Sequence record: NC_042098.1
Length of the DNA: 64,000 nt
Strand: one strand, 5' to 3'
Positions 1 through 64,000 of the stretch are shown in pieces. Under the pieces are notes generated by a model that worked only from the letters and a program-made list of their open reading frames with translations, had not been told where the DNA came from and did no database searches. The translations under genes were made by a program, and so were the position numbers. The first letter of the stretch is position 1, and every line of letters starts with the position of its first letter.

Positions 1-3000
1 TTGCACACCGCCTTTTACCGCTTCAGCAGAATACTGCGCTTGTTTGACTTGTGCCTTCAGGTTATTCAGGTGGTTTTGAACAACAGAGGCATCATCATTA
101 AGTTCACCGGTTGACCACGGCGAGGTCTTAATGGTCCAAACAGAGATCGCATTCACGCCATCGCTGTATTTGGCATTGGTCATCGCTGTCGCTGCAGCGA
201 ACTTCAACTCAGGTGGCATCTTCGGTACAGCAAGCGTCGGTCGACTGTCTCCGGTCTGGGTATAGACCGTGCTGGCAAACGCTAAGTACGCCGGTAAGAA
301 GCGACGAGTAAACCATGGCTCCCATGATTTGTAAGACCACTGGTTGGATGGACTCAAGCCAAAGCTTGCAGCAACAACCCGGTAGATGTCTGAGGCTTTA
401 CCGTCAAACGTCGCACCATTATCTGCAAACTTGATCTTGTTCGCCATCACCAGTTCCAACTGCAGGAGTGTCGACACACGATCAACATCCAACGTTGGCA
501 GGCCATACACTTTCATACGCAGCGCAGTGAGATCATCCATCGGCTGACCGGCTTTAGGCAGTAAGCCACCTAAGAGATCCCCGGCACTGACCACAGTACG
601 ATCACCGGTAAACCACGACGACTCTTTATGGCCAACCGTTTTCAGCTCAGGGATATCACCATTTGGATTAATGGCTTTGACCATGTCACTGCTGAGTTCA
701 CGGCTGGAGGCAACCTTATCCATCCCGGTTGCAAAGACCGACGCTGATTTCCCTGTGGTCATCTTCTGAGCTTTGTTGCGCAGACGATCTAGCACATCTT
801 TTACCAGCGCTTCGGTCTGTTTGCGATCAGTTGCATTCAGATCCGGGAAGATACGGCCGGTAAACATGTACGGGTGATCAGATGACTCATCGAACTGTTG
901 TGCGCGTTTGGCGATCTCGTACTTCGCAGCTTCATCCGTCGACTTATCCAGATCCATGAAGGCCTGGCTTGGGAGGACTTGTTTCGCCACAGCTTTGTGG
1001 GTCAGGTAAACCGGCTTGAAGCGATGCAAGAACCAACCCGCGAATTGCTCCACTTGATCACGGTCATTCGGGTCATCAACAAACAATGAACCGAGTTGTG
1101 CGATTGGGGCTTTCGGGTCGAGTGAGGCATAGCCATCATCGGTGGTTTTGACATACGGCTCTAACGCTGCTTCCAACTTCAGGATGGCCGAGACATGACT
1201 GGAGTCATTATCCGGGACACCATACTGACGCAGGCGCATCTGCTGCAGTAAGCCCGGGTCATTAAACCAGGTGTATAAAGAACGACCGATAGCGCCGCCC
1301 CCTAATGCACCAATGGCCCCGCCAGCAATAGCACCGATGGCTGTACCAACAACTGGCACGACTGAACCGATAGCGGCACCCATCGCTGCACCACCCAGAA
1401 TACCACCAACACCGGAGCCAGCTGCTTCTGCCACACCTGCGTTATCACCTGCCTTGTACGAATCCCACGCTTCCAGTGCTGAGACCCCGGCTGTGACAAT
1501 TCCGCCACCTTTGACCAGTAGCTTCAGGTTACCGGCAACACCACGACCCAACATACCGCCTGTACGACCAACGATACCTCGGCCGAGACCACGGACACCA
1601 CGGGCAGCTTTGCCGGCTAAACGACGGATCAATCCACCACGTGGACGAGGGCCACCGCCACCGTCACCACCGCGGTTACGACGACCACCCCGACGCCTGC
1701 GACGCCTGCGACCGCCTTCCTCTTCACCGCCCTCATCATCATCACCGAGCGCATCGCTGAGTTCATCCATGACGCCTTTGCCGCCGGAGATCACACTACC
1801 GATCCCTTTGACAATATCACCGATCCAACCCAGCCCTAAGAACTTGGCCAGCCCACCGAGGATACCGAACTCCTTGATACCGGAGACCAGACCAGTAACG
1901 GAGGAGAACAACCCTGCCACCAATCCAAACAGTGTGGTGGGTTTCTCCTTGTCTTTGGCGTGGTCATCAGAGTCATGTGCGTGTTGGGCTTCTTCACGTT
2001 CTTTCTTCTGTTGAGCACGACGACGAATCAGATCAGCAACCGAGTTATTGCGCACCCCATCGTGATCCGGGTCACTGGCATCTTCCCGTTTCTTATCACG
2101 CAACATCCGCCATAAGCCACGAGTCGCTTTGAAGCCTAATACTGCCGGCATGACAGTAGTCCACTTCGCAACAGTCAAGACAGGGCTGTTGATGTTCGGT
2201 AAGCTTTTGAAGACTTTACGAATCAACCCAGATGACTTGCCTTGGTTACTCATCCGACCCGACAGTTTACGCAACCACCCCTGACGCTCATTCACCGAAT
2301 CCTTCATAATGTCAGGATCACCGGTCACTTGCGCAATGGTGGCATCTTTGGTCGCTGTTACGCTATCACGCACAGAGGCCAGGACACCGATGGTTTCACG
2401 CAGCAAGGCATTGTTATCAAGTTGGGCCTGTACAATCGCTGCCGTCTCTGAGGCACTGCCCGCATCCGGTGCAGTAATCCCTTCAGAAGGTAAGCGAGTG
2501 CGTGAAGCCCGATCCGCCGTACCGTCATTGAACACACCAGAGGAGCGTACGACTTCTGCTTCCTGAGCAATCTCTGAAGCTGCCTCTTCTACAGCTTGAC
2601 GACCAAAGCGACGTTGCAGTTCGGTGGTGGCATTACGCAACGCTTCCTTGCCACTGGATGCCGCATTCAACAGCGCTTGTTTCACCGCACTGGTGTCTGG
2701 ACGGACTGAGTTGATCTTGCCAAACAAGTTACTGGCGCTTTCACCCATGTTACGCAATGAATCACCCAGACCGCCACTACCGCCTGCAGCGCCTGCCGCA
2801 GCCGCGCCACCAAAGCCGTTTACTCGATCGCGCAGACTTTGGCCAAGGCTATTATCCAAACGACGAGCAATACGATTAACAGCAACCTCCCCATATCGCG
2901 CACGAAGCTGCTGAAGCACCACTTGATAATATTCCGGACTGTTAGCTCGGGCTTGGGAAAGTTGTGCACGGATCTCCTCCTCTTGTTCACGGGTGAGTCG

Positions 3001-5238
3001 ACCCCGCAGGTTGCCCAGACTGTCTGTTACGCCACGACGCAGGTTATCCAGCGTCTCACGCCCCATCTCACCAAGTTCTGCTCCAGGGTTAACATTACTG
3101 CCGCGTTCATTGGAATCTTCCCCTTCACGATCAGGACGATAGTTCGGGTTAGCAATGAACTTCTGCATCATCTCCCAGTACATCTCGTGGTTAAAGACAT
3201 CCTGGCCATTAACCCGTTTGATGACGCCCATGTCTTTGAGCTGTGCCCGACTACCACTGTTGGCCATGGTATTCAGTGACTGCTCGACATTCGGCATATA
3301 CTGCGACTGGGCCTGCATAACGTTAGACAGGTTGTTACGCATCTGTGCCAGTTCGGGTGCATCGCCAATCTGATAATCACCAAAGGCTTTGGCCCGACCG
3401 GTTGCTTCCCGAGTGTCGAAACGTTTGTGCAAGAACTCATTGATCTCCTGCACTGCTTCTTTATTGGCATTGCCCCAGCCACTGGACTTCAAGTAGGTGT
3501 TGACGTTGAAGCCATCACCCGCTTCAGCATCCCGGGCAAAACGCATCGCTAATGCCACACGGGCATTGGGTGAGAGCTCCTGGTCGGGGTCGAGGGTTTC
3601 CACCATGGTATTGAAGGAACCTGCGGCCGAGGAGAACTCATTGCGATTAAAGATCGACGAACGCAGATCGACGTTCGCCCGTTTCTTGGAAGTGAAGCCA
3701 CCCTGGATGTGGTTGAAGTGCACTTCCGACACCGACCCGACATCAGCTTCCAGTTTATTGGCAATCGCCGTTTGCTGGGCGAGTTGTTTAGTCAGTAAGC
3801 CTGGAATCACCTCCACCAATGAACGCCGTGACATCTGATCCCAGACAGCCGGTTCAGTCAGGTCTTTCACGCCAGGGTTGTGCAACCGAGTACGGTTACC
3901 CATGGAGGCTGGTAATTGAAAGAGGGCGTTATTCAGGAAGGGGTTGACGACGCGCTTTTGTAACCGCGTGTGCCATTTATTCCCCTCGGCATTCGGATCG
4001 AAGTTCTCATCAAACGACTGACGGTTACGTAACCAGCCATTGATCAGACCCGGTGCCGCATTTGAGTAATAGCTTAAGTCATGGCCCATGCGGTTCAGAC
4101 CCGGGTTACGCGACAGTGCAGGACGGGCTAAAGAGGAAAGCATCATCGGCAACATACCGACCAGTCCTTGACCCGCCATCTGTCCGTAGTCACGGGCACC
4201 AAGCGAGCGCCCCATCATGCGGGCCTGTTGTGCACCCATCATGGCAGCACGAGCAGCAGCAATGCCACCCGAGGCGCGGTGGTTCATATCCTGGCTACGC
4301 TGATCCACCATGTTAAAGACGTTGTCAAACAGCCGGTTACCGAATTGCGAGACTGTGCCGCCTAACCCACCCAGTGCACGTTTACGAATCAACTCACGGG
4401 CCGAGGTAGAATGACTCATCTTTTCAAAGTCAGTTAAGCCGGTGTTCTTCACCAGACTTGACATGGCATCCAGACTGCGTTTGTAGAAACGTTCTTGCAT
4501 CTTGCCAATTGACAACTGCAGTTTATACGAACGGTACTGGAGCTCTAATGACTTGCGCTGGTAGTTGGCAGTGAACTGCTCATTAAAGCCAACGGTACGG
4601 GCTGTGAGGCGATGGATGCCTTGCATGAAGGCTAGACTGTCTGCAGAGACGCTCGCCTGTCTGGTGGCGACTGCGGCGGTCTGTGCCATGCTCTCTTTAT
4701 GCAGGGCCACAGCCAGCTGACTCGACTGCAGCGTAGCCTGCTGTAGCATGGTGACGTAGTCGTCGTTCTCGTTACCGGTTGACCCGTCATCCAGACCGGG
4801 GTCAGCGGGCTTGGTGCTGGAGACCGAATAATCGATGTCTTTATTCTCAGCCCAGACTTCAATTTGCTTTAAGACCTTCTCCGGCAATTTCCCACCGTAC
4901 ATCGATAATGCATCGAGGGTTAGGTCTTTGATGTCATTGACAGAGTTACGGGTATTACTTTTAACTTTATCGTATAGGTCATCTTTGAATCTTGCTGCGC
5001 GATCTTTTGCATCAAACGCAGGCGAAAACGATGCGGGTAACAAAGAGCGAATGATACGCTGAGGAGTGCCTTTAGTGAACACTTCCTCTTTGGCACCAGT
5101 CCAAAGGCCTGCGGCGAACTCACGAATCGCCCCGCCTTTACCCTTCTTCTTCGTACTTGCATCGTCACCGAAATCGAAGTCAAAGTCCAGGTCAAGGTCA
5201 CCCAGATCTTCGTACTCGACTTTGACATTCTCGGCCAT
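1..5238 (-). CDS. Tape-measure / tail-associated lysin protein (phiKZ gp181-like), N-terminal part; runs off the left edge
   Basis: ATG at 5238 (MAENVKVEYEDLGDLDLDFDFDFGDD...). The frame was open in every segment I translated, down to base 1, and the ORF track missed it because its stop is outside the window. Helical and Ala/Gly-rich, with a Gly-zipper segment (GSGVGGILGGAAMGAAIGSVVPVVGTAIGAIAGAIGALGGGAIG). Divergent from the vRNAP beta' gene, as gp181/gp180 are in phiKZ. Confidence 0.85.
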   Translation of the reverse strand, partial: MAENVKVEYEDLGDLDLDFDFDFGDDASTKKKGKGGAIREFAAGLWTGAKEEVFTKGTPQRIIRSLLPASFSPAFDAKDRAARFKDDLYDKVKSNTRNSVNDIKDLTLDALSMYGGKLPEKVLKQIEVWAENKDIDYSVSSTKPADPGLDDGSTGNENDDYVTMLQQATLQSSQLAVALHKESMAQTAAVATRQASVSADSLAFMQGIHRLTARTVGFNEQFTANYQRKSLELQYRSYKLQLSIGKMQERFYKRSLDAMSSLVKNTGLTDFEKMSHSTSARELIRKRALGGLGGTVSQFGNRLFDNVFNMVDQRSQDMNHRASGGIAAARAAMMGAQQARMMGRSLGARDYGQMAGQGLVGMLPMMLSSLARPALSRNPGLNRMGHDLSYYSNAAPGLINGWLRNRQSFDENFDPNAEGNKWHTRLQKRVVNPFLNNALFQLPASMGNRTRLHNPGVKDLTEPAVWDQMSRRSLVEVIPGLLTKQLAQQTAIANKLEADVGSVSEVHFNHIQGGFTSKKRANVDLRSSIFNRNEFSSAAGSFNTMVETLDPDQELSPNARVALAMRFARDAEAGDGFNVNTYLKSSGWGNANKEAVQEINEFLHKRFDTREATGRAKAFGDYQIGDAPELAQMRNNLSNVMQAQSQYMPNVEQSLNTMANSGSRAQLKDMGVIKRVNGQDVFNHEMYWEMMQKFIANPNYRPDREGEDSNERGSNVNPGAELGEMGRETLDNLRRGVTDSLGNLRGRLTREQEEEIRAQLSQARANSPEYYQVVLQQLRARYGEVAVNRIARRLDNSLGQSLRDRVNGFGGAAAAGAAGGSGGLGDSLRNMGESASNLFGKINSVRPDTSAVKQALLNAASSGKEALRNATTELQRRFGRQAVEEAASEIAQEAEVVRSSGVFNDGTADRASRTRLPSEGITAPDAGSASETAAIVQAQLDNNALLRETIGVLASVRDSVTATKDATIAQVTGDPDIMKDSVNERQGWLRKLSGRMSNQGKSSGLIRKVFKSLPNINSPVLTVAKWTTVMPAVLGFKATRGLWRMLRDKKREDASDPDHDGVRNNSVADLIRRRAQQKKEREEAQHAHDSDDHAKDKEKPTTLFGLVAGLFSSVTGLVSGIKEFGILGGLAKFLGLGWIGDIVKGIGSVISGGKGVMDELSDALGDDDEGGEEEGGRRRRRRRGGRRNRGGDGGGGPRPRGGLIRRLAGKAARGVRGLGRGIVGRTGGMLGRGVAGNLKLLVKGGGIVTAGVSALEAWDSYKAGDNAGVAEAAGSGVGGILGGAAMGAAIGSVVPVVGTAIGAIAGGAIGALGGGAIGRSLYTWFNDPGLLQQMRLRQYGVPDNDSSHVSAILKLEAALEPYVKTTDDGYASLDPKAPIAQLGSLFVDDPNDRDQVEQFAGWFLHRFKPVYLTHKAVAKQVLPSQAFMDLDKSTDEAAKYEIAKRAQQFDESSDHPYMFTGRIFPDLNATDRKQTEALVKDVLDRLRNKAQKMTTGKSASVFATGMDKVASSRELSSDMVKAINPNGDIPELKTVGHKESSWFTGDRTVVSAGDLLGGLLPKAGQPMDDLTALRMKVYGLPTLDVDRVSTLLQLELVMANKIKFADNGATFDGKASDIYRVVAASFGLSPSNQWSYKSWEPWFTRRFLPAYLAFASTVYTQTGDSRPTLAVPKMPPELKFAAATAMTNAKYSDGVNAISVWTIKTSPWSTGELNDDASVVQNHLNNLKAQVKQAQYSAEAVKGGVQ

Positions 5239-5280
5239 GTTAACACCTTTATCAAGTTGCTGCTAAAAGGATCACTCATC

Positions 5281-6897
5281 ATGCGGTCAGCATTACTACC
5301 TTTTAACATTAAGATTACTGACTCCAAGCAGATCCCCTGGAGAATGATGCGACCCGTTACGTCGCTCGATATTTACGACGGCCTAACCACTGAGCTGAAC
5401 GATAACGGTCTGTACTCAATTCCCATTTTTGGACGCGTTGGATCGGAAGAACGTGATGAGCGATTTAGCTACATCCACATCAAGTGCGCCGTGTTCCATC
5501 CTGATATCTTCCGGGCACTGACTGCATTAAAGCAGATGTACGCAGGGATTCTCTCCGGTAACGTGTACGCGACATGGAGCGAGGAAGAGAAGGACTTCAT
5601 AAAATCTACCCCGCTTGATGGCGACACCGGTTTTTCCTTCTTTGTTAAACATTGGAAAAGCATAGAATTTAAGCAGACTGGCTCGCCGGCCCGTAGCGAC
5701 AAGATCGCCCTGGTCGAGAAGTTCAAGGATGTGGCCCTCTATCGTAACATCCTGGTCTCACCAGCAGGTATCCGTGAAATCCAGATTGATGAGCGCGGGC
5801 GCACCATCGAGAACGAAGTCAACTCCCTGTACCGTAAGTTATTGTCAGCCGCGAACACCATCACTGATGATCCTTCTGCCGCCGATACCTCACTGTATGA
5901 CTCGGTGCGTTGGTCATTACAGAACCGCTTCAATGAGATCTACAAAAGTTACGCGGACATGCTGGAAGGTAAACGCGGGATCTTACAACAGAAGTGGGGT
6001 CGTCGTCGTATCTTCAACGGCACCCGAAACGTCATCACGGCCGCCCCTATCGGTACAGCCACACTCGGTGCGTTAAACTCCCCGCACATGAATGACACCC
6101 AGATCGGTCTGCATGAACTGGCCCGTGGTGCATTGCCGTTAACCATCCATGGTTTATTGAATGGTTGGCTGAAGCATGTCTTTAATGACGGGACGCGGAT
6201 TCAGGTCATCAACCCGAAGACCCTGAAACAGGAGTCGGTGGAAGTCGACATCCCGACCGTCACCAAGTGGACAACCCAGGAAGGCCTGGAGAAGCTTATC
6301 GCGGGCTTTAAAGATGTGACGTTGCGTAACAAGCCGATCACCATCCAAGGCCGCTACATCGGTTTGGTGTACGCTGACAACGATCATTTCCGGGTGTTCG
6401 GGGATATCGATGAATTACCTGCTTCGTTTAATCGCGAGCTGGTTCATCCGATGACCTACACCGAGTTACTGTACCTGTGTTTGTACCAACGCTGGAACAC
6501 TCTTTATATGCTGGTTACTCGTTACCCCATTACGGGTATGGGGTCGGTATATCAGACCAAAGCGTTTGTGCGCACAACCATCAAATCCAGCGTGAAGATC
6601 GAACTCGATGCCGAATGGAAACCCATTCCTGGCGCGTACGCTACCGCCTTCCCGATTCACGATCGCTTTGCTGAGTTCATGGATTCGCTTTCAGTTCACC
6701 CCAGTCGCCTTGGCTTGCTCGGTGGTGACTACGACGGCGACACCATGTCAGCAACCATCCTGCTCGGTGATGATGTCCTGCGGGAATGTGCGATGCTGCT
6801 CTCACGGCGTGAATCGTACATTACCGGACGCGGCGAGTTCTTGATCGATGTCACCAATGAAACCTTGGACTTTACCCTCAAGGCGCTGACTTCTTAA
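5281..6897 (+). CDS. Virion RNA polymerase beta' subunit, catalytic part (phiKZ gp180-like)
   Basis: N-terminal GLYSIPIFG; LEGKRGILQQKWGRRRIFNGTRNVIT (beta' GKxGR...R.VI region); catalytic GGDYDGD. Likely start is the ATG at 5281 (track start 5257). Confidence 0.92.
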   Translation: MRSALLPFNIKITDSKQIPWRMMRPVTSLDIYDGLTTELNDNGLYSIPIFGRVGSEERDERFSYIHIKCAVFHPDIFRALTALKQMYAGILSGNVYATWSEEEKDFIKSTPLDGDTGFSFFVKHWKSIEFKQTGSPARSDKIALVEKFKDVALYRNILVSPAGIREIQIDERGRTIENEVNSLYRKLLSAANTITDDPSAADTSLYDSVRWSLQNRFNEIYKSYADMLEGKRGILQQKWGRRRIFNGTRNVITAAPIGTATLGALNSPHMNDTQIGLHELARGALPLTIHGLLNGWLKHVFNDGTRIQVINPKTLKQESVEVDIPTVTKWTTQEGLEKLIAGFKDVTLRNKPITIQGRYIGLVYADNDHFRVFGDIDELPASFNRELVHPMTYTELLYLCLYQRWNTLYMLVTRYPITGMGSVYQTKAFVRTTIKSSVKIELDAEWKPIPGAYATAFPIHDRFAEFMDSLSVHPSRLGLLGGDYDGDTMSATILLGDDVLRECAMLLSRRESYITGRGEFLIDVTNETLDFTLKALTS

Positions 6898-6908
6898 TAA
6901 GGTGTCCC

Positions 6909-9900
6909 ATGATTCTTTATAATGCTTTCTTCCGTCGAACTGTAGTGCGCAAGAAAGAACAGATCTTTGGCCCGCGGTTCTTGCAACTGTCACAGTTTGA
7001 ATTACCCCGTGGGTCATTGCTTCATTATATCCCAACGGATCTGACTGAACAGGGGATTGAGAACAACGACCTGTTGATCAACCGTTACAGTGATGACATC
7101 TATATCGACCACGTACCACAGATCCAAACGCCGTTGGGTAACCCGCAGCGTAAACCGATCTCCCTGATGCCTGCGATCAAGCGTTATCACAACACCCACC
7201 GTCGCTTTAAGCTGGTGCGTAACATCAACTCCGTGATCCGCAACAAGCTGTACATGATCGTGGAGAACTACGCCATTGCACAGCATCAGTTGGTGTATCG
7301 TCCGGCCATGTATTCCAACTACTACCGTTGGTACAACATGCAGTACACGGTGATGCACAACATGACCCGGCTGCAAGGTGAGTCAGATCGCAACCAGTTT
7401 GTCTATCTGCCGATTCCTGCTTCGCTGCCACAGCTGGCCCAGCTGAAGATCTACGAAGAGCGTCTGTCTGCAGGCCTGGATAAAGTCAGTAATGGCACCG
7501 GACTTGAGAACTTCGATGACCTCAGTGCCGAAGCACGCATTGGTTACGCCATGGAAGCCATGCTGGAATACCAGGACACGGCGGACCTGAGTCAACCAAT
7601 GGCCCGTGACCAGGCGATGGCTTTCCAGACCCTGGTGATGAACGCCACCAATGACACAGTGAACCTGGCACAACGTATTCCCGGTTACTACAACGGCGAT
7701 GCAGGTTCCGTGCTGCGGGTCGGGATGGAAGCGTTGGGTGCGTATGCCTCGAAGGTGATGAACTTCACCCCACAGCTGTCCATGGCGGTGATGAACCGTT
7801 TACGTACGCCGGCGGATTACTGGTTCATTCACTTCTGGATGTGGCTCGGTAATCAACGCGAAGCCTCGCTGTTCAGTATGCTTGACCACGACAAGCTCGA
7901 TAAGATCCACTTGGTGCTGGGTAACGTTGGTGCGTACTCCGTCATCCGTTTGGATATTCTCGATCAGTGGCGTACTGAGATCTTAAGCAAGACCTCAAAC
8001 CCTGAAACCGCGGTGCAGAACTTCCGTAAACATATCCTGAAGTTCTTGACCCGTCTGTTTGATGTGAAGAACGGTAACGAACTGGTCATTGAACATCTTG
8101 ATGATGGAGCGGATGCACATGAGGTCGGTGAAGAAGGTCAGGAGATTGCGCCGGAGCAGGGCAGTGTGGTTCCGCCAACAGCAGACACCGGACTATTCGG
8201 TACTGAGCTTCCAACCCTGGACGACCCCGCCCCTGTCGTTGCGCCTAGCACTAAGAAGGGAACAAGTAAAGGAAAAGACATTGGTTCTGCTCTGAACGAC
8301 GAAGAGCCGATCGATGCCGTTGACCTCTACGAAACCCGCACTTTAGCCGATGACATCGATGACGATGAGTTTAACCACGACACTGAGAGCCGTCGGGGTG
8401 AAGCAGCAGCCTACACCGACATGACCACTAATCCGGAAGACGGGGTGTTGCTCTATCTGGAGCGCCTGAGCGATGCCGGTGTGTTGACGGTGGCGGAATA
8501 CAAACGCTTCCAGCAATTGGCCGTAGCGTATAAGAACATCCCCAATCCCGTGGGCGAAGGGACGTTAGCCGACCTGATGATTATCGACCCGTCAAAGGTC
8601 ACTGACCTCGGTGGTCTCGATGCCCCGGACTCAATCAGTATTATCGATAAGGGCTTACTCAAATCCTCCACCAAGGACTTTGATAAGAACTACATCAAGA
8701 ACCTGATGGAAGCGGATATCCTCAACGCCGTGTTGTCGATTCAGAACTCCGGTGTGGCGATCATCGATTACCAGCGTGAAGAGAAGAAAGACGCCCGCAA
8801 CAGCTACGTGGTTTACAGCGTGCAGGTGCAGCCGGTTGGCGGTAAAGTCACTACCCTGCGTTTTCGTGTCCCGAAGCTGAATGAAGATGGCACCTCAGTG
8901 GTCAATGGCGTGAAATCCCGGCTGCGTAAACAACGTGTGGATATTCCGATTCGTAAAGTCTCTGCCAGCAAAGTCTCATTAACCAGTTACTACGGTAAAC
9001 TGTTTATGGAGCGCTCTGAACTGTCGGTACACAACTACAGCGAATGGTTATCACGGCGTATCAAAGCGCTGGCGATTGCGGATACCCCAGAGATCACCCG
9101 TCTGGTACTGGGTCGCTCCTTTGATCCTAAGGTACGTGTCCCGCACCTGTATGCGATTCTGGCTTCGCAGTTCAAAGGCTTCCAGTATCTCGATTACACC
9201 TTCAACTTTAACCGCCGGGAAATGGTGGCGGTGTTTGGTGAAGAGGTGATTGAGAAATACGCTGAGAACCGTTTTGTGGTCTGTGGCATGATCGAAGACA
9301 GTCCGCTGTTGATGGATGATAACGGTACACTGTATCAAGCCAACAACGACGTGTTGTCAAACCTGGGTGATTTCGAAACCTTAATTGGTCTGGATGTTTC
9401 CAAGGCACCGATCGAAACTGTGGTGTTAGGGGTGTTCCGTCAGAAGGTACCGATTGGAGTTATCCTCGCGTACTACTACGGTCTGGGTGCGATGATTGAG
9501 CAGTTCAATCTGCAGGTGCGTACGGCTAACCGGGGTGAGCGTTATCAGCTGACCAAAGATGAACGGGCGATCTTGTTCAACGATGAAGTGCTGATCTTTA
9601 ACCGTACCGATCGTCTGGGTGCGATGTTACTGAACGGCTTTAACTCGTATGCCAAAGAAGTCAGTCGCTTCTCGCGGTATGACTTTGACCGTAAGTCGGT
9701 TTACCTGAACGTGCTCTCTTCTGCGGGCATGGGTGTGCGGTGGTTACGTGAGTTCGATCTGATGCGTGAGATGTACATCGATCCGATCACGCGTGAAGAA
9801 CTGCTGAAGATGAATGCGCCGGTGAAGTTTGATCTGCTGCTGGTTCATGGCACGAAGATGCTGCTGAATGATCAACACATTCGTGAGACCTCATTCCGTG

Positions 9901-11492
9901 AGCAACGTGTGCGTGGTGCCGAGCGTATCTCGGGTGCTATCTATCTGGAACTCGTGCGTTCAATGCGTATCCAGAAAGCGCGTGCTACGTCATCGAAGGT
10001 GGGCTTGGAATTACACCCAGATGCAGTCTGGTTTGATTTGATGCAGGATACCTCCGCGATTCCGGTCGAAGAGTGTAACCCGATTCACAACATCAAAGAC
10101 ATGGAAGTGATCACGTATGGTGGAAGCGGTGGACGTACCTCACGTTCCATGACCAAGCCGACACGTGAATACATCAAAGACAACATGGGGATGATCTCTG
10201 AAGCTTCGGTCGATAACGCCGATGTAGGGTATACCGCGTACATGTCGATGGACCCGTTGATGACCGACCTGCGAGGGAACACCCAAGCGGCGACCGATGA
10301 CACCAGTCCGACGCATATCGTGTCAACCTCGGCGTTGTTAGCCCCAGCGGCTGACCGTGATTCACCGAACCGTACCAACTTCATTTCGATTCAGCACTCC
10401 CAGGCAATGTATGCGGACGGGTATCAAACCACCCCGTATCGTACTGGCGCTGAGCGTATGATTGCACACCGTGCCTCTAAGCTGTTTGCCTATGCAGCGG
10501 AAGAAGATGGTGTGATTACCGAGATCTCTGCGAAGCACTTAATGGCGCAGTACAAAGATCGTCGGGTTGGGGTCGAGCTCGGGATTCGTTACGGCAATGC
10601 TTCCGGTACCACGTATGTGCATCCGATCATCACCGACATGGCGGTAGGGCAGACGTTTAAGAAAGGTGACATTCTGTGTTGGAACCGAAATTACTTTGAA
10701 CGTGATTTCATGGAACCGATGCAGTGCTCTTGGAAGGCAGGGGCGATGGTGCGGGTTGCATTAATGGAAGAAGAGTTTACCTTTGAAGACTCCTCGGTCA
10801 TTTCGCAAACCACTGCCAAACGTCTTGGAACCCGGACGGCGAAGCCAATTGCTATTACAGTTGACTTCACTCAAGAGGTGCGTAACTTACTCCCGGTCGG
10901 CACGCAAGTAGACCCGGAAACTATTTTATGTACCCTGGAAGATCCAGTCACGGCGAACCTTGGGCAGTTTGATGACGAGTCATTCGACAGTTTACGAATC
11001 CTTGCCAACAAAAACCCGAAAGCCAAAGTTACCGGTGAGATCGCAAGGATCGAAGTAACGTATCGCGGCAGTGTCGATGACATGTCCGAATCGTTAGGGT
11101 TGATCGCGAACCGCTCTGACCGTGAACGCACTAAACTCAATCGTCAGCTGGGTAACAATGAAGCGAACACCGGTGAGTCATTGACACCGATTCGTGTTCA
11201 AGGGACTCCACTGGAAGCCAACCAGGCGATCATCGAAGTTTACGTCATCACCCCAATGCCGACACTGTCAGGCGATAAAGGGGTGTTTGCTAACCAGATG
11301 AAATCCACCTTCGGGTCGATCATGCCAGATGGTATCACGACCGCCTCCGGCAAACGCCTGGATGCGAAGTTTAGTAACAAGAGTATTGCCAACCGTATGG
11401 TAACCTCTCCTTACGTGATGGGCACCACCAACGTCCTTCTTGACACCATTACCCGTAAAGCCTGTGCGATGTACAAACGTCTCAAAGGTTAA
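6909..11492 (+). CDS. Virion RNA polymerase beta subunit, large part (phiKZ gp178-like)
   Basis: 1527 aa. Beta-like motifs RKQRVDIP, DRDSPNRTNFISIQHSQ, FEDSSVIS, GDKGVFANQMKS, LDAKFSNKSIANRM. Adjacent to the beta' gene. Confidence 0.92.
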   Translation: MILYNAFFRRTVVRKKEQIFGPRFLQLSQFELPRGSLLHYIPTDLTEQGIENNDLLINRYSDDIYIDHVPQIQTPLGNPQRKPISLMPAIKRYHNTHRRFKLVRNINSVIRNKLYMIVENYAIAQHQLVYRPAMYSNYYRWYNMQYTVMHNMTRLQGESDRNQFVYLPIPASLPQLAQLKIYEERLSAGLDKVSNGTGLENFDDLSAEARIGYAMEAMLEYQDTADLSQPMARDQAMAFQTLVMNATNDTVNLAQRIPGYYNGDAGSVLRVGMEALGAYASKVMNFTPQLSMAVMNRLRTPADYWFIHFWMWLGNQREASLFSMLDHDKLDKIHLVLGNVGAYSVIRLDILDQWRTEILSKTSNPETAVQNFRKHILKFLTRLFDVKNGNELVIEHLDDGADAHEVGEEGQEIAPEQGSVVPPTADTGLFGTELPTLDDPAPVVAPSTKKGTSKGKDIGSALNDEEPIDAVDLYETRTLADDIDDDEFNHDTESRRGEAAAYTDMTTNPEDGVLLYLERLSDAGVLTVAEYKRFQQLAVAYKNIPNPVGEGTLADLMIIDPSKVTDLGGLDAPDSISIIDKGLLKSSTKDFDKNYIKNLMEADILNAVLSIQNSGVAIIDYQREEKKDARNSYVVYSVQVQPVGGKVTTLRFRVPKLNEDGTSVVNGVKSRLRKQRVDIPIRKVSASKVSLTSYYGKLFMERSELSVHNYSEWLSRRIKALAIADTPEITRLVLGRSFDPKVRVPHLYAILASQFKGFQYLDYTFNFNRREMVAVFGEEVIEKYAENRFVVCGMIEDSPLLMDDNGTLYQANNDVLSNLGDFETLIGLDVSKAPIETVVLGVFRQKVPIGVILAYYYGLGAMIEQFNLQVRTANRGERYQLTKDERAILFNDEVLIFNRTDRLGAMLLNGFNSYAKEVSRFSRYDFDRKSVYLNVLSSAGMGVRWLREFDLMREMYIDPITREELLKMNAPVKFDLLLVHGTKMLLNDQHIRETSFREQRVRGAERISGAIYLELVRSMRIQKARATSSKVGLELHPDAVWFDLMQDTSAIPVEECNPIHNIKDMEVITYGGSGGRTSRSMTKPTREYIKDNMGMISEASVDNADVGYTAYMSMDPLMTDLRGNTQAATDDTSPTHIVSTSALLAPAADRDSPNRTNFISIQHSQAMYADGYQTTPYRTGAERMIAHRASKLFAYAAEEDGVITEISAKHLMAQYKDRRVGVELGIRYGNASGTTYVHPIITDMAVGQTFKKGDILCWNRNYFERDFMEPMQCSWKAGAMVRVALMEEEFTFEDSSVISQTTAKRLGTRTAKPIAITVDFTQEVRNLLPVGTQVDPETILCTLEDPVTANLGQFDDESFDSLRILANKNPKAKVTGEIARIEVTYRGSVDDMSESLGLIANRSDRERTKLNRQLGNNEANTGESLTPIRVQGTPLEANQAIIEVYVITPMPTLSGDKGVFANQMKSTFGSIMPDGITTASGKRLDAKFSNKSIANRMVTSPYVMGTTNVLLDTITRKACAMYKRLKG

Positions 11493-11513
11493 CGGCGCAA
11501 CTGCAAGGTGATA

Positions 11514-12230
11514 ATGATGAACAAAGACATTTTAGAAGTCCAGCAGATGTTAATCGGCGGTGGCTTCAATGTCGGGAAAGCAGGTGCAGACGGTCTCTAT
11601 GGCCCGAGTACTCGTGAAGCCCTTCGTCAGTGTATTGCCAAAGCAACCACCGGTGGGGCCGCAAGCCCCACCACTCCTATCGTTAGCACTGGCGATAGTT
11701 ATGACCTGGCCTGGAGTGCAAAAGTCACTCCAGAGTTTTGTCGTAAGGTTGAGCACATGGCACAAGCACTGCTACTGCCCGCTGATGGCGCCAACAACTT
11801 CATGGCCTGCATGGCTTTTGAAACCGGCGAAACCTTCAGCCCCAGTATTCAAAACGGCGCCGGTGCACCTTACTATGGTTTGATTCAGTTTGGTGCCGAT
11901 GCAGCTATCGATTTGAAAACCACCACTGATGCACTGCGTAAGATGTCAGCGTTTGATCAGCTGGATTACGTGTACGAGTTCTTCCGTCCGTATGCTGGCA
12001 AGCTTAAAACGCTGAGCGACATCTATATGCGTATTCTTTGGCCACGTGCTGTTGGGCAGCCAGAGTCGTATGAGTTGTGGAACAAAGTCAGTCGCCCTAC
12101 CACCTATCTTCAAAACCGCGGTTTGGACATCGACAAAAATGGTTCGATAACCAAAGCCGAGGCTGCGCAGATGGTGACGGCAAAATTAACGCGTGGCATG
12201 CAACCACAATTCCGTCGCAAGTTAACATAA
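11514..12230 (+). CDS. Modular endolysin: N-terminal peptidoglycan-binding domain plus lysozyme/transglycosylase-like catalytic domain
   Basis: VQQMLIGGGFNVGKAGADGLYGPSTREAL (PG_binding_1-like DGxYGxxT), then MACMAFETGETFSPSIQN...YYGLIQFG (catalytic Glu and GLIQF of the lysozyme-like fold). Confidence 0.85.
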   Translation: MMNKDILEVQQMLIGGGFNVGKAGADGLYGPSTREALRQCIAKATTGGAASPTTPIVSTGDSYDLAWSAKVTPEFCRKVEHMAQALLLPADGANNFMACMAFETGETFSPSIQNGAGAPYYGLIQFGADAAIDLKTTTDALRKMSAFDQLDYVYEFFRPYAGKLKTLSDIYMRILWPRAVGQPESYELWNKVSRPTTYLQNRGLDIDKNGSITKAEAAQMVTAKLTRGMQPQFRRKLT

Positions 12231-12254
12231 GTTTTTATCAGTAAGGAGAGGTGT

Positions 12255-12455
12255 ATGTCACAGGTTAGCCTGTATGATAACGCAAACGTCGTCGCGAACA
12301 TCATCAGTGTCACTGCTGCAGTGCATGAAGCTGTCGCCGGCAATGAGATCGCTGCATTGAGTTCGCCAAAAGACCCGGGGGCGTTAAGCTACCTGATCGC
12401 TGCGAAGCTGCAAGCGCGCATGGCTTCAATGATTGCCAACGGAGCCAATAAATGA
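12255..12455 (+). CDS. Small hypothetical protein (66 aa)
   Basis: Strong RBS (AAGGAGAGG); stop overlaps the next ATG. Confidence 0.7.
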   Translation: MSQVSLYDNANVVANIISVTAAVHEAVAGNEIAALSSPKDPGALSYLIAAKLQARMASMIANGANK

Positions 12456-13990
12456 TCAGAAAAAATGAAGCTGCTGCCGGTGTAGAACTGGCACAGTTAC
12501 TCACCCGTTCTGGTGTGAGTTTAGTTGCTCAGGACAACCTGCCACTGGGCGCCCTGCGTCTGGCCACGGAAGTGGTTACACCTGTTAGCGATGATGATGT
12601 CGAAGCCACACTGGTAAATCGCACGAAAGCGGTGATGCTGGGTGGAGTAGAAGAAGATGGGTCACCGCGCATGATTCCGTCTGAACACGGTTATGCCAAA
12701 AGTCGTCTGGTTGATGCGATGGCTGCCGGTGTAAAAGCGGTGATCAGTGCGGCTCGTACTACGGTCATTCCGTTGATCCGCAGTTCACACGATGCGGTGG
12801 ACAAATATGTCGCTGAGAAAACTGACCCGCTGGCGATGATGCCGGACCTGGCCGTTTACAACTATGACGCGGTGTGGGATTCGCAGATCGTCGATGGTGT
12901 GGTTACACACTACGCACAAGTAGCGCTGGTTGGCATGCCGATCGTTAGCCTGCCCGATCTGAGCGATGAGCAATTGGCTGAGCTGGTCTCTTCTGGTTCA
13001 TCTGAGCTGCGTGACTTTGTTCAGCGTCTGACTGCGTCTAAGCCGGATCTGGTACGGGCGATCTATCAGGTGTGGTTCCAGGGTGCAGCGGTGTCTGATT
13101 CGGATGACTTCAGTTATCTGAGCCGCTCACTGACGGTGACTGCGGATGCACGTGCGTTGGCGATTACCGGTAATGATCCACTGGATGTGCGTCGTTCGTA
13201 CGAACCTATCGTGCTGGCGTATCTGATGGCTGACAACCTGTACAACAACCCGGTTGCGGGTTCAGGTCTGGGTGCTGATCGCTATGCCATGGTAACGTCT
13301 GCCTTCCGGGCGCACTTTGCCAAATGCATGGAGCGGATCTATCGCGTGCGTTCCGGTAACCTTGATCGTAAGATCCTGGTCATTAGCATGCCGGTGGTTG
13401 ACTCTTGGCGTTCTTATGCGCTGACCGGTGAACGTCTGCTGATCAATGGCGATGTGTATAAATGGTACCTGGAAGCCGGTGGGTCGGTGGAAGCGCTGGT
13501 TGGGAACTGCTATACGGAGCGTTCTATTAATGCCCGTACTATCCTCGACGCCAAAGACCGTCTCGAAGCGGAGTTTGCGCGTATTGGTAGCATGGCCAAA
13601 TCCATTGCGGTCACTAACCTGCACACGCTGACTATCCAGGGTATTTTGAACGTGGTGGAAAACCATGTGGTCAACGAGATCGATATCGAAGCGTGGGATA
13701 AGATGTACAGTAAGTACAACTACACCACGACCAAGAACGATGCGATCACGGATGTGCGTCATTACTTATCTTCTATTCAGAACGTTTCGACGTATGAAGC
13801 AGTGGATAATGTCCTGACCTATATCTTCGCCTCGATGATCTACGGTCCGCTGGAAACTGCGCCGTTCATGCTGGCCATGGCAACGTACCCTGATCAGACG
13901 CTGTCGCCACGTGAGATTGCGGCCCATGTTGAAATCGACATGGTGCTCGACAACCTGCTGAACATGACGTACTACCGCGGCCTGCGTTGA
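12452..13990 (+). CDS. Virion head protein (phiKZ gp177 / SPN3US gp243-like by synteny)
   Basis: 512 aa ORF in the conserved position between vRNAP beta and beta'-C/protease. Function inferred from gene order only. Confidence 0.6.
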   Translation: MIRKNEAAAGVELAQLLTRSGVSLVAQDNLPLGALRLATEVVTPVSDDDVEATLVNRTKAVMLGGVEEDGSPRMIPSEHGYAKSRLVDAMAAGVKAVISAARTTVIPLIRSSHDAVDKYVAEKTDPLAMMPDLAVYNYDAVWDSQIVDGVVTHYAQVALVGMPIVSLPDLSDEQLAELVSSGSSELRDFVQRLTASKPDLVRAIYQVWFQGAAVSDSDDFSYLSRSLTVTADARALAITGNDPLDVRRSYEPIVLAYLMADNLYNNPVAGSGLGADRYAMVTSAFRAHFAKCMERIYRVRSGNLDRKILVISMPVVDSWRSYALTGERLLINGDVYKWYLEAGGSVEALVGNCYTERSINARTILDAKDRLEAEFARIGSMAKSIAVTNLHTLTIQGILNVVENHVVNEIDIEAWDKMYSKYNYTTTKNDAITDVRHYLSSIQNVSTYEAVDNVLTYIFASMIYGPLETAPFMLAMATYPDQTLSPREIAAHVEIDMVLDNLLNMTYYRGLR

Positions 13991-13997
13991 TTAAATC

Positions 13998-14735
13998 TTG
14001 GATGAAAACATGGACCTGTCTAAATTAATACGTGATAAAGATCGGGTCCGTGCCAACCTTGTAAAGCTTGACGACAACTCAGTAGTTGCAAAAGGGGGAT
14101 GTAAGATTTACATCCCTGGTCGTTATGTCAACAAAGGGCTGGCAGGGATCGGCGACACGATCTGGACGGTGGGAATCTTTACCATCGTGACTGACTCGGG
14201 CTTTTATTGTACTGCGCTGGGGCCGGCAACCATTACGCTGGACCCGACTGATATTCGTCAAGTGAAAGTGGATGGTAACCCGTACTACGAGTTCTCTTTT
14301 GAACCCGGAGCGACGGTAATCCAATCTACCATCGTTGGTAAAAACGATCGTCTGATCGGTCCGTTGTTTAATGAGTTCCTGATTAACGGGAACGTGCCTT
14401 ACGGGTTTAATCTGCTGGACCTGATCAAGTTGTTCAAGTTATCACAAAAGTACTGTGGGTTTACCATGGGTACGAACAACCAGATCTTCGAAGCGATCGT
14501 TAACATCGTGGCACGTGATAGCAAAGACCTGAACAAGCTGTATCGCTATACGGTGAACTCGCTGGATGAGATCTACACCAATCCGCCAACCATTATTGGG
14601 CTGCGCAATGCGGCGAAGACCTCAACCAATACCGTGGCGAAACTGGTGGGGAGTTATTTTGCTGACGGTCTGGTCTCTGCCTTGATCAGCCCGTCTGATC
14701 GTGTTGAAGGCGTAGAAGAGATTCTGAGGAAATAA
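13998..14735 (+). CDS. Virion RNA polymerase beta' C-terminal subunit (phiKZ gp176 / SPN3US gp244-like)
   Basis: C-terminus IGLRNAAKTSTNTVAKLVGSYFADGLVSAL...EEILR resembles the beta' C-terminal clamp region. Lies just upstream of the protease gene. Confidence 0.7.
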   Translation: MDENMDLSKLIRDKDRVRANLVKLDDNSVVAKGGCKIYIPGRYVNKGLAGIGDTIWTVGIFTIVTDSGFYCTALGPATITLDPTDIRQVKVDGNPYYEFSFEPGATVIQSTIVGKNDRLIGPLFNEFLINGNVPYGFNLLDLIKLFKLSQKYCGFTMGTNNQIFEAIVNIVARDSKDLNKLYRYTVNSLDEIYTNPPTIIGLRNAAKTSTNTVAKLVGSYFADGLVSALISPSDRVEGVEEILRK

Positions 14736-14737
14736 CT

Positions 14738-15439
14738 GTGGACAACACTACGGCGATTAGCATCAATAACTTTTTGGACTTGTTCCCGAACACCATCCGC
14801 AACAATGTGGAGATCTTACAAGCCCCGGAAGGCGGTGAGGTGGTTTTCCATATTAGCACTAACCCGAAGATCAAGTTGTTTGAACCTCGGGTCTCTCGCC
14901 GTACCATGAATAAAGAAGACCGTAGTGTTCCTCGTATTTCTGCTGCTGCCACGTTAAATGGCTGCCTGTCTGGATACGCTGCGGCGATCTATGATTGGGA
15001 AGGGGTGTCTGCAGGGTGGGTCGGTGGCTGGAAGATTTACGCACTGACGTATGACATTGCACTAAAACCAAATAAAAAGATTCTGGCGGATGCAGAGAGC
15101 ACAGAAGAGATTTGGCTTGTCGGCTACGATAAAGAACACCGGGCTTATCCCGCTGTCCCGATGGGTGAGGTCTTTTTTGTTTCGGTTGCTCGTCAAACTA
15201 CCGGTGATAAGAACCGACCGCGCAAGACGGCAGTCGTGGCTTATCTGCGGGTTGGTGAAGGTTACACTTTGCCGTTGAACAAAACTACGTTATTACGCTC
15301 GGGCTTTTACCAGATCACGTATAACGATTATTACCAGGCGATGGATGTACGTAATCCTCAGGACATAATCGTTAAGCCGATCTCAGCTGCCGTTTACGGT
15401 GAGTATAAAAAACTCGATGCCGGGCTACTGAGCTTCTAA
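14738..15439 (+). CDS. Hypothetical protein (233 aa)
   Basis: GTG-start ORF tightly packed in the operon; no motif recognised. Confidence 0.7.
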   Translation: MDNTTAISINNFLDLFPNTIRNNVEILQAPEGGEVVFHISTNPKIKLFEPRVSRRTMNKEDRSVPRISAAATLNGCLSGYAAAIYDWEGVSAGWVGGWKIYALTYDIALKPNKKILADAESTEEIWLVGYDKEHRAYPAVPMGEVFFVSVARQTTGDKNRPRKTAVVAYLRVGEGYTLPLNKTTLLRSGFYQITYNDYYQAMDVRNPQDIIVKPISAAVYGEYKKLDAGLLSF

Positions 15440-15460
15440 TCTTTACTTCTCGGTGAAATC

Positions 15461-16249
15461 ATGCCAGCGAATATTTCTTTTACTTGCCAGACCCTGCGTG
15501 GCACAAATAAAGCAGGCCTGTTGAAGCCGGATGAGAATGGGTATTACACTGTTCTTCTGGGTGGGTTCAACTTACGTAACGAGATGGGGAACTTCTATCC
15601 ATTCAACAAATACCTGGAAGAGATCTTTAAAGCCAGCTCGACCTTTATGCGTCGTGTTGAGCGCGGTCACCTGCGCGGTGAGATGGATCACCCCCAACCG
15701 TGGAAGGGAATGACGGAGCGGGAATGGTTCAGTCGTCTGCGTAAGATCGACATGGGGAATGTTTCACACCACATCCGTCGCGTGACCCTGGACTTCCAGA
15801 ACTACCGGAGTCAGCATGGCGAAACGATGGTGGCGGTGCTGGGTGAAGTCAAACCAGGTGGCGGCCCAATCGGTGATCGTTTAAAAGCCTCGCTCGATAA
15901 CCCGGATGAAGACACCTGCTTCTCCATCCGTACCCTGACCCTGGACCAACCAATGGTGACGGGCGCCTGGCGTAAGGATGTCTATGAACTGGTCACCTGG
16001 GACTGGGTGCCTGAGCCGGGTGTGCGTAATGCCACCAAGTATCACTCCCCGGGCCTGGAGTCGTTCCAGGAATACCCAATCAGTGCACAGACGGTACAGG
16101 ATGTTCTGGCGACCGGTAATAATGGTGCAATGGGTTACGGGCTGGAATCCGGCGGTAGTGACATGGTAGGACTGAACAACCTGATGAAAGACTATGCAGT
16201 CGCACCGGGTCAGAAAATCCTGACACGTAAAGCGCATCTGCGTTGGTAA
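15461..16249 (+). CDS. Prohead (head maturation) serine protease (phiKZ gp175 / SPN3US gp245-like)
   Basis: LRGEMDHP (catalytic His), CFSIRT (catalytic Ser), VTWDWVPEPG (Asp region); T4 gp21-like. C-terminal tail has GLE self-cleavage-like sites. Confidence 0.88.
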   Translation: MPANISFTCQTLRGTNKAGLLKPDENGYYTVLLGGFNLRNEMGNFYPFNKYLEEIFKASSTFMRRVERGHLRGEMDHPQPWKGMTEREWFSRLRKIDMGNVSHHIRRVTLDFQNYRSQHGETMVAVLGEVKPGGGPIGDRLKASLDNPDEDTCFSIRTLTLDQPMVTGAWRKDVYELVTWDWVPEPGVRNATKYHSPGLESFQEYPISAQTVQDVLATGNNGAMGYGLESGGSDMVGLNNLMKDYAVAPGQKILTRKAHLRW

Positions 16250-16253
16250 TCTG

Positions 16254-16282
16254 AAGAGGGGGCTTCGGCCTCCTCTTATGCC
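16254..16282 (+). terminator. Hairpin plus TTATGCC terminator
   Basis: AAGAGGGGGC-TTCG-GCCTCCTCTT then ATGCC, right after the protease stop. Confidence 0.75.
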
Positions 16283-16346
16283 GTCTGTAAAATTTAACGG
16301 GGATTGCCCTTAGTATGTACAAAAACCCAACAGGTAGGAAACCGTC

Positions 16347-16850
16347 ATGATTGACCTTCCCCACGTGCTGGCAAAGTCGATCTTTGCTATGCATGATCTG
16401 GCGCGCTTCGTTGAACGCTATCAGAGAGCCCACAGTGCCATTGTAACGACGTATAGCAATGCAGCCATGGCTTTGGATGTCTCTGAGAAGAAAAGCCGTG
16501 ACAACGTGTTAGCGGCGCTTTTAAAGGATATCAACATTATCCTTATTGGCAACCCCGATACACAACCCTGGCCGTTGGTCGATATGAACCCGTATCACAT
16601 CGGTCTGGCGTTCCGTCATGAGATGCTGAACCTCATGATGCAGGATGACATCGGCATGGAGCAGCTTAACCTGTTCATTAACAAAGTGTACTTCCCTGCG
16701 TTGGTATTAAAAGACCTGCAGACCATTTTGTTAACGCAAGGTAAATGCCCGCTGTATGACAAAGCGGTGGTGGATGCGATGGCGGGCTTAGCGCACCAAG
16801 CGGCTTGCTTGCGAACCAACAACGCATTAGAGGTACCGAAAGATGCCTGA
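16347..16850 (+). CDS. Hypothetical protein (167 aa)
   Basis: RBS GTAGGA; ORF. Confidence 0.7.
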   Translation: MIDLPHVLAKSIFAMHDLARFVERYQRAHSAIVTTYSNAAMALDVSEKKSRDNVLAALLKDINIILIGNPDTQPWPLVDMNPYHIGLAFRHEMLNLMMQDDIGMEQLNLFINKVYFPALVLKDLQTILLTQGKCPLYDKAVVDAMAGLAHQAACLRTNNALEVPKDA

Positions 16851-17016
16851 GCAGGATTTAGCTTTACTGGTGAAAATGATCGCTGCAGGATACCAGAGGC
16901 AGATTGAGGCGGAACGCTTCAATGGCATGAGTCCGAAAACCCTGCACTTAAAAGCACTGCGTCAAGCGGCGGATGAGATGATCAACCCCGGGGTGATGGA
17001 TTCAAAAAAATCATAG
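16843..17016 (+). CDS. Small hypothetical protein (57 aa, MPEQDLALLVKMIAAG...), below track cutoff
   Basis: ATG overlaps the previous gene's end; RBS-like AGAGGT; TAG at 17014-17016. Confidence 0.55.
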   Translation: MPEQDLALLVKMIAAGYQRQIEAERFNGMSPKTLHLKALRQAADEMINPGVMDSKKS

Positions 17017-17019
17017 CCC

Positions 17020-17027
17020 TATATTAC
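17020..17027 (+). promoter_or_regulatory. Early (vRNAP) promoter motif TATATTAC
   Basis: Exact match to the phiKZ early promoter consensus, upstream of an early-type gene cluster. Confidence 0.65.
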
Positions 17028-17102
17028 CCATGTGCTTTATACACTAAGTGTAAACACTATCGATAGCCATACACAAATTAACCCGTAAAAGGAAACTGTC
17101 AC

Positions 17103-17549
17103 ATGAGCAAGACCACTACTGAAGTCAACGCAGCTACCCGTACTCTGGCCGACTCACTGAAAGCAGCAATGACCGGCGGCGAGAAAGGTAACTATGCAAC
17201 GACTGAAACCTGGTATGCAGAAAACCTGCCAGAAGGTCTGACCATCGAACAGCGTCAGAAATTCCAGGAGCATGACACCACTGTGCTGGCAGCCGCCGCA
17301 TTGGCACTCGGTGAAGTGAGCGTTCCTGCAATGAAAGAAAACGGTGACATCACCGAAGCGACTGTTGCAGTTAATGTCGGTCATGACCGTATCACCGCAT
17401 CGGTGCTGCGCGATTACACCAACGGCAAAGAACAGTATCACGGTCACGTGATTGCGGCGTATGAAGTTAACAGCGCCGGCGCGAACAGTGGCCAGCTGGG
17501 TATTGCACTGAGCACCGTGCGTTCTCTGGCCGACGAACTGCTGGGTTAA
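17103..17549 (+). CDS. Hypothetical early protein (148 aa), probably highly expressed
   Basis: RBS AAGGA; strongly biased codon usage (CTG/ACC/GGC); downstream hairpin CATGGGAAG...CTTCCCATG. Confidence 0.8.
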   Translation: MSKTTTEVNAATRTLADSLKAAMTGGEKGNYATTETWYAENLPEGLTIEQRQKFQEHDTTVLAAAALALGEVSVPAMKENGDITEATVAVNVGHDRITASVLRDYTNGKEQYHGHVIAAYEVNSAGANSGQLGIALSTVRSLADELLG

Positions 17550-17721
17550 TCACTAACCCAAACTGTAACCATGGGAAGCCTAGACACCTTCCCATGTTAA
17601 ACATCCCTGGCTGCAATACTGCAGTCATTCACTTATAAGTGCGAAGTCAACTCAAGCACCCATAAGCGAACCGAAGCATTCGAAAAATAGACAAAGTAAT
17701 CAAAGGTATGGTCCGGAAACC

Positions 17722-19194
17722 GTGCCTTTCTTTACTGTGTTTAATTCCGAACACGGTACTCACCCTCTGCATTCAGAAAGAATGCCAATTGAAAGGATAA
17801 AGTACATGAAACTTAACATCTCTGCGAACATCATCAAATCCCCACTGCATGATGAGTTTGTGATCGCTGATCGTATCCAACTTGAAACGGACAACCTGTC
17901 TATCATGCTCAATGCGGTAGACATTAACGTTCCAATCGATAACATCAATACCGGGACGTACGGTAAGTTCAGTTATGAAGGTCGTCAGAAAGAAGGCAAC
18001 TGGATGAGCTACTGGGTCAACGTGAAAGCGAAAGACCTGATTGAACTGTACCCGCATGTTCACGCGCATCAGGCAGGTGCAGTGAGCAATCAAACACCTT
18101 ACGACTTCCAACTGACTATCGGTCATGGTATCGAAGCTCACAAGTTATTTGAGCGTGACACTAATCAACCTGAAAGTCGTTACATTGAAATGTATGGAGT
18201 GGAAGCCGGTAATGACGAGTTGGCTGTACGACAGGTGCTGAGTGCGCTTGCTGGTCAGTTACTGACCACGCATCGTGCTAACGCGCATTTCGTGAACATG
18301 GTCGGTGTGCATATTGCCGAGCAACTGATCCAGTTGGGGATGACTCACTTTAAACAAGGTGATATCAAATTCAATGGATTCCTGAAAACCCACAGCGGTC
18401 TGGTTCAAACTGAACGCTTGTGGCGTTTAGGCAACCCGGGTACCAGTAAACTGTCGCTGCGTCAAACTCTGCTCACGCAACAAATCGGACCTAACTCACG
18501 CACTACACATTTGATCAATCTCGATGAACATCATGTTTACGGTATCGACGGCAAATACCAGCAGCCGAGCGGCGGCAATGGATCAGGTATGATGAACACC
18601 AATTCATTTATACCTGGTCAACAGCAACAGATGATGATGCAACCAGAAGGTTATCCAAGTCAGCAGTTTGGTTACGGTATCCCTCCGCAGCATCAAATGG
18701 GGATGAACAACAATGGTTTCATGAACAACCTGAACTACCAGCAGATGCAACCGCAGTTTGGCGAAGGGTTGCGTAAAAAGTTACCGGGTATGGCGGAGTT
18801 GAATGTGCTCCTTGGTAGAACACAAGCGGGTACTGATTTGCCTGAGTCCATGGACGGTTTACATCAGCAGGTACCTGCCGTCAACAATCGTTCTCTGGTT
18901 GAAAGTGATCTGGGTCCACGTAACGAAGATACACCGATCCGTGGTAAGGTGAAGTATATCGAAGTAGCTCCTGTCTTGATTACTGAAGATAGCGCATCAA
19001 TTGTCAACGATGGTAGCCATAACGCATATGGCGTGTATCGTCGTGAAGAACTCGGTGGCGGTAACCTTGCCGTGCATATCGGTGACTTCCTGGACGGTGG
19101 GCTCGCTGTAGCGTACGCAACCAAAATGGGTAAGTTCTTCAATGTTGATGTCGAAGACTATGTTAGTCCTGCGCCTGCAGAATATAACAAGTAA
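17722..19194 (+). CDS. Hypothetical protein (~460-490 aa) with a Q/M/N/G-rich low-complexity segment
   Basis: Long ORF; true start probably a later ATG (about 17780 or 17806). Confidence 0.75.
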   Translation: MPFFTVFNSEHGTHPLHSERMPIERIKYMKLNISANIIKSPLHDEFVIADRIQLETDNLSIMLNAVDINVPIDNINTGTYGKFSYEGRQKEGNWMSYWVNVKAKDLIELYPHVHAHQAGAVSNQTPYDFQLTIGHGIEAHKLFERDTNQPESRYIEMYGVEAGNDELAVRQVLSALAGQLLTTHRANAHFVNMVGVHIAEQLIQLGMTHFKQGDIKFNGFLKTHSGLVQTERLWRLGNPGTSKLSLRQTLLTQQIGPNSRTTHLINLDEHHVYGIDGKYQQPSGGNGSGMMNTNSFIPGQQQQMMMQPEGYPSQQFGYGIPPQHQMGMNNNGFMNNLNYQQMQPQFGEGLRKKLPGMAELNVLLGRTQAGTDLPESMDGLHQQVPAVNNRSLVESDLGPRNEDTPIRGKVKYIEVAPVLITEDSASIVNDGSHNAYGVYRREELGGGNLAVHIGDFLDGGLAVAYATKMGKFFNVDVEDYVSPAPAEYNK

Positions 19195-19219
19195 TTAGTT
19201 TCCTGATAACAATAATAAC

Positions 19220-19242
19220 GGCCCGGGGTAACACTTGGGCCG
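19220..19242 (+). terminator. Hairpin after the 490-aa gene
   Basis: GGCCCGGG-GTAACA-CTTGGGCC; further hairpins with U-tracts follow to about 19360. Confidence 0.5.
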
Positions 19243-19394
19243 AGCTGTCTTTTTCCGCCATGGGGGGTTTCTGTTCCCCCTCTTTTTTTTTATCCTAATT
19301 CACAAAGAGGTAGCCGGCAATGACCGGCTGCCCTTTCATACCACTCTTTTTTTTTTATTAAGATTACACACAGCATCCTCAATAGGTGACCATC

Positions 19395-19790
19395 ATGAAT
19401 GTTTGGACTATCCAGATCGCTCGATGGAAACTGGCTAAAGAGCGTAACATTGCTTTTCTTGATACCACTGTTAAATCTGCAAAAGAGTATGCCTTTCTGG
19501 CCCCGACCTGGAAAATGGTCATGGATCATAAACAAGGCAGTCTCTCAGATGCAGACTACACGCAACTTTACTATGAGTTGTTACGTGCTCGCTATCGTGA
19601 GAACCGACAACCTTTTTTAAAGCTGTTTCATGACTTTACTGACCAGGATATTGCCGTGGCGTGCTTTTGCACTCCCGGTCATTTTTGTCACCGTCATTTG
19701 CTTGTAGATATTCTACGCGCTATAGCCGTTAGTGAACATATACCGTTTTGCTACAAAGGTGAACTTACTTTAGGAGAACACGTCACATGA
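19395..19790 (+). CDS. DUF488-like protein
   Basis: WTIQIA...DTTVKS...FLAPTW...Y...Y...L...ACFCTPGHFCHRHLL matches the DUF488-type CxC...CHR pattern. Confidence 0.6.
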   Translation: MNVWTIQIARWKLAKERNIAFLDTTVKSAKEYAFLAPTWKMVMDHKQGSLSDADYTQLYYELLRARYRENRQPFLKLFHDFTDQDIAVACFCTPGHFCHRHLLVDILRAIAVSEHIPFCYKGELTLGEHVT

Positions 19791-20173
19791 GCGACATCAA
19801 TCAGGCGTACACACGACTACAGGGATCAACGGACTTACCCACGGGTGAATTGATTAACCCACCGAAAGGGTGCCCGGGGATTACCGCACAGGTCGTCTTA
19901 CGTCTGTTTCACAAAGTCAATGGATTGATCATTTACACGGAAGAGGTTCCAATCACTGTATTGAACATGCGGTGTTGCGAGATCTCAATGTACATGTTTA
20001 TGAACCCGGTACTGGAGCATACTGCCGCTCCGTTAACACCCAGTCTTTATATGGTTGGTAATAACGTGTTCTTAGACGTGGAAGTGCAGCTTGATCGTAT
20101 GGCCCTTTCCTCCGGGGATGTCGGTCGTTATTGTCAGGCGATGTTTTACCAGCAGTCCCTCAAGAGTAACTGA
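19787..20173 (+). CDS. Hypothetical protein (128 aa)
   Basis: RBS AGGAGA; ATGA overlap with the previous gene. Confidence 0.7.
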   Translation: MSDINQAYTRLQGSTDLPTGELINPPKGCPGITAQVVLRLFHKVNGLIIYTEEVPITVLNMRCCEISMYMFMNPVLEHTAAPLTPSLYMVGNNVFLDVEVQLDRMALSSGDVGRYCQAMFYQQSLKSN

Positions 20174-20237
20174 ATTCAAATAAATTCAGGACTATATCAC
20201 TTACGTGAGTAATAATAAGATAAAAAGGTTTTGAGCT

Positions 20238-20678
20238 ATGAGTGTAGCAGGTTCTATCTTAGCCTGGATCAATAATCAAATTGATCGGTTTGCCGACAGT
20301 CAGGAAGCCCAAGTCTGGACCGCCATTATTGTGCTGTTCTTTCTGTGCTTGCTTGTTAGTGAATTGCGCACTGTGCGACAAACCGAAAAGTTTGAAAATG
20401 GCTTACGTTTATTAATTGGGAAATACAATCTTTATTCACCAGAGGATGTCGAATCACTTAATCAACGCGGTTATGATTTGTTTGAGCTGTATGTTGAAAG
20501 CTTGACAGAATGTAACATCCCGGTCTATGACCGTGAGCGAGAAGAAGAGGAGTTTATGAAAGGCTTCTTCCACGGTTATGTGATCGGAAGACGTGTTATG
20601 GCCAAAGTGCATCCTGACCCAAGAGTTGTGGAGTGCTTTGAGAAAAAGTTTTACAAGTATCTCGGCGATATTCGTTAA
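20238..20678 (+). CDS. Hypothetical membrane protein (146 aa)
   Basis: One hydrophobic helix (VWTAIIVLFFLCLLV); preceded by TATATCAC at 20193-20200. Confidence 0.65.
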   Translation: MSVAGSILAWINNQIDRFADSQEAQVWTAIIVLFFLCLLVSELRTVRQTEKFENGLRLLIGKYNLYSPEDVESLNQRGYDLFELYVESLTECNIPVYDREREEEEFMKGFFHGYVIGRRVMAKVHPDPRVVECFEKKFYKYLGDIR

Positions 20679-20680
20679 AC

Positions 20681-20728
20681 CGGCATAAAGGCTAGCATTC
20701 CCCAACGGGAATGCTAGCCTGCTTATGC
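20681..20728. terminator. Bidirectional hairpin terminator flanked by GCATAA / TTATGC
   Basis: AGGCTAGCATTCCC-AAC-GGGAATGCTAGCCT between convergent genes. Confidence 0.8.
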
Positions 20729-20738
20729 TGCTTTTTTT

Positions 20739-21614
20739 TTATCGAGTCGGAGTGACTTGATTGTTACGGGCGTCTTCAACATCCTGCGCGTAACCGGCTT
20801 TGATAGCCTGGACGTCAGCAGTGATCTGCTTCATGCGATCTGGCAGGTCCTGCGTGTACGGGTTGGCATTCAGAGGTGCGGTGTCTTTCAGGATCTTCGC
20901 AGCCAAGTTGTCCACAGCAAGGTTCATGATGAACGTGCCGGTAAACTCGATGCTGTGTACCCAGTCCGCTGCGCCTTGTGATTTATCAAAGCGAGACTCA
21001 CGGGTACCTGAAGATTTCGGACGCATGTTCACGCCGAGGTAGGCGTTGATCACTTCCAGGCCCGTTGGGTCAGATTCCACATACAGACAGATCATGGAGA
21101 TCATATCCGGCAGCAGATCTGTCGGTGGGTTTGGATAAGTCATGATCAGTGGACGCTTAACGTCAGGGTCCATGATGAACAGACGAATCCACCACTCGAA
21201 CAACGTACCGTGCGGGAAGCCGTATTTTTCACCGATCTCATGTACTGGGACCGGCTGCTGTTGGGTGACGTTACCTGGGTCGTGCTGTTCAGCACCGGCA
21301 CCGCCGGCAGGCTGAGTGAAGTCATCAACAGTCAGTGCACGCTGGAAGCCCGTAATGGTACGGGTGTGTTTTTCCATCACTGTCTTGATGTGACCGTGCC
21401 ACAATTCAGGGTGATCCAGGTAACGAATAGCACCTGGCGTTTCGAGAACGAAACAGCGCAGTTGCTGCTGGCGGAAGCCGGCGTTATCAACGTAACGTGC
21501 GAGGTTGGCGTTGAAGCCAAAGTAACCGCCCGTGAGGGCGTTTACCATGGTTGCGTTCGTGAACGCTGCCGGACCGACGCCAGACTGGGCGACGCTATCA
21601 GTAAAACGTGGCAT
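20739..21614 (-). CDS. Tail tube protein (phiKZ gp30-like)
   Basis: 291 aa, immediately downstream of the sheath gene; beta-rich; biased codons. Confidence 0.78.
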   Translation of the reverse strand: MPRFTDSVAQSGVGPAAFTNATMVNALTGGYFGFNANLARYVDNAGFRQQQLRCFVLETPGAIRYLDHPELWHGHIKTVMEKHTRTITGFQRALTVDDFTQPAGGAGAEQHDPGNVTQQQPVPVHEIGEKYGFPHGTLFEWWIRLFIMDPDVKRPLIMTYPNPPTDLLPDMISMICLYVESDPTGLEVINAYLGVNMRPKSSGTRESRFDKSQGAADWVHSIEFTGTFIMNLAVDNLAAKILKDTAPLNANPYTQDLPDRMKQITADVQAIKAGYAQDVEDARNNQVTPTR

Positions 21615-21615
21615 A

Positions 21616-23703
21616 TTACACTAAGTCCTCTTGGTTACGTGAGACGACCGTGAAGCTGCCGATGTACATGCCTTTATTGAAGGCAGCACTTACCTCACAG
21701 GAGTAGCGAACACGGCTGTTCTGGTCAGCGATGGTCCGGAACGAGTTCACGCTAATAACTACGCGGTTGTCGTAACGGTCTTTCGTCAGGTTTTCCAGAA
21801 TGCGGTTGAGTTCAGACAACGTCTGTGCGGTGGTGCGACGGGTATCGGTACCGAGCATGCGATAAGCGATCTGACACTGCTTCTCGATGTCCACACAAAT
21901 GGTCAGCGCGATTTCATCACGCAGCACAGAGGATTCGGTATCGTACACGGTCTGCACATGCGGAACGTACGCCTGACGACGGTTGTACGTCTGTGCGTAG
22001 TTCAGGCCCAGGCCCCACTCGGTATTGCGTACTTCGTTTGGTTCCCAAAGCGCGTCCATGTTTTTCATGAGCTGCACTTTGTTGTTTTCTGCTGCATCAT
22101 ACGCGAACGCATTCTTCAGCACGCCGTCACCGCTACCCGCATACCGTGCACGCTTGTAGGCGTGGTCCAGCAGGTGTGGATAGAAGTCATCGCTGTCTTC
22201 AGACGCCAGTTGACCTGACTGCATGAAGAACACCGCACGGCAGGTTGAGGTACCGTACAGAGATGACTCTGGGAACAGCATGGCGTAAGAACGCAGCGAT
22301 GCAGCCATGGAACGTTGCTCCAGGCTTGACAGACGGCTACCGCCAGCGATGTAGGTGCCCACGTAGACAGTGATGTCTTTGCGTTTACCCAGCAGGCTGA
22401 TCAGTGACTTCTTGGTTTCCAGGCTGTAGCCCGCATCCCAGTAAGCCGATACCGGATAACGTGCGTCATCCAGCATTTCAATCCCTTCCAGACCACCGTA
22501 GTTATCGAACTGCTGTTTACACAGCGCGTCGTATACGGACGTTGGGGTGATCGCTTTGCCATTGGCATCAACACCAGACAGCTTACCGTCAGTGCCGCCT
22601 TCTGCGTAGTAGATCGCGGTGTCATTGAGGTTCACACCGCCATCTGCTGTACCTTGCAGACGGAACGCGTAGTACGGTTGCCCGTAGAAGTCTACGCCGC
22701 CAATCAGGTTGATCTGATGTGCTGCATTGGTGCCTTCAGCCAAACCGGGGTTCAGCGGCTGCTCCAGTGCATAGATCTGATTCAGGACCTGGTCGAGGTT
22801 GTCATGATAGACAAACAGGTTGTCCATCGGGCCTGGCATCGGGGTGGTGCCATCATCGCCGCTGTTTGCGTAATCTTTAATACGCAGCTGCAGACCGTAC
22901 TTGGTGTCAGTTGAGGTATCAACCACATCGCGACGGAAAGCAAAGTTGATCGCAGAAGCACGATCCTGGGTCAGCTTCACCACGGCAGTAGACTGCGCGT
23001 TCGGACGCTCGTAGAAACGCAGGCGATAGAGCTGGCTCAACTGGTCAACAGCAACATTGACATTCAGCGGATCAGAACTCTTCGCGCTAGGTGCCCACAG
23101 CGACACGCCGACGTTGTTACCGAAAGCCCCTGGTGATGGCACTTCCAGATCGAGGAGGGGATAGAAGTCAGACTGAGTGCCGCTACCGGACATCAGCTGG
23201 CCTTTCTTCTTCTCACCGGCACCGATTGCTCGGGTTACATCACGGTTGATCACCAGACGACCCAACATACCGTTGGTGGTAGTGTCAGCTTCGACGTAAG
23301 CGCCATTTTCATCTTTGACAGCATTGCCGTCTTCATCGCGCTCGTAATCTTTGATGACGTCCGCTACCAGCTCAATCCCCAGAGTGAACATAGCAGGCTT
23401 AACGGCATCCGCTGGGACCACACGCTGAACGATCAGGGTGTTTGCTGCCTGTGCAAAGATGTTCGCAAAGGCAGAGCCCATGGTGAAGAACTTTGACAGG
23501 TGGTTAAAAGTTGCAGAACCATACAGGGTGGTCAGTAACGTCGGGTCGATTAACTGCGGGTCAAGCGAACCACGCTCTGCCAATAAGTAGACATGCGGAA
23601 GGTGCTGGGGATACACCTCGGGCACGGCTACCGGTGCCAGTACGGACTCGTCCCGAATACCATTCAGGATGAACCGCGGTGCACCGTTGGAGATATTTGA
23701 CAT
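21616..23703 (-). CDS. Tail sheath protein (phiKZ gp29-like)
   Basis: Starts MSNISNGAPRFILNGIRDES...PQHLPHVYLLAERG; C-terminal YWDAGYSLETKK and DRYDNRVVI. RBS GAAGGAGA supports the ATG at 23703. Confidence 0.85.
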   Translation of the reverse strand: MSNISNGAPRFILNGIRDESVLAPVAVPEVYPQHLPHVYLLAERGSLDPQLIDPTLLTTLYGSATFNHLSKFFTMGSAFANIFAQAANTLIVQRVVPADAVKPAMFTLGIELVADVIKDYERDEDGNAVKDENGAYVEADTTTNGMLGRLVINRDVTRAIGAGEKKKGQLMSGSGTQSDFYPLLDLEVPSPGAFGNNVGVSLWAPSAKSSDPLNVNVAVDQLSQLYRLRFYERPNAQSTAVVKLTQDRASAINFAFRRDVVDTSTDTKYGLQLRIKDYANSGDDGTTPMPGPMDNLFVYHDNLDQVLNQIYALEQPLNPGLAEGTNAAHQINLIGGVDFYGQPYYAFRLQGTADGGVNLNDTAIYYAEGGTDGKLSGVDANGKAITPTSVYDALCKQQFDNYGGLEGIEMLDDARYPVSAYWDAGYSLETKKSLISLLGKRKDITVYVGTYIAGGSRLSSLEQRSMAASLRSYAMLFPESSLYGTSTCRAVFFMQSGQLASEDSDDFYPHLLDHAYKRARYAGSGDGVLKNAFAYDAAENNKVQLMKNMDALWEPNEVRNTEWGLGLNYAQTYNRRQAYVPHVQTVYDTESSVLRDEIALTICVDIEKQCQIAYRMLGTDTRRTTAQTLSELNRILENLTKDRYDNRVVISVNSFRTIADQNSRVRYSCEVSAAFNKGMYIGSFTVVSRNQEDLV

Positions 23704-23905
23704 TTCTGTCTCCTTCACTATCGATAGTTGTTTGTTTGTCACTTGGGTGAAACTTAAGCTTGCCTTAATTAAGGGCTACCACATACGTCCTGATTACCCG
23801 GGAGTAGAAAGTAAATGGTATGGTTCACTATTAGCTTTAACCCTAGCAGTGCCATAGAATAAAGTGTTATTCTTAACATATTTGCCTATAGAGGGTTTTC
23901 TCCTT

Positions 23906-24868
23906 ATGTTTAAGTCCCCTTATGATACCACCACGGCACGCTGGACGCCGGGTCTGGAAGGTATCCGAAAAGAATTGCGGGTAGCAAAAATCGAACGACG
24001 TTTAACATCCGCATCCACGCCGCTTCCAGTGAGTGACCCTCTAGGCGCCTCTCCTTCTCCTAGCGATAAGCTGTGGTATGTCGTGTCAGGTGTGCCTGGA
24101 AACGAACGCATTCCACCGTTTATGCATCCACTGGAATTTACCGATACGTTGGGTCGCACCAACATGGCCATTGATTTGCGCTCCGCTATCGGCATGGCGC
24201 CGGACGGTCGTACTCTGGTTGTGCGTAACCGCAATGGTCAACTCGATGCTGAACAACTGATCATCCGTCTGAAGGCAACCGCCTACTGGATGTTGGAAAG
24301 CAGTGGTCCTCGTGACCTGATGAACTTAAGTGGTGTCCCGATGCGTATCTTTGCTCGCTGGATCACTGAGAACATCTCCCGTCGGGTTGGTCTGGATTAC
24401 GATGCGGTTCCCCGTTATCTGGTTTACGCCTCCTGGTACTACTTCTGCCTGTTCTTTAATAAAGAGCAGATGAGCGATGACCTGCGCCTGATTGCCATCA
24501 ACAAGATCGCCACTCAAGGCGGGCTACGTCGTGACATCGTGGCAGACGTGTTGCAGGATGTCGGTTACGTCGGCAGCATCAGTGAGTTCTGTGAAACGGC
24601 ACAAGCGGTCGTTGGTGCAGATCAGCTCAGCCTGGTTGACGTGAAGACGTTGATCACCTTGGCCGGTAATGCCTGGTTTGGTCAGAATGCCAAAGAAGGT
24701 GGTGGGGTTGCCCTCGAGTATCCACCGCTGTTCCTGTCCATGCTCTACGGGGCGATGGGGAACAAGGCGTATCGCAACACCGCCATCGGTACCATTGCCG
24801 ATCGCAAAGATTACCAACGAGACGGCGCCGTGTTCACGCGAGCCTTCGTAGGAACGATTAACGATTAA
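23906..24868 (+). CDS. Virion structural protein (phiKZ gp28-like by synteny)
   Basis: MFKSPYDTT start, divergent from the sheath gene. Confidence 0.6.
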   Translation: MFKSPYDTTTARWTPGLEGIRKELRVAKIERRLTSASTPLPVSDPLGASPSPSDKLWYVVSGVPGNERIPPFMHPLEFTDTLGRTNMAIDLRSAIGMAPDGRTLVVRNRNGQLDAEQLIIRLKATAYWMLESSGPRDLMNLSGVPMRIFARWITENISRRVGLDYDAVPRYLVYASWYYFCLFFNKEQMSDDLRLIAINKIATQGGLRRDIVADVLQDVGYVGSISEFCETAQAVVGADQLSLVDVKTLITLAGNAWFGQNAKEGGGVALEYPPLFLSMLYGAMGNKAYRNTAIGTIADRKDYQRDGAVFTRAFVGTIND

Positions 24869-24879
24869 GCGGGGTGTGT

Positions 24880-27432
24880 ATGACAAGTCCGTTAGTGGAA
24901 AATGCGATTGAATACGCATGGGCTAACCCACAAGCGGATAGACAACACGTTCTACGACTGGCAAGGGTGTCACGTGATGTCGGGGCTATGAACCACACCA
25001 GGGTCATGCGCATCGACATTCCCTTGCCAACACGAGAAGAAGTCTATCACGTTTTTCAGATCGGACAGAACCACCCTTGGGAGTGGAACTTTGGTGAGCG
25101 CTACGTCACCCCGATCCCTTTTGAAACTTGGGTTCCGTTAACCGAGTTGAACGAAAAGCAGTTGCTGGTCAGTAACGTTTACATGGACAACGGCGTACAG
25201 TTTCCGAATGCGGGCGTCTATGTACGCTTGCGCTATGATCATAACATCATTGTCGCAATCAAACCATTCGCAAATATGACCGTCCCGCGTAACGTGCAAG
25301 TCTACCTCCGGGTGTACTCTAACGCCTACCTGGAAGACGCGGTATTGGGTGATGATGCAATCCAAAACTTTGGTGGTGTCATGACCGATGCGACTAAAGT
25401 CCTCGATTGGCAGAACCGCTATCTGGCCTTAAAGCAGGCGCCGGGCTTAGCACAGGCTTTTGTTAATGGGGTGCTGGTTGACGATTTCCCACCGGGCAGT
25501 TACCGGGCGCGTGATTGGGTCGATGTGCGTTACGACGCTACCGTGCGTAAAGTGGTGGACCTCAACATCAGTGACTTGCCTTCTTTTATGTCGACGCAGG
25601 ACAAGAAGCGTAAGTACATTGTGCATCCGCCGCGCGGCAGTGATGACTTCGATGTAATCTACCATGATGACATTGACTTCTGGTTAATCGGCCCAGACGG
25701 CAAAGGGATCTACTTCCACCGTAACTTACCTGATGCGGTTCGTATGCTGACCCATCGTGATTATGCGCTGACCGTTGCCTATGTCTCAAATGCCATTGTC
25801 AATTTCCCGGCCTGGGAAGATGTCTCAAAACTGAAGCTGCGGGCGGTAATGCGTCGGGGTGGTCGTGAGAATACATTGGTGCATGAAGCCCATCGTTTAC
25901 GGGAAATGTACAAGTTACCCGACTCGGTGATCCTGCAAGCCTTCCAGGGTATCGATTCTACGCTCCCAGAGTGGTCTGCAGACGGTTTAGAGCAATCTTG
26001 GTACAATGTACTGCTTGGAACGCCTTATCCCTTCCTGGGCATTCCTGTGGTGCGTGACGCCTATGGTTACAATGCCATGACCAAAGTGATGGCAACCACC
26101 CCGATGGCAACCGCGACAACTGGCCTGGGACAGGTCGCTACCCTAGCGCCGTCGTTACGGGAGAACGCCACGGTCTACGAGTATGACAAGGATGGGTTAT
26201 ACCTCGGCAGTCAATACTGGTCAGCCGGTGCGCGTTACATTGCCAAACATGCCAACTGTGCGTTGATCGAACCGCGTAGCGGGAAAGCCAGCAAGTCCTT
26301 AAGTTATGTACTGGGTAATGACATGGTGCCGTTGAAGAAAGCTTACGGCTACCGGCTATACCAAGCGCATTGGACGGGCGGTGTGGTGGATGAAACCACC
26401 TGGGTTGATGTGACCGATGATGCCACGATCGCGAAGGTGGACAATGGGGTGGTGAGTTGGTTGCATAACCCGGTCCGACGTGTGGGGTTGGTGTTGTTCA
26501 ATGACATCTTCCTGGGGTATGACTTCACCCTGAACTACGCCGACAAGTCGTTGTCCTTTGCAGTGACCCATACATGGCCAACCGGCGGATTACTCTCACC
26601 CTTCCCGTTGGGGCAGATTGAACTGATCATGAATCAGCGCTCGCTGATCCCTGGGTTGGATTACTTCGGTAAGTTCCCGCGCTTTGTGGTGGTGAACAAA
26701 GAGTACATCAATCAGGACGGTGCACAGAACTTTACCTTGCGCTGTACCGGTTATCCTCAGAAAGACCTGACGCCACAGCCGGTAAACGAAGGTGGCTGGA
26801 TGATCTTTAATCAGATCTCGGCCAACGACGTCTATAACCTGCGTGATGACCGAACGGTGCGGTGTATTCTGCGCGGGCGGGTAGTACCTAAAGAGACGTT
26901 GGTGTTTACTGAAGACCTGATGGCACGTGCGGTACCAGCCGCCAGTAATGGCGATCCGTATCACATCAGCAACGTCATGGCGTCTGTGCGGGAAGTCAAC
27001 GACTACGAGACCTATCCGTTGCGGGATGCCTCGGTGGATCTGGATAAGCGTCTGTCAGCTTATCTGACCGCACATCGCCCACAACCTGATCTGGGTAACC
27101 CGGCACCGATCGCTGACAAGTATGTCCTGTACTCGCCGTTCTTGTGCAAGCTTATCAATGACATCCGTTTGAAGGTACTGGTTATTGGCAACGGCTGGCA
27201 ATCTGATCAGAACCTGGACAAGATCATCACACCGTATAAATGGTGGTTAGATTTTGACCCGGCGATCAAAGATGAGATGGACTGGACGTATATTGAAGTG
27301 CATCCGCATAACGAGGTGAATCCGATTGCGGTCACGGCAGTTGAGTACGCCTTCCTGAACCGGGTCATTGCACTGTATCTGAGTAGCCGTGTTCAGTTGT
27401 CTGGACATCTGACGATTAAGCAGGATACCTAA
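24880..27432 (+). CDS. Virion structural / baseplate-associated protein (phiKZ gp27-like by synteny)
   Basis: ~850 aa; conserved position between sheath and terminase. Confidence 0.6.
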   Translation: MTSPLVENAIEYAWANPQADRQHVLRLARVSRDVGAMNHTRVMRIDIPLPTREEVYHVFQIGQNHPWEWNFGERYVTPIPFETWVPLTELNEKQLLVSNVYMDNGVQFPNAGVYVRLRYDHNIIVAIKPFANMTVPRNVQVYLRVYSNAYLEDAVLGDDAIQNFGGVMTDATKVLDWQNRYLALKQAPGLAQAFVNGVLVDDFPPGSYRARDWVDVRYDATVRKVVDLNISDLPSFMSTQDKKRKYIVHPPRGSDDFDVIYHDDIDFWLIGPDGKGIYFHRNLPDAVRMLTHRDYALTVAYVSNAIVNFPAWEDVSKLKLRAVMRRGGRENTLVHEAHRLREMYKLPDSVILQAFQGIDSTLPEWSADGLEQSWYNVLLGTPYPFLGIPVVRDAYGYNAMTKVMATTPMATATTGLGQVATLAPSLRENATVYEYDKDGLYLGSQYWSAGARYIAKHANCALIEPRSGKASKSLSYVLGNDMVPLKKAYGYRLYQAHWTGGVVDETTWVDVTDDATIAKVDNGVVSWLHNPVRRVGLVLFNDIFLGYDFTLNYADKSLSFAVTHTWPTGGLLSPFPLGQIELIMNQRSLIPGLDYFGKFPRFVVVNKEYINQDGAQNFTLRCTGYPQKDLTPQPVNEGGWMIFNQISANDVYNLRDDRTVRCILRGRVVPKETLVFTEDLMARAVPAASNGDPYHISNVMASVREVNDYETYPLRDASVDLDKRLSAYLTAHRPQPDLGNPAPIADKYVLYSPFLCKLINDIRLKVLVIGNGWQSDQNLDKIITPYKWWLDFDPAIKDEMDWTYIEVHPHNEVNPIAVTAVEYAFLNRVIALYLSSRVQLSGHLTIKQDT

Positions 27433-27434
27433 TA

Positions 27435-29153
27435 ATGAATGATTTATCAAAGCTGTTTTCTAACTCACCGGTCAGTGCGGTCGTCACAGCACCGACGGTG
27501 CGGACTGAAGCGGATAAGTGGGCGGTCTGGAATCGGGATGTGATCTACGTCCCGGGCGTCCCGGTTACTGCCACCAAGAACTACATTGTACCAAAGCCCG
27601 ATGATTTGATCTGGGACAAGGCACAAGGCTGGTTCTATGTGTCGCACGTTGACCTGGAAGGTGATCTGACTTCTACCCTCGAGCCATGGTCACCAGCGAT
27701 GACAGAAGGCGGTGACACGGATGACTTGGTGGTGCTGGGTAATATCTCCCGACTGACCTCTGAGTTCATCATCTGCGCCATTGACTATTCACAAATGCCA
27801 CCGACCATGATCGTGGATGACCGTATCCAGATTAATGGGTCGAAAGCCAAGTACGCGAAAGTGTTCCTGGGAACCGACATCGGGAAAACGGGTCAGGTTG
27901 TCAGTTGCATGTATGACAGCTCCGGGAATGTGGTCAGTGAGAATATCCCGTTGGAGTTGATGGCACTGCCGGGGATGATCAACAAAACCATTCGTCGGCC
28001 TGCAGTAGCGAACTGCACAACCACGATCCCCGATGGCGAACTGCTCTCCTTGGTGGTGTACGATGATCAAGGGGGTTGGATTCCACCGGTGTACCGTATG
28101 GTAGCGCAGAACTCTGCGTTTGTGCGTCAAGCTGAATCAGGTCAGAAGTACGTCAAGGGTATTCAGTTACTCTCGCCGTTTGCTTCGAGCAGCAACCCGT
28201 CGCTGTTAGAGATCCCGGTGAATGTCAATGGTCTGGCATCGGTCGAGATGCGTGGACGGGTCTGGTACAGTGACAACACCTACAAAGATCTGTCGGTCGA
28301 CGGAACCAAGATGGTGTTGAACGGTGCACGGGAATACATCCCAACCATCGTGGGCCAACGGGCGAATGTAACCCTGACCTATTTCCTCTCCAGTGATGAA
28401 GCAGCAATCTCTGCCAACCCGGGTGAGATCACCCATGCGGACGAGACCTACGACATCACCACCGTGGATGCGGTTGGGGCTTACTCACCGAAGCTGTACG
28501 GTTATCCGGTCTGGGACAATGCAACCAGCACCTATCGTTTGACCTGGTGGTTGTACAACCTCGATCGTCAGATTGCGTATGAAGTCACCAACAAAGTGGA
28601 TCTGGCGGTGAACAGCCCAGCCTTTGATCCGGCATTGTATGGGACGGTGCAGCATCTGAAAGCCGCCGTGACCTTGTCACAGGTCGACAGTCGCTTTAAA
28701 GCCTATCGTCATGTACAGGCGATCGACATCACCCTGTATCAAGCCGCAACGCTGAATGGTACGGCGTGGACGGTTGGGTTTGATCCCGGTCAAACGCCAC
28801 AGTTCGGTCCAGGTCTGAAAGCCACCATCAAATCGATGGCTGCCAACAATCGCCGGATGCGGATTGATGCCGGTATTGCGACATACGCCGACTGGTTAGA
28901 TCAGCTGTACTACAACATCCGACCGCTGCGTGCTGTAAACTCAGAGACCAAAGCCCCTGAGCCTACACACTTTATTCTCTACATTGATGACACCCATGAA
29001 TACCGCTTCCCGATTGCCAACTGGAACCAAGACCTTCCGGTCGACGTGAACGTAGACAACGGTCAGTCTGTATTCGTGAAGTGGATCAAAGCGGACTCAG
29101 GTAACACTGAGCTGCAACTGGGTATCTCTTCCCTGGTAGCGAAGACAGCTTAA
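27435..29153 (+). CDS. Virion structural / baseplate-associated protein (phiKZ gp26-like by synteny)
   Basis: 572 aa beta-rich ORF directly before the terminase. Confidence 0.6.
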   Translation: MNDLSKLFSNSPVSAVVTAPTVRTEADKWAVWNRDVIYVPGVPVTATKNYIVPKPDDLIWDKAQGWFYVSHVDLEGDLTSTLEPWSPAMTEGGDTDDLVVLGNISRLTSEFIICAIDYSQMPPTMIVDDRIQINGSKAKYAKVFLGTDIGKTGQVVSCMYDSSGNVVSENIPLELMALPGMINKTIRRPAVANCTTTIPDGELLSLVVYDDQGGWIPPVYRMVAQNSAFVRQAESGQKYVKGIQLLSPFASSSNPSLLEIPVNVNGLASVEMRGRVWYSDNTYKDLSVDGTKMVLNGAREYIPTIVGQRANVTLTYFLSSDEAAISANPGEITHADETYDITTVDAVGAYSPKLYGYPVWDNATSTYRLTWWLYNLDRQIAYEVTNKVDLAVNSPAFDPALYGTVQHLKAAVTLSQVDSRFKAYRHVQAIDITLYQAATLNGTAWTVGFDPGQTPQFGPGLKATIKSMAANNRRMRIDAGIATYADWLDQLYYNIRPLRAVNSETKAPEPTHFILYIDDTHEYRFPIANWNQDLPVDVNVDNGQSVFVKWIKADSGNTELQLGISSLVAKTA

Positions 29154-29164
29154 CTGTAACACAT

Positions 29165-29208
29165 CAGGCCGGTGGGGGTGGCCTCACTGGTCTGGTTTCA
29201 CTTATGCG
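29165..29208 (+). terminator. Hairpin plus TTATGC between the structural gene and terminase
   Basis: CAGGCCGGTGGGG-GTGG-CCTCACTGGTCTG, then TTATGCGG. Confidence 0.5.
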
Positions 29209-29210
29209 GA

Positions 29211-31415
29211 ATGCTAACGATGATCCTCTATGCGAACGATTGGATTAAATACCAAACCCAACCGCATGTGCATTATGAAACCCGTAACGATTCCTTTCGT
29301 CAGATGGCATCCAAGTATCATGAGATGGGTGTTAAGAACTGTCTGTTCCATCTGTCGTTGTTCAACCGCACATTGATCGGGGTAGATCCACACAGCCCGA
29401 ACTTAACGCCTGAACAGAAAGCGGCTATCGCGATCGAGTGCACGCAGAACTTTTGGTATTTTATCCGTGAGGTTATACGCATCCCCGTAAAAGGGGTAGA
29501 AGGCGGTATCAGTTATATCGCCAACCGCGGTAACCTTGCGCTCTCCTGGCTCTACCTGTGTCACATCGACACCTTCTTAATTCAGCCACGTCAGACCGGT
29601 AAGTCGGTCTCGACGGACTGTGTGATGTTGTGGTTGATCTATTTCGGTTCTTTGAAGAACACCTACTCGCTGATCACCAAAGGCGACTTGCGTGCAGAGA
29701 ACATCAAGCGTATTAAAAGCATGCGTGACATGCTGCCGCCGTATCTGATTGTACGGGACAAGAAAGACCCGGATAACTCAGAGTGGATCGGGTATGCCAA
29801 ACTCGGGAACGTTTACAAAGCGGCGATTGCCCAGGGTAACGAGACCGCAGCCAACAACCTTGGCCGTGGTATTACCACGGCCACCATCCACATCGATGAA
29901 GGCCCGTTCCTTTCGTTTATCGACATCACGGTTCCGGCAGCACTGAACGCCACAACCAACGCCCGTCGTTACGCTGAAATGAACGGCACGCCTCACGGCA
30001 ACATCTTTACTACAACAGCCGGTCGACGCGACTCCCGTGAAGGTAAATACTTCTACGGCATTCTGCAGAAAGCCGCCACCTGGTCAGAGATCTATCTGGA
30101 CTGTGTTGACTTTAATGAACTGTCTGAGCTCATCATGAGTAACAGCGGGTCAGCAGCACCGGCGGTGAACATCACCATGTCGCACCGACAACTGGGGTAC
30201 ACTGACGAATGGCTGCGTAAAGTTATTGCCCAGAACCAGAACACCAAAGACTCCGCGGAACGTGACTATCTGAACCGTTGGACGTCAGGTAACTTGACTT
30301 CGCCTTTATCCATTGCACTCAACGAAAAGGTTACGGCCTCGATGCGTGAAGTGGTATGGGAGGAGATCACCCGTCAGAAGTTCATTATCCGTTGGTATAT
30401 TTCCAAGCGTGATGTGGAGGCGAACAAAACGCTGACGCACTACGTCATTGGGATGGATACCTCCGATGCCACCACCACCGGCGATGGGATCACTGTGGTG
30501 ATTCGTGATATCCGCGATATGGGTGTGGTCGGTGTCATGAACTTTCGTAACACTAACCTGGTTCCGGTATCCCAGATGGTGGCTGAACTGTTGATCACGC
30601 ATGTCAACTCCACCTTGGTTATCGAACGTAACCGTGCACAAGGTCTGATCGATCACCTGTTGATCGAACTGCCGAAACGGGGCATTGATCCCTTCAAGCG
30701 TATCTACAACACGCTGGTCAATGACCAAACAGTGCGCCGGGCTGAGTTCATGGAACTTACCCAAACCAATCTCGGTCAGCGTACACAAGAGTTCTACGAT
30801 TCCAAACGTACCTGCTTTGGTTTCTGGACAGGGGCACAAACCCGTTCGTTACTGTACGGTACGGTTCTGCAAGAGTCCGCTAAACAAACCGGTTACCTGG
30901 TGCGTGACGCCGAACTCATCAGTCAGATCACCGGCCTGGTTGCGAAGAACTCGCGTGTCGATCATAAGTCAAACTCCCACGATGACCTCGTGATTGCCTG
31001 GCTTCTGACCTACTGGTTTATCACTGAAGCCCGACACCATGATTTCTACGGCATCAACACCGGACAAGTCATGTCGGTTAAAGAGCGTACCCAAACCTTC
31101 AGCCCGCAAGAAGAGGCGTGGCTGGATCAACAGGAACGCTATCGTGAAGAGTTGGCCGAAATTATGGAACAACTCAAATCAACCTCAAACCCAATGCTAC
31201 TTGCTCGTCTTGAGAAGAAACTTGTGTTTGTGAAATCGAAGATCGTCGCCACTGACGAAGCTGCCGTGACGGTCGATCAGTTATTGCAAGAAGCGAAAGA
31301 AGCGCGTGCACTGAAGGCGCGTACTGAACGTGTCAATAATTCACCGCTCCGTCGCAACATGGGTTACCGGCCACCAAGTGCGCGTCGTGCGTACGCTGGC
31401 GCTGGATTCTTCTAA
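29211..31415 (+). CDS. terL: Terminase large subunit
   Basis: Walker A QPRQTGKS, Walker B IHIDEG, coupling motif TTTAG, nuclease IGMDTSD and HDDLVIA. Start is the ATG at 29211 or 29220. Confidence 0.93.
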   Translation: MLTMILYANDWIKYQTQPHVHYETRNDSFRQMASKYHEMGVKNCLFHLSLFNRTLIGVDPHSPNLTPEQKAAIAIECTQNFWYFIREVIRIPVKGVEGGISYIANRGNLALSWLYLCHIDTFLIQPRQTGKSVSTDCVMLWLIYFGSLKNTYSLITKGDLRAENIKRIKSMRDMLPPYLIVRDKKDPDNSEWIGYAKLGNVYKAAIAQGNETAANNLGRGITTATIHIDEGPFLSFIDITVPAALNATTNARRYAEMNGTPHGNIFTTTAGRRDSREGKYFYGILQKAATWSEIYLDCVDFNELSELIMSNSGSAAPAVNITMSHRQLGYTDEWLRKVIAQNQNTKDSAERDYLNRWTSGNLTSPLSIALNEKVTASMREVVWEEITRQKFIIRWYISKRDVEANKTLTHYVIGMDTSDATTTGDGITVVIRDIRDMGVVGVMNFRNTNLVPVSQMVAELLITHVNSTLVIERNRAQGLIDHLLIELPKRGIDPFKRIYNTLVNDQTVRRAEFMELTQTNLGQRTQEFYDSKRTCFGFWTGAQTRSLLYGTVLQESAKQTGYLVRDAELISQITGLVAKNSRVDHKSNSHDDLVIAWLLTYWFITEARHHDFYGINTGQVMSVKERTQTFSPQEEAWLDQQERYREELAEIMEQLKSTSNPMLLARLEKKLVFVKSKIVATDEAAVTVDQLLQEAKEARALKARTERVNNSPLRRNMGYRPPSARRAYAGAGFF

Positions 31416-31459
31416 CCCGCTTGTACATTGTGACATAGTTCACTAACTATATAAGGGCT

Positions 31460-31792
31460 ATGTCACAATCCAATCGCGAGGTAATCATGGTGGACCCGAA
31501 AGAGCTAGAAGTCCTGATGGGTTTAATCCGGCAATTAGAGCACTCGCCTTTGCCGCAGAACCCATCCAACATTTTGCAAGAAGGGATGTCCGAACTGGGC
31601 GATCGAATCATTAATAAGATCCGTCGTCACGTTACCGGTCCTTATGGTTATACCAATGCAGATTTTGTCAGTGTAATGCAGGCGCACGGTTACAGTGTGC
31701 TTCCGCTACTGCAGGATCTGGTTTGCCCGACTTTATATGGACTACCCACCACCAAAGGGATGATTCAGGTTAAGCCGATGCATATGCACTAA
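31460..31792 (+). CDS. Hypothetical protein (110 aa)
   Basis: ORF with AAGGG RBS; terminator downstream. Confidence 0.6.
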   Translation: MSQSNREVIMVDPKELEVLMGLIRQLEHSPLPQNPSNILQEGMSELGDRIINKIRRHVTGPYGYTNADFVSVMQAHGYSVLPLLQDLVCPTLYGLPTTKGMIQVKPMHMH

Positions 31793-31806
31793 CCTGAACT
31801 TGATCA

Positions 31807-31842
31807 GCATAAGGAGAGGGCAAACGCCCTCTCCTCTATGCC
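31807..31842. terminator. Bidirectional hairpin terminator flanked by GCATAA / CTATGCC
   Basis: AGGAGAGGGC-AAAC-GCCCTCTCCT between convergent genes. Confidence 0.8.
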
Positions 31843-31869
31843 GATTAAAAATCGAGTCGTGCTGATCAG

Positions 31870-32310
31870 TTACTCTGCCGGAGCCGGCTGAGGGGCTGGA
31901 TCGTTTGGTGCACCTACAGGCGGCTCACCGGCAGGCTGTGGTTGTGGATCTGGTTTAGGATCAGAACCCGGAACCGTAGGCGGTGGATTACTTTCAGTAC
32001 CCGCGCCCAGCTCACCTTCTTCGTGTGCTTCTTCTTTTGCCTGCAGCAGCTGCAAACCTTCAATACCGTTGGAGAGTTTGGCAATCAAGGTATCAATACC
32101 TTCCATACCGGAACCAACTGTAAAGATGTCAGGGTACTTGGCAGCCATGCCAGATTGAATCAGGTTACCGGTAGGGTAATCCATAGACTCTAAGCCGGCA
32201 TTGACGAAGCCTGTCTTGTATTGACACAGCGCATCCAGGTCGGCCTTGAGTTCTTCAATCCCTGCACCGATATCAATCGGCTTACCCGACTTGGTCGTTA
32301 GGATAGTCAT
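31870..32310 (-). CDS. Head protein made largely of a protease-cleavable propeptide plus a Pro-rich tail (146 aa)
   Basis: Four G-[ILM]-E motifs; N-terminal ~75 aa paralogous to 32373..33338. Confidence 0.65.
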   Translation of the reverse strand: MTILTTKSGKPIDIGAGIEELKADLDALCQYKTGFVNAGLESMDYPTGNLIQSGMAAKYPDIFTVGSGMEGIDTLIAKLSNGIEGLQLLQAKEEAHEEGELGAGTESNPPPTVPGSDPKPDPQPQPAGEPPVGAPNDPAPQPAPAE

Positions 32311-32372
32311 GTTTAAACCTCTCTATTATAAAAAAGGAGGGCCAAAGCCCACCACATATATATTAGCCACTT

Positions 32373-33338
32373 TTACTTAATAGAGGCTAAGATAACTGCT
32401 TCGAGTGCTTTTGCAACCGAGAGCAGGTTCTTAGCTGCTTCTTCTGCAATGTCCGATACCGGGAACGTCAACATTTCCCAGTGAGTGCGGTCGTACAGCG
32501 CGTCTGACAGATCTTCACTGGCGATACCATCATAGTCGCCGATATCACTCAGACCACAGTTGATGCGCAGATCTTCAGCAACCTCTTCCATCTGGTTGCC
32601 GTGGTCAAACAGATCGAGAATCAGCAGACCGGCTTTCGTTAAGTTTTCTTTGCTTAGTGCAAAGATCTTATCGTTGTCGCCTTCCAGCTTATACGTTGGG
32701 AGTGTGCGGTTGATTGACTTACCCGGTCTTTCAGGCAGGGCTTTGACCAGGTCAGCTTTCACCGCAGACGCTGTTTCTTCAGTGGCGCTTTTGGCTTTGG
32801 CAATGAAAGGTTTAACTTTCGCCCAGTAATCCTTGGTTTCTTTTGCGCTGGCATTGACCGCGTCTTTGTTGAACTTAACGAGATCATTGATCTTTGCAAC
32901 AATCTCATCGTAGTCTTTAGCGCCGCCGATCAGTTTAACAATAGGGGCGATAGACACACTGCCTTTGGCACCGGTTTGTGCTTCTGCCCATTTTGGGTCA
33001 GCGTAGGTTTTCTTCACCTCGTTGATCACCGCCATGGTTTGCTTTTCAATAACCGGCTTGGCTTTGCCGCGCGCTAGCTTCTTCAGACCAGCAATGCCTT
33101 TTTTCAGGCTTTCGATCAAACTACCGATACCTTCAATGCCGCTGCCAAGCTGAAAGGCCTGTGGGTATTTAGCCGCCATACCAGACTGGATCAACAATCC
33201 GGTTGGGTTATCCATCGACTCCATACCCGCATTAACAAAACCATGACGGTATTGCTCTAACATCTTGACATCTGCCTGCAGTTCTTCCATACCGGCGCGC
33301 AGAAGATGAAGTTTAATAAATGAATCAGTAATAAGCAT
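32373..33338 (-). CDS. Internal head (ejection / inner-body-type) protein with propeptide (321 aa)
   Basis: AGMEE, AGMES and SGIEG motifs in the first ~70 aa, followed by a Lys-rich helical body. Confidence 0.7.
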   Translation of the reverse strand: MLITDSFIKLHLLRAGMEELQADVKMLEQYRHGFVNAGMESMDNPTGLLIQSGMAAKYPQAFQLGSGIEGIGSLIESLKKGIAGLKKLARGKAKPVIEKQTMAVINEVKKTYADPKWAEAQTGAKGSVSIAPIVKLIGGAKDYDEIVAKINDLVKFNKDAVNASAKETKDYWAKVKPFIAKAKSATEETASAVKADLVKALPERPGKSINRTLPTYKLEGDNDKIFALSKENLTKAGLLILDLFDHGNQMEEVAEDLRINCGLSDIGDYDGIASEDLSDALYDRTHWEMLTFPVSDIAEEAAKNLLSVAKALEAVILASIK

Positions 33339-33347
33339 GATTAACCT

Positions 33348-34697
33348 TTACGAAGTATAATGTTGCATGGAGAGCGCACGGATAATAACATACAGGAACA
33401 CCCCAACGCGCACCGTGGCGATTGTTGCAGGGGCTTTAATGCCAGTGGCGATCTTCACCAGTTCATCTCCTGCTTCACGCATCTTCAGTACCGATGCATT
33501 GGAGGTTCGACTGGAGCGATAGGCACCGCGCATTTTGGACACCACATCCGGGAAGTCATTCAGACGCAGGTTCTTCTGGCTGATGTACTCAAACAGATGC
33601 TGGATGGTTTCTGACAGCAGTTCGTCAATTACCCCGTCTTTATCATAGCGGTAGTTCTGCGAGATAAACTTCAGGGTATCCGAGAGCGGTTTCTCGGGGA
33701 TCGTGTTGTTGGAGCGCACCACCATCTCCAGGAGCTCAGGGCGATACCAGTCTGACTCAACCCCGACGATGTTCTTGATGTAGCGCACATACTTGGTGAC
33801 CGTCTTCTCGACATCACGGATATGTTTGACCCCATCGAGTTCGACGGTGTTTTTGCCTTCTACCACTAACGCTTCTTTGAGCTTCACGGTGTGAAAGACA
33901 TTGTTGATCGAGTTGACCACATCACGCAGACGGTCCTGCACATCCCCCACCATGTAGACCACGGCTTTGTCATCTACCATGCGGACATAGGTTTCGTAGT
34001 GAATACCGGTGCCTTTGGTGATGATGGATTTCGAACGCGCATCGATCAGTGCACCCCAGGAGCCGTAGACCTTTAAGTCAAACTTCTTCGAAAGTTGCTT
34101 ATAGGTTTCCATGGCCACGGACTTGTTGGCCGGGTACGGGTAATCGTGGTTCAGAATAGATGACAGGTTTTTGTAGTGAAAGATGCGCACCACATTCATC
34201 TTCGACTCTTCGATCTCCGCAGGTGATAACCCAACCGCTTCGTTGTGCAGAATGTGTAACAAGTACGGCATGCACTGGTTAAACATGTCGCCGGTGACGT
34301 GGAACTTCGGGTTAACGAACTGGGTGCCGTGAACATCGGCAGTCAGATCCACTTCATCGCAATCCATGATCGTATCAAACCACTCGTTACGATCTGACAC
34401 GGTAAACTTGATCGGGTAGACCCCAATCAGGTTCGAACCAAAGAAGTCGATATGGTCCTGATTCTTGGTACGAAACCGGCTGGCGTATTTGGCCAGGTTC
34501 AGGGCTAAGGCTTTATCGGCAACGAGCGTGGGGCAGTTCTTTTTGAATGCCTCTTTGATCGTCATGCCATTACCGGGACCAAATCCTAAGGCTTCCAAGC
34601 CTGCGGCTACATGAGCATAGCCCCGACTGTAATCGATTTCATCCTGGATCAGCCGGTTGTCAAACGGGAAAAACCCGGTCAAGAGGCTAGCTAACAT
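33348..34697 (-). CDS. Conserved phiKZ-like virion protein (449 aa)
   Basis: AGLEAL at residues ~32-37; co-oriented with the head-protein genes. Confidence 0.6.
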   Translation of the reverse strand: MLASLLTGFFPFDNRLIQDEIDYSRGYAHVAAGLEALGFGPGNGMTIKEAFKKNCPTLVADKALALNLAKYASRFRTKNQDHIDFFGSNLIGVYPIKFTVSDRNEWFDTIMDCDEVDLTADVHGTQFVNPKFHVTGDMFNQCMPYLLHILHNEAVGLSPAEIEESKMNVVRIFHYKNLSSILNHDYPYPANKSVAMETYKQLSKKFDLKVYGSWGALIDARSKSIITKGTGIHYETYVRMVDDKAVVYMVGDVQDRLRDVVNSINNVFHTVKLKEALVVEGKNTVELDGVKHIRDVEKTVTKYVRYIKNIVGVESDWYRPELLEMVVRSNNTIPEKPLSDTLKFISQNYRYDKDGVIDELLSETIQHLFEYISQKNLRLNDFPDVVSKMRGAYRSSRTSNASVLKMREAGDELVKIATGIKAPATIATVRVGVFLYVIIRALSMQHYTS

Positions 34698-34731
34698 AAT
34701 GGTTCCTTAATATTGAAGATATTGTCAAACC

Positions 34732-34739
34732 TATATTAT
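34732..34739 (+). promoter_or_regulatory. Early promoter motif TATATTAT
   Basis: AAACC-TATATTAT upstream of the accessory + strand cluster. Confidence 0.55.
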
Positions 34740-34777
34740 CCATCTGGTAGAACATTAACTAATCAAGGACATTGGTC

Positions 34778-35635
34778 ATGAAAGTATTAACCTTAAGTGA
34801 ATTCGCTGAATTCCTGAACACCACACCGGGCACTGATCAGCTGCAGTTTGCCATCATCCCCGGACAAGTCATGACAGGTGATAACAACATCACCATCTTT
34901 GCCAAACGTGAACAGGGGGTGAACTACCTGCTCGAGCACACTTACAGCAAACCGGTAAATGTGGTTGAGATCACCGACCCGAAAGTCAGTGCAGTTATTA
35001 CCGCAGCTTGTCAGGATGACGAGGCGGATTGTGTACTGGCGTTCAACATGAAGTTCGACAGTATCGCTGAACTCATCCCGGCACATGAACTGTCAGTAAA
35101 AGAATCGATCAGCGTGTTCGCCAGTAAGTTAGTTGAGAAGCTGGCGGTAACAACCCCAGTGGTTTGCCGTGCAATTGACACCACCACACTCGTGCCCCGT
35201 AATGGGCTGGACTTGGTGCTCAGTGCGGCACACTGCATAAACCTCTCATTGATCGCGTATCAGTGGGCTGGGGAAACCGTCGTTGTCATTGGAAAAGGCT
35301 TTAAGGAAGAAGTGGTACTGGACCTGGTGCGTTTTGATGCCGAGAAGCGTCATGCGTTCTTCTCCGGAATCGTGGCAGGGAAGCCCATCTATCAGCGCGT
35401 GGTCATCGATGAAGTGATGTTCAAAGGCGACCGGGCTTTCTTGAAGTGGGTCTCGTGCAATAACGTCGATGCCAGTAAAGGCGGGTCATTGTGGTGGGTG
35501 CGTCACATGGGTGTCTCGTTACATGACGAGAGCAACAGCCTGACCTTGAAAAACCCGCACATCTCGATCCGCGGTCAGCTCGACAAAATCCCTGACGAAT
35601 ACGACTTCGTCAATAACCGTAACGTCATTCTCTAA
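34778..35635 (+). CDS. Hypothetical protein (~285 aa)
   Basis: RBS AAGGA, ATG at 34778. Confidence 0.75.
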   Translation: MKVLTLSEFAEFLNTTPGTDQLQFAIIPGQVMTGDNNITIFAKREQGVNYLLEHTYSKPVNVVEITDPKVSAVITAACQDDEADCVLAFNMKFDSIAELIPAHELSVKESISVFASKLVEKLAVTTPVVCRAIDTTTLVPRNGLDLVLSAAHCINLSLIAYQWAGETVVVIGKGFKEEVVLDLVRFDAEKRHAFFSGIVAGKPIYQRVVIDEVMFKGDRAFLKWVSCNNVDASKGGSLWWVRHMGVSLHDESNSLTLKNPHISIRGQLDKIPDEYDFVNNRNVIL

Positions 35636-35644
35636 GAGGCAGTC

Positions 35645-36118
35645 ATGATTCCAACAAAAGCGCGTTTTGTAAAAGACATCACTGCGGTGCTCGAACACCA
35701 CCAGGTCGAAGACACCACTGTGCGGGTCTTTGAAACACAAGCCGGTAAACCTTTCCACCTGGCGATTGAAGCGGGTGTCTCGGGCGAGATCACGGACTAT
35801 TTGGTGATCAACAACAACTACGCCAAAGAGATGGTTGTTGCCTGGTTGCGTAACACCTCCGTCAATGTCTGGCCATACAGCGAAATGGACTATTCGCAAG
35901 AAGGGGTCATCAAAGCGATTATCAAAGTAGATGATCCAAGCTTTGGTGACCAGGATTACAAAGTCGCCCATTATGTCCGTGCGGCTCTGCGCTCTGCCAT
36001 CAAACATGGCGATAACGTCTGGTTGTCTACCAAAGCCGGTGCATTGCCAAGTGCCGGTACTGCATCGGGTACTATCGGGGCATCTGGCCCAGTCAGTCAA
36101 ACCCGCGCTCCACTGTAA
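35645..36118 (+). CDS. Hypothetical protein (157 aa)
   Basis: RBS AGAGG. Confidence 0.7.
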   Translation: MIPTKARFVKDITAVLEHHQVEDTTVRVFETQAGKPFHLAIEAGVSGEITDYLVINNNYAKEMVVAWLRNTSVNVWPYSEMDYSQEGVIKAIIKVDDPSFGDQDYKVAHYVRAALRSAIKHGDNVWLSTKAGALPSAGTASGTIGASGPVSQTRAPL

Positions 36119-36150
36119 GTTCACCCATTAACCTTTAGTAAGGATTTATC

Positions 36151-37410
36151 ATGCAACAGTCAACTTCCCTCGGCGCTCTGCTGGACCACGCTTACCGTAT
36201 GGGTGACATTCACCTGATCATTCGTGTGGGCGAACTCGCCACCACTGTCGTTATCCCACACCGTAAAGCACGTCACGCCTGTATCGCGTTGCTGGAGTTC
36301 TTTGACCGCAATAAGGTACTGGTTCAGCGGGTACTGGATCGCAGCGGGAATACCATCGACATCACGCTGGATGATTTCCAACATGAAGCCACCATCCCGG
36401 GCTATGATCGCGAGCACTACCTGAAGACCCTGACGCATCGGGTGGAAGCCATGGCTGCACCGGATGATGTTACTGAGCAGACAAACCAAAACGCAGGCAT
36501 CTATAACCCACATGCTGGGTTTGAGAAAGCCGCGGCAAATGTTGCGCAGTTACTTACGTCAGAGCGGCGTTATGCGTTTGTCGATCACATCGGATCTGTG
36601 GTGGGTGACGGTATGGTCCTGGTGCGTCGTAGTGACCTGCCAAGTAATGTCCAGAACGTAACAGAAATCACCGATCCACGCTGGCTCAGTATGTTGGTGG
36701 TGAACGAATCTACTTTCGAACGTTTACCGGCAGGGCGTGAAGTCTACGCCTATGCGCAGGCGACACGTCTAGGTGATTTGATCAATCTGCTGGGTGAAGA
36801 AGGTTTCGCCATCGACGGGATCAGTTATCCGTGGGTGCATATCGTACGCAAAACGGATGTGGTGCGTGATGCACGTTCAGTGGAGTGGGGTCAGGTTGCG
36901 GATGAACTGACTAACGCTGAAGGGCCAGTGGATATTCGGCAGACATTCGGCTCTGGTGCACCGAACCCGTTCCTTCATGAAGATGGGAGTGTGCGCGGGT
37001 TACTGTTCTCTGGCCAGCCACAGACTTACCCAGAGCATCCAGCAACACCTGCTGAACCAGTCGTGACCAAGCTGGTCGAACACGGTATGACCCGTCAGTA
37101 CGGGTCCGTGACTCCACCACGGACGGTAACCACCTCACCATTGGGTACACCGGCGAGTGTATCGAGTGAAGCGAAGTGGGCAGCAGCCATTGCTGCAGTA
37201 GTGGCAGAGGGTTATGAGTTCCGGGATAGTAAGGAAGACATCAATCCTGAGTTGTTCAAGATTGCCTCAACGATGAGCTACTGGGCAGGATGCCAGGGCA
37301 GTGATACTCTCCAGAAACGAGATGAGGTTGTCTCTACACCGGAGCTGATGATGCTGCTGGCAGGTAAGCCTTCTGGCAGTACTGTTGATCACGAAGAGAA
37401 TGACGAATAA
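36151..37410 (+). CDS. Hypothetical protein (419 aa)
   Basis: RBS TAAGGA; hairpin+TTATGC terminator at 37421-37453. Confidence 0.78.
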   Translation: MQQSTSLGALLDHAYRMGDIHLIIRVGELATTVVIPHRKARHACIALLEFFDRNKVLVQRVLDRSGNTIDITLDDFQHEATIPGYDREHYLKTLTHRVEAMAAPDDVTEQTNQNAGIYNPHAGFEKAAANVAQLLTSERRYAFVDHIGSVVGDGMVLVRRSDLPSNVQNVTEITDPRWLSMLVVNESTFERLPAGREVYAYAQATRLGDLINLLGEEGFAIDGISYPWVHIVRKTDVVRDARSVEWGQVADELTNAEGPVDIRQTFGSGAPNPFLHEDGSVRGLLFSGQPQTYPEHPATPAEPVVTKLVEHGMTRQYGSVTPPRTVTTSPLGTPASVSSEAKWAAAIAAVVAEGYEFRDSKEDINPELFKIASTMSYWAGCQGSDTLQKRDEVVSTPELMMLLAGKPSGSTVDHEENDE

Positions 37411-37420
37411 GTAAAGCTAG

Positions 37421-37453
37421 GCAGGAGGGGGTAACCTCTCCTGCTCTTTATGC
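37421..37453 (+). terminator. Hairpin plus TTATGC terminator
   Basis: GCAGGAGGGG-GTAA-CCTCTCCTGC...TTATGC. Confidence 0.7.
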
Positions 37454-37755
37454 TTTTTTAATTTTTGTCAAATATAGTATTATGCAATTCTAGTAATTAA
37501 CGACACGGTAAAGTATACTTATAAGGAGAACAGGCCAGCAATGGGGGAAACCTTTAAGGATGGGGGCTTATGCTGATATATATTACAGACAGTATTAACA
37601 GTGATATATTGAGTATATCAGCATACCGATAAGTAGCCTTATAGCTGTCAATAATCATTATCTATTATAATCCAGAGAGAACACCCTCTTAGAACAAAGA
37701 TATAATAGATAATCATTAACCTGTAATCGGATAAAAAAACCGCGAAATTGAAACC

Positions 37756-37781
37756 GGGAGGCTGAAGCCTCCCTTTATGCC
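37756..37781 (+). terminator. Hairpin plus TTATGCC
   Basis: GGGAGGC-TGAA-GCCTCCC-TTTATGCC. Confidence 0.65.
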
Positions 37782-37924
37782 TGTTTAGTGTATTTTAGTA
37801 ATTCATGACTAGAGTGGCTAACAGTATGAAAGTATTTAAATCTTTCACCCGAGCTAAGGGTAACGTAGAGGTTTAGATATATGCTGATTAAATTTTAATT
37901 AAGATTAAGAGAAGGATCGTTATC

Positions 37925-38350
37925 ATGACAGATCTCAACAAAGACAACTTAATGAAACCCGGGGATGTGAAAGCCTTGTTTGCCAATAACGAGCATGTCA
38001 ATCTCCCGACGTTAGTCAGTGAAGTCCGTGGACTGTTTACCCTGTTGTGCAATGAACCCGAGAATGCTCGCTTCTTGTGGTTTCCGGATCATGCTTCAGT
38101 GCTCTCCTGGGTGGGGCAGTTCAGCGTGCAGTTGAAAGTCTATTTCAGCGGTGAGATTGAAGTGAGCATCAATACCGAGCTGGGGGCGTCAGTGATTGGC
38201 CAGGAACGGGCGAATGCGTTGGTGTTTGTTGATCGCATCTTACCCCTTACAGGTTACTACGCCAACATCACCCATTGGCCTGCCAAAGAGGGGCACGGTG
38301 AGATCATCCTGATCCAGTACTTACTGAAGGCGCCGTCCGCTGACGTGTAG
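37925..38350 (+). CDS. Hypothetical protein (141 aa)
   Basis: RBS GAAGGA. Confidence 0.72.
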   Translation: MTDLNKDNLMKPGDVKALFANNEHVNLPTLVSEVRGLFTLLCNEPENARFLWFPDHASVLSWVGQFSVQLKVYFSGEIEVSINTELGASVIGQERANALVFVDRILPLTGYYANITHWPAKEGHGEIILIQYLLKAPSADV

Positions 38351-38364
38351 GGTTATAACTATGG

Positions 38365-38760
38365 GTGATTCCGTCCTTGAGTCACACCACTCAACCTGCA
38401 CACGGCCGAGACATACGCACTATGATAACACAACCCAATGTCAGATTAACCCCCGAGGACACGCAATACCGAATCTACCTGGCAAATGACTTAGGTCTGG
38501 ATTCCAGCCCAATGCTCCATCTGGAGTGGGAAAAAGGACGTAATGAGTATTTAATTGGAGACCTCATCCTGGCACGCCAAGGTGACCATTTTCTCCTGTC
38601 GATCAAAAGCTGTCGTCGTAAAACTGTCATCGCTTCTGCCAAAGTTTTAGATAACGGCTCAGTGGGCATTTATCTAAACCAGTGCTTTAGCAACATGGCC
38701 AACAAAGCAGAATTGGTGTTGAGTTTACGCGACGCTGTGACGCGATACCTCTACTGTTAG
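38365..38760 (+). CDS. Hypothetical protein (~113-131 aa)
   Basis: ORF; start uncertain. Confidence 0.6.
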   Translation: MIPSLSHTTQPAHGRDIRTMITQPNVRLTPEDTQYRIYLANDLGLDSSPMLHLEWEKGRNEYLIGDLILARQGDHFLLSIKSCRRKTVIASAKVLDNGSVGIYLNQCFSNMANKAELVLSLRDAVTRYLYC

Positions 38761-38868
38761 TCGTCGTATATCTTATGAAATAGACTCCTTCGCCCGCCTC
38801 CTTCTTCCTGAGGGTCGTGGGTTGAAGGGTCTATGCCGATCGATATGTAATCTAATAAATTTTGTATC

Positions 38869-38876
38869 TATATTAC
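38869..38876 (+). promoter_or_regulatory. Early promoter motif TATATTAC
   Basis: Exact motif following a hairpin+CTATGCC terminator. Confidence 0.65.
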
Positions 38877-38949
38877 GAATAGGTAATTGTTGGCCAACAA
38901 CATGACAGCATTTTTATGACTGTCTTATTAACCCCCCGGAGTTGCTTCT

Positions 38950-39495
38950 ATGATGAACGAAGATTTTGTCGGTACTGGTACTTATTACAAGACCGCTGTT
39001 GAACAACCAGCTGTACCGACCGTGCCGGCAAGTGATGCACAGATCGTCGAGTCAAGCACCAAGTTTGAAGCATGGTTAGCCTCCGTGGGTTGGCCGGCAT
39101 GCAAACGCCCGCGCAGCTACCCGGCGGTGGTGACCTTCTATAAAGGGAAGGCATCCACCTTTACTGCCATTGAGATCAATACCCGTACCCGCTACTACCT
39201 GGCGATCCAGCGCATCGCGGCAAACTATGCACACCTGGTCAAAGCCGAGCCGAACAAACGTCACCGGATCATCTTGCGGGGTTCATTACTGACCAGCCGT
39301 CTGGATGGACGGGTCGCAGTGGTACTGGCTGATCAAGATGTCACTGACCTGGTCGTGGGTATCGCCTACAACAAAGTCAGTGTCGTGTTTAATCCACAAT
39401 CGTTCATCAACGCCATAGAGGACATCGATAACAGCTTTCGCAATCAAAACAAATGGAGCTGGTCGATTGGGCTGGAGATTGTGACATCCCGTTAG
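38950..39495 (+). CDS. Hypothetical protein (181 aa)
   Basis: ORF downstream of the early motif. Confidence 0.7.
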   Translation: MMNEDFVGTGTYYKTAVEQPAVPTVPASDAQIVESSTKFEAWLASVGWPACKRPRSYPAVVTFYKGKASTFTAIEINTRTRYYLAIQRIAANYAHLVKAEPNKRHRIILRGSLLTSRLDGRVAVVLADQDVTDLVVGIAYNKVSVVFNPQSFINAIEDIDNSFRNQNKWSWSIGLEIVTSR

Positions 39496-39507
39496 TAGGA
39501 ATTGGTC

Positions 39508-39909
39508 ATGGAACATTTAACTTTTGCTGATCTCACTGCTGATCAGTTTACTGCTTTACTTCAGACCGTTACACACCGTGTAACCATTCATTGTCCCGAT
39601 AAATGGCTCTGGGTTGATTCATCTGCAAAGCAACCGCAACTTGTGGTTTCTACGCGCTTTTCAGATAAACGCAATCCTTCGGGCTGGGCGCCCTACCTTA
39701 CGCGACTCAATCTTCCTTCAGATGTCGAGGTGACATCAGTGTCTGTCCTTTGGATAGAGAAGGCAGATTGGTTCTTGTATGAAGTAACTGGGGTTGATGC
39801 ACAGGGGAGCTTGTGCCATCAGTTTATCAAAGCTACAGTGCAAGGGGAAAAGAAATACAAGACCCACGCACTGTGTCTCTATCGGGATCGTCTCACATTA
39901 CAGGAGTAA
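39508..39909 (+). CDS. Hypothetical protein (~133 aa)
   Basis: RBS TAGGA, ATG at 39508. Confidence 0.68.
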   Translation: MEHLTFADLTADQFTALLQTVTHRVTIHCPDKWLWVDSSAKQPQLVVSTRFSDKRNPSGWAPYLTRLNLPSDVEVTSVSVLWIEKADWFLYEVTGVDAQGSLCHQFIKATVQGEKKYKTHALCLYRDRLTLQE

Positions 39910-39914
39910 ACCTC

Positions 39915-40187
39915 ATGAAACTAACTTTATGCCAGGCCAACGGGTATTCATTGATTCACCCGGCGTACCACAGTCACACCCCGAAGAACAACGTCGTGTT
40001 GGCGGAGGGGAAATTATCCTTTAAAGACAACCGCTGTTTCCTCGGCACCAAAGAGATCGGTCATGTGCTGGCGAACGGCAACGTACAGCTGAACACCGAT
40101 GTGGTGCTGCCCACCCTCGGCTTTGTCACTGGGTTGCGTAACCAGATCCGCTTCCTGCACAAAACCATTGCTCGTCAGCTTCATTAA
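39915..40187 (+). CDS. Hypothetical protein (90 aa)
   Basis: RBS CAGGAG, ATG at 39915 (track start 39813); hairpin+TTATGC terminator at 40195-40227. Confidence 0.65.
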   Translation: MKLTLCQANGYSLIHPAYHSHTPKNNVVLAEGKLSFKDNRCFLGTKEIGHVLANGNVQLNTDVVLPTLGFVTGLRNQIRFLHKTIARQLH

Positions 40188-40532
40188 GGTCACAGGGGGT
40201 AGTTGGACTACCCCCTCGCCTTTATGCTCTCTTTTTTTTTGTATTTAATTACACAAGAGAGCATCGTATGTAGGTCAGTCGTGACCACCAATAGTGACAA
40301 CAACTAAATTAAGTTCACCAGTACTCTTGGCGGGGGATGTGTCAGTAACGGTACGCACCCCCGTTCCTTTTTTATACCGCACCCAAATTCCCGAACAGGT
40401 TGAGCAGATCACCCAGGTCACGTTGTCCTAGCAGCGTACTTACGGCGCCCGTCGTATCAGACACCCCCTGCGTCTAAGTTTGACCCGATCTGCTCGACCT
40501 TCCTTATCTACCACTACCCTAAGGAACCTGCT

Positions 40533-40853
40533 GTGAGCGATGATATCAAAGTAACCAAACAACTGACCGTGTCCGCCCCTGAGCACGGTATCAAGGTACA
40601 GATCGACGCCCTGGCATTAAAGGACGATGAACACGCCGATCCTGAGCAGTACCGGATCATCTCAACCGCGATCGCTGAAACTGGCGGTGAGCCGTTGACG
40701 GAAGGTGAGTTCAATGATTTCCGTCGTTATGACGAAGAAGGCCGTCTGCTGTTCTCCTTCTTCCCGGCCAGTGGCATCCTTGAGATTGCCCACGGCTACG
40801 ACAACGAGATCGACCTGACTGTGGTTGTTACCCTGCGTGAAGTCGCTGCGTAA
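40533..40853 (+). CDS. Hypothetical acidic protein (106 aa)
   Basis: RBS TAAGGA, GTG start. Confidence 0.7.
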   Translation: MSDDIKVTKQLTVSAPEHGIKVQIDALALKDDEHADPEQYRIISTAIAETGGEPLTEGEFNDFRRYDEEGRLLFSFFPASGILEIAHGYDNEIDLTVVVTLREVAA

Positions 40854-40964
40854 TGCCTTGCTCAGGTTTAGGGGTGCGGCGTAACAGCCGCACTATCTCC
40901 GTACGGGAGAAACGACGCCGTACTGCGCTCTATCGTGCCTTAGCTAAAGCTAGAGAGGTGTGCG

Positions 40965-41204
40965 GTGGAGCGAACTGAACTTATGGCCGGCGGGGAATAC
41001 ACCCACTATAAAGGCGGTTGCTACAAGGTTGTTGGGTTTACGAACCTGCATGCAAAAGACAACCCGCAGTTTATCCCGCAAGTGGTGTATCACTCGATCA
41101 GTCCGAACGACCCCCATAACTGGTACTCGCGTCCACTGAGTGAGTTCCTGGAAAAGTTCAGGCCAATTACGCCTGAAGATGTGAAGGCCGATATCGGTCT
41201 TTAA
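40965..41204 (+). CDS. DUF1653-like small protein
   Basis: GxYxHYKGGxYKV...VVY...WxRPLSEF pattern typical of DUF1653. Confidence 0.72.
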   Translation: MERTELMAGGEYTHYKGGCYKVVGFTNLHAKDNPQFIPQVVYHSISPNDPHNWYSRPLSEFLEKFRPITPEDVKADIGL

Positions 41205-41279
41205 GCACGACCCGGCTTACGAGCCACGGTGTTACGACACCACCTTTAACTACTACTCTTAACTACTAAGGAATGACTA

Positions 41280-42419
41280 ATGTCCATGATCGTGAAAATC
41301 ACCTCGGGTGAAGATAAAGCTGACAACAATGTGAGCAAAGGGTTTGAACTGATCCCGGTAGCGGCCGGTATGCGCACTGCCTTTGAGCGCGATGAACAAT
41401 CCCGCGCCTGGTTTAAGTTGTTCAATACGGATGCAGAAGGTATTGAACAGCAACTGCTCACCCGTCAGGTACTGGGTAACGTCTATGTGATGGAAGCCGG
41501 TAAGACTATCGCCAGTTTCTCCTCGGCCGATATCAGTGATATCCGGACGTCAGCAGAAGGCACAGTGTTCTTGAGCAGCCCTGCCAACGGTATCAGTAAC
41601 CAACCTTATACCGAGCCTGCTATCTCTGAGCTCAACGTACTGGGGTATAATGACCGCCTGCACGACTATACCGAGCTACCTTTCATCACCTCAGAAGAAG
41701 TGAATGATGCCCGGGTGTTTAAGTTTCACGCCAACTCAGAGCCAGAAGTCTGGTATGTCAATGCCGATAAAAAGTGGCAGCTGCATGAGCAGGCAACACT
41801 CAACCATCGTCAGTCTGGCGCAGCACCCGGTGATCGCGCAGATGTAGAAGAGTTTGCCAAGGAGCTCACCCCGGTCGTATTTGGCAGCACCGACGTTTCA
41901 GCCAGCAATGATAACATGATGTTTATCAAAACGTTGGCGGCGACGGTGATGACTGCACACGAGAAGAACGCCATTGACTACATGGGTCTGGAATTACTGT
42001 CAATCATTCGAGTGCCGTTCTCGCGCTTAAAAACGCTGGAAGAGTATCTGCGCGTGTGCAAGTATCCGGTGCTGTGTAAGTTCGCCACTGAAGGTACACG
42101 TATTGTGAGTTACCATGTGCGGGCGTATGAGCCAATCAATGACATCCTGCCTGGTACCGAGCTTCTGCTCCAACGTCTCAAAAGCGAACAGAAAGGCCTG
42201 GTAAAGAACCTGGTTGATAAGATCGTTAAGTACTACCGTGCGGATTGCACCGTCGTACCGGTCGAGCCCAACCTGGTTTTTGATGCACTCGAGGATCGGG
42301 CGCTGATTGAGGAGTTCAGACGGTTGCTTAAAATCCAGCTGGACTTCATCATGAACGATGACGGTCATTGCCATACCGCAGTGATCAGTTATCCGAGTAT
42401 CATCCGTATGGGTGCGTAG
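41280..42419 (+). CDS. Hypothetical protein (379 aa)
   Basis: RBS TAAGGA; no recognised motif. Confidence 0.78.
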   Translation: MSMIVKITSGEDKADNNVSKGFELIPVAAGMRTAFERDEQSRAWFKLFNTDAEGIEQQLLTRQVLGNVYVMEAGKTIASFSSADISDIRTSAEGTVFLSSPANGISNQPYTEPAISELNVLGYNDRLHDYTELPFITSEEVNDARVFKFHANSEPEVWYVNADKKWQLHEQATLNHRQSGAAPGDRADVEEFAKELTPVVFGSTDVSASNDNMMFIKTLAATVMTAHEKNAIDYMGLELLSIIRVPFSRLKTLEEYLRVCKYPVLCKFATEGTRIVSYHVRAYEPINDILPGTELLLQRLKSEQKGLVKNLVDKIVKYYRADCTVVPVEPNLVFDALEDRALIEEFRRLLKIQLDFIMNDDGHCHTAVISYPSIIRMGA

Positions 42420-42459
42420 CAGGTATTTGTAAATAAATACTAGATATCTGCTATTACTA

Positions 42460-42715
42460 TGTAAACTACGACGCTCCGAAAATCCCCCAAGATAAAGGAG
42501 TCATAACCTCTCCGTTATGCGCCTCGTAGTTTTCTTTTGAGACAGGCAAGGACGTCGACTGGGTTCAGCTGATACTGTAAAGTGTTGCTGTGTGTGCCCG
42601 GTCCCTTGCCGTCTCCTTTTTCTCGATTTGTGCGATTCTCTTCCAGGCTGTTCTTACCTGATCTCGTGTCAGGAAACAGATCGAAGACAGACATGCGAAT
42701 CAACTTTGGTAGTGC
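42460..42715 (+). ncRNA. Candidate structured sRNA (three long hairpins)
   Basis: AAACTACGA/TCGTAGTTT; GAGAC-A-GGCAAGGAC/GTCCCTTGCCGTCTC; GATTC.TCTTC...GAAGA...GAATC. No credible ORF. Confidence 0.4.
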
Positions 42716-42772
42716 CTACTATATACACACTTAGCTATAAATTTTACTCAAAAGCAATATTAAGGATGACCC

Positions 42773-42940
42773 ATGGACAAGCAGAGAGAAGATTCTATCG
42801 TTGAGATGATGACACTCGCTCAGCGATTAAATAACTTAGTCGTTGGAATGCAAGTCCGCAAAGCCCAGTTAACGTCAGGTTCCGCCAAAGTCGTCGCTGA
42901 TGCAATCAGCAAAGCGAATGTGAAACCTGAGGATCACTGA
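42773..42940 (+). CDS. Small hypothetical protein (55 aa, MDKQREDSIVEMMTLAQRLNNLVVG...), below track cutoff
   Basis: RBS TAAGGA; amphipathic helical sequence. Confidence 0.62.
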   Translation: MDKQREDSIVEMMTLAQRLNNLVVGMQVRKAQLTSGSAKVVADAISKANVKPEDH

Positions 42941-42944
42941 GGTA

Positions 42945-43285
42945 GCCGTAAACGTAGTGGGTATGGTGGGGATCAATGATAGCCCTGCTCGGTGAGTTTG
43001 TTAATCCCCGCCGTATCGCTTCGTAGAACACAGGGTCACTCATGACGTGGGGAGTGGCATAAACACCTGGGGTAGAAGTCCCAACTGCATCCAAAATTCA
43101 ATGACGCCTGTCACAGCCGCTTAAGCGCGCAGAAGATGACTTGTGTGCTCTGTGGCGATACTCGGACTTGCCAGCCTGTGGGGGCGGAGTAAAGTCTGGG
43201 TGTTAGCCCGCTGCCATGTTACCACGTGAAAGTCGTGGGGGCGTCACCCTATTAGATCGATCGCTGACAGTACGTGTTTATGCTT
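42945..43285 (+). ncRNA. Candidate structured RNA with T-loop-type hairpins
   Basis: TGACGCC/GGCGTCA long-range helix; CCACG-TGAAA-GT-CGTGG; ends near TTATGC at about 43278. Confidence 0.35.
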
Positions 43286-43328
43286 ACTTGCTTCTCTGGT
43301 TACGCTAACCTATCGTGAGGAGATAAAC

Positions 43329-43625
43329 ATGAATCTGTATATAGTCAAACGTGATGATAGAGCTGTGGATTTCGAACAGTGTGCGGGGATGGTGGTTGCT
43401 GCGTCGTCTGAGGATGAAGCTTTGCGATTGCACCCGATGGTTCTTGACTCTAGCCACCCAGACAATGCTGAGCGGCACCTGGCTGAATCGGCGGAGAACT
43501 TCGAGGATGGTACGTTGTACGGCTGGCCTAGCCAGGACCGTTTTCACGAACTGACCATAACCTTGATAGGAACCACACACTTGACCGTTCCGCAAGTCCT
43601 GTTACACGACTATAAAGGCGGTTGA
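43329..43625 (+). CDS. Hypothetical protein (98 aa) of a common phage type (vVVaAxSEDEAlrlHP)
   Basis: RBS GAGGAG; hairpin GTCCGGG-GTAATA-CCCGGAC downstream. Confidence 0.75.
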   Translation: MNLYIVKRDDRAVDFEQCAGMVVAASSEDEALRLHPMVLDSSHPDNAERHLAESAENFEDGTLYGWPSQDRFHELTITLIGTTHLTVPQVLLHDYKGG

Positions 43626-43744
43626 TCTAAGTCCGGGGTAATACCCGGACACCCTATTCTGTTTTTCAGTACATCACTGGAAGATACTATCGAGAGCAGC
43701 CACTCCGATACTCTAACTTATAAAGTTTAAAAAGGATAATAACG

Positions 43745-44398
43745 ATGTCAACCGAAATGACCATTTCTCGTGCACTGGCTACAGTGAAGTCTTTGAATGT
43801 CCGCATCAAAGATATCTCTAAAAAGCAGGTGCTGATTCTGCCAACCGCCGGTACTGGCGACATGCAATCGGTGATCAACAACAGCATCACTGTTACCGAT
43901 GCTGAAGCCGCCATCCAGAATAACTGGAATGCGCTGAACGACATGATCAAAGTGCGTAACGATATTCGTGCGAAGATCATCCTGTCGAACGCCACAACCA
44001 AAGTGACCATCGCCGGTAAAGAATACACCATTGTTGAGGCATTGGACTTCCGCAACTCCCTGGTCGAAAAGAAAGACACGGTTGAGTGCCTGAAGCGCAA
44101 CTACGACTCCACAATGAAAGTTCACCGCCAGCAGGGCGACATCTACGAAAAGCGTTTAAGCGATGTGCGCTCCGAAGCCCTGGCCTCCGGCAAGAAGTTT
44201 GATGAAGCCAGCTTGAAGACCTTCACCGATCCAATCGATGTGAAGATGAAACCAGGCCTGATCGATCCTCTGGGTATCTCAGCAGTTATTGAGAAGCTGG
44301 ACAAAGAGATCGCTGACTTCGAACTTAACGCCGACTACGCGTTGTCCGAATCTAACGCAACGACCAAGATCACTGTTGAACTTGGTAACATTGCTTAA
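43745..44398 (+). CDS. Coiled-coil protein, DIP1984/DUF6847-like (217 aa)
   Basis: MTISRAL...I..SNATTKV...TIVEAL...LSESNATTKITVEL: internal SNATTK repeat and all-helical heptads. Family assignment is from memory of the pattern and needs an HMM check. RBS AAGGA. Confidence 0.6.
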   Translation: MSTEMTISRALATVKSLNVRIKDISKKQVLILPTAGTGDMQSVINNSITVTDAEAAIQNNWNALNDMIKVRNDIRAKIILSNATTKVTIAGKEYTIVEALDFRNSLVEKKDTVECLKRNYDSTMKVHRQQGDIYEKRLSDVRSEALASGKKFDEASLKTFTDPIDVKMKPGLIDPLGISAVIEKLDKEIADFELNADYALSESNATTKITVELGNIA

Positions 44399-44445
44399 TC
44401 CGTATTAAAAGGCTTGTCTTCGTTTGACGAAAGATCAAACACCGC

Positions 44446-44483
44446 CTTCCTATTTGGCCGGATGGAAGTAAAATAACCGGCCA
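44446..44483 (+). ncRNA. H-type pseudoknot 1
   Basis: CTTCC(44446-50)/GGAAG(44464-68) and TGGCCGG(44455-61)/CCGGCCA(44477-83), with A-rich loop TAAAATAA. Confidence 0.5.
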
Positions 44484-44494
44484 GCCATTATACA

Positions 44495-44560
44495 TCTGTA
44501 GGTCGCAGGTTCGATTCCTGTCGGGGTGAAACCCGTAGCTCAGTCGGTTAGAGCAGCAGA
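44495..44560 (+). ncRNA. Circularly permuted tRNA-like module (T-arm, loop-closed acceptor stem, D-arm); Y-RNA/YrlA-like topology
   Basis: TCTGT-AGGTC-GCAGG-TTCGATT-CCTGT-CGGGGTGAAACCCG-TA-GCTC-AGTCGGTTA-GAGC-A-GCAGA: every tRNA arm has canonical length but the halves are swapped. No anticodon loop and no CCA. Confidence 0.8.
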
Positions 44561-44603
44561 ACAACTGCTTATGCTAAAAGCAATGATCTTTGGGATCATC
44601 AAT

Positions 44604-44632
44604 GGTGTACTGTGAGCACCTTGAAATCACAG
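44604..44632 (+). ncRNA. H-type pseudoknot 2
   Basis: GGTGT/GCACC stem; loop CTGTGA(44610-15) pairs with TCACAG(44627-32). Confidence 0.5.
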
Positions 44633-44633
44633 G

Positions 44634-44757
44634 TCTAAAGCTTAAAGCTATAACGTATAATGACTAAAGCTCTAAAGGTTTAAACTTATAACGTTAAAAA
44701 GATCTACACTCCCTGATGACTGTGTTCGTCGGGCTATAACGCTAAAACCTTTTAAAC
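44634..44757 (+). repeat. Degenerate 7-8 nt A-rich tandem repeats (YYWAAAG / TATAACG)
   Basis: TCTAAAG CTTAAAG CTATAACG TATAATG ACTAAAG CTCTAAAG GTTTAAAC TTATAACG TTAAAAAG ... CTATAACG CTAAAAC TTTTAAAC. Confidence 0.7.
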
Positions 44758-45492
44758 AAATCCTGGGTATTCCTCCGCTGTGAGGATGGGTAATGTGGAG
44801 TGTGGTCTGCCACGTATCGCCGCCAGGCTGTCTTGCGGAGACAAGTCTTTCCCTTTTGCAATAGGTGACCTAATGACAGGCACTGCATTAATGATCATTG
44901 AGCAACCACAACCGGAATTCAATATCCCGTTGAGGTCGCCTTATCCTGCCCTTCATGACGTAAGGTTTTCTATGTTCCCTGTTATGGGTGAGCCTGAGAA
45001 CGAAGGGTTTGAACAAGATTCAGAAACTGACGCATTACATTGAGGAGATTCAATCGCGCAGGTTCTTAACCGACTAAAGCCAGGGTGACTTGTGTTATCT
45101 TGGTAAAAGGTGAACGCGTCGTTACAGCGCATACGACTGAATGGGCCGATCCCCCCTTCGGAGTAATATTAGCCCAGATCCATTGCACACCGATAAGTCA
45201 ATGGCTAGCCAGACACACAAAAAAACTATTATGCTTCGACAGATGGTAGGTGCCTGATTACTACAATTCGATTCGATACCTCAACTAAAAGGCGGACACA
45301 AGGGCCGTTATGAGTGAAGCACCAGGAAACTATACCTTGGTAAGGCCCCAGGTTTTTTATCCTTACCAAGGTTCTCTTTCTTTTACTGCCTGATAATGGG
45401 TGGATGTCTTAGTCACCTTTCTTTCACAGAGGCAACAACCTAAGGCGTCTGCCCGCCCTATAACCCGAGTCGTCTAGCGACAAGACACCGTC

Positions 45493-45573
45493 AGACCCAT
45501 TTGGTAACAGCCTAACTTACCTGTTACCCAACCTATGACGGAAACAGGTGGTTCAACTCCACCTCTTGGGTCT
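45493..45573 (+). ncRNA. Second tRNA-like element (7-bp closing stem, 8-bp hairpin, T-arm)
   Basis: AGACCCA/TGGGTCT; GGTAACAG/CTGTTACC; AGGTGG-TTCAACT-CCACCT. Confidence 0.5.
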
Positions 45574-45649
45574 TAGGTATTGGCTTAGGCAAACTCCGTC
45601 GCGGCTTTACCCTCAATAGGCTGCGTTGCGTAAGTCAGTACCGTGCTGT

Positions 45650-45805
45650 GCGTCGTACTCCCTGATGAGGCGCCCGACGTTAAAAGGCACGAAACGGGGA
45701 CAGAGGATACTCCATCGGTGATTGCAATCAACCACGCTGGGGTTTATACAGGCACTTGAGAGACACGCTGGTTTCTCGTTGCCTGTCCCTTTGTCCCGTC
45801 GGAGT
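45650..45805 (+). ncRNA. Type I hammerhead ribozyme
   Basis: Stem I ACTCC/GGAGT; core CTGATGA (45662-68) and GAAA (45691-94); stem II closed by G-C; stem III CGGGGACAGAGG/CCTTTGTCCCG; GUC cleavage triplet at 45798-45800; loop-II CGACG pairs with upstream CGTCG. Confidence 0.82.
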
Positions 45806-46208
45806 CCCTTGCGTTCCTGGAGGGATGACACCGCGTTAAGACTGATCCCCTTAACGAAGTTGCAATAGCCGGGGGGTGTTTCTTGCAAAGGTTACTCACA
45901 GCAGACTGCCTCCGCCAATTGCGGATGGCTTAGGCCCTCAGCCCGTCAGGAAGTTGTCGTTGAATAAATGACAGCTGGACTAGGGTTGCATTATAACCCG
46001 GCAAATGTGCAGCCTGTTTTTTCTTCATGTGTACCTGAACCGGTTCAGGAGCCTACAGATGAGGGAACGACGGGAAGCATATTGCTACCGATCATTTGCT
46101 GTGTGACCGGGCCAAGGATGGCATATACCGGAACCAGTAGTCGTATTCAGCGCAGGTGCGCTTTCTCTTCCTTATCTTGTGGTTAAACCGCACCTGTCTG
46201 GATCATAT

Positions 46209-46237
46209 GTGCCGGGGTCACACCTGGCGCTTATGCC
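46209..46237 (+). terminator. Hairpin plus TTATGCC closing the non-coding locus
   Basis: GTGCCGGG-GTCACA-CCTGGCGC-TTATGCC. Confidence 0.6.
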
Positions 46238-46263
46238 GTCTGAGTTGTATCCTTTTTTACTCC

Positions 46264-46271
46264 TACATTAC
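46264..46271 (+). promoter_or_regulatory. Early promoter motif TACATTAC
   Basis: One mismatch to TATATTAC; upstream of the 46314 cluster. Confidence 0.55.
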
Positions 46272-46313
46272 GAAGCTGATATACCCATCAATTCAATTTA
46301 AAGGAGTTTAGTT

Positions 46314-46736
46314 ATGAAGAACGTTACTATTGCTATTGGTCGTAATCCGCTGTCCAACCAGAAATGGATTCTGGATCAGATCGTGAGTCTGGTGAAGTCC
46401 GGCAAGTCCGACATCTTCATCGTAAATACTGACTCACGGGTTTCCACTGCGGTACTCAATGCCTTGAAAGAGTATACGAAGGATGATGCGGAATACACTC
46501 GCTTGGTTGCTGAGAACGGTGTCATGTTCCACACAACCGAGACCGAAGATCTGCAAACGCTGGATGATGCTAAGATGAACAGCCGCTCGGCGATTCTGGC
46601 CAACATGCTGTTCAGCCTGCCATTGGTCAAACAGTGTCGTGATCTGGCCCGTCACCATGTCCCGGTCTTTGTGAGTGCCACACCTGCCATGTCTGGTAAG
46701 GTGCCGGCTTCCGCCCATACCAAGTTCCTCGATTAA
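46314..46736 (+). CDS. Hypothetical protein (140 aa)
   Basis: RBS AAAGGAG. Confidence 0.78.
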   Translation: MKNVTIAIGRNPLSNQKWILDQIVSLVKSGKSDIFIVNTDSRVSTAVLNALKEYTKDDAEYTRLVAENGVMFHTTETEDLQTLDDAKMNSRSAILANMLFSLPLVKQCRDLARHHVPVFVSATPAMSGKVPASAHTKFLD

Positions 46737-46745
46737 GGATAGCCC

Positions 46746-47207
46746 ATGGTAAATCACCTGTGGGGTCAGTTGTCGGAGCGTGCCATCCGCGCTGCTGCTA
46801 CTGACCTACGGTTGAAGCCTGTAGAGAGCCTGCCCATGTGTTGGGCAGAGCTCCTCTCCATCGGGATCACCAAACCCCTTGGACGCTTTGACGTTCTTAC
46901 CCATATCGGCCGTCGTCCTGAGCTTCACTATTTAACTGTGTTAGCAGAGGAAGGTGTCCGTTTCATCGATGTGTTAGCGGAAGATACTGATGCCCGTCAC
47001 GCACATCGAGCTCGAGCAAACGCAGTCTGCTATTATGACAAAGATCAGAAGCCGCAACTGTGTTGGTTATACCTCTCCCGTGGTGAGTTAACGGAGGGGA
47101 ATTTTAGTCGTGCTGTGCGTGAAGGTATTCATCGTGTCGCTGGGAAGTTCCCGGAGGACACCAACACTCACTTCTGTGATCTATCGGGATTGACCCATGC
47201 TAAGTAA
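46746..47207 (+). CDS. Hypothetical protein (153 aa)
   Basis: RBS TAAGGA. Confidence 0.72.
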   Translation: MVNHLWGQLSERAIRAAATDLRLKPVESLPMCWAELLSIGITKPLGRFDVLTHIGRRPELHYLTVLAEEGVRFIDVLAEDTDARHAHRARANAVCYYDKDQKPQLCWLYLSRGELTEGNFSRAVREGIHRVAGKFPEDTNTHFCDLSGLTHAK

Positions 47208-47339
47208 AAAGATTATGACTGAACTGCGCCGTCGGATTAATAAAGGCAATAAGCCTCAGCAGTCAGGTCGTTTGACCCATGTTCTTGTAGACAGCAAGTC
47301 TACAGGCTTTAAACCACAATAACGTTTCTCGGTGTCCTC

Positions 47340-47885
47340 ATGACTCAAACACAAAGTTATTCCGTTAATGCCTTTGACGAAATTGTCATCACCGCTACCC
47401 GTCACGCGTCCAACCATATTCACTACCGATTCGCAACCCCTGGGGAAAAATCGGTAGTGATCCATGCGTTTGACTCAACCACAGAGCTGACCACCCAGGA
47501 GGCCTTTAAACGGGTTTATGCCGAACTGGCACACTGGGTAGGGGTTAAGGCCGATTATGATCACCTGCAGCGTAACGATGCCATTCCGTTGCTGATTTCG
47601 GTGGCCCGTGATCTGTTCGTTGAGAACATCTTCAAAGACATGAAAGATCTCAGCGGCGAGTTCCTGCACAATGGCGTGTCTGTCAACTGGAAACGCACGT
47701 TGATGATGGATGTGTTACTGACCAGTTTTGAAACCCAGGTAAGTGACCATATCAGCGAAGATGGTTTGGGTGTTCGGACGTATTCCAAGATCGAGCTGCG
47801 CACCCACTCGAAAGAAGACAACCTGTCACCAAACCTGCAGTACGCGGAATACGCGGGGGTATTTGATCGTGGTCCAACTCTCTAA
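47340..47885 (+). CDS. Hypothetical protein (181 aa)
   Basis: ORF in the co-oriented cluster. Confidence 0.68.
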   Translation: MTQTQSYSVNAFDEIVITATRHASNHIHYRFATPGEKSVVIHAFDSTTELTTQEAFKRVYAELAHWVGVKADYDHLQRNDAIPLLISVARDLFVENIFKDMKDLSGEFLHNGVSVNWKRTLMMDVLLTSFETQVSDHISEDGLGVRTYSKIELRTHSKEDNLSPNLQYAEYAGVFDRGPTL

Positions 47886-48441
47886 CTTCGCCCATCCTGT
47901 TAACGCGGTTAATACGCAGCAACAGTTCGAGCTGTTTACGATCACTACCCTGCAGTTGCATGGCGGGAGTGTTTTCCATCGGGTGACATTGCCTTTGGAT
48001 GGACACCCTACTGAGATCGCATTGTTTGCCCAACCCACGAAGATGTCACATGTCGATGTGTTGCGCACGGTGCACGATCTGGTGTTTCTGTGGATTCCGC
48101 CAGTGACTGATCCGCGGGGGTTGATCATGGGCCATCGTGATTATATCCTCAATCTCTGTAAAGAGACCTTGCGGGTTGTTGCAGGTGTGGGTAGCTGGCC
48201 AGTCCCAGCGTTTAATAAACAGGATGTCACGGATAACGGTGTGCTTCATTTGTTGCGCTACTATGATCCGATAATGGATCGTATCATCACTCAGGTGGTT
48301 GGTACACCGCCAATGGATCTGGATGATCGGGATATGCGCCAGGATAAGCAAGGGGCAGGGCTTGTCGCCTTCTCACCCTCTTGGCTTGACCCCGGGCCTT
48401 TCACGGCACAGGATCACAACTACGGCGTTGCTGATGCATAA
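47743..48441 (+). CDS. Hypothetical protein (about 190-230 aa; start uncertain, probably near 47866)
   Basis: ORF fills the gap up to the terminator; the 5' part of the track ORF overlaps the previous gene. Confidence 0.6.
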   Translation: MTISAKMVWVFGRIPRSSCAPTRKKTTCHQTCSTRNTRGYLIVVQLSNFAHPVNAVNTQQQFELFTITTLQLHGGSVFHRVTLPLDGHPTEIALFAQPTKMSHVDVLRTVHDLVFLWIPPVTDPRGLIMGHRDYILNLCKETLRVVAGVGSWPVPAFNKQDVTDNGVLHLLRYYDPIMDRIITQVVGTPPMDLDDRDMRQDKQGAGLVAFSPSWLDPGPFTAQDHNYGVADA

Positions 48442-48444
48442 AGC

Positions 48445-48484
48445 GGCATAAGAGGAGGAGCGTTTGCTCCTCCTCTGTTTATGC
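48445..48484. terminator. Bidirectional hairpin terminator flanked by GCATAA / TTATGC
   Basis: AGAGGAGGAGC-GTTT-GCTCCTCCTCT between convergent genes. Confidence 0.8.
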
Positions 48485-48496
48485 TCTTTTTTTTTG

Positions 48497-49348
48497 TTAT
48501 CGTTTAGGGACACTCATCCGAATCGAGCGGTGCTTACGGAGTTTGTCTGACCACGCTGCTGTCTTCTTCCATCGGGTTTCCAGGAAGTCGGTGTAGTTGT
48601 CCACCGCATCAGCATAGCTTTCAATGGTGTCTTTAAACGCCCCGAGTTCCACGCCGCCCACTAACGCCCCTTGGTCAACAGGAATACGCAGACGTTGATA
48701 GATGTAGGCTTTCACCGCATAGTTCACCAACTGCGAGAACCGAGTGTAGGCCCGGACCGGGATGTTAGTCATCTCTGAGTCGTTTGAGACAATACAACGT
48801 AGGGTCAGCATGTTCGTGATCATTTGGGTTTCATAGATCGCTACCATGTTCTGACCAATCAAGGCTACGTTGGTCATCTGAATCTCAGGAGCCGGGGAGT
48901 AGGATTGCAACATCTGCTGCATACCCTGGGTGATCGCCCCATTACTGCACCCCATGTTCATTCCACCGGTATACCCGCCAATCCCTGCGCCACCGGGTAC
49001 GCCAAATAACGCATCGGGGTAACCGTACATCAAGGAGAGAATCGAGGTGATCACTCGCCCGCCGGTTAACGACTTCGGTACCCGAAAGACCGTGGTGAAG
49101 TTATCGGGTTGAACATACTCCACATCCCGTAAGGGTATGATGACTTCTACCCCACCCACGACGTCACAATCACGACGCACTTTGGCATCGATCACTTTCG
49201 TACGGATGGCTTCATTAAGTGAAGTGTTGAGAACCTGACGAACGCCAGTGTGGTAGTAAGCAACATCATTGGTCATGAACGCTGCTCTTAACAAACTGGG
49301 ATCAAAGTTCCACATCACGTCATTAATGGCATGATCTATCGCGCTCAT
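48497..49348 (-). CDS. Conserved phiKZ-like protein, probably virion-associated (283 aa)
   Basis: Divergent from phuZ, as in phiKZ-like gene order; RBS AAAGGTG. Confidence 0.6.
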   Translation of the reverse strand: MSAIDHAINDVMWNFDPSLLRAAFMTNDVAYYHTGVRQVLNTSLNEAIRTKVIDAKVRRDCDVVGGVEVIIPLRDVEYVQPDNFTTVFRVPKSLTGGRVITSILSLMYGYPDALFGVPGGAGIGGYTGGMNMGCSNGAITQGMQQMLQSYSPAPEIQMTNVALIGQNMVAIYETQMITNMLTLRCIVSNDSEMTNIPVRAYTRFSQLVNYAVKAYIYQRLRIPVDQGALVGGVELGAFKDTIESYADAVDNYTDFLETRWKKTAAWSDKLRKHRSIRMSVPKR

Positions 49349-49436
49349 AATCGCACCTTTGTTACATTCTACATGGATGTATGTATATATGTTGAAAAAC
49401 TGATCTCATAGAATTTAACCAACGGAGCAATATCAC

Positions 49437-50411
49437 ATGTCAAAACGTTTAACCCGCATCTACGCTTGTGGCGGTGCTGCCATCAACATCACCGCGGCGC
49501 AGAAGGACCAGCACGATCAACTGGGCTTCTCTGACCTCAGCGTATCGCGTATCGATACCTCGGATAAGAACATCAAACCAGGCATGTCACCGAACAGCGT
49601 CTACATCCTGGAAAACGCAGACGGTTCTGGTAAAGAGCGTAAGCACAACTACAAAGCGATCGTGGCCTCACTCGAACAGATCCTGGCGATGCACAAACCG
49701 GGCGACTACAACATCGTCATGATGTCAGCCTCAGGCGGTTCTGGTTCGGTCATCGGTCCGGTAATCATTGGTGAGCTGCTGAAGCGTAAGATCCCAGTGG
49801 TTGCACTGGTTGTGGGTACCATCGGTTCTGAAACTGAAACGCAGAACTCCATCAATACCCTGAAGTCCCTGGCCGGTGTCTCTGAAGCCCAGAAAGCCCC
49901 ACTGGTGATGTCGTACTTCCCGGTGAACCAGCACTTCGATCAGCGTGAAGTGGACAAGCAAGTCCTGACCACCATGACGCTGCTGCTCAACCTGTTCGAC
50001 TCGAAGAACATCGAAATCGATTACAAAGATATCGTGAACTTCCTGAACTACACCAACATCCGTAACACCCGCCCTGGCCTGGTTGGCCTCGAAACGTACA
50101 ACGACGACGAACTGCAAACCATCGCTGGTACCTCGCCGTTGTCCATGGCGTCAGTGTTCAAAGATGATAACCGTCCGTTCCTGCCGGTTACCCCGGACTA
50201 CCATGCCACCGGTACCCGTGACCAGGACATGAAAGATGAACGTATGCAGTTTAACGCGCACTATGTCATTACCTCAGCGCCGGTTAAAATGGCGTTCGAA
50301 GATCTGAACAAACGTATGAAGCAGATCACTGATCAGCAGCATACTCGCGGCCAGAACTTCAACCTGCTGGGTGATGGCGACCAGGGTGACGATAACGGGA
50401 TGTTCCTGTAA
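49437..50411 (+). CDS. phuZ: PhuZ phage tubulin
   Basis: YACGGAAINI (T1), IDTS, GSGKER, tubulin signature SASGGSGS, acidic C-terminal tail ending DDNGMFL. Confidence 0.93.
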   Translation: MSKRLTRIYACGGAAINITAAQKDQHDQLGFSDLSVSRIDTSDKNIKPGMSPNSVYILENADGSGKERKHNYKAIVASLEQILAMHKPGDYNIVMMSASGGSGSVIGPVIIGELLKRKIPVVALVVGTIGSETETQNSINTLKSLAGVSEAQKAPLVMSYFPVNQHFDQREVDKQVLTTMTLLLNLFDSKNIEIDYKDIVNFLNYTNIRNTRPGLVGLETYNDDELQTIAGTSPLSMASVFKDDNRPFLPVTPDYHATGTRDQDMKDERMQFNAHYVITSAPVKMAFEDLNKRMKQITDQQHTRGQNFNLLGDGDQGDDNGMFL

Positions 50412-50558
50412 TCCACTGAGCCTCTCTATTATATGTAACCGCTGCTGCAACACTCCTCTGTCTGGGTTTTCTGTATTCCTTTTACCAGAGATGAGTGAAG
50501 CGTTACATTTCTTCCGTGACCATGGCTGCTAGCGGGAGAGGCTGTTTAAAGAGCGAAT

Positions 50559-50590
50559 CCCCTCCACCGTTTTGGTGGAGGGGTTATGCC
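50559..50590 (+). terminator. Hairpin plus TTATGCC
   Basis: CCCCTCCACC-GTTTT-GGTGGAGGGG-TTATGCC; TACATTAT early-type motif follows at 50610-50617. Confidence 0.75.
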
Positions 50591-50713
50591 GTCAAAAATA
50601 ATTCAAACCTACATTATAATCACGAGCAGTACCAATTACTTTCGTACATTAACGTACTATTATTTAGGGCATAGCCCTTTTATAGTTGGATGTATGACTA
50701 GGAGCTTAACACC

Positions 50714-52003
50714 GTGAACTACAGCACAGACAATTTTATTATCGACGTTGGTCAGTATATTCCAACCATCATGTTTCGCGCACCGTACCTGAACGGTAAG
50801 CCATTAACCCACGAACAAACGTATTGTATTTTCGCTGCCATCCACGACGAAATCTTTAATGAGACATTCCCGTGGGCCCACATTAACAACAGTTTAGAAA
50901 CCGCCTTATCAACGGTGTATGCAGACTACCCTTTATTTACTCTTGGTGAACCACGCTATTGGCGTTTTGGGCATAACGGCTATGAGATCTATCGCCCAAC
51001 TCAAAATGGCTTTAATTACATGGATGCTCCGCATGGACGTTTACCGCAGAACCCACCACGTGGGTCGATCTTTAAGATTGCCGGGGGACGGGTCTATGCA
51101 GAGTGGTTAAGCGCGTTTGTCACGAACACCTTGTTTGGTATTCGTAACCGACTCCACGACGAACTGCTCCGTTTCGTCGGTACGGCTGCGGATTACGAAT
51201 GGCACTTTGAGTATGTGTCAAACGGAATTTTCTATACCAAAGTTTCTAAGAACCCATTAGTCACCCAACCGGTGCATGTCAAGCTCCAGGCAATGACTGA
51301 AGCTGAGCAGATACAACAGGCGATTTCAGATCTTCCAGATGTTCGTCAACCAACCGTAGGGAATGCGGTGGCGGTGAATCTGGATATTCGTGCACACAGC
51401 AGTCTCGAACGTATCCCTGAAGTCTGTGGTTATTTGCAACAGCTGATCATGCATGCACGTCAGCATCATGCACCACTTGAAGTGAAGGTGATCTATCACA
51501 GCAAAACCTACTACGATAAAGTGGTCAGCTTTGCGCGTGGGTTTATTGAGCAATATCAATTGCCGGTGAAGCTCGCCTTCAAAGAGCAATGGGTGGATTT
51601 GCAACAAGCTCACCCAGCCTCCCTGGGCGCTGTATCGGTATCTTCTGACATCCCTAGCATTAAAGATATAGAGCGTGACCACGATCGTCTGCGTGAAATC
51701 CGTACCCAGCTGATTCGTAATAACGCCCTCAGCCCCTGGTTGACACAAGAACTGTTGGCAATTGCACCAGGCTTGTTTAGTAAGAAGATCTCCGATGAAG
51801 AGATGTTCACCGCCATGATGACAACGGACTGGGGTGTAAACAACAAAGGCCGCCGGGTAGATGCTACTCGATTGAACCCGATGGTGATTGGGGCAGTAAT
51901 CTCCATTGATCGTCAGTTAGAAGGGGAAGCATTGCCACAGGTTACTCAACCACAACACCAACTTCACGTGTTACATGAGATCAACTGGAATAATGTGCGA
52001 TGA
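50714..52003 (+). CDS. Hypothetical protein (429 aa)
   Basis: RBS AGGAG, GTG start. Confidence 0.75.
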   Translation: MNYSTDNFIIDVGQYIPTIMFRAPYLNGKPLTHEQTYCIFAAIHDEIFNETFPWAHINNSLETALSTVYADYPLFTLGEPRYWRFGHNGYEIYRPTQNGFNYMDAPHGRLPQNPPRGSIFKIAGGRVYAEWLSAFVTNTLFGIRNRLHDELLRFVGTAADYEWHFEYVSNGIFYTKVSKNPLVTQPVHVKLQAMTEAEQIQQAISDLPDVRQPTVGNAVAVNLDIRAHSSLERIPEVCGYLQQLIMHARQHHAPLEVKVIYHSKTYYDKVVSFARGFIEQYQLPVKLAFKEQWVDLQQAHPASLGAVSVSSDIPSIKDIERDHDRLREIRTQLIRNNALSPWLTQELLAIAPGLFSKKISDEEMFTAMMTTDWGVNNKGRRVDATRLNPMVIGAVISIDRQLEGEALPQVTQPQHQLHVLHEINWNNVR

Positions 52004-52356
52004 ATGCCAATGTGCTTCTGATCGATCTTAAACCGATAGTCTATCAGTGGTTCACACCAGAACAAGCCAATGACAGTGACTTGCACATGGCAATAGATGA
52101 TCTGGCCACCTGGGCAACCAGCACGGCGGTGGAACAGGAATGCGACACCGACCTGATTGGCCCGACCTTCTTCCTGGTCAACTCAGGTTGGCAGCATGAC
52201 CAATTGCAAGCCATGATCGATACAATGGCCAAAGTAGTAAGAACGATCTACCTGACCCAGTCCACTCCCGAATGGCGTAGCGCCGGGGTGAAACGTATTC
52301 AGGTAGATCAATTCTATCTGATGACCGTTAAGCTGGGGATTGATCCATATGTCTGA
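52000..52356 (+). CDS. Small acidic hypothetical protein (118 aa)
   Basis: ATGA overlap; begins VLLIDLKP. Confidence 0.72.
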   Translation: MNANVLLIDLKPIVYQWFTPEQANDSDLHMAIDDLATWATSTAVEQECDTDLIGPTFFLVNSGWQHDQLQAMIDTMAKVVRTIYLTQSTPEWRSAGVKRIQVDQFYLMTVKLGIDPYV

Positions 52357-52711
52357 AGTCCTGTCCCGAACCAAAGCCATCGTCCCGTGCGGTGAGCTGC
52401 TCGGGTCTTTGAAACGCTACCCTGGCGTGAGTGATGAAGCAGCCCATGCTTTTATCACCGCCGGGGCGGTACATTTATTCCACGACCGTTATGTTGATCC
52501 CATCCTCAGTGTAGATGACCTGGCGTTAATTGGGGAGACCCGGGCCAGCGTTTTGACCGGTTTAGCGTACGAGTGGTTGCATGATCAGTTCACGATCATT
52601 CACAACGACATCAAACGACACGTCAAGCACTTTGACGAGTTGCGTGCCGACGACTACAGCTGGGAGGGGGATTGCATACATCTTGACTTGTCGCTTTACG
52701 ATGAGGACTAA
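52340..52711 (+). CDS. Small acidic hypothetical protein (~120 aa)
   Basis: Tightly packed ORF. Confidence 0.7.
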   Translation: MIHMSEVLSRTKAIVPCGELLGSLKRYPGVSDEAAHAFITAGAVHLFHDRYVDPILSVDDLALIGETRASVLTGLAYEWLHDQFTIIHNDIKRHVKHFDELRADDYSWEGDCIHLDLSLYDED

Positions 52712-52714
52712 CCT

Positions 52715-53299
52715 ATGCAGCAGCAGGAACTTACAGTACACCCGTTTTCACCCGCTTTTATTCCCCAGCCTATACACACACCGTTTATAGTGGATACGCC
52801 AGACTTAATATCATGGCTGAAGGCGCCAGTCAAGGGAGATCCTAATGACCCTGACCGGATTGATACCACCAGTATCTATGTTCCACCGGAGGTTGAAATG
52901 AAACCCGTCGCTATCATCGATTTGTTCGGTTTATCCTGGACAAACCACGGCGGGCTACTGACCATGTTCTCGCAGGTAAACCTGTTTGATCTGTTTGTCG
53001 AAGTGATCCACAAATCCCTGGGTCAGCCGTCTTACAACCTGTATCTGTTGAACGAATGGATTGAGGCGATGATGGGCGTGGGGGATTACTTCGATCCTGA
53101 GACCAACCTCCCACAACCGTCAATGGAAGAAGTCATGGTGATGCAGGATGCATTGATGCGGATGTTCTGTGACTTCGTGGTTAACAACCAGAGCTTTATC
53201 ATGAAAGTGCTTCAGCCGCTGTTAGTGAATCAGGCTGTGGATACGATCAGTCTGCAGCAATTAAAAGCAGGTGGCAGTATTGTCGTTAATTTAGGGTGA
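52715..53299 (+). CDS. Acidic hypothetical protein (194 aa)
   Basis: RBS GAGGA. Confidence 0.72.
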   Translation: MQQQELTVHPFSPAFIPQPIHTPFIVDTPDLISWLKAPVKGDPNDPDRIDTTSIYVPPEVEMKPVAIIDLFGLSWTNHGGLLTMFSQVNLFDLFVEVIHKSLGQPSYNLYLLNEWIEAMMGVGDYFDPETNLPQPSMEEVMVMQDALMRMFCDFVVNNQSFIMKVLQPLLVNQAVDTISLQQLKAGGSIVVNLG

Positions 53300-53307
53300 G
53301 GTAAGAA

Positions 53308-53691
53308 ATGAATACGCTTGTCGTATTAGACCTGAAACCCAGTTGGGTATATCTTCGGGCGTGTTATGACCGCAGTACGGCTAATACCCTGATGATTCCC
53401 TTCGACCGTTTTCTGGAGATTGTCTTAGAAGCGTACACGGCCGAGTTAAATAAGCCGGGGAGTTCGGATGTGATCTTGGAAGCCCTGGTTGACTTTGGCG
53501 AGCTCCAACCGATGATCGATCAATCGGATATGGTGAAGCGCGAGATCTGTATGGCATCCAATGTCATCGACGAGCAGCTGACCTATGCGATGGCTGGCTA
53601 TTTTGGCGTGGAGTATTTAGGCGGGGTATCACAGATGCGGATTACCCCACATCGAACCTTAGAAGTGTATTACGGTAAGGAGGTCACATGA
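53308..53691 (+). CDS. Small acidic hypothetical protein (127 aa)
   Basis: RBS GAGGT; begins LVVLDLKP. Confidence 0.72.
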   Translation: MNTLVVLDLKPSWVYLRACYDRSTANTLMIPFDRFLEIVLEAYTAELNKPGSSDVILEALVDFGELQPMIDQSDMVKREICMASNVIDEQLTYAMAGYFGVEYLGGVSQMRITPHRTLEVYYGKEVT

Positions 53692-54116
53692 GCATTACCC
53701 GCGTGTCGTTGATCTTCAATATCATGCCGGATGCCGAAAAGCGAATGTATGAAGGTGTGCGAAAAACACTGACGGATGTGGGTGAGGTTGACCGCAACAC
53801 CCTTGTCTATCTGGCACTGAATGAATTAACCCTGGGGCGTACCATCGCACACACCCCAACAATGTCTATGGCGGCGAAGATCCCGGTGATCTTTCCTCAG
53901 TACTCATACACCGCGCATGAAGCCATCAAGCAAGCCGTTATGGTTGTTGCCTCTGAACTGTACAAGGAGTTCTTTACCATTCTGGAAGGCGCCCACATGA
54001 GTTACCCCGCCGTGCTGTCACAAGCCGGTATCAGTGGGTGTTCGGTGAGCACCATCTTTGACAGTCATGAGGAGCCACGGCCATGCAACTGGCAGTACTC
54101 GAGTTCACCCCAATAA
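53688..54116 (+). CDS. Hypothetical protein (142 aa)
   Basis: RBS AAGGAGGT; ATGA overlap. Confidence 0.72.
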   Translation: MSITRVSLIFNIMPDAEKRMYEGVRKTLTDVGEVDRNTLVYLALNELTLGRTIAHTPTMSMAAKIPVIFPQYSYTAHEAIKQAVMVVASELYKEFFTILEGAHMSYPAVLSQAGISGCSVSTIFDSHEEPRPCNWQYSSSPQ

Positions 54117-54664
54117 TGCAGGACATCCAGACCACCTTGACTACGATGAGCAACATGGTTGTTAATCATGTGCAAATCACTCAAGCGGTCTGTGCTGGGT
54201 TTCCCGTGAAAGCCAGTTCAGCCAGTGAGCTGGATGTGTTGATCAGCAATACCCCAGGTTATCTCAGTCAACAGGATATCGAGAAGGTGCACCTGTGTGG
54301 TGAGCTGATCTTTGATTTCCTGGTTCAGCAACTGCAGCCCTATGCAGTACCTCGGTTGTTGCGTTACGGTTGTCCTGGCTTTTTCCAAACTCAAGGTTAT
54401 GTCCTGATGTCGCAATATCACGACGACACCTTCTTCAAAGAGTTTGTGAACATCCAGGCGAACATCACAACCCAGCAACTCCCAATCAGGAAACTGATGA
54501 CATTGGAACAGGTGGCTGAAAACAGTGAGATGCGGATAGCCGAGCTCACTGCAATGCAGCTTAGCGGGGATAACAGCGTTGAAGTACATCGGCAAATTGC
54601 CAGACATCAAAACTATCTCGATCGGTGCTCCGGTGAGATGGCGAAGATAAGAATAAAACAATAA
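54083..54664 (+). CDS. Hypothetical protein (193 aa)
   Basis: RBS GAGGAG. Confidence 0.7.
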   Translation: MQLAVLEFTPIMQDIQTTLTTMSNMVVNHVQITQAVCAGFPVKASSASELDVLISNTPGYLSQQDIEKVHLCGELIFDFLVQQLQPYAVPRLLRYGCPGFFQTQGYVLMSQYHDDTFFKEFVNIQANITTQQLPIRKLMTLEQVAENSEMRIAELTAMQLSGDNSVEVHRQIARHQNYLDRCSGEMAKIRIKQ

Positions 54665-54683
54665 CAGCAAAGAAGGTTTGCAC

Positions 54684-54986
54684 ATGGTTATCATCGACCG
54701 CAATCCAGAGTTTGAACATATCGTGGATGCCATCAAGCACCTGATAGACCCTGACGCGCCTGATGGTGCGTCTGTTAAAAGCATTAACGATGTTATCGAT
54801 GACCTTCGCCACCACTACCACATGCGGTCGAACATTGTTGATATGGACCCGGACATTGCAGCATTGCATGAGCCATTTTATGTGGCACTTAACAATCTCT
54901 TAATCCGGTATGGTTTTCAAGAAGACCAGATCATCAATTTCATCATCAGTGATAAGCATGCAAACTTTGTGCTTATCACAACGTAA
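54684..54986 (+). CDS. Small acidic hypothetical protein (100 aa)
   Basis: RBS GAAGG, ATG at 54684 (MVIIDRNP). Confidence 0.68.
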   Translation: MVIIDRNPEFEHIVDAIKHLIDPDAPDGASVKSINDVIDDLRHHYHMRSNIVDMDPDIAALHEPFYVALNNLLIRYGFQEDQIINFIISDKHANFVLITT

Positions 54987-54997
54987 CACTTGGGAGT

Positions 54998-55423
54998 GTG
55001 CACGTGTCAAAAAGCTATGCAGATCTCGTCAAGGGCGCGATCGTCGACTTTAATGTGGTGGCGCCAGATATCCTGGGCGAAGGGTTTACCTCATGTACGG
55101 TCAATGGTCGCTTTGATGCCGATACCGCTAACCTGCTTGGGTTGGATGTCCAGGCGAAACACCAGAACCTGTACCCGCTGGTGAAACCCCAAGGCATCCC
55201 GGATAATCCTGATAGCTACGACTTTATCAAGGTAACCAAAACCAGTGGCGCGCAAGCGATCCTGTGGCTACCCTGGATTGTCGAATCAACGATCGCCCCG
55301 GTCTCTCGTAACAAGATCAATGTGGTGATTGAAGACGTGGGATCAAAAGACATCGCTGTGGTTAAAGCCGCACTGGAGTCTAACGGTTATCTGAATGCAG
55401 TGGTTACCCTGATTGACAATTAA
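54998..55423 (+). CDS. Conserved phiKZ-like hypothetical protein (~140 aa)
   Basis: RBS GGGAG; sits just before the DNA polymerase gene; hairpin+TTATGA at 55432-55458. Confidence 0.68.
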   Translation: MHVSKSYADLVKGAIVDFNVVAPDILGEGFTSCTVNGRFDADTANLLGLDVQAKHQNLYPLVKPQGIPDNPDSYDFIKVTKTSGAQAILWLPWIVESTIAPVSRNKINVVIEDVGSKDIAVVKAALESNGYLNAVVTLIDN

Positions 55424-55548
55424 TAATAAACGCCTGTGGGTTTCCACAGGCTTTATGACCCACTTCTTTTTTTTTTGTTATCAACTATTTCCTTACATGG
55501 ATCGTCTAATCATTTAGAGAGTTAAGCCAGCGCTAAGGATATCCTGCC

Positions 55549-57660
55549 ATGGATTTATTCATTAACCACCCGAGTGAGTATAAACGCGATTACCGTATTT
55601 ATCATCACTACGTTGAAGGAAAGGCACTTGCCATTTCCAAGATCACCGGCCGTCCGCTTGATGAAGCACGTGAGTACGTTACCCGTGTTACCGGCGAGAC
55701 CGGGAAGTTTGCGTTACAAGATCCCCGGGTTAAAATCCTGGTGCGGAACAAAGTGGGTGACCGTGAACTGAAGTACACCACCTTTAATAAGTTTCTGAAG
55801 GCCGTAGAGGACCGTGGTGCGATTTTATCGCCGAGCCTGACTGCTTACCTACATCCGAAAGAGAAGGTCTCACAATACGCTGTATCGACTGATAAGAACA
55901 TCAAAGCGCGTAAAGTGATTAAGCATGAGATGTTCATCGCCGAGCAACGCGGCGACATGGTGACCAAGAACGTAAAAGAGATCATGCAGACTGGGCGTAA
56001 GCTCACCAACAACGGAATGTCCGGCGGGTTCTGTACTGCATCGACGCCGTTCTTCTGCCGATCAGCCCACAGCTCACTGACCTCCTGCTGTCGTAGTGCT
56101 ACCAGTTCCACCAATGCCTTCAACGAGAAGTTCTTGGCCGGGAACCGCCACTACTACAGTCCCGAGATTACCATTGAGTCGATTACTACGCTGATCCGTT
56201 TCAGTGACCTGGAGAAAATCCAGGCGGTCATGACCGAGTTTAATCTGCAAGCACCAACCGTCACACAGACCATGGCCTGTATCTATCGCAGTACTCGGCG
56301 CTATTGGTCTGACAAGTACTTCATGGGGGTGATCTTAAAACTCATTGAAGGGTTGACGGATGTTGAACGTGCAGCCTTCATGTTTGTCTCCGATCTCTAT
56401 CACCTGCGTGAAGTCAACCCGGACTTTGTGCGCAAGTTCTTAATCGATCTGGCAGAACGCAGTGAAGAACAGCTGGCTGACGATGTGAAGATGAAGGATG
56501 GGGATTGCCGTATCCTGGCAACCATGAAGTGTGCGGACGATATCGCGCGTATCGGGACAAAGAACCTGGAGCACAGCGAGGAGTTCAAAGCACGCCTGAA
56601 AGCGAACTATGTATTGAGTGAACGCAACATCACGCAATATGAATCGTTCATCCGTGCTTTCTTTGTTACCAAGAACACCCCGACCAGTATTGCCATGATG
56701 CCGCACCATGTGCGTGAAGTGGTATTGGCATCCGATACCGACTCCTCAATCTTTACCGAGCAGATCTGGATTGACTGGATTCAGCCAGACTACTCCAAAC
56801 GCCAGGAACGTATCCAGGTAAACGCCGCAGTAACTTTCCTGATCTCGCAGCAGGTCGTGCATTTACTGGCAATCGTTTCCGGTAACATCGGGGTAGCGGA
56901 CGAACATCTGTTCCGTCTGGCAATGAAGAACGAATACTACTTCGAAACGTTTGTGTTGACCAATATGGGTAAACACTACTTTGCGACCCAGGCTGCCCGT
57001 GAAGGGAACTTCTTCCCGAAACCCAAGCTTGAGCTCAAGGGTGTGCACCTACGCAACTCTAACGTACCGAAAGAGATCCGAGACCGCGGTAACAAACTGA
57101 TCAACGACATCCTGGATAAGTCCAACGTCAATGAGCAGTTCTCGGTGGTAGATCTGTTAAACCAGGTTGGGGATATAGAGCGCTTCATCATCAACTCCAT
57201 TACCAAAGGCGAGACGATCTTCTTAACCAAAGCCACGATCAAGGATAAGGGGTCTTACGCTAAACCGTACAGTTCAAACTACTACCACTACTGTATGTGG
57301 CAGGAAGTCTTTGCTGAGAAATACGGTCAAGCACCGCCATTGCAATACATTGGCCTGAAAGCTAAGTTGGGTCTGAGCTCACAAACCGCCGTGAACGATT
57401 GGCTGGACAGCTTAGACGACCAAGCCCTGGCTGAGCGTATGCGTAAGTTCTTAGTGAAGTACGGCAAGAAGTCGATCACCCAGGTGGTCATGCCGGCAGA
57501 TATCGTGATGAACATGGGCGTACCGCCTGAGATCATTGCCGGTATCGATCTGCGTAACCTGATCATGGAGAACCTGTCCATGGTGTATTCGTGTCTTGAA
57601 TCGCTAGGTCTTTATTACGTAAACGACAACGCAACCAAACTGGTATCTGACGAACATTAA
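55549..57660 (+). CDS. Family B DNA polymerase, polymerase-domain subunit (phiKZ gp50-like)
   Basis: KLTNNGMSG (motif B variant), LASDTDSSIF (DTDS motif C), KHYFA...LELKGV; no exonuclease domain apparent. Confidence 0.88.
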   Translation: MDLFINHPSEYKRDYRIYHHYVEGKALAISKITGRPLDEAREYVTRVTGETGKFALQDPRVKILVRNKVGDRELKYTTFNKFLKAVEDRGAILSPSLTAYLHPKEKVSQYAVSTDKNIKARKVIKHEMFIAEQRGDMVTKNVKEIMQTGRKLTNNGMSGGFCTASTPFFCRSAHSSLTSCCRSATSSTNAFNEKFLAGNRHYYSPEITIESITTLIRFSDLEKIQAVMTEFNLQAPTVTQTMACIYRSTRRYWSDKYFMGVILKLIEGLTDVERAAFMFVSDLYHLREVNPDFVRKFLIDLAERSEEQLADDVKMKDGDCRILATMKCADDIARIGTKNLEHSEEFKARLKANYVLSERNITQYESFIRAFFVTKNTPTSIAMMPHHVREVVLASDTDSSIFTEQIWIDWIQPDYSKRQERIQVNAAVTFLISQQVVHLLAIVSGNIGVADEHLFRLAMKNEYYFETFVLTNMGKHYFATQAAREGNFFPKPKLELKGVHLRNSNVPKEIRDRGNKLINDILDKSNVNEQFSVVDLLNQVGDIERFIINSITKGETIFLTKATIKDKGSYAKPYSSNYYHYCMWQEVFAEKYGQAPPLQYIGLKAKLGLSSQTAVNDWLDSLDDQALAERMRKFLVKYGKKSITQVVMPADIVMNMGVPPEIIAGIDLRNLIMENLSMVYSCLESLGLYYVNDNATKLVSDEH

Positions 57661-57667
57661 TCTCCGT

Positions 57668-57725
57668 CGGCATAAAGGCCTCTTAGCGGGATAACCCCCG
57701 CTAAGAGCGCCCTTTTATTTATGTG
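57668..57725. terminator. Bidirectional hairpin terminator
   Basis: GGCATAA...CTCTTAGCGGG-ATAAC-CCCGCTAAGAG...TTATGT between convergent genes. Confidence 0.72.
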
Positions 57726-58831
57726 TCTTTGCCGGTGATCATATTCTGGATATGGGTCAGCTCGTAATCGATGGTGTTCTTGACCTTGCTGGTTAAACCA
57801 CTCAGATAGAAGGTGTTGTCTGACCGGATGCGTTGAATGGCGTGCAAGATGGTGTTAAAGTTCGCGCCCTCTTTTCGCCGTTTAAACGACACCTCCAGCT
57901 CCACCAGGAAATCGATTACCCAGGTACGGGCAATGATCCACGCCCAACGGTTCTGTCGCATTTCCATGTCAATCGGTAACCGGATCGCATCATGCCCGTT
58001 TCGCCAGACAGTGGGGATATGCAGTAACACCGCTTCAAAGAACCGCTGACTGCGTTGGAGCTCCACCACAGTTCTAACAATCACCTGATCGGTGATGGCC
58101 AGTTCATCGTTGAGCCAGAAGCTTTGTCTGACATTGCGGGTTTCCCGTAAGTCATTCTCATAGCGACCGATAAAGCGATTGAAGATGGCGATGTCATTGT
58201 GGGACTTGAGCAGGTTGGGGATCGGATACTTGGTGACGAACAGATAGGGCGCGGGTGCTGTTGCGCCATCTTTGGTTTGCTCACGCAACCACATCAAGTA
58301 CTGCAGTGCTAATAAAGGAATGTTGATACTGAGTACCGCTATCCCTGAGCCGCCTAAGTCATGCTTCTTACAGAGCAAGCCGTAGTAGGTGACATTATAA
58401 GGATGGCGATGGACTTTGATCGGTTCCGCATCTTGCCAGTTATACAGCATCTCCGGTTTAAACGGTTCAGAGTTGGTGATGATGATCTCATCTACCGAGT
58501 CGTCGTAGAACTGAGAGCGCACGATGGCACCAAAGCGTGTGGCGCTGGTTAAGTTGAATTTATTACCATAGCGGTAATCCACGGCCCGTAGGTCATCGTA
58601 GTACTTTCGTACATTATCGAGAGATAATTGTGTAAGACTGCCGCCTGGTAGTGGTAACTCCTTTATGAGCTTCACCACCAGATGGTTATTCAATATGGAA
58701 TTCTCGTTTGACCGCCAATGGTTAAGCGCACGTTCCATATTGCGATGGGAAATATCGACAAGTCTTTTGTGCAGCGGCGTCAACATGCTACCGTAATTGG
58801 TAGTGACGTCAGAGGCAAATAGGTTAAGCAT
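57719..58831 (-). CDS. Conserved phiKZ-like protein (370 aa; gp52-like by synteny)
   Basis: Minus-strand gene between DNA polymerase and chimallin; RBS AGAGGT. Confidence 0.6.
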   Translation of the reverse strand: MLNLFASDVTTNYGSMLTPLHKRLVDISHRNMERALNHWRSNENSILNNHLVVKLIKELPLPGGSLTQLSLDNVRKYYDDLRAVDYRYGNKFNLTSATRFGAIVRSQFYDDSVDEIIITNSEPFKPEMLYNWQDAEPIKVHRHPYNVTYYGLLCKKHDLGGSGIAVLSINIPLLALQYLMWLREQTKDGATAPAPYLFVTKYPIPNLLKSHNDIAIFNRFIGRYENDLRETRNVRQSFWLNDELAITDQVIVRTVVELQRSQRFFEAVLLHIPTVWRNGHDAIRLPIDMEMRQNRWAWIIARTWVIDFLVELEVSFKRRKEGANFNTILHAIQRIRSDNTFYLSGLTSKVKNTIDYELTHIQNMITGKDT

Positions 58832-58976
58832 ACGACCTCTATTGACTATATGTAAAAGTGTACATGGCTCGAGTATATATTATGTAAGAGGTCACACTCT
58901 TGACTCCCTGTTCACGCAGGGGGTCGAACTGAGGGTAATGCTGCCTCAAAAGGTAAATTCAAAAAAATTACAAGTC

Positions 58977-58984
58977 TATATTAC
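58977..58984 (+). promoter_or_regulatory. Early promoter motif TATATTAC upstream of chimallin
   Basis: Exact motif; a second TATATTAT lies at 58876-58883. Confidence 0.65.
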
Positions 58985-59053
58985 GTATGTGTATAGAGTA
59001 ATCTATGCAACATTAGCTAATGTAAACTTGCAAGTAAATTAAAAGGAATCGGT

Positions 59054-61189
59054 ATGAAAACTCCTGAAGGCGAAAACAAGGCACAGGGTCAGCAGCCATC
59101 TGACCAGCAGCAGCCTAACAATTCGGCAATGGGTGATGCGCTACTACAAGCGCAACAGAGGCAGAGTCAGCAGCCACAGCAGCAGCAAACTCCGCCTCAA
59201 CAAGCGCCGCAGTCAGCACCTCAACCAGTGCAAGCAACAACCCAGCAACAGCAACACACCCCACAATTTCATCAGACTGCAGGTAACAGCACCGTGAACA
59301 ACACAACTAACAACACCAACACCGAACAACAGCAGCCGCGTCAGTCACGCATTTACGGCATGAACGAACGCCGTTCTCGTATCTTCGACGCGACCGCGTT
59401 TGGTGAAAACTTTAAGATCGCGCTGGAAGCGACCAAAGAAGTGCTGGAAGGCTACGAAGATAAAGGTTTCAACAAATCTTTCTTCCTGGTTCCTGTTGCT
59501 GACGCAACCCTGCACTGCAATGGCCTGGCGTATGCGTCTGTGTTCAACTTCGGCGGTAGCACCAAAGCGATCGTCTACACCCTGATGCTGGAAAACACCG
59601 GTTCTCCACTGAAGCCACAGCGCGGTAACGATCCACTGACGGGCGAACCGTTTGAGATCCCACGCATGACCGGTTCTCAGTACGACAACACCTACTGGGC
59701 TCGTGTAGCACAGCTGGTCGCGCACCGTGTTGGTAACAACGCAGAAGTGCTGGATGCTGGCGCCTGTGTGGTGCACGCTGAGATGAAGTGGGACGACAAG
59801 TCTGCGATCAAACAGCTGCTGAACAACGCAGAAAACGCCACCATGGCGTATGCGAACAGCCTGTCTGGTTACCGTATCGAACCACCATTCAACATCGCGC
59901 AGGAAGTGGACCCGAACATCGACCGCATCACCGCGGGCTTTAACTTCAATCCACAGCCGCTGTTCACTGTTGATGGTCAGCCGATCCGTAACGACGTCGA
60001 AGTGAAACTGTCTGCTTACGCAGAAGGCGCAGGCCAGGTTCAGACCACCGAAGCCATCACCACCGTGAACGGCTATGTTGAGCTGATCGCTGCACCACAG
60101 CAGCAGATGGGTTATCAGCAGCAGATGATGATGGGTATGAACCCGCAGCAGGCGATGCAGTTCTACCGTCGCTTCTACCCGCAGTTCACCATCACTTCAA
60201 CTGGTACCGGTATCTCTAACGCACAGGGTCCTGAGTTCCAGCTGCTGGCGCTGTTCGCTGCTTCACTGATTGGTGAAAACAGCAACTGGCACCATGCGTT
60301 TGCGCCGAAGATGGTAAACGGTGTCGATATCAACGATATCGGTGCGATCAACTACGAACTGAAAATGGGTCTGGAAAGCCCAGATGACCGTCCGAAGAAG
60401 ATCATCACCAAAGACCACAGCTTCACCACGCAGGCTCTGCATCAGCTGCTGTACACCGCATGCCACGAATCCATGTCAATCGCGATCGACATCGAAGAGA
60501 CCGGCACGCGTACCTGGGTTAACTCCATGCTGCTTCTGGCTGGCGGTCAACCAAACGGTAATGCTGCAGCACTGAGCCCACAGGGTCAGCAGGCGCACAA
60601 AGCGATCATCCAGGCGGCGAACAACCTGACCAACGGTGAGTTCAGCAAACACTTCACCGATCAGAACCAGCTGATTGCTGTACGTGACGGTACCCGTATT
60701 CAGGGTGGTTTCTACGTCTCTAAAGACAACCATCAGAAAATGGATATCCGTAACGTCGACCTGCTGGCGGTTCTGAACTTCGTCGGTGAAACTGATCCGC
60801 GCATCGTGGAAGAGTGGAAAATCATCACCAGCTCTACTTCTGGTATGTCTACTCCGAAACGTGTCGCGCTGCGTCAGCAGAAACTGCAGCAGCTGCTGGG
60901 TGAGTCTTTCGTCCTGAAAGCTTACTACGAGCGTGTAGTGATCAACTGGGCATTCATGGATGCTCTGCGTAAAGCAATCACTGCAGCAGGCCTGATCGTG
61001 CGTCCGGAAAACACCAACATGCAGTACAACGTACAGAGCTACGGCACACCAATGGCGCAGCTGTACGGCATGCCTACCAACATCGGCAGCTCACTGCAGC
61101 AGGGCGCTTACGCAACCGACAACCAAGGTCGCGTAGTGAACATGGCAGCGTTCCGTACTGGTGGTGCATTCGGTACGTTCAACGGCTAA
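59054..61189 (+). CDS. chmA: Chimallin (ChmA), major nuclear shell protein
   Basis: 711 aa with strongly biased codons, directly upstream of nvRNAP beta' as in phiKZ gp54/gp55. Fold-typical stretches (VYTLMLE...P, YPQFTIT, LLALFAA, GPEFQLL) and an aromatic/Gly C-terminal tail. Confidence 0.85.
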   Translation: MKTPEGENKAQGQQPSDQQQPNNSAMGDALLQAQQRQSQQPQQQQTPPQQAPQSAPQPVQATTQQQQHTPQFHQTAGNSTVNNTTNNTNTEQQQPRQSRIYGMNERRSRIFDATAFGENFKIALEATKEVLEGYEDKGFNKSFFLVPVADATLHCNGLAYASVFNFGGSTKAIVYTLMLENTGSPLKPQRGNDPLTGEPFEIPRMTGSQYDNTYWARVAQLVAHRVGNNAEVLDAGACVVHAEMKWDDKSAIKQLLNNAENATMAYANSLSGYRIEPPFNIAQEVDPNIDRITAGFNFNPQPLFTVDGQPIRNDVEVKLSAYAEGAGQVQTTEAITTVNGYVELIAAPQQQMGYQQQMMMGMNPQQAMQFYRRFYPQFTITSTGTGISNAQGPEFQLLALFAASLIGENSNWHHAFAPKMVNGVDINDIGAINYELKMGLESPDDRPKKIITKDHSFTTQALHQLLYTACHESMSIAIDIEETGTRTWVNSMLLLAGGQPNGNAAALSPQGQQAHKAIIQAANNLTNGEFSKHFTDQNQLIAVRDGTRIQGGFYVSKDNHQKMDIRNVDLLAVLNFVGETDPRIVEEWKIITSSTSGMSTPKRVALRQQKLQQLLGESFVLKAYYERVVINWAFMDALRKAITAAGLIVRPENTNMQYNVQSYGTPMAQLYGMPTNIGSSLQQGAYATDNQGRVVNMAAFRTGGAFGTFNG

Positions 61190-61220
61190 TCCGGCGTTGT
61201 AAGCAAGCAGTAACATGAAC

Positions 61221-61254
61221 GGGTAGGCGGGAAACCGCCTACCTTGTTTATGCC
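61221..61254 (+). terminator. Hairpin plus TTATGCC
   Basis: GGTAGGCGG-GAAA-CCGCCTACC...TTATGCC. Confidence 0.78.
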
Positions 61255-61294
61255 CACTTTATTTTTTAGTAGTACGTAAAAAGGAAAACCGGTA

Positions 61295-62782
61295 ATGATG
61301 CATGAAATGCAAGCAGCGCAACCGGCACTCGTGCAAGAAGGTGGTTTGACAGCGGTTGTGGGAAACCATGACCAACACTTCTTCATGTTGTCGCGTCCAC
61401 CCATCATTGCTAACGACTATGACCTCTCGATCGAAGCTGACCGACAAGCCCTGAATAACCATCTGCGGGTGAGTTATGATACGGACATGTTCAGTGTCAA
61501 GCCGAAGTGTCAGTGTGGACATACCAGCGGCGGTGATAAAGTTGGAAAGCTGTGTGTAAAGTGCGGCACGAAGGTCACTACCGTAACCGAAGAAGAGATT
61601 GAGTCTCAGCTCTGGTTACGCAAGCCTGAAGGTGTAAAGGGCTTCATTAACCCACAGTTATGGTTATTGTTCTTTGAACCGTTTAATGTCAAAGGGTTCA
61701 ATCCAATGGAGTGGTTTGCAGACCGTTCCTATACTCCAGCCAAGGGGGGTATGGATTACAAGAACAAAGATGTGTACAAAGTCTGCGCGGACATGGGTAT
61801 CGAACGAGGCATAAACTCCTTGTACGATAACTTTGACGCTATCGTAACAAACCTACTTAACTCTCCGGTCGTGCGTGATCAGGTCACGTCACAAGAAGTG
61901 CTGCGTCAACGTTCTGATTTGTTTATTAAATACCGTGATCGTTTCTTCTGTGAACACTTACCGATGCCCTCCAAGCTGATGTTTGTGGTGGAATCCAATG
62001 CAACCGGTCGCTATGCTGCCCCTGAGATGAAACTGGCTCTGGATGCAGCGTTAACCGTCTGTTCAGCAAAACGCCAACTGCATACGGTGCGGGATGTGCG
62101 CTTTAATGAAAGCATTGCGATTAAAGTGGTCCGTCAGATCTCGAAGTTCTATGCGACACATGACAGTGACAACTTTGCGGGTAAGTTAGGGTTACTGCGT
62201 AAGAACATTGCTGGGGCAAAACATCCGTGGACCGGTCGTTGTGTGATTACCTCGCACACGGGCGACCATGACATGGATGAAGTGATCCTACCACGTTGTT
62301 TGGCGATCCCGATGTTGAAATACCACATCATCAACAAACTGCGTCGTCGGAACTACACCCCAACACAATGCCTCAAACTGATCCAGGCGGGTATTAAGCA
62401 AACCATCCCAGTGATCGATGAGGTGTTAGATGAACTCCTCGCAGAAAGCCCTACAGCGTCGATACGGGTATATGTGCAACGAAACCCAACCCTGCGTTGG
62501 TTATCGAACCGCCGGTTCCATTGCCGAACCATCAACCGTGATCCAAATGACATCAGTATCCGTATCAGTACCTTATCTATCAAATCCTCGAATGCGGACT
62601 TTGATGGCGATGAACTGAACGTGATGTTACAACTGGATAACGTCTCAGCGAACTATGCGGAAGCGTTCGGTTCACACAACTGTGTGCTGGACATGAACAC
62701 CCCGCTGAAGATCTCTGGTGACGTGGGCCTGCCGGGTACATTGATCTCGACCATGAACCGTTGGATGTACAGTAACGACTAA
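61295..62782 (+). CDS. Non-virion RNA polymerase beta' N-terminal/catalytic subunit (phiKZ gp55-56.1-like)
   Basis: Zn finger CQCGH...CVKC, GKLGLLRKNIAG...GRCVIT, QRNPTL, catalytic NADFDGD. Confidence 0.92.
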   Translation: MMHEMQAAQPALVQEGGLTAVVGNHDQHFFMLSRPPIIANDYDLSIEADRQALNNHLRVSYDTDMFSVKPKCQCGHTSGGDKVGKLCVKCGTKVTTVTEEEIESQLWLRKPEGVKGFINPQLWLLFFEPFNVKGFNPMEWFADRSYTPAKGGMDYKNKDVYKVCADMGIERGINSLYDNFDAIVTNLLNSPVVRDQVTSQEVLRQRSDLFIKYRDRFFCEHLPMPSKLMFVVESNATGRYAAPEMKLALDAALTVCSAKRQLHTVRDVRFNESIAIKVVRQISKFYATHDSDNFAGKLGLLRKNIAGAKHPWTGRCVITSHTGDHDMDEVILPRCLAIPMLKYHIINKLRRRNYTPTQCLKLIQAGIKQTIPVIDEVLDELLAESPTASIRVYVQRNPTLRWLSNRRFHCRTINRDPNDISIRISTLSIKSSNADFDGDELNVMLQLDNVSANYAEAFGSHNCVLDMNTPLKISGDVGLPGTLISTMNRWMYSND

Positions 62783-62833
62783 ACTTATGGCCAGGGGTAA
62801 TTCCCTGGCCTTATTACCGACGGGATATTTTTT

Positions 62834-63481
62834 ATGGATAATTTGCTCGAAAGGGGACGGTTTCTTCTTGAGAACACCGCAGCCGCCATGAACCCTTATC
62901 CTTACACGATCATTTTCGTCACCACCCCAATGGATTGGGATGCCGTGGTCACTGCCATGCATGCTAATGATCCTGCAGCAAACATCATTAAACATAAAGG
63001 ACAGTTCACGACCCAACGTGATTACCAATATGTCATTTATCGAGATGAACATTGGTATATCGCTGCCGCGAACATGGGAAGTCTACCTTACAACCATTAC
63101 TACACCGGTGCGATGCTCGGCATTGCCATGGACCTGGGGCATGAGATTATTATCGATATCAGCAACCGCATCGGGAATGACGCGACTGCGGCCCCAGCGA
63201 TAACGGCGATCATGCACGATTGGTTTATGGTTAACTGGCGGGAAGCTGTGTGCGTGACCCACGAGAACTACCTGGCGTTTATTCCGGACGATGATTACTT
63301 GTACTTGAGTAACAACAAAAAGATACTCGGGCAGGTGATTCGCGCACAAGAACAACTGGGATCACCTTTAGCATTGACGTCGGCGTTACAGCGTGAGTGT
63401 CAACGTCTGATGAACACCCAGGTGGTGATCGCACCCACAGGCTGGAACGCTACTACGTATTACAGCGGAGGTGAGGTATGA
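62834..63481 (+). CDS. Hypothetical protein (215 aa)
   Basis: ORF after the hairpin GGCCAGGG-GTAAT-TCCCTGGCC. Confidence 0.68.
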   Translation: MDNLLERGRFLLENTAAAMNPYPYTIIFVTTPMDWDAVVTAMHANDPAANIIKHKGQFTTQRDYQYVIYRDEHWYIAAANMGSLPYNHYYTGAMLGIAMDLGHEIIIDISNRIGNDATAAPAITAIMHDWFMVNWREAVCVTHENYLAFIPDDDYLYLSNNKKILGQVIRAQEQLGSPLALTSALQRECQRLMNTQVVIAPTGWNATTYYSGGEV

Positions 63482-64000
63482 CGTTTGCTGAAGCTGAACA
63501 GTATATTTACAGTCTCAGTCAAGACGGCGGGGTCTATAAACAAGGGTTCATCTTTGTGTTTGATCCCGAGTCGTGGGATAAGGTGAACAGGGCGTTGGAT
63601 ATCCTGGACAATAACCGCGGGATCTGGGGGAAGAACGTTGGACAGTTCACCACCGCCGGCATGACGTCCTACGGGCCGGTGTCAGCGAGGCTTAAAGGGT
63701 ATATCGTTATTGCCGTCCATTTCACGGGTGAGCGTAAGCTGTTCAATCCAGGGTATCTGCAGCATGTGTTGAATACCGCCACCCATGAGTTGGTCCATGC
63801 TGCTCAGTTCGCTGTTCGGGCGCAGAGCTACCATGATCCGTTGATTGCTGTAGAACCACTGGCTTACCTGACCGGTTGGTTAATGGAGAAATGGATTTAT
63901 GCAGTGTGGGAGAAGTTTAACGTCACCATCTCAGTAACCCCTGCTACTACCGGTCCACTGTCGTACAACATCCTGTTTGACCTGTTGTATCGGTTCAATG
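63478..64000 (+). CDS. HExxH-containing putative zinc metallopeptidase-like protein, 3' truncated
   Basis: RBS GAGGT and ATGA overlap; ...TATHELVHAAQF...EPLAYL...; open to the window end; absent from the ORF track. Confidence 0.6.
   Translation, partial: MTFAEAEQYIYSLSQDGGVYKQGFIFVFDPESWDKVNRALDILDNNRGIWGKNVGQFTTAGMTSYGPVSARLKGYIVIAVHFTGERKLFNPGYLQHVLNTATHELVHAAQFAVRAQSYHDPLIAVEPLAYLTGWLMEKWIYAVWEKFNVTISVTPATTGPLSYNILFDLLYRFN

Follow-up and report, generated by a model that had tools for sequence, protein, structure and literature searches.

Hairpin-linked TTATGC sites at gene ends of Erwinia phage Desertfox as probable phiKZ-type transcription terminators

In phage phiKZ, 61 terminators mapped by ONT-cappable-seq share the motif 5'-BCCYCCCCHWWDGGGRRGGBYTTATKYYGT-3', and the sites are classed as intrinsic terminators by ARNold (Putzeys et al. 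2024, microLife, PMC10914365). A motif resembling it, motif A (n = 59), was described for 201phi2-1, where the authors call both the same family, and four terminators of this phage were found to stop the host polymerase in P. chlororaphis at least as well as lambda T0 (PMC11512511).

Using the TSS and TTS coordinates in the bioRxiv supplement of Putzeys 2024, where a few rows of the PDF-derived TSS table appear shifted relative to the coordinates, we placed the 85 published phiKZ TTS on the genome. A hairpin followed by TTAT is present at 40 of them, and in 36 of these 40 cases the TTS lies 1–6 nt past the first T. At the TTATG sites the modal TTS is 6 nt past the first T, and part of the TTS fall exactly on the T preceding the G, where it should be kept in mind that ONT-cappable-seq 3' ends have an accuracy of about 2 nt and may be processed ends, termination and processing being merged even in phiKZ. 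For the four 201phi2-1 terminators active with the host polymerase, the mapped ends (84756, 132419, 179552 and 229201) sit in YTTATGYYG, each at base 8 of the match (4/4).

The DNA analysed here, called the window in the following, is a stretch of 64,000 nucleotides from NC_042098.1. It is identical in sequence to bases 124001–188000 of MG655268.1, the Erwinia phage vB_EamM_Desertfox (Agricanvirus). Its hairpin-linked motif is the same in kind as that of phiKZ and 201phi2-1. Like the phiKZ sites, those of Desertfox consist of a GC-rich tetraloop hairpin followed directly by (Y)TTAT-K-YY-G(T), and the Desertfox sequence TTATGCCGT matches the published IUPAC string. The post-gene position is also shared, as are the two-way arrangement at convergent gene pairs, where the opposite flank carries ACATAA/GCATAA, and the T10 run behind some copies (T034 in phiKZ). 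The longer stems with an upstream half-site in motifs A and A/B of 201phi2-1 can be compared to the GCATAA...TTATGC bidirectional sites of Desertfox. There are also differences. Desertfox belongs to another genus, has an Erwinia host and a genome of 50% GC, and it fixes the G and the CC (TTATGCC), whereas phiKZ permits G/T and C/T. The stems also have the opposite polarity, the 5' arm being purine-rich in Desertfox (25 of 30 unidirectional sites) but pyrimidine-rich in the phiKZ logo. Finally, RNA ends have been mapped in phiKZ, and the 201phi2-1 terminators work in vivo with the host polymerase, while the Agricanvirus sites are predicted from sequence.

The preliminary description of the window presented the motif as a phage-specific terminator grammar. 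As a discovery this is not supported, since the motif had been published for both phiKZ (Putzeys 2024) and 201phi2-1 (2024); what is new here is the Agricanvirus instance and the distribution of the motif among phages. Desertfox, like phiKZ, encodes split multisubunit RNA polymerases. The gp223 protein matches Pfam RNA_pol_Rpb1_2 and has 309 jumbo-phage homologues, phiKZ among them, gp2 is a homologue of phiKZ gp123 (26% identity, E = 3e-52), and the annotation lists gp164/165, gp249/250 and gp272 as further RNAP subunits.

Hairpin and motif at gene ends

Fourteen plus-strand sites had been listed in the window, and in each case (14/14) the hexamer or its variant is found at the given coordinate together with a stable hairpin. 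The predicted RNA folding energies of these 14 are −14.6 to −26.9 kcal/mol (−14.6 to −28.3 over the window sites), the stem ends 0–7 nt 5' of the motif, and the z-scores against shuffles are −2.8 to −7.9, except at 46231, where the value is −1.1.

We consider here the putative unidirectional terminators, all on the plus strand. The one after gp171 (16254–16285, −19.6 kcal/mol) has a hairpin with a UUCG loop at 16254–16277 followed by TTATGCCGTC. The one after gp183 (29163–29207, −25.8 kcal/mol) consists of a G-U-rich hairpin at 29163–29196, a 5-nt gap and TTATGC at 29202, and is located 18 nt upstream of the terminase start. Behind gp191 there is a hairpin with a GUAA loop, TTATGC and a T-rich tail (37420–37453), and a further site (37756–37782; hairpin 37756–37773 and TTATGCC) closes an ORF-free stretch of about 300 nt. 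The site after gp193 (38786–38838) has a long imperfect hairpin (38786–38829; −25.8 kcal/mol, z = −5.9) and CTATGCCG, and the one after gp196 (40194–40240) has a hairpin at 40194–40216, TTATGC at 40222 and T9 at 40232–40240. Two more carry TTATGCCGTC: a hairpin with G-U pairs at 46209–46240, 23 nt 3' of an unannotated 72-aa ORF, and a hairpin at 50559–50583 upstream of gp211 (site 50559–50593). After gp219 (55432–55476), the hairpin is followed by the variant TTATGA (55453) and T10 at 55467–55476. The site after gp222 (61221–61255; GAAA loop, TTATGCCC) is unchanged in the related phage AH06 and precedes the RNAP subunit gene gp223, which is itself followed by a hairpin with the variant TTATTACCG (62789–62819, −17.7 kcal/mol) that was absent from the previous list. 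A minority poly-T type is also present on the plus strand at 19262–19356, where two hairpins are followed by T9/T10 runs, without TATG.

At the four convergent junctions of the window the motif had been reported to sit on both sides, and the minus-strand sense copies are indeed found, at 20688, 31812, 48451 (with a second copy at 48441) and 57675. Between gp178 and gp179, the plus side (20689–20740, −26.9 kcal/mol) has a 14-bp hairpin, TTATGC at 20723 and T9 at 20732–20740, and on the minus side (20681–20720, −28.2 kcal/mol) the same hairpin with TTATGCCG (20688 to 20681) ends gp179; this hairpin has three compensatory pairs relative to AH06. Between gp185 and gp186, the shared hairpin is followed by CTATGCCG on the plus strand (31812–31843) and by TTATGCTG on the minus strand (31805–31836), where it ends gp186. 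The gp208/gp209 junction has a hairpin, TTATGC at 48479 and T9 at 48487–48495 on the plus side (48451–48495), and on the minus side (48436–48476) the same hairpin with TTATGCCG (48451 to 48444) and the second TTATGC (48441 to 48436). At gp220/gp221, the plus side (57680–57724) has a hairpin and then TTTTATTTATGT, a weak variant in which TTATGT (57719) is 7–11 nt from the stem, and the same hairpin with TTATGCCG on the minus side (57668–57707) ends gp221. Sites 55453 and 57719 are, as had been noted, close variants of the motif.

To place these sites in the context of the whole genome, intergenic hairpin+TATG sites in sense orientation were counted, with coding hairpins as the comparison set. 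The gene calls were ORF-based and have 59 of 63 stop codons in common with the annotation in the window. The count gives 57 sense and 11 antisense sites, bearing out the strand polarity that had been proposed; the number 57 omits 29202, 40222, 46231 and 50584, because these are inside over-extended or extra ORFs. The 57 divide into 30 at tandem and 27 at convergent junctions, with no site at a divergent one, and the median distance from the stop codon to the start of the hairpin is 9 nt. Two-sided motifs occur at 11 of the 18 convergent junctions genome-wide, and the motif is found at none of the 18 divergent ones. That tandem junctions carry only the sense copy is true within the window but not elsewhere, where at least four of them have both copies (hairpins near 5.4, 58.0, 81.7 and 271.5 kb of the genome); a fifth antisense copy is at 11.3 kb.

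It is important to note that TTATGC by itself is not enriched, with 38 copies on the two strands of the window compared to about 31 expected. The signal is due entirely to the association with hairpins and the ends of genes. In the window, YTATG is found within 12 nt 3' of 13 of 44 intergenic GC hairpins but of only 3 of 226 coding ones. Genome-wide, it follows 46/107 post-stop hairpins vs 31/863 coding hairpins (Fisher p = 1e-28), and the corresponding numbers for TATGCC are 31/107 and 6/863 (p = 4e-26). An unbiased count gives TATGCC, ATGCCG and TTATGC as the top k-mers after hairpins.

The motif is longer than previously given, the consensus over the 57 sites being T-TATGCCG, that is, TTATGCCG. 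T(−1) is present in 48/57, and TATG is followed by C in 50/57, C in 44/57 and G in 39/57; a pyrimidine is found at +4 in 53/57 and at +5 in 56/57, and the G is at +6. The terminal T of the phiKZ string is weak in Desertfox (17/57). TATG is offset from the stem by −2 to +5 in 56/57 sites, the stems have 6–16 bp, and 45/57 loops are of 4 nt, with UUCG and GAAA being the commonest. Sense RNA gives the better fold at 32 unidirectional sites and the worse one at 13 (47 tested in fixed windows, 45 differing; p = 0.002). This figure is preferred over the 25 vs 3 from strand-by-strand hairpin finding, as the way of detecting the sites introduces a bias into the latter.

An adjacent T-tract is found at only 1 of 53 TATG-bearing post-stop hairpins, i.e., the U-tract of about 7–9 nt directly after the stem is lacking in the others, and at ten hairpins without TATG; at about 40 post-stop hairpins, both TATG and a T-run are lacking. 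Host-type signals in the window are not enriched above shuffles (sigma-70-like, 25 vs 24.6 expected; hairpin with T-tail, 22 vs 17.2), and Rfam (gathering threshold) and ARAGORN gave no matches across it.

Selection and distribution among phages

The hairpin-TTATGC signal is real and under purifying selection. This was examined by comparison to phage AH06 (84% identical), in which 33 of the sites can be aligned at orthologous places. The substitution level is 3% in the motif, compared to 10% in the stem, 30% in the loop, 23% in the downstream flank and 17% in the upstream flank, and at 15 pairs in these 33 sites the stem pairing is kept through changes in both partners.

The same k-mer test shows TTATG to be enriched after hairpins in six other genomes, namely phiKZ (72 observed vs 9 expected), AH06, SA002, RTH11, 201phi2-1 and RSF1, whose hosts include Xanthomonas (RTH11), Ralstonia (RSF1) and Salmonella (SA002). 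In this test the motif is absent in Seoulvirus, Derbicusvirus, a Vibrio Tidunavirus, PBS1, T4 and E. coli, the values for the controls being 9 vs 5.5 expected in E. coli and 5 vs 2.3 in T4. Terminators of a TTATT type are instead found in Seoulvirus, Derbicusvirus and the Vibrio phage phiKT1028. The motif thus follows the phage lineage and not the host, and may accordingly be tuned to the phage polymerases. Since the TTATG-YY-G tail persists downstream of the terminator hairpins in phages infecting Pseudomonas, Erwinia, Salmonella, Xanthomonas and Ralstonia (37–58% GC), while other chimallivirus lineages, T4 and E. coli are without it, the tail goes with the phage transcription machinery and not with the host.

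Termination and the alternatives

The sites are, in our assessment, probably hairpin-dependent transcription terminators of the phiKZ type in an Agricanvirus. Position, selection and analogy together give good support to a role in termination or 3'-end formation, and by this analogy RNA 3' ends probably form at the hairpin-TTATGCC sites of Desertfox. A search for sequencing runs listed 24, of which 20 hold the phage DNA (kept as contigs) and none is on record as RNA.

In the proposed mechanism, a GC-rich RNA hairpin would form in the nascent transcript a few bases past the stop codon; its loop is typically of 4 nt, in many cases UUCG or GNRA, and in most cases purines dominate its 5' arm. The polymerase would then transcribe TTATGCC and free the RNA, with the 3' end inside or just past UUAUG(YY), right before the conserved G. 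At convergent pairs one palindromic hairpin lies between GCATAA and TTATGC, and it could thus serve both directions.

Such sites resemble a canonical intrinsic terminator in being hairpin-dependent, in sense orientation and just past stop codons, and in the RNA ending 2–8 nt from the stem, as seen in the phiKZ data. They differ from its GC hairpin with a U-tract of 7–9 nt in having the tail UUAUGCC, with a conserved and selected G-C-C-G. The notion that the motif takes the place of poly-U is only partly correct. TTAT is itself a short U-rich tract, about 17 Desertfox terminators have a T9–10 run, and the phiKZ sites are called intrinsic by ARNold. Three elements may act together in place of the long U-tract: a short hybrid rich in U (UUAU), a pause step at pyrimidine/G and a downstream duplex rich in GC. 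An RNA ending at UUAUGCC would have three G/C pairs among the last 7 hybrid pairs, unlike the weak hybrid of textbook intrinsic termination, and the mechanism proposed is in this respect incomplete.

The pause step can be related to the consensus elemental pause of multisubunit RNAPs, which is reportedly G−10 Y−1 G+1. At both candidate end points, UUAU|G and UUAUGCC|G, the 3'-terminal base is a pyrimidine and the next one is G, as in this pause, but the G at −10 is not conserved in the Desertfox motif.

We now turn to the possibility that the polymerase itself reads the motif. In phiKZ the late promoter consists of TATG, transcription starting at the G (+1) and every base being needed (Yakunina 2015, PMC4666361), and cryo-EM shows the non-template T−3 A−2 T−1 G+1 to be buried in a pocket of gp123 (Chen et al. 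2026, PMC12809450). This β-lobe pocket of the nvRNAP could also capture the TATG of the terminator, on the non-template strand, and stall the enzyme while the hairpin releases the RNA. We consider this unlikely, although it has a number of observations in its favor. The homologue gp2 keeps most of the pocket residues (S144, F151, K158, K190, H331, S334 and Q466, with aromatic or imidazole side chains at 185, 399 and 406), Seoulvirus and Derbicusvirus, which have TTATT-type terminators, lose positions 144, 158, 185, 334 and 399, the G of TATG is invariant (by site selection) with T(−1) and CC conserved to 77–88%, and a subset of phiKZ TTS is exactly on the T before the G. However, the modal mapped end is 2–3 nt beyond the G and not at T|G, TTATT is as frequent as TTATG in phiKZ, and the sites are also found behind genes that seem to be early, whose transcription would fall to the virion polymerase. 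The correlation of pocket and tail, from 11 phages, is confounded by phylogeny and contradicted by the Vibrio phage phiKT1028, which has most pocket residues and yet TTATT terminators. Moreover, motif-bearing 201phi2-1 terminators also stop the host polymerase, and this partly contradicts the earlier proposal that the signal is specific to the phage RNAPs. One can speculate, with the same low probability, that one pocket of the sigma-less polymerase (gp123/gp2) serves both the start and the hairpin-linked stop, the TTATG/TTATT split then reflecting co-evolution of tail and pocket. If true, the signal would be truly tuned to the phage enzyme, which would refine the terminator explanation rather than replace it.

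Another option considered is that the polymerase reads through and the RNA is then cut or trimmed, with hairpin+UUAUGCC serving as a processing, stability or nuclear-export mark that a protein of the phage or the host recognises. The motif shows strand specificity and is part of the RNA, mRNA export is required of nucleus-forming phages, the phiKZ ends could be processed ends, and conserved sequence past the U-tract suggests a reader other than thermodynamics. However, motif-bearing terminators placed between two reporters lower the downstream expression in uninfected P. chlororaphis (PMC11512511), indicating termination, or at least a block in cis, without phage factors. In addition, the RNA binder known to be associated with the nucleus, ChmC, has its binding sites close to start codons and shows no motif (ChmC eCLIP paper), and the conserved G is at or beyond the mapped end. 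This scenario is accordingly improbable.

The sites could also be cassettes, with the upstream transcript ending at the hairpin and transcription of the next gene starting anew at the adjoining TATG, as from a late-type promoter. TATG is the phiKZ late-promoter consensus, several Desertfox sites are 20–25 nt ahead of the next start codon (e.g., genome 20527, 47078 and 191041), and in phiKZ the start of P049 is at a second TATG located 10 nt past a terminator hairpin. Nevertheless, we regard this option as highly improbable. Both strands carry the motif at those 11 convergent junctions, where a start would only yield antisense RNA, divergent junctions are without it although promoters must exist there, and the conserved CCG extension is not in the promoter logo. 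The promoter TATG is also without a hairpin in front, none of 59 mapped phiKZ TSS having a hairpin that ends within 8 nt upstream. For the same reasons (two strands at convergent junctions, absence at divergent ones, 0/59 phiKZ TSS), the sites do not fit late promoters with a TATG initiator. A de novo late-promoter search in 28 divergent upstream regions of Desertfox found TATG in about half, not clearly above chance for AT-rich spacers.

An element acting at the DNA level, such as a dispersed palindromic repeat (REP-like or mobile), a protein-binding or a replication site that is intergenic by chance, can practically be dismissed, since, despite near-identical bidirectional hairpins at four junctions (GGAGAGGGC-GTTT-GCCCTCTCC) and a GGAGRGG theme common to the stems, 53 distinct hairpins are found among the 57 sites, 33 have orthologous positions in AH06, where stems carry compensatory changes, the sense RNA is the better fold owing to G-U pairs, and the orientation follows the gene strand.

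With the sites taken as phiKZ-type terminators, the motif offers a simple and reliable marker of transcript ends for annotating Agricanvirus and related jumbo phages for which a transcriptome is lacking. In the window it already flags one unannotated small ORF and a possible small RNA. The comparative result, finally, poses the question whether the split phage RNA polymerases read sequence when they terminate.

Occurrence and conservation of the hairpin-TATG element

The window is identical to bases 124001–188000 of MG655268.1, the 272,458 bp genome of Erwinia phage vB_EamM_Desertfox (genus Agricanvirus). Desertfox is a nucleus-forming jumbo phage related to phiKZ. Its gp2 is a homologue of phiKZ gp123, a subunit of the non-virion RNA polymerase (26% identity, E = 3e-52), while gp223, encoded in the window, has a Pfam match to RNA_pol_Rpb1_2 and homologues in 309 jumbo-phage records, phiKZ among them. 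The whole genome was assembled from seven pieces, and genes were called as ORFs inside annotated strand blocks; in the window, these calls have 59 of 63 stop codons in common with the annotation. Erwinia phage AH06, ca 84% identical, was used for comparison as a complete genome.

The preliminary description reported hairpins followed by YTATGC at gene ends, which is confirmed overall. The hexamer is present at all 14 sites (16276, 20723, 29202, 31836, 37448, 37775, ca 38831, 40222, 46231, 48479, 50584, 55453, ca 57719 and 61248), and at each of them a stable hairpin (RNA ΔG −14.6 to −26.9 kcal mol−1) ends 0–7 nt upstream. The four convergent junctions (20681, 31807, 48445 and 57668) do carry the motif on both sides, with a minus-strand sense copy at all four. 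That tandem junctions have the sense copy alone is correct within the window, but elsewhere in the genome there are at least four exceptions.

Hairpins in the window were scanned without regard to strand; YTATG lies no more than 12 nt 3′ of the hairpin for 13 of the 44 intergenic hairpins vs 3 of the 226 coding ones. Over the whole genome, TATGCC follows 31 of 107 post-stop and 6 of 863 coding hairpins (p = 4e-26), and an unbiased count in the 14 nt 3′ of hairpins returns TATGCC, ATGCCG and TTATGC as the top k-mers. Of the intergenic hairpin-TATG sites in the genome, 57 are sense (30 tandem, 27 convergent) and 11 antisense; the element is missing from all 18 divergent junctions of the whole Desertfox genome, and 11 of the 18 convergent junctions are two-sided. 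At the sense sites, the median distance from stop codon to hairpin start is 9 nt, and 45 of the 57 loops have 4 nt, UUCG and GAAA being the commonest. Since the T, C, C and G flanking TATG are conserved across these sites (T(48/57)-TATG-C(50)-C(44)-G(39)), the real motif is TTATGCCG.

Among 33 sites orthologous between Desertfox and AH06, substitutions amount to 3% at motif positions, 10% in the stem and 30% in the loop, with 23% in the 20 nt downstream and 17% in the 20 nt upstream. In 15 cases a stem pair is preserved through two-sided changes; the 14-bp hairpin at 20689–20720 has three of these, with TTATGC intact on both strands. In fixed 41-nt windows ahead of unidirectional motifs, the better fold is that of the sense RNA at 32 sites and of the antisense at 13 (p = 0.002), as expected from G-U pairs when the structure matters in the RNA.

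A single repeated element copied around the genome is ruled out, as 53 of the 57 hairpins differ in sequence. Near-identical bidirectional terminators do form two families, GGAGAGGGC-GTTT/AAAC-GCCCTCTCC at four junctions and AGAGGAGGAGC-AAAC/GTTT-GCTCCTCCTCT at three, with members at 31812–31835 and 48451–48476 in the window and at 27.5, 119.6, 253.0 kb and 6.0, 96.4 kb in Desertfox.

T-runs, promoter-like motifs and a candidate RNA

Runs of at least 8 T (T9-T10) number 19 on the + strand and 2 on the minus strand genome-wide. All those on the + strand are intergenic and lie 1–16 nt past a terminator hairpin, frequently as hairpin-TTATGC-N3-8-C-T9-10-G/A; in the window, + strand T9-T10 runs are at 19283–19291, 19347–19356, 20732–20740, 40232–40240, 48487–48495 and 55467–55476. 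One + strand run is located within a block of minus-strand genes. AH06 (21:2), phiKZ (15:3), PCH45 (11:0) and SA002 (8:0) show this strand bias too, and at phiKZ T034 the mapped RNA end is upstream of the T-run. One possible role of the T-run is as a fail-safe at which a second polymerase would stop.

The motif (C)CTAYATTAY (CCTAYATTAC) resembles the phiKZ early-promoter core TATATTAC. Its 18 copies in + strand intergenic DNA, a fraction making up 7.8% of the genome, compare with 12 in + strand coding DNA and 2+2 on the minus strand; window copies are at 17020, 34732, 37579, 38869, 58876 and 58977. Several copies lie 20–26 nt past a terminator TATG, forming terminator-promoter cassettes. The hairpin-TTATGC terminators at 37448 and 37775 flank ca 300 nt (37448–37780) in which the early-promoter-like TATATTAC occurs at 37579 and the + strand lacks any ORF of more than 20 aa. 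Bases 37590–37780, including a long AU-rich inverted repeat, fold at −43 kcal mol−1 (z = −4.0); Rfam gave no match for 37448–37780, which is a candidate small non-coding RNA. The 1.27-kb unannotated gap at 45044–46313 holds a 72-aa ATG ORF on the + strand (45968–46186), probably an unannotated gene, that ends 23 nt ahead of the terminator hairpin at 46209; otherwise this gap has short ORFs only.

Transcript ends and distribution in related phages

The transcript ends of phiKZ have been mapped with ONT-cappable-seq (Putzeys et al. 2024, PMC10914365), and the Desertfox TTATGCCGT is compatible with the terminator motif string published there. A purine-rich 5′ arm is found in 25 of 30 unidirectional Desertfox hairpins, whereas the phiKZ logo is the reverse. 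The 201phi2-1 motif (n = 59) "strongly resembles" that of phiKZ (PMC11512511). We placed the 85 published phiKZ transcription stops (TTS; preprint Table S4) on the phiKZ genome. At 40 of the 85 there is a hairpin that has TTAT no more than 9 nt away, and 36 of the 40 have the TTS base 1–6 nt past the first T of TTAT, the modal offset at TTATG sites being 6 nt. For all phiKZ TTS behind a hairpin, the distance from the last stem base is mostly 2–8 nt. In 201phi2-1, the TTS of the validated terminators at 84756, 132419, 179552 and 229201 are each base 8 of a YTTATGYYG match, the same offset as in phiKZ. Ends mapping away from such sites would have counted against the preliminary description; in both relatives the mapped 3′ ends do lie at hairpin-TTAT sites, and by analogy Desertfox transcripts would end there too. 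The Agricanvirus genome paper left the motifs of a MEME run without follow-up, and our search of sequencing runs and literature turned up neither RNA data nor a study of transcription in the genus.

The interpretation in the preliminary description is partly supported, as a termination or 3′-processing signal but not as one specific to the phage RNAPs; the elements are of the same kind as mapped terminators. When the four 201phi2-1 terminators named above were placed between a pair of reporters in P. chlororaphis without phage infection, they gave termination at least equal to lambda T0, and the host enzyme thus responds to them. Matches to sigma-70-type promoters are at chance in 36001–56000 (25 vs 24.6 in shuffles), which fits transcription independent of the host polymerase, and host-type hairpin plus T-tail terminators in the window do not rise above the level of shuffles.

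The same hairpin-tail k-mer count was applied per genome, comparing TTATG observed and expected: phiKZ 72 vs 9, AH06 58 vs 3, Salmonella phage SA002 17 vs 1, Xanthomonas phage RTH11 (58% GC) 26 vs 1.2, 201phi2-1 14 vs 0.9, Ralstonia phage RSF1 12 vs 0.9 and, weakly, Serratia phage PCH45 5 vs 0.7. By this test enrichment is absent in T4, in 280 kb of E. coli K-12, and in Seoulvirus SPFM4, Derbicusvirus EarlPhillipIV, Vibrio phage phiKT1028 and Bacillus phage PBS1, the last four having mainly TTATT- and TTTAT-type tails. The motif tracks phage lineage rather than host. Tails in Seoulvirus, Derbicusvirus and a Vibrio Tidunavirus are TTATT, TTTAT or TATTT, not TTATG; TTAT is therefore the core common to chimalliviruses, and the G-YY-G extension is restricted to some of their lineages.

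Readings of TATG and a proposed mechanism of termination

Hairpin-driven, factor-independent termination, with TTATGCC in place of a U-tract, is the most likely mechanism. It is improbable that a gp123-type pocket, in which a 2026 structure has the four non-template TATG bases buried, senses TATG during elongation and causes a pause that aids the hairpin. In Desertfox gp2, seven pocket residues are conserved and the three other stacking positions keep aromatic side chains, and the two alignable lineages with TTATT tails have lost five pocket positions; however, phiKT1028 keeps most pocket residues and yet has TTATT tails, TTATT is about as frequent as TTATG in phiKZ itself, and the modal mapped 3′ end is 2–3 nt beyond the G of TATG. 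A transcription start at the hairpin-linked TATG, as in the published phiKZ late-promoter consensus (TATG, +1 at G), is rejected for the element as a whole, since start sites are predicted at divergent junctions and not two-sided at convergent ones, the opposite of what is observed, and of 59 mapped phiKZ start sites placed on the genome, none is preceded by a hairpin that ends 8 nt or less upstream (in the nearest case, the start is at a second TATG, a further 10 nt along).

In factor-independent termination, the hairpin would drive RNA release without a protein factor, and TTATGCC would stand in for the U-tract. The two candidate end points, between UUAU and G and between UUAUGCC and G, are each a pyrimidine followed by G. 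Elemental pauses of multisubunit polymerases have this shape, and the phage enzymes may pause likewise; the CCG may make the downstream duplex harder to open. The placement, polarity and selection of the Desertfox elements are shown, and in kind these elements match the mapped terminators of phiKZ and 201phi2-1.

Follow-up and report, generated by a model that had tools for sequence, protein, structure and literature searches.

Does the gene for a small helical protein, followed in a jumbo phage by about 1.9 kb of structured sequence, belong with that sequence as the protein half of a ribonucleoprotein, or do protein and RNA only share a neighbourhood? We asked this of a 64-kb window (the whole stretch of DNA analysed here) from Erwinia phage Desertfox (NC_042098.1), a nucleus-forming jumbo phage with a genome of 272 kb. 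Coordinates are those of the window, and the features described lie on its + strand. The observations of the initial annotation, made from the letters of the window, are mostly real and have covariation behind them. It had, however, read the 1.9 kb as a single structured RNA. The stretch is in fact an island of several separate modules with differing phylogenetic ranges: the first, RNA-A, has a range as wide as that of the protein family, the 3' RNA at full length is confined to an Agricanvirus-like clade, and the hammerhead ribozyme is present in unrelated contexts too.

This jumbo-phage locus is a stable-RNA (tRNA) island from which the canonical tRNAs have been lost and in which the surrounding conserved structured RNAs have been kept. 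ARAGORN and the Rfam tRNA model call no tRNA gene in the window, in agreement with the absence of all canonical tRNAs from Desertfox (PMC6690015). A tRNA-Asn has been precisely deleted, and the interval between RNA-A and gp203 (44851..44872) is an empty slot that in relatives holds a tRNA at exactly the same place: tRNA-Leu(taa) in L005 (7109-7191) and tRNA-Met(cat) in L009 and L010. ARAGORN found no tmRNA, standard or permuted; the first tRNA-like domain described below has a capped acceptor, and stop codons abound in the A-rich tract.

The gp202 gene is followed by a structured RNA across phage lineages

The gp202 gene (43745..44398) belongs to the T5.085/phrog_1491 family (phrog_1491, E 1e-72), homologs of which were found in 724 phage records. 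Essentially all phage lineages with the gene have kept the gene-RNA pair. An automatic descriptor, consisting of the closing helix and a 3' motif, was satisfied at 75 of 89 homolog loci, compared with 4-7 of 89 for controls made of reverse-complement, upstream and shuffled sequences, and the closing helices at these 75 loci have many different sequences. By inspection, RNA-A follows the gp202-family gene at about 88 of the 89 loci, with L004 alone lacking it. The initial annotation had suggested looking for structured RNA 3' of the protein's homologs, and the outcome is positive for the first ~450 nt, which comprise the closing helix, a pseudoknot and an A-rich heptad array. Carriers of RNA-A make up at least 25 RNA lineages and include T5-like phages (coliphage T5 among them), Vequintavirinae and metagenomic phages.

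RNA-A usually heads a tRNA array. It starts 6-60 nt past the stop codon in most lineages, and in many the first tRNA begins 366-530 nt past the stop codon of the gp202-family gene, often immediately after the P1 helix of RNA-A. In Desertfox, the gp202 gene and RNA-A are separated by 9 nt, a gap into which a promoter would not fit, so the two most likely form one transcript. A sigma-70-like promoter scan of the + strand likewise found no promoter between gene and RNA, as had been noted from the start.

RNA-A is a covarying, pseudoknotted RNA with a heptad array

RNA-A (44408..44850) is a structured RNA of ~440 nt, closed by the long-range helix P1 (44408-19/44839-50) with extensions P1a and P1b; across lineages its size ranges over ~270-460 nt. 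It matched no Rfam family, and the literature searched contained no counterpart. When the structure was scored in nine relatives it was 94.4% paired, compared with 38-49% for slid controls, and 22 pairs were changed on both sides compared with 9.1 in shuffles (0/500). P1 was also recovered by a single-sequence fold of RNA-A (z = -4.3). Substitutions in RNA-A lack 3-nt periodicity, and its divergence is 10-27% where that of the gp202 coding sequence is 25-40%.

Within RNA-A, the H-type pseudoknot 1 (44446..44482; S1 44446-50/44464-68, S2 44456-61/44477-82, A-rich loop 3) bears out its original description: compensatory changes occur in both stems, S1 is 100% and S2 85% paired, and the same pseudoknot is visible in T5-like and Vequintavirinae copies with different sequences. 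The element first called pseudoknot 2 (44604..44632) stands only in part and may be a hairpin or a pseudoknot. Its S2 (44610-15/44627-32) is solid, with 100% pairing and four base pairs in which both partners have changed, but S1 (44604-07/44617-20) is doubtful and is paired in 53.6% only. An 8-bp helix (44430-37/44584-91), which, as first suggested, could enclose pseudoknot 1 and the tRNA mimic as one domain, is invariant in the clade and has no family-wide support.

A regular expression counts twelve A-rich 7-8-nt units of the YAAAG type (44635..44757), nine at 44635-44701 and three at 44736-57, matching the dozen or so repeats noticed initially; TRF gives 5.9 copies with a period of 7. In 25 representative RNA-A sequences from 25 lineages, the heptad array, with consensus nAAAGnU, is conserved in this position. 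Further 3', helix Px (44762..44827; UCC-NNN at 44762-66 with NNN-GG at 44823-27) encloses the 3' hairpins, and the motifs AAAUCC and GGCUG, which are family-wide, flank it. Over the 25 lineages Px is 99.2% paired (slid controls, 30-52%), with 30 cells changed on both sides compared with 9.0 in shuffles (0/500).

A permuted tRNA-like domain is a lineage-specific insert in RNA-A

RNA-A of Desertfox carries tRNA-like domain #1 (44495..44560), which is circularly permuted and has a capped acceptor. It runs from the 3' strand of the anticodon stem through the variable loop AGGUC, the T arm (44505-21) and an acceptor-like hairpin (44522-35) to U8-A9, the D arm (44538-54) and the 5' strand of the anticodon stem. 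The permuted tRNA module of the initial annotation is confirmed by covariation and by a match to positions 23-87 of the Rfam YrlA model (44.5 bits, E 7.7e-8). All helices of the domain are 94-100% paired, and in relatives the changes in the capped acceptor hairpin are fully compensatory; one such relative, AH06, scores 37.3 bits with the YrlA model. The domain has neither an open acceptor nor an anticodon loop and is not called by ARAGORN. The insert is lineage-specific: the variable arm of RNA-A contains, depending on the lineage, nothing special, a true tRNA or, in Desertfox, the capped tRNA mimic. T5-like and Vequintavirinae copies are without it, L056 has a true tRNA embedded, and L083 has an independent capped tRNA mimic.

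One reading of domain #1 is that it is a bacterial-type Y RNA (YrlA) working with Ro60/Rsr. Both RNAs have a T arm, a capped acceptor-like hairpin and a D arm, the equivalent of the anticodon stem runs into the rest of the RNA, and both are encoded just 3' of a protein gene. For YrlA this gene order is that of the Salmonella rsr-yrlBA operon, in the neighbourhood of which RtcB is also known to be encoded. YrlA is the sole Rfam match here, L011 matches the full length of the model with 41.9 bits, and the genus encodes an RtcB-like protein (PMC6690015). However, the score of domain #1 is below the gathering threshold of 69 bits, only the tRNA-like part of the model (positions 23-87 of 114) is aligned and not the Ro-binding helix, and the model also matches the junction of two ordinary tRNAs with 30 bits. 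Furthermore, the mimic is an optional insert embedded in a far larger RNA of 440 nt, and the partner gene is not a TROVE gene; within the window, the TROVE domain is absent from gp199, gp201, gp202, gp204, gp205 and ten further large ORFs. We therefore regard a Y RNA at this locus as very improbable.

gp202 is a predicted helical, internally duplicated protein with weak similarity to DIP1984

The ORF for the 217-aa helical protein is confirmed, and the protein is mostly helical by prediction (AF2 pLDDT 89.5). Phage RAY has a protein identical to gp202, and mass spectrometry detected it in RAY lysate with 43% coverage (PMC6690015), so the protein is made. Its SNATTK repeat, also noticed at the outset, is present in two copies, and S81, N82, A83 and T85 of the first and S203, N204, A205 and T207 of the second are invariant or nearly so among 61-63 homologs. 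Across lineages the proteins of the family are only ~25-35% identical.

No RNA-binding domain was recognised in the family, and there was no significant Pfam, NCBIfam or PADLOC assignment; NCBIfam searched at E <= 0.1 gave gp202 weak matches to unrelated families only, and PF20935 (DUF6847) matched weakly in 5 of 63 family members. The sole PDB entry with similarity to gp202 is 3KDQ, the DIP1984 protein of Corynebacterium diphtheriae, with a weak profile match (E 0.008) over ~80 residues that include the SN-containing motif. It is also the top Foldseek match of the predicted gp202 structure (probability 1.0, E 0.01, TM 0.38/0.52, 15% identity). Compared with DIP1984, gp202 is longer and internally duplicated.

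gp202 and RNA-A as a possible ribonucleoprotein

The best explanation of the locus as a whole, to which we would give slightly less than an even chance, is a tRNA-island locus with a conserved gene-RNA module, in which the gp202 protein has RNA-A as its RNA partner and the transcript is cut by the hammerhead. Nascent gp202 would load in cis onto RNA-A, itself derived from the 3'-UTR, and the 7-nt-periodic YAAAG array could be the platform for several gp202 copies with two SNATTK motifs each. The targets or partners of the resulting particle may be tRNAs or host factors that bind tRNA. It might counter tRNA-targeting nucleases, as a decoy or as a shield, or it might organise the transcripts of the tRNA island. 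That the protein oligomerises on the repeats and ‘displays’ the tRNA mimic, as first proposed, would belong to the same conjectural part of the scheme. Since protein-RNA binding is something that we infer, and since the protein family has a mildly acidic median pI of 5.7, we call the ribonucleoprotein reading plausible and go no further.

The proposed arrangement has precedents in TnpB/IscB with omega-RNA and in smpB-ssrA, where the structured RNA partner comes immediately after the protein gene in one and the same transcript. The likeness is one of layout only: gp202 has no homology to the proteins or RNAs of these systems, ARAGORN finds no tmRNA, and no guide or tag function is evident. A more specific proposal, which we make tentatively and consider more doubtful than not, is that gp202/T5.085 and RNA-A may form a previously unrecognised ribonucleoprotein, widespread among phages from T5-like phages and Vequintavirinae to jumbo phages, assembled in cis at the heads of tRNA islands and presenting a tRNA or its mimic, which might protect or manage the tRNA supply against host tRNA-targeting defences. 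If true, this would be a new class of phage ribonucleoprotein, beside the GOLLD and ROOL RNAs.

Adjacency of gene and RNA could, however, come from shared transcription and not from physical partnership. RNA-A, and perhaps the 3' RNA too, might be a machine made of RNA only, comparable to GOLLD and ROOL, with gp202 as a conserved upstream cistron that supplies transcription. No protein partner has been identified for ROOL, a comparable phage RNA, and ROOL and GOLLD each form RNA-only complexes (PMC12286853). RNA-A resembles them in being large, pseudoknot-rich, heavily covarying, phage-borne and located at tRNA islands, sometimes with a tRNA embedded as in L056 (PMC12286853), and the acidic gp202 protein is without an RNA-binding signature. 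It differs from them in its smaller size (270-460 nt), in its constant position directly 3' of one particular protein gene, in its 7-nt periodic A-rich array and in its occurrence in phages of Gram-negative hosts including T5; the GOLLD and ROOL covariance models of Rfam had no match in the window at the gathering threshold or at E <= 5. Persistence of the adjacency, although the proteins are so divergent and the other neighbours differ, also argues against an RNA-only machine, as does the resemblance of the single-stranded heptad array to a platform for a multimeric protein, and we consider this reading rather unlikely.

A cis-acting role for RNA-A would likewise dispense with a complex. RNA-A could stabilise the 3' end of the gp202 mRNA after release of the downstream tRNAs by RNase P or RNase E, or could be a leader that aids transcription or processing of the long untranslated tRNA/RNA array, much as a platform for antitermination or processing would. 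The gene is always on one side of it and a same-strand untranslated array on the other, with the first tRNA often right past P1, and its 3' end is inside the long P1 helix, so 3' exonucleases would be blocked. Yet an RNA of 300-450 nt that combines pseudoknots, single-stranded motifs under conservation and a heptad array goes far beyond a stabiliser's needs. Moreover, the module has been retained in Desertfox despite the loss of all canonical tRNAs (PMC6690015), and in some lineages, such as the T5-like L013, a promoter and an ordinary gene follow the RNA instead of tRNAs. A purely cis-acting element seems to us unlikely.

Coding and non-coding modules downstream of RNA-A

The 1.9 kb had also been described as lacking a convincing ORF. 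This is wrong in part, as gp203 and an ORF indel site lie within it. gp203 (44873..45043), annotated in RefSeq, encodes a conserved acidic protein of 56 aa, whose length is kept at 56-57 aa in L005, L007 and L009 and whose substitutions fall mainly at the third codon position (e.g. 7/3/17); as gp203 is a real gene, the stretch is not ORF-free. It is followed by B2 (45044..45311), a conserved non-coding stretch with 67-76% identity to relatives and substitutions without 3-nt periodicity. At the indel site (45312..45462), relatives contain a 172-aa ORF (phrog_2586) with no significant Pfam domain, which is also present in a Desertfox-like contig of 99.6% identity; the evidence for it includes L097. 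Desertfox has a 12-bp inverted repeat at 45334-45372 within this site.

That tRNAs come and go (the tRNA-Asn is deleted and the Leu/Met slot is empty), and that one small ORF, gp203, is real, would fit a region of decaying tRNA genes and spacer, or of unannotated small ORFs, with no RNA-level function. This reading is already contradicted by the extensive covariation and by the periodicity tests: the non-coding blocks are conserved at least as well as the flanking genes and have no codon periodicity, and RNA-A is conserved across distant phage families. We see hardly any chance that it is right.

Beyond the indel site, a ‘second T-arm module’ reported initially proved to be real and to be part of something larger, a whole tRNA-like cloverleaf in normal order. 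This tRNA-like domain #2 (45463..45571) has an acceptor (45463-69/45565-71), U8, a D arm (45472-86), a 6-bp anticodon stem (45488-93/45536-41) and a T arm (45547-63), and the anticodon loop is replaced by an insert of ~42 nt with a hairpin (45503-28). Pairing is 100% in its acceptor, D, anticodon and T helices, and compensatory changes are present. It is called as a tRNA by neither ARAGORN nor the tRNA model of Rfam.

A predicted hammerhead ribozyme precedes a structured 3' domain

The predicted type-I hammerhead (45650..45805) consists of stem I (45657-61/45801-05), CUGAUGA (45662-68), stem II (45669-90), GAA (45691-93) and stem III (45694-45706/45788-99) with an insert of ~94 nt, and C17 at 45800 places the predicted cut at 45800|45801. 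A 5' strand (45650-55) pairs with loop II (45675-80) as a pseudoknot. As the initial call implied, all core nucleotides are present, and stems I and III and the loop-II pseudoknot covary in 11 sequences. The core pair A15.1-U16.1 is A45694-U45799 in Desertfox. The core is intact in the same 11 sequences, with U or A at N7 and C, U or A, never G, at H17. Stem I occurs as ACUCC/GGAGU, UUCUCC/GGAGAG, UUUAAA/UUUAGA and UAUUAA/UUAAUG, stem III has six sequence variants, and stem II is 97% paired. The pseudoknot between loop II and the 5' flank is 5-6 bp long and is compensated in L096 (GGACG/CGUCC) and L012 (CGACU/AGUCG). L101 and L096 have minimal hammerheads that lack the stem III insert; the one in L096 comes directly after two tRNAs.

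Rfam hammerhead models gave no match in the window at E <= 5, nor in the minimal L096 copy at E <= 1. Since Rfam also misses this obvious minimal copy, its silence is uninformative; an atypical stem II, together with the insert in stem III, is the probable cause of the missing matches. Hammerheads with a stem I/II pseudoknot and hammerheads that process transcripts both have phage precedents (PMC3088659). Those of the Agricanvirus-like clade share with type-I phage and prophage hammerheads the complete core, the three stems, the 5-6-bp pseudoknot and a place between parts of a transcription unit (PMC3088659), but differ from them by a structured stem III insert of ~80-98 nt and by a bulge and a conserved 11-nt loop in stem II. 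The intact, covarying core and helices argue for the earlier proposal that the ribozyme cuts the transcript, although the ~94-nt insert in stem III might slow its folding. Cleavage at the predicted site would yield an RNA island ending in a 2',3'-cyclic phosphate and a structured 5'-OH RNA leading into gp204.

The predicted 3' cleavage product begins with a structured domain of ~440 nt (45801..46241), present at full length in the Agricanvirus-like clade only, with substitutions that lack 3-nt periodicity. RNAalifold predicted 241 pairs over the whole RNA-D alignment, 59 of them with compensatory changes. The domain ends at a hairpin (46204-46235) followed by AUGCCGU. This hairpin, first taken for a terminator, is conserved, but it is not followed by a U-tract, continues into CCGUCUGAG and was not called by a terminator scan. 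The first gene past the RNA island is gp204 (46314..46736; 140 aa, phrog_11689), in which coding periodicity is seen.

Conserved RNA between gp202 and gp204

The DNA belongs to Erwinia phage vB_EamM_Desertfox (NC_042098 / MG655268), a PhuZ-encoding jumbo phage of the genus Agricanvirus; subtracting 124000 from a genome position gives the window position used here. Its close relative RAY is the characterised nucleus-forming member (PMC10299810). The 217-aa ORF is gp202 (43745-44398), the next large annotated gene, gp204, starts at 46314, and RefSeq places only the 56-aa gp203 (44873-45043) between them. Sixteen phages in the database match at 99% identity or more, and AH06 (81% identity) was the sole informative one. 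An exact-protein look-up of gp202 homologs added syntenic metagenomic relatives (loci L005-L010, 53-59% protein identity); more distant relatives, at 46-47%, are phage pEa_SNUABM_37 (L011) and L012. Comparison with the relatives delimited three conserved non-coding blocks, at 44400-44863, 44871-45311 and 45464-46312.

Substitutions in gp202, gp203 and gp204 are concentrated at third codon positions. The initial annotation had seen no convincing ORF in this stretch; the substitution pattern contradicts this and identifies gp203 as a genuine small gene. No such periodicity was found in any of the three non-coding stretches tested, namely the structured RNA of about 440 nt immediately 3' of gp202 (RNA-A, 44408-44850), the conserved stretch at 45044-45311 (B2) and the RNA that ends the island (3' RNA). 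Since RNA-A is also less divergent than the gp202 coding sequence (10-27% versus 25-40%), we conclude that these blocks are selected as RNA. The earlier view of the whole region as a single RNA was rejected, because its modules differ in phylogenetic range.

Architecture of RNA-A

The ends of RNA-A pair in a 12-bp helix, P1, which continues into P1a and P1b. The sequence of P1 varies among relatives with its pairing kept (CUUGUCU/AGACAAG, CUUGCUC/GAGCAAG, CUUGUUU/AAACAAG). The full model, consisting of P1, pseudoknot 1, a tRNA-like cloverleaf, pseudoknot 2 and helix Px in the 3' part, is 94.4% paired in a nine-sequence alignment, compared with 38-49% in slid controls, and has 22 pairs with both sides changed versus 9.1 in shuffles (0/500). 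Most of the structural elements first proposed were borne out. One of the two pseudoknots is supported and the other only half supported, and the suggested 8-bp enclosing helix gave no family-wide signal, nor did a general helix just before the array of A-rich 7-8-nt units (mean score 5.4 versus 4.9 in shuffles).

The tRNA-like domain is a circular permutation that starts with the 3' strand of the anticodon stem and runs through a variable loop (AGGUC), the T arm, a loop-capped acceptor stem, U8-A9, the D arm and the 5' strand of the anticodon stem. Compensation in the acceptor hairpin shows this to be one folded domain, which, being permuted and capped by a loop, cannot be aminoacylated. At gathering thresholds, Rfam gave no match in the whole 64 kb window, and ARAGORN found neither a tRNA nor a tmRNA. 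RNase P RNA, tmRNA and a group I intron were considered because RNA-A has a closing helix and pseudoknots, and because of a likeness of GAAAG...GGCU..AUCGG to RNase P CR-I/CR-V; no model matched, and the domain organisation is different.

The gene and RNA-A recur together across phages

By tblastn, the gp202 family (phrog_1491; T5.085 in T5 nomenclature) is present in 724 phage records, which include T5-like phages, Klebsiella/Enterobacter/Cronobacter phages of about 145 kb, and Pseudomonas, Vibrio, Bacillus and Clostridium phages. The ~340 nt 3' of the gene in T5-like DT571/2 and in a Klebsiella Mydovirus have the architecture of RNA-A in other sequence: a helix that closes the RNA, an H-type pseudoknot whose loop is A-rich, an array of A-rich repeats and the 3' motifs AAAUCC...GGCUG. 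In 80 further loci taken from IMG/VR, the gene is typically followed by 330-900 nt without an ORF, and in many lineages the first tRNA of an array begins 366-530 nt past the stop codon.

The initial annotation had proposed looking for tRNA-like elements or A-rich repeats in the 3' flanks of homologs, and over the first ~450 nt the outcome was positive. A descriptor requiring the 3' motif and a closing helix that it forms with the beginning of the flank scored at least 11 in 75 of the 89 loci, versus 7 reverse complements, 4 upstream flanks and 4 shuffled sequences; raising the cut-off to 12 left 63 versus 7, 0 and 0. The closing helix is therefore specific to the 3' flank of the gene. Most of the misses are false negatives, with variant motifs or with an additional small ORF or insert ahead of the RNA, and L004 alone lacked RNA-A within the 5 kb inspected on either side. 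Helix Px is 99.2% paired in 25 representative lineages (alignment A5; slid controls 30-52%), with 30 double changes versus 9.0 expected (0/500 shuffles).

Lineages differ in what lies between pseudoknot 1 and the array. This variable region holds a true tRNA in L056 (Rfam, 65 bits), a further tRNA mimic, again capped and permuted, in the distant L083 lineage (YrlA model, 32.4 bits), and neither in T5-like and Vequintavirinae copies. These comparisons show a conserved gene-RNA module with optional tRNA or tRNA-mimic arms.

Further observations concern individual loci. Isolated T-arm-like hairpins (GGUUCGAUUCC) lie inside or just after RNA-A in L054 (~3710-3730) and L070 (~3990-4060) and suggest repeated capture of tRNA fragments. 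In one metagenomic lineage (L050, L052, L069, L082), odd GGAAAA-type simple repeats and long palindromes separate the gp202 homolog from the RNA-A-like sequence, within ~400 nt of the end of the gene. A 'tRNA-Cys' is annotated in Klebsiella phage vB_KpnM_NDO71 (L014 4686-4761) at a position overlapping RNA-A in its 5' part; the Rfam tRNA model gave no match there at E <= 0.01, and the annotation is probably wrong.

The gp202 protein

The predicted structure (pLDDT 89.5) agrees with the original description, consisting mainly of long helices with small beta elements beside two SNATTK motifs, where conservation within the family is highest. Pfam, NCBIfam and PADLOC contained no fitting family, and a PDB sequence search and Foldseek (PDB, BFVD) returned nothing besides 3KDQ and uncharacterised phage proteins. 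As 3KDQ (the DIP1984 protein of C. diphtheriae, of no known function) is the sole solved relative and its similarity is weak, 'DIP1984-like' is a fair but tentative label. Family members are mildly acidic, with a median pI of 5.7. The RAY protein has the same sequence as gp202, and mass spectrometry detected it in crude lysate (PMC6690015). The name 'tail fiber protein', attached to phrog_1491 and to gp202 as its RefSeq product, has spread through hundreds of phage records; neither sequence, predicted fold nor genomic context (the early/tRNA region) supports it.

The 3' RNA and its hammerhead

The 3' part of the island (45463-46241) begins with a full tRNA-like cloverleaf in normal order, in which a hairpin insert of ~42 nt replaces the anticodon loop and each of the four stems is 100% paired with compensation. 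A type-I hammerhead follows ~85 nt downstream, with stem I ACUCC/GGAGU, the core CUGAUGA, a bulged stem II with a conserved 11-nt loop, GAA, and a stem III of 12-13 bp with a ~94-nt insert; cleavage is predicted after C17, between 45800 and 45801. MAFFT misplaced a gap at this site and under-counted stem I for Desertfox and AH06, so stem I was extracted from each sequence by anchors. At the level of sequence, the hammerhead is intact and covarying.

The core also occurs in L011 and L012, and a search of public contigs added two minimal hammerheads, one directly after two CCA-encoding tRNAs (L096) and one in an ordinary intergenic region (L101). Both have short stem III hairpins, differing stem I sequences and a compensated loop-II pseudoknot. 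A metagenome scan for the core yielded four loci only, three of them duplicates, and Rfam calls none of these hammerhead copies. Pseudoknots of the stem I/loop-II type are documented in hammerheads, and for prophage hammerheads flanking genes the proposal is that they divide long transcripts into mRNAs of operon or gene length (PMC3088659).

The ~440 nt after the predicted cut are highly structured, and the whole 3' RNA contains 59 compensatory pairs; at full length it is restricted to the Agricanvirus-like clade. The supposed terminator (46204-46241) is not supported: its hairpin is conserved, with no U-run after it. CTACATTAC was considered as a recurrent promoter motif upstream of gp204 and rejected, being not enriched in the window (12 matches versus 11.3 expected). 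The record of Escherichia phage DT571/2 (L013 7579-8214) annotates a 636-nt 'rnaX, stable RNA with unknown functions', which opens with a tRNA-like element at 7642-7713 (39 bits with the Rfam tRNA model) and runs up to a tRNA-Arg. Its layout resembles that of the Desertfox 3' RNA with its tRNA-like element; an nhmmer profile search found no sequence similarity, and homology was rejected.

Possible roles of the module

A single joint reading, to which we give somewhat under an even chance, makes RNA-A the partner of the gp202 protein, whose gene lies immediately upstream. Their particle would assemble in cis, with the A-rich array as a platform for several protein copies, and would deal with tRNAs or tRNA-binding factors, while the hammerhead would separate the RNA island from the gp204 leader. 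The hammerhead product ends could in principle be used by an RtcB-type ligase, and the genus encodes an RtcB-like protein (PMC6690015).

Several alternatives dispense with such a particle. RNA-A could act as an RNA-only machine like GOLLD or ROOL, its nearest analogues by context; with a protein gene accompanying RNA-A so constantly, we regard this as a serious but unlikely contender. A cis-acting stabiliser or leader for the tRNA array is rather improbable; it would fit the position of RNA-A just before the first tRNA in many lineages. A Y RNA/Ro system is hardly credible. Its starting point is the sole Rfam match at E <= 5 in 42400-46500, to the Y-RNA-like model YrlA at 44497-44560 (44.5 bits; threshold 69), limited to the tRNA-like part of the model. 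Two ordinary tRNA genes lying side by side also reach 30 bits with this model at their junction (L096 12555-12623, minus strand), so the match reflects geometry, not Y-RNA identity. Within tRNA arrays, the YrlA model is likely to give rise to false Y-RNA-like calls. Junk with small ORFs would accommodate gp203; the blocks around it evolve as RNA, and we consider this reading very improbable too.

The hammerhead and the tRNA mimics belong to already known kinds. RNA-A has no Rfam family, and we found no description of it in the literature, of which our coverage is incomplete; searches on T5.085/T5p083, RNAX and new ornate phage RNAs gave nothing relevant, and DIP1984 one incidental mention. Because its constant pairing with one protein family lacks a described counterpart, the core of this finding would, within that coverage, be a new class. 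This ornate, conserved RNA is carried by hundreds of sequenced phages, the classic model T5 among them, in which genetics and biochemistry are easy. GOLLD and ROOL are the other large RNAs of phage tRNA islands; to our knowledge, neither has an assigned function or a partner. With RNA-A come a candidate partner gene and a laboratory system, so that what such RNAs do can be tested directly. The recurrent tRNA or tRNA-mimic arm touches the debate over the purpose of phage-borne tRNAs and over escape from tRNA-cleaving defences. The locus also adds a hammerhead subclass missed by current Rfam models, and two annotations, phrog_1491 'tail fiber protein' and the Klebsiella phage 'tRNA-Cys', are candidates for correction.

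Turnover of the tRNA island

Comparison with relatives shows the tRNA island to be in flux. A tRNA-Leu or tRNA-Met of relatives sits exactly at the 44851-44872 junction, and relatives have a tRNA-Asn upstream of the gp201 homolog. The tRNA-Asn(gtt) of RAY (L015 2277-2352) is precisely deleted in Desertfox at ~43099/43100, where the flanks join cleanly, in agreement with the reported tRNA counts of none in Desertfox and one in RAY (PMC6690015). Between conserved blocks 2 and 3, relatives have a 172-aa ORF (phrog_2586; L002 5632-6150) that is absent from Desertfox. Its presence is polymorphic, since the 99.6%-identical, Desertfox-like contig L097 contains it (6148-6663). The ORF could be a mobile gene; it had no significant Pfam match and only weak P-loop matches (E 0.02-0.08), and the empty site in Desertfox (45312-45462) has a 12-bp inverted repeat (45334-45372).

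In L012, RNA-A is followed (~7090-7390) by several segments that resemble tRNAs and have clear D and T arms; ARAGORN calls none of them, and they may be degenerate or unusual tRNAs. Upstream of gp201, Desertfox has a second low-coding stretch of ~900 nt (42420-43328), in which the only annotated ORF has 55 aa; parts of it are 73-78% conserved with AH06, and the tRNA-Asn of relatives sits here.

Follow-up and report, generated by a model that had tools for sequence, protein, structure and literature searches.

A permuted tRNA-like arm within a conserved ~445-nt structured RNA of the Erwinia jumbo phage Desertfox

The window analyzed here is a stretch of 64,000 nucleotides of record NC_042098.1, which belongs to the 272-kb genome of the Erwinia jumbo phage Desertfox. 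On its plus strand the gene gp202 (43745..44398) is followed by a conserved structured RNA (44408..44850), and a permuted tRNA-like module (44495-44560) lies inside this RNA. gp202 is a member of the T5.085 family (phrog_1491, PHROG match 1e-72) and is annotated as a 'tail fiber protein'. Homologues of gp202 occur in 716 phage records, T5.085 included. The predicted structure of the protein is all-helical (pLDDT 89.9) and has no informative Foldseek match in PDB or BFVD, and sequence searches in Pfam, NCBIfam, PADLOC and PDB gave no functional lead; the tail fiber label is unsupported for both gp202 and T5.085. In every homologue examined the gene stands directly 5' of the RNA, which in the jumbo phages begins ~10 nt past the stop codon. 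This synteny extends to AH06, SA002, SNUABM48, a 287-kb IMG/VR contig and 8 metagenomic contigs. The most distant gp202 relative (L130 in IMG/VR, 28% identity) is followed by a terminator and a coding gene, with no RNA. In related genomes several small ORFs have been annotated across the RNA, and these are probably spurious.

The module was recognized by direct sequence reading, by its match to the Rfam YrlA family and by covariation. From 5' to 3' it comprises the 3' strand of the anticodon stem, the variable loop, the T arm, an acceptor closed by a hairpin, the D arm and the 5' strand of the anticodon stem. The anticodon-like stem pairs TCTGT (44495-99) with GCAGA (44556-60) and encloses the variable loop AGGTC (44500-04), the T arm GCAGG-TTCGATT-CCTGT (44505-21), the closed acceptor CGGGGTGAAACCCG (44522-35), TA as U8-A9 (44536-37), the D arm GCTC-AGTCGGTTA-GAGC (44538-54) and A26 (44555), all on the plus strand. 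All tRNA invariants are present (U8, A14, G18G19, G53-T54-T55-C56, A58 and C61), as is a G15/C48-type pair. The module has neither an anticodon loop nor a free CCA end, and it keeps the L-shaped elbow. An earlier note, made from the sequence alone, had described a permuted tRNA mimic at this place; its letters and arm layout match the sequence exactly, and the mimic itself, with T arm, closed acceptor, D arm and invariants, is confirmed. The T-loop consensus GGTTCGANTCC and the complete D-arm consensus each occur a single time in the 272-kb genome, in both cases in the module, and the presence of a permuted tRNA-like module at 44495-44560 is confirmed beyond chance expectation. The open 'anticodon' end of the module continues into a far larger conserved structured RNA, which the earlier note overlooked.

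The only Rfam family matched by the module is YrlA (RF02553), in support of the YrlA topology that had been proposed for it. The match covers the tRNA-like part alone, model positions 23-87, with a score of 44.5 bits (E 1.1e-8 with 601 nt searched and 7.6e-8 with 4 kb searched). The YrlA search suggested in the earlier note thus recovered the tRNA-like part, but with 65 of 114 model positions aligned the score stays below the gathering score of 69, and nowhere in the window does an Rfam family attain its own threshold of this kind. As had been expected of standard tRNA scanners, ARAGORN detects neither a tRNA nor a tmRNA, be it in the window or in the remaining genome, and the Rfam tRNA and tmRNA models do not match the module at E up to 10. 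There is no conventional cloverleaf with its arms in the usual order, an anticodon loop and an open acceptor end; the order is permuted and the acceptor closed.

Related phages show how the module has been maintained. Among 12 homologues all four helices are preserved via compensatory substitutions, the kind of covariation that the earlier note had proposed to look for. The anticodon-like stem, the T arm and the acceptor covary, and the D arm is near-invariant in the homologue alignments. Across Agricanvirus records the module is 100% identical. In a relative with 44% identity in gp202, the corresponding position holds a permuted module of class II (tRNA-Leu-like). The acceptor stem varies between 4 and 9 bp over the clade, so RNase P cleavage cannot be common to the whole of it. 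In Desertfox, AH06, SNUABM48 and L284 the stem has 4-6 bp and no CCA; in SA002, L285 and L286 the acceptor hairpin consists of 7 nt (7 bp), G and CCA, followed by a short loop.

Judged from comparative analysis, the module is best described as one peripheral arm of a ~445-nt multi-domain structured RNA. This RNA runs for ~443 nt from the 5' strand to the 3' strand of helix P1 (44408..44850) and is followed by a conserved CCCUUUU-type pyrimidine tail (up to ~44860); its ends were placed by P1, the pyrimidine tail and neighbouring tRNA genes, and it is assigned to the plus strand because of G-U pairs in P1. P1, first noticed as the inverted repeat I4, pairs AAAGGCTTGTCTTCGT (44408..44423) with GCGGAGACAAGTCTTT (44835..44850). 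It is continued by P1b, in which GACG (44426..44429) pairs with TGTC (44829-44832) and which overlaps GACGAAAG. An H-type pseudoknot follows at 44446..44483, with stem S1 formed by CTTCC (44446-50) and GGAAG (44464-68), stem S2 by TGGCCGG (44455-61) and CCGGCCA (44477-83), and a conserved A-rich loop 3, UAAAAUAA. The helix P-mid, seen as inverted repeat I19, then pairs CCATTATAC (44485..44493) with GTATAATGA (44655-44663) in the A/U-rich region and encloses the tRNA-like arm. Within P-mid the segment 44566..44632 of the plus strand is lineage-variable. Sequence reading places two hairpins there, TGCTT/AAGCA (44566-82) and ATGATC/GATCAT (44583-99), and a possible second pseudoknot made of GGTG (44604-07) with CACC (44617-20) and CTGTGA (44610-15) with TCACAG (44627-32). 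The latter pair changes from CTGTGA/TCACAG in Desertfox to CCGTGA/TCACGG in AH06 and CCATAG/CTATGG in the IMG/VR contig. Our model of 44566..44632 is tentative because its hairpins are not conserved in the SA002 clade.

The A/U-rich region (44633..44740) contains repeated YAAAG and UAUAACG-like motifs, seen also as the direct repeats D1, D3 and D4, and YAAAG is 4-7 times over-represented in the RNAs of Desertfox, T5, PVP-SE1, Hobo and VCM. A role of the repeated TAAAG..TATAACG as a general phage promoter was rejected, as the motif is confined to the RNA locus within the window; the covariation of P-mid shows that part of the repeat is paired RNA. The 3' domain (44762..44827) is closed by CCTGG (44762-66) with CCAGG (44823-27) and contains internal hairpins. 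Its closing helix is 100% paired, with a compensatory change to CCCGG/CCGGG in the IMG/VR clade, and its counterparts are CCTAG/CTAGG in T5 and CCTGG/CCGGG in PVP-SE1. The internal pairs of the 3' domain are only partly supported, and our model resolves this domain and the middle, A/U-rich region only in part.

The pairing was assessed in two alignments. For five sequences (Desertfox, AH06, SA002, SNUABM48 and one IMG/VR contig) the model has 55 pairs, 94.9% of them paired compared with 38-48% when the partners are slid; 18 of the 55 pairs change on both sides, compared with 0-4 in the slid controls, and none of 500 shuffles attains the observed values. For 12 sequences 43 pairs are 95.5% paired and 23 have changed on both sides, again equalled by 0 of 500 shuffles. 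The register-corrected table contains 64 pairs, 97.5% canonical and 27 covarying. P1 and P1b have 12 of 20 pairs changed on both sides among the 12 sequences, with 95% of cells paired, and P1, which closes the RNA, is recovered in unconstrained MFE folds of all five sequences. Pseudoknot stem S1 is 100% paired with two covarying pairs in the 12 sequences, and S2 has 35 of 35 cells paired and four covarying pairs in the register-corrected table. For P-mid in the five phages, after removal of single bulges by hand, pairing holds in 42 of 45 cells, and both partners have changed in 7 of 9 pairs. These alignments show that the predicted fold, comprising P1/P1b, the H-type pseudoknot, P-mid, the tRNA-like arm and the 3' domain, is maintained by compensatory changes. 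Primary sequence is also conserved: identity over the 474-nt intergenic block is 100% for 15 of 16 close records and 99.8% for two others, the flanking 3.5 kb are 99.0-99.3% identical among close records, and the block is 89% identical to AH06 and alignable in SA002, SNUABM48 and the IMG/VR contig. We have high confidence in the structure and context of the permuted arm within the ~445-nt RNA as described here.

The order of a 3' half followed by a 5' half is also that of a junction between two neighbouring tRNA genes, and the module could be read as a functionless relic of two decayed genes. Most matches to the permuted pattern in IMG/VR are indeed tRNA-tRNA junctions, and a tRNA gene has been lost from the Desertfox region. 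However, the outer halves are gone, yet the four helices and all elbow invariants are kept by compensatory changes over lineages whose gp202 proteins share 44-56% identity; the identity of the module among Agricanvirus records and its nesting within covarying long-range helices speak in the same direction. A neutral relic is strongly disfavoured by the compensatory changes and the nesting, and we reject it as highly improbable.

The closeness of the RNA to the gp202 stop codon in the jumbo phages raises another scenario, in which the block acts in cis as the 3' UTR, terminator or attenuator of gp202, or as the 5' leader of the next gene, instead of as a trans-acting RNA. The 3' strand of P1 can form an alternative local hairpin followed by a T-rich tract, as a terminator would. 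SNUABM48 keeps P1 but not this hairpin, and a local terminator competing with P1 was therefore rejected. In Bacillus phage Hobo gene and RNA have a terminator-like hairpin between them, the downstream gene varies among phages and is often a tRNA, and the RNA is larger and more complex than known attenuators. A purely cis-acting block seems very unlikely to us.

The core of the RNA is found well beyond the phages that carry the arm. P1 and the pseudoknot also occur, without a T-loop, in T5, PVP-SE1 and Vibrio phage Cody, where they again lie downstream of the gp202 homologue. nhmmer detects PVP-SE1 with E 2.4e-8 and T5 with E 6.3e-7, the matched part being the A/U-rich YAAAG region, and on this evidence the arm-less RNAs of T5 and PVP-SE1 can be regarded as homologous to the core RNA. 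Across T5-like, Seunavirus, Vibrio, Bacillus and jumbo phages, 17 distinct loci were checked for the RNA downstream of the gene, or for an unannotated gap of 360-490 nt that matches it. For the RNAs of Pseudomonas VCM and Bacillus Hobo the alignment is too divergent for confidence in the pseudoknot. A 14-base pattern from the 5' region, CAAACACCGCCNTCC, was discarded as a probe for homologues, as it yielded only chance matches in IMG/VR. Since the core RNA and the gp202-family gene are widespread without it, the arm is an accessory acquisition of one clade, the Erwinia and Salmonella jumbo phages, and its absence from T5-type RNAs indicates that it is dispensable for the core function. The arm could mainly be a stabilising structural element.

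Throughout this distribution the RNA keeps company with tRNA genes. The gene-plus-RNA unit is located in tRNA clusters, which are the usual setting for the arm-less RNAs too, and in the clade with the arm the RNA sits in a tRNA/stable-RNA island. The 3' end of the RNA abuts a tRNA gene in PVP-SE1, L281 and L286. Simmy50 and other sister phages have a tRNA-Asn gene ~1.3 kb upstream, which is missing from Desertfox, where ARAGORN finds no tRNA gene in the whole genome. Desertfox encodes the RNA-repair enzymes RtcB and Tpt1; co-occurrence of RtcB with the RNA is not strict, SA002 not being among the close RtcB matches.

Stable RNAs near phage tRNA genes have precedents. The T4 species 1 and 2 RNAs are stable, have an unknown role and are co-located with phage tRNA genes. 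The RNAX of T5 is likewise a stable-RNA gene in a phage tRNA cluster, but it differs in locus and sequence from the core RNA, and 1.9 kb lie between its annotated place and the core RNA of T5; the latter, downstream of T5.085 within positions 43141-43505, is unannotated in the T5 record. GOLLD and ROOL are also large structured non-coding RNAs of phages and prophages that adjoin tRNA genes. The Desertfox RNA is smaller, has another architecture and is tied to a specific protein gene, and neither GOLLD, ROOL nor other large RNAs of Rfam match positions 42400-46400 at E up to 5. Rfam (release 15) has no family for the core RNA: the T5 locus (E up to 1) and 11 other loci (E up to 0.01) gave no match, and we found no description of the RNA in the literature on jumbo-phage tRNA-like non-coding RNAs, Erwinia Ro60 and T5 stable RNAs. 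The core RNA appears to be an undescribed phage RNA family.

Could the arm give rise to a chargeable RNA? RNase P could cut the acceptor loop, and trimming of the 3' side, perhaps followed by rejoining by RtcB, would then convert the arm into a functional tRNA or a tmRNA-like two-piece RNA. The 7-bp acceptor with G-CCA and a short loop in SA002, L285 and L286 would suit such a product, as would the phage-encoded RtcB and Tpt1, and the order of pseudoknot, T arm, acceptor and D side is similar to a permuted tmRNA gene. tmRNA, whose chargeable acceptor has G3-U70 and CCA, likewise unites a tRNA-like domain and pseudoknots, and its permuted genes place the T arm ahead of the 5' acceptor side. The RNA differs from tmRNA in that most members have no free or chargeable acceptor, the D stem is full and there is no tag reading frame; an apparent downstream frame is disrupted by indels in relatives, ARAGORN finds no tmRNA, and the Rfam tmRNA and tRNA models are silent at E up to 10. 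Unlike a Cyanidioschyzon-type permuted tRNA gene, which has a complete 7-bp acceptor with sites for processing, bears halves of the anticodon loop at its outer ends and matures via a circular intermediate, most members have acceptors of 4-6 bp (without CCA in Desertfox, AH06, SNUABM48 and L284), and the outer ends pair into P-mid, which locks the flanks of the anticodon-like stem; no U33 or anticodon-loop pattern is seen. Short acceptors, lack of CCA, lack of scanner matches and the unconserved frame led us to reject both a tmRNA and a functional permuted tRNA, to which we assign very little probability, and a chargeable product is unlikely for Desertfox.

The module shares with YrlA the permuted arm order, the T-loop, D-loop and U8 nucleotides and the absence of an anticodon, and some members have, like M. 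smegmatis YrlA, a 7-bp acceptor with CCA (PMC4201824). A genuine Y RNA would use a host Ro60 (Rsr), with P1/P1b and GACGAAAG as the Ro site and the arm as effector module. The long stem formed by both ends of the RNA is a hallmark of Y RNAs, and YrlA is the sole Rfam match. GNCGAAN0-1G is a putative Ro60-contact motif close to YrlA's 5' end (PMC4201824), and GACGAAAG (44426-33, ~65 nt upstream of the module) fits it in Desertfox, AH06 and the IMG/VR clade. One of the phages, SA002, infects Salmonella, a bacterium that possesses Rsr (PMC4201824); moreover, Desertfox encodes RtcB, and the Salmonella rtcB operon is shared with rsr and yrlBA.

Several observations weigh against this scenario. The Rfam score is below the gathering threshold, with the tRNA-like part aligning alone. 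SA002, L285, SNUABM48, L284 and L286 have GCGGG(A/U)U in place of GACGAAAG; because GCGGGUU or GCGGGAU stands there in the SA002 and SNUABM48 clades, a Salmonella phage included, GACGAAAG is not conserved across the clades and is doubtful as a Ro-binding site. Almost every known YrlA gene has a Ro60 gene on its own strand at a distance of at most 4 kb (PMC4201824). The earlier note had seen no Ro60/TROVE gene in the window, and this holds for the 272-kb genome as a whole, where tblastn with three phage Ro60 proteins gave E values no better than 0.37 and an HMM made from these proteins none better than 0.84. The homologous loci likewise yielded no TROVE gene, and the ten commonest genera among 442 TROVE-positive phage records exclude Erwinia and Enterococcus phages. 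The size is also different: YrlA is a stem-closed RNA of ~110 nt, whereas the module is nested in an RNA of four times Y RNA size, whose family also exists without the module, as in T5. To our knowledge the T5 host E. coli K-12 has rtcBA but no rsr. A Y RNA of YrlA size is not supported, since the module lies inside the ~445-nt RNA and no Ro-type stem directly encloses it; no RNA of 80-130 nt with paired ends carries the module directly, as P-mid and then P1 enclose it. We consider a Ro60-bound Y RNA improbable.

Permuted modules of the same type are found in other phages. Canonical phage YrlA RNAs (mycobacteriophages and the IMG/VR contigs L033, L044 and L119) lie directly upstream of TROVE/Ro60, sometimes followed by RlaP and a CCA-adding enzyme, an arrangement that Desertfox does not have. 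Similar to the Desertfox case in context are orphan YrlA-like RNAs, present in Enterococcus phage EFDG1 and in the IMG/VR and metagenome contigs L106, L112, L252, L256, L265 and L267, which occur among tRNA genes with no TROVE in the fetched neighbourhood and stay below threshold with the YrlA model, at ~35-48 bits. These are RNAs of ~100-125 nt with their own closing stem, several with a ACAGCAAATAAC motif, and unlike the Desertfox RNA they have no pseudoknot, no P1 and no association with gp202.

The earlier note suggested that the arm might be a tRNA-elbow decoy, or a scaffold, whose partner is a protein other than Ro60, a hypothesis that is plausible. In its decoy form, the arm would act as a sponge that soaks up a defence protein reading tRNA shape, or a toxin acting on the acceptor and T-arm side. 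This would be in keeping with a perfectly conserved elbow that has lost anticodon loop and CCA end, with the RNA-repair enzymes of Desertfox, with orphan permuted modules in the tRNA arrays of unrelated phages and a giant-virus MAG, and with the location of the RNA in phage tRNA islands, which are known counter-defence loci; a T5 tRNA is described as countering PARIS (PMC11464382). Against the decoy, those tRNA-targeting defences that are known best recognise or cleave the anticodon loop, a part that the arm lacks, the PADLOC search with gp202 gave no match, and T5-type RNAs do not have the arm. We regard the decoy as unlikely, if less so than a Ro60-bound Y RNA.

The explanation that we favour slightly, taken as a whole, is that the permuted arm of the ~445-nt RNA acts as a Ro60-independent, tRNA-shaped handle. 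The arm may have originated from phage tRNA genes through fusion of one gene's 3' half with the 5' half of the following gene or of a duplicate. The RNA would be transcribed as part of tRNA-cluster transcripts and then trimmed by tRNA-processing enzymes. The arm would offer a handle to host proteins of tRNA maturation or to elbow-binding proteins, with RNase P, TruB, TrmA, Dus and the CCA-adding enzyme as candidates, and binding would stabilise the RNA and tether the bound factor, or other tRNA-binding factors, to it. All of this would proceed independently of Ro60. YrlA itself offers some parallels: in S. Typhimurium it is modified by TruB and DusA, and in M. smegmatis, where the acceptor has 7 bp, it is cut by RNase P and receives CCA (PMC4201824). 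The handle mechanism for the arm is a tentative proposal, which we hold to be possible rather than probable.

Y-RNA-type tRNA mimics have so far been understood solely as partners of Ro60, and the role of their tRNA-like module is open (PMC4201824). In the phages described here such a module is kept under strong selection, no Ro60 gene was found and the module is grafted onto a different and much larger RNA, which suggests that the arm has a job of its own. The gene-plus-RNA unit is conserved in the tRNA islands of hundreds of phages, and its presence in phage T5 makes its function directly testable in E. coli K-12. These results lead us to speculate, with due reserve, that the gp202/T5.085-family protein and the 360-450 nt RNA that follows its gene may form an undescribed, widespread phage ribonucleoprotein of tRNA islands, with the permuted arm as a Ro60-independent docking arm. 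If this is true, a class-I or class-II permuted tRNA would have been captured as a docking arm in one clade of jumbo phages, where it would link the ribonucleoprotein to the tRNA-processing or tRNA-sensing machinery.

The tRNA-like module lies at 44495-44560 on the plus strand of the window from NC_042098.1, the 272-kb genome of Erwinia phage vB_EamM_Desertfox (Agricanvirus; record position 167000 is window position 43000), in an unannotated gap between gp202 (43745-44398, labelled 'tail fiber protein') and the small ORF gp203 (44873-45043). The base-by-base reading in the earlier note is borne out by the sequence. From 44495, TCTGT and AGGTC are followed by a T arm (GCAGG-TTCGATT-CCTGT), a 14-nt hairpin CGGGGTGAAACCCG that replaces the acceptor, TA, a D arm (GCTC-AGTCGGTTA-GAGC), and finally A and GCAGA up to 44560, with the full set of tRNA elbow and core invariants kept. 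The T-loop consensus and the complete D-arm consensus are each unique to the module in the 272-kb genome. With ARAGORN, neither the window nor the remaining Desertfox genome gave a tRNA or tmRNA, and no Rfam family reached its gathering score within the window. With E-value reporting, the single matching family was the bacterial Y RNA YrlA (RF02553), at 44.5 bits compared to a gathering score of 69 (E = 1.1e-8); this partial match is confined to model positions 23-87, the tRNA-like module of YrlA. The observation of the module is confirmed, far beyond chance.

The module forms one peripheral arm of a structured RNA of about 445 nt. An inverted-repeat scan pairs 44408-44422 with 44836-44850 across 413 nt and 44483-44493 with 44655-44665, and the outer helix is also predicted by RNAalifold from five phages and by unconstrained single-sequence MFE folds. 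We consider the following elements established. Helix P1 joins 44408-23 to 44835-50, and helix P1b joins 44426-29 to 44829-32. The H-type pseudoknot consists of stems S1 (44446-50 with 44464-68) and S2 (44455-61 with 44477-83). The module and lineage-variable hairpins lie inside helix P-mid (44485-93 with 44655-63). YAAAG/UAUAACG motifs recur in an A/U-rich stretch (44633-44740), and CCTGG at 44762-66 pairs with CCAGG at 44823-27 to close the 3' domain. The A-rich loop 3 of the pseudoknot, UAAAAUAA, and the CCCUUUU-type tail after P1 are conserved.

In the five-phage alignment, 94.9% pairing was found over 55 in-register pairs compared to 38-48% in slid controls, where the 3' partners were displaced by 1-3 columns, and both sides had changed in 18 pairs compared to 0-4. 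Twelve sequences gave 95.5% pairing over 43 pairs, with both-side changes in 23. None of 500 shuffles attained the observed values in either set. A register-corrected table that includes pseudoknot stem 2 and P-mid holds 64 pairs, 97.5% of them canonical and 27 covarying. The G-U pairs conserved within P1 assign the RNA to the plus strand. A protein-coding explanation of the block is excluded by substitutions that keep the helices intact, combined with indels whose lengths are not divisible by three. The small hypothetical ORFs annotated over the RNA in some relatives (comparison loci L003, 3184-3369, and L251, 2446-2538) have no consistent position from one genome to another and are probably spurious. 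Desertfox gp203 begins 3' of the RNA and is only partially conserved in Erwinia phage AH06. Further downstream, 45044-46313 comprises 1.27 kb without an annotated gene in Desertfox and with only tiny annotated ORFs in relatives; Rfam gives no match there, a perfect 12-bp hairpin with a T run after it (45334-45372) is present along with several inverted repeats, and additional non-coding RNAs may be encoded.

Across the 474-nt intergenic block, 15/16 close Erwinia phage records are 100% identical and the other two 99.8%, with 99.0-99.3% identity in the flanking 3.5 kb. A copy with 89% identity occurs in AH06, and more distant copies in Salmonella jumbo phage SA002, Erwinia phage pEa_SNUABM_48, a 287-kb IMG/VR contig, and seven additional metagenomic contigs found via gp202 homologues. 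The module helices are kept through compensatory changes. Among the distant copies the anticodon-like stem TCTGT/GCAGA becomes ACTTT/AAAGT, and the T stem GCAGG/CCTGT becomes GTGGG/CCCAT and ATCGG/CCGAT. In the closed acceptor the sequence is wholly replaced, yet every copy pairs (CGGG/CCCG, TAGCC/GGCTA, TGTACGGG/CCCGTTCA, TAGATGGGC/GCCCATTTA), and the D arm and both loops are near-invariant.

The features that define YrlA are a tRNA-like module, a 5' GNCGAAN0-1G motif, and proximity (about 4 kb or less, same strand) to a Ro60/TROVE gene (PMC4201824). Canonical phage loci recovered from IMG/VR as a positive control carry the permuted module directly upstream of a TROVE gene, and one of them continues with RlaP and a CCA-adding enzyme. 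The earlier statement that the window has no Ro60/TROVE gene extends to the whole Desertfox genome, where three Ro60 proteins of these canonical loci gave best E-values of 0.37 by tblastn and 0.84 with a small HMM built from them. A tblastn search with one Ro60 protein marked 442 of 50,697 phage records as TROVE-positive; the ten commonest genera among them do not include Erwinia or Enterococcus phages. The string GACGAAAG at 44426-33 fits GNCGAAN0-1G but overlaps P1b, and the SA002 and SNUABM48 clades have GCGGGUU or GCGGGAU in its place; we therefore do not regard it as a conserved Ro-binding site. The YrlA-like topology is supported, but YrlA family membership is not: the RNA departs from three defining features that were tested, namely the Rfam gathering score over the full-length model, a length of 80-130 nt with paired ends that carry the module directly, and a Ro60/TROVE gene in same-strand proximity. 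An RNA of this topology could be a Y RNA that depends on a host Ro60, a reading that we regard as improbable.

The acceptor hairpins of the SA002 clade suggest how such an arm may arise. In SA002 (L122, about 2590-2615) and two gp202-linked relatives (L285, about 2285-2306; L286, about 2277-2298), a 7-nt 3' strand is followed by G, CCA, a short loop and the complementary 5' strand, which is what would remain if two consecutive tRNA genes had fused, 3' end of the first to 5' end of the second. This tRNA-length acceptor could be an RNase P substrate, by analogy with the M. smegmatis YrlA, an RNA with a 7-bp acceptor that RNase P cuts and that gains CCA (PMC4201824). That the module is a permuted tRNA, processed and chargeable, is highly improbable. 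Another relative (L287, gp202 44% identical) has a permuted class-II module (about 2245-2345), whose D arm, GGCGGAATAGGTAAACGC, resembles that of tRNA-Leu and whose variable arm forms a long hairpin, at the RNA position occupied by class-I modules elsewhere. Matches to a T-arm...D-arm pattern in IMG/VR are mostly ordinary tRNA-tRNA junctions, so raw material for permuted modules exists. Permuted modules also occur as orphans, about 100-125 nt in size, inside tRNA arrays of unrelated phages, for example Enterococcus phage EFDG1 (L123, 2302-2409 and 2480-2603), and of a giant-virus metagenome-assembled genome, where a closed-acceptor module lies within a 25-gene array (L064, 10475-10512); no TROVE gene was found in their retrieved neighbourhoods. 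This second, orphan kind of permuted tRNA-like RNA, represented further in L252, L256, L258, L265, L267, L269 and L270, is closed by its own stem, often with a ACAGCAAATAAC motif, is sometimes tandem, and usually lies in phage tRNA arrays.

Desertfox has lost tRNA-Asn and possesses zero tRNA genes by ARAGORN, with the arm intact, which points to selection for the tRNA shape as such; that the arm is a neutral relic is scarcely to be expected. The tRNA-Asn(GTT) gene (L001, 1601-1678; window about 43100) is present in Simmy50, RAY, Ea35-70 and other relatives and missing from Desertfox and Deimos-Minion, and an HNH endonuclease gene lies near this site in MadMel and Special G. Without tRNA genes of its own, Desertfox encodes the tRNA-splicing/repair enzymes RtcB (gp48, L124 44471-45709; Pfam 8e-126) and Tpt1/KptA RNA 2'-phosphotransferase (gp82, L125 19327-19908; 5e-39). 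RtcB is common to AH06 and SNUABM48; SA002 is absent among the close RtcB matches.

A gp202 homologue is present in 716 phage records, T5.085 from phage T5 (L276, 3001-3639) among them, and an unannotated gap of 360-490 nt follows the gene in every phage examined except a distant IMG/VR relative (L130) and a contig ending just past the gene (L288). In T5 the gap is 363 nt long. Its closing helix pairs CTAGTAAATCGGT with ATCGGTTTACTAG at 13/13 positions, and it also contains the GACGAAAG string, the same pseudoknot as in Desertfox (CCTCG with CGAGG, CAGCGGT with ACCGCTG, loop UUAAAUAAG), YAAAG repeats, and a 3' domain closed by CCTAG/CTAGG. It contains no T-loop and no Rfam YrlA match. About 1.9 kb away, T5 rnaX (L276, 5578-6296) is annotated as a 719-nt 'stable RNA with unknown functions' and has an Rfam tRNA-like match inside (5641-5712). 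The closing helix and pseudoknot have equivalents in PVP-SE1, together with a closed 3' domain, and in Vibrio phage Cody; similar-sized gaps with YAAAG repeats occur in Bacillus phage Hobo and Pseudomonas phage VCM, where the 5' halves are not confidently alignable. An nhmmer profile of twelve jumbo-type RNAs matched the gaps of PVP-SE1 (E = 2.4e-8), T5 (6.3e-7) and VCM (0.006). The core RNA corresponds to no Rfam family and literature searches returned no paper describing it; the broader family appears undescribed. The module is therefore an accessory arm that a single clade of this family has acquired.

The gene-plus-RNA unit lies among tRNA genes in PVP-SE1, Cody and Hobo. In PVP-SE1, the comparison locus L281 and L286, a few nucleotides separate the 3' strand of the RNA from a following tRNA gene. 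At 0.3-1.7 kb downstream of the unit, SNUABM48 has tRNA-Asn and tRNA-Tyr, and SA002 a tRNA-like Rfam match and tRNA-Tyr. Its invariant synteny with the RNA makes gp202 the obvious candidate for a protein partner. That the RNA is a cis-regulatory element is very unlikely. The predicted structure of gp202 is all-helical (pLDDT 89.9), and its BFVD matches are all to phage proteins of uncharacterised function, with no informative PDB match and no useful match in Pfam, NCBIfam or PADLOC. The 'tail fiber' label of the family (phrog_1491) is unsupported. The predicted all-helical bundle carries two SNATT-type motifs that are conserved, it has no structural counterpart among fibre proteins, and the gene is located in early or tRNA regions.

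The module has a defined fold and context and no detectable Ro60 gene in its phage genome. We infer that the RNA would be transcribed together with gp202 and the tRNA cluster, that its 3' end would be set by processing at the adjoining tRNA or at the P1 tail, and that host tRNA-maturation or elbow-binding proteins may recognise the arm. TruB and DusA modify the S. Typhimurium YrlA (PMC4201824), which together with the processing in M. smegmatis provides a precedent for such recognition. The decoy or scaffold function proposed in the earlier note is hypothetical. Tentatively, the arm would most likely serve as a tRNA-shaped handle, lending the RNA stability and tethering tRNA-binding factors to it; a role as decoy in defence conflicts centred on tRNA is rather unlikely. 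The module itself is a variant form of an already known kind of tRNA mimic, and it matters chiefly for having led to a conserved gene-plus-RNA unit open to study in phage T5.
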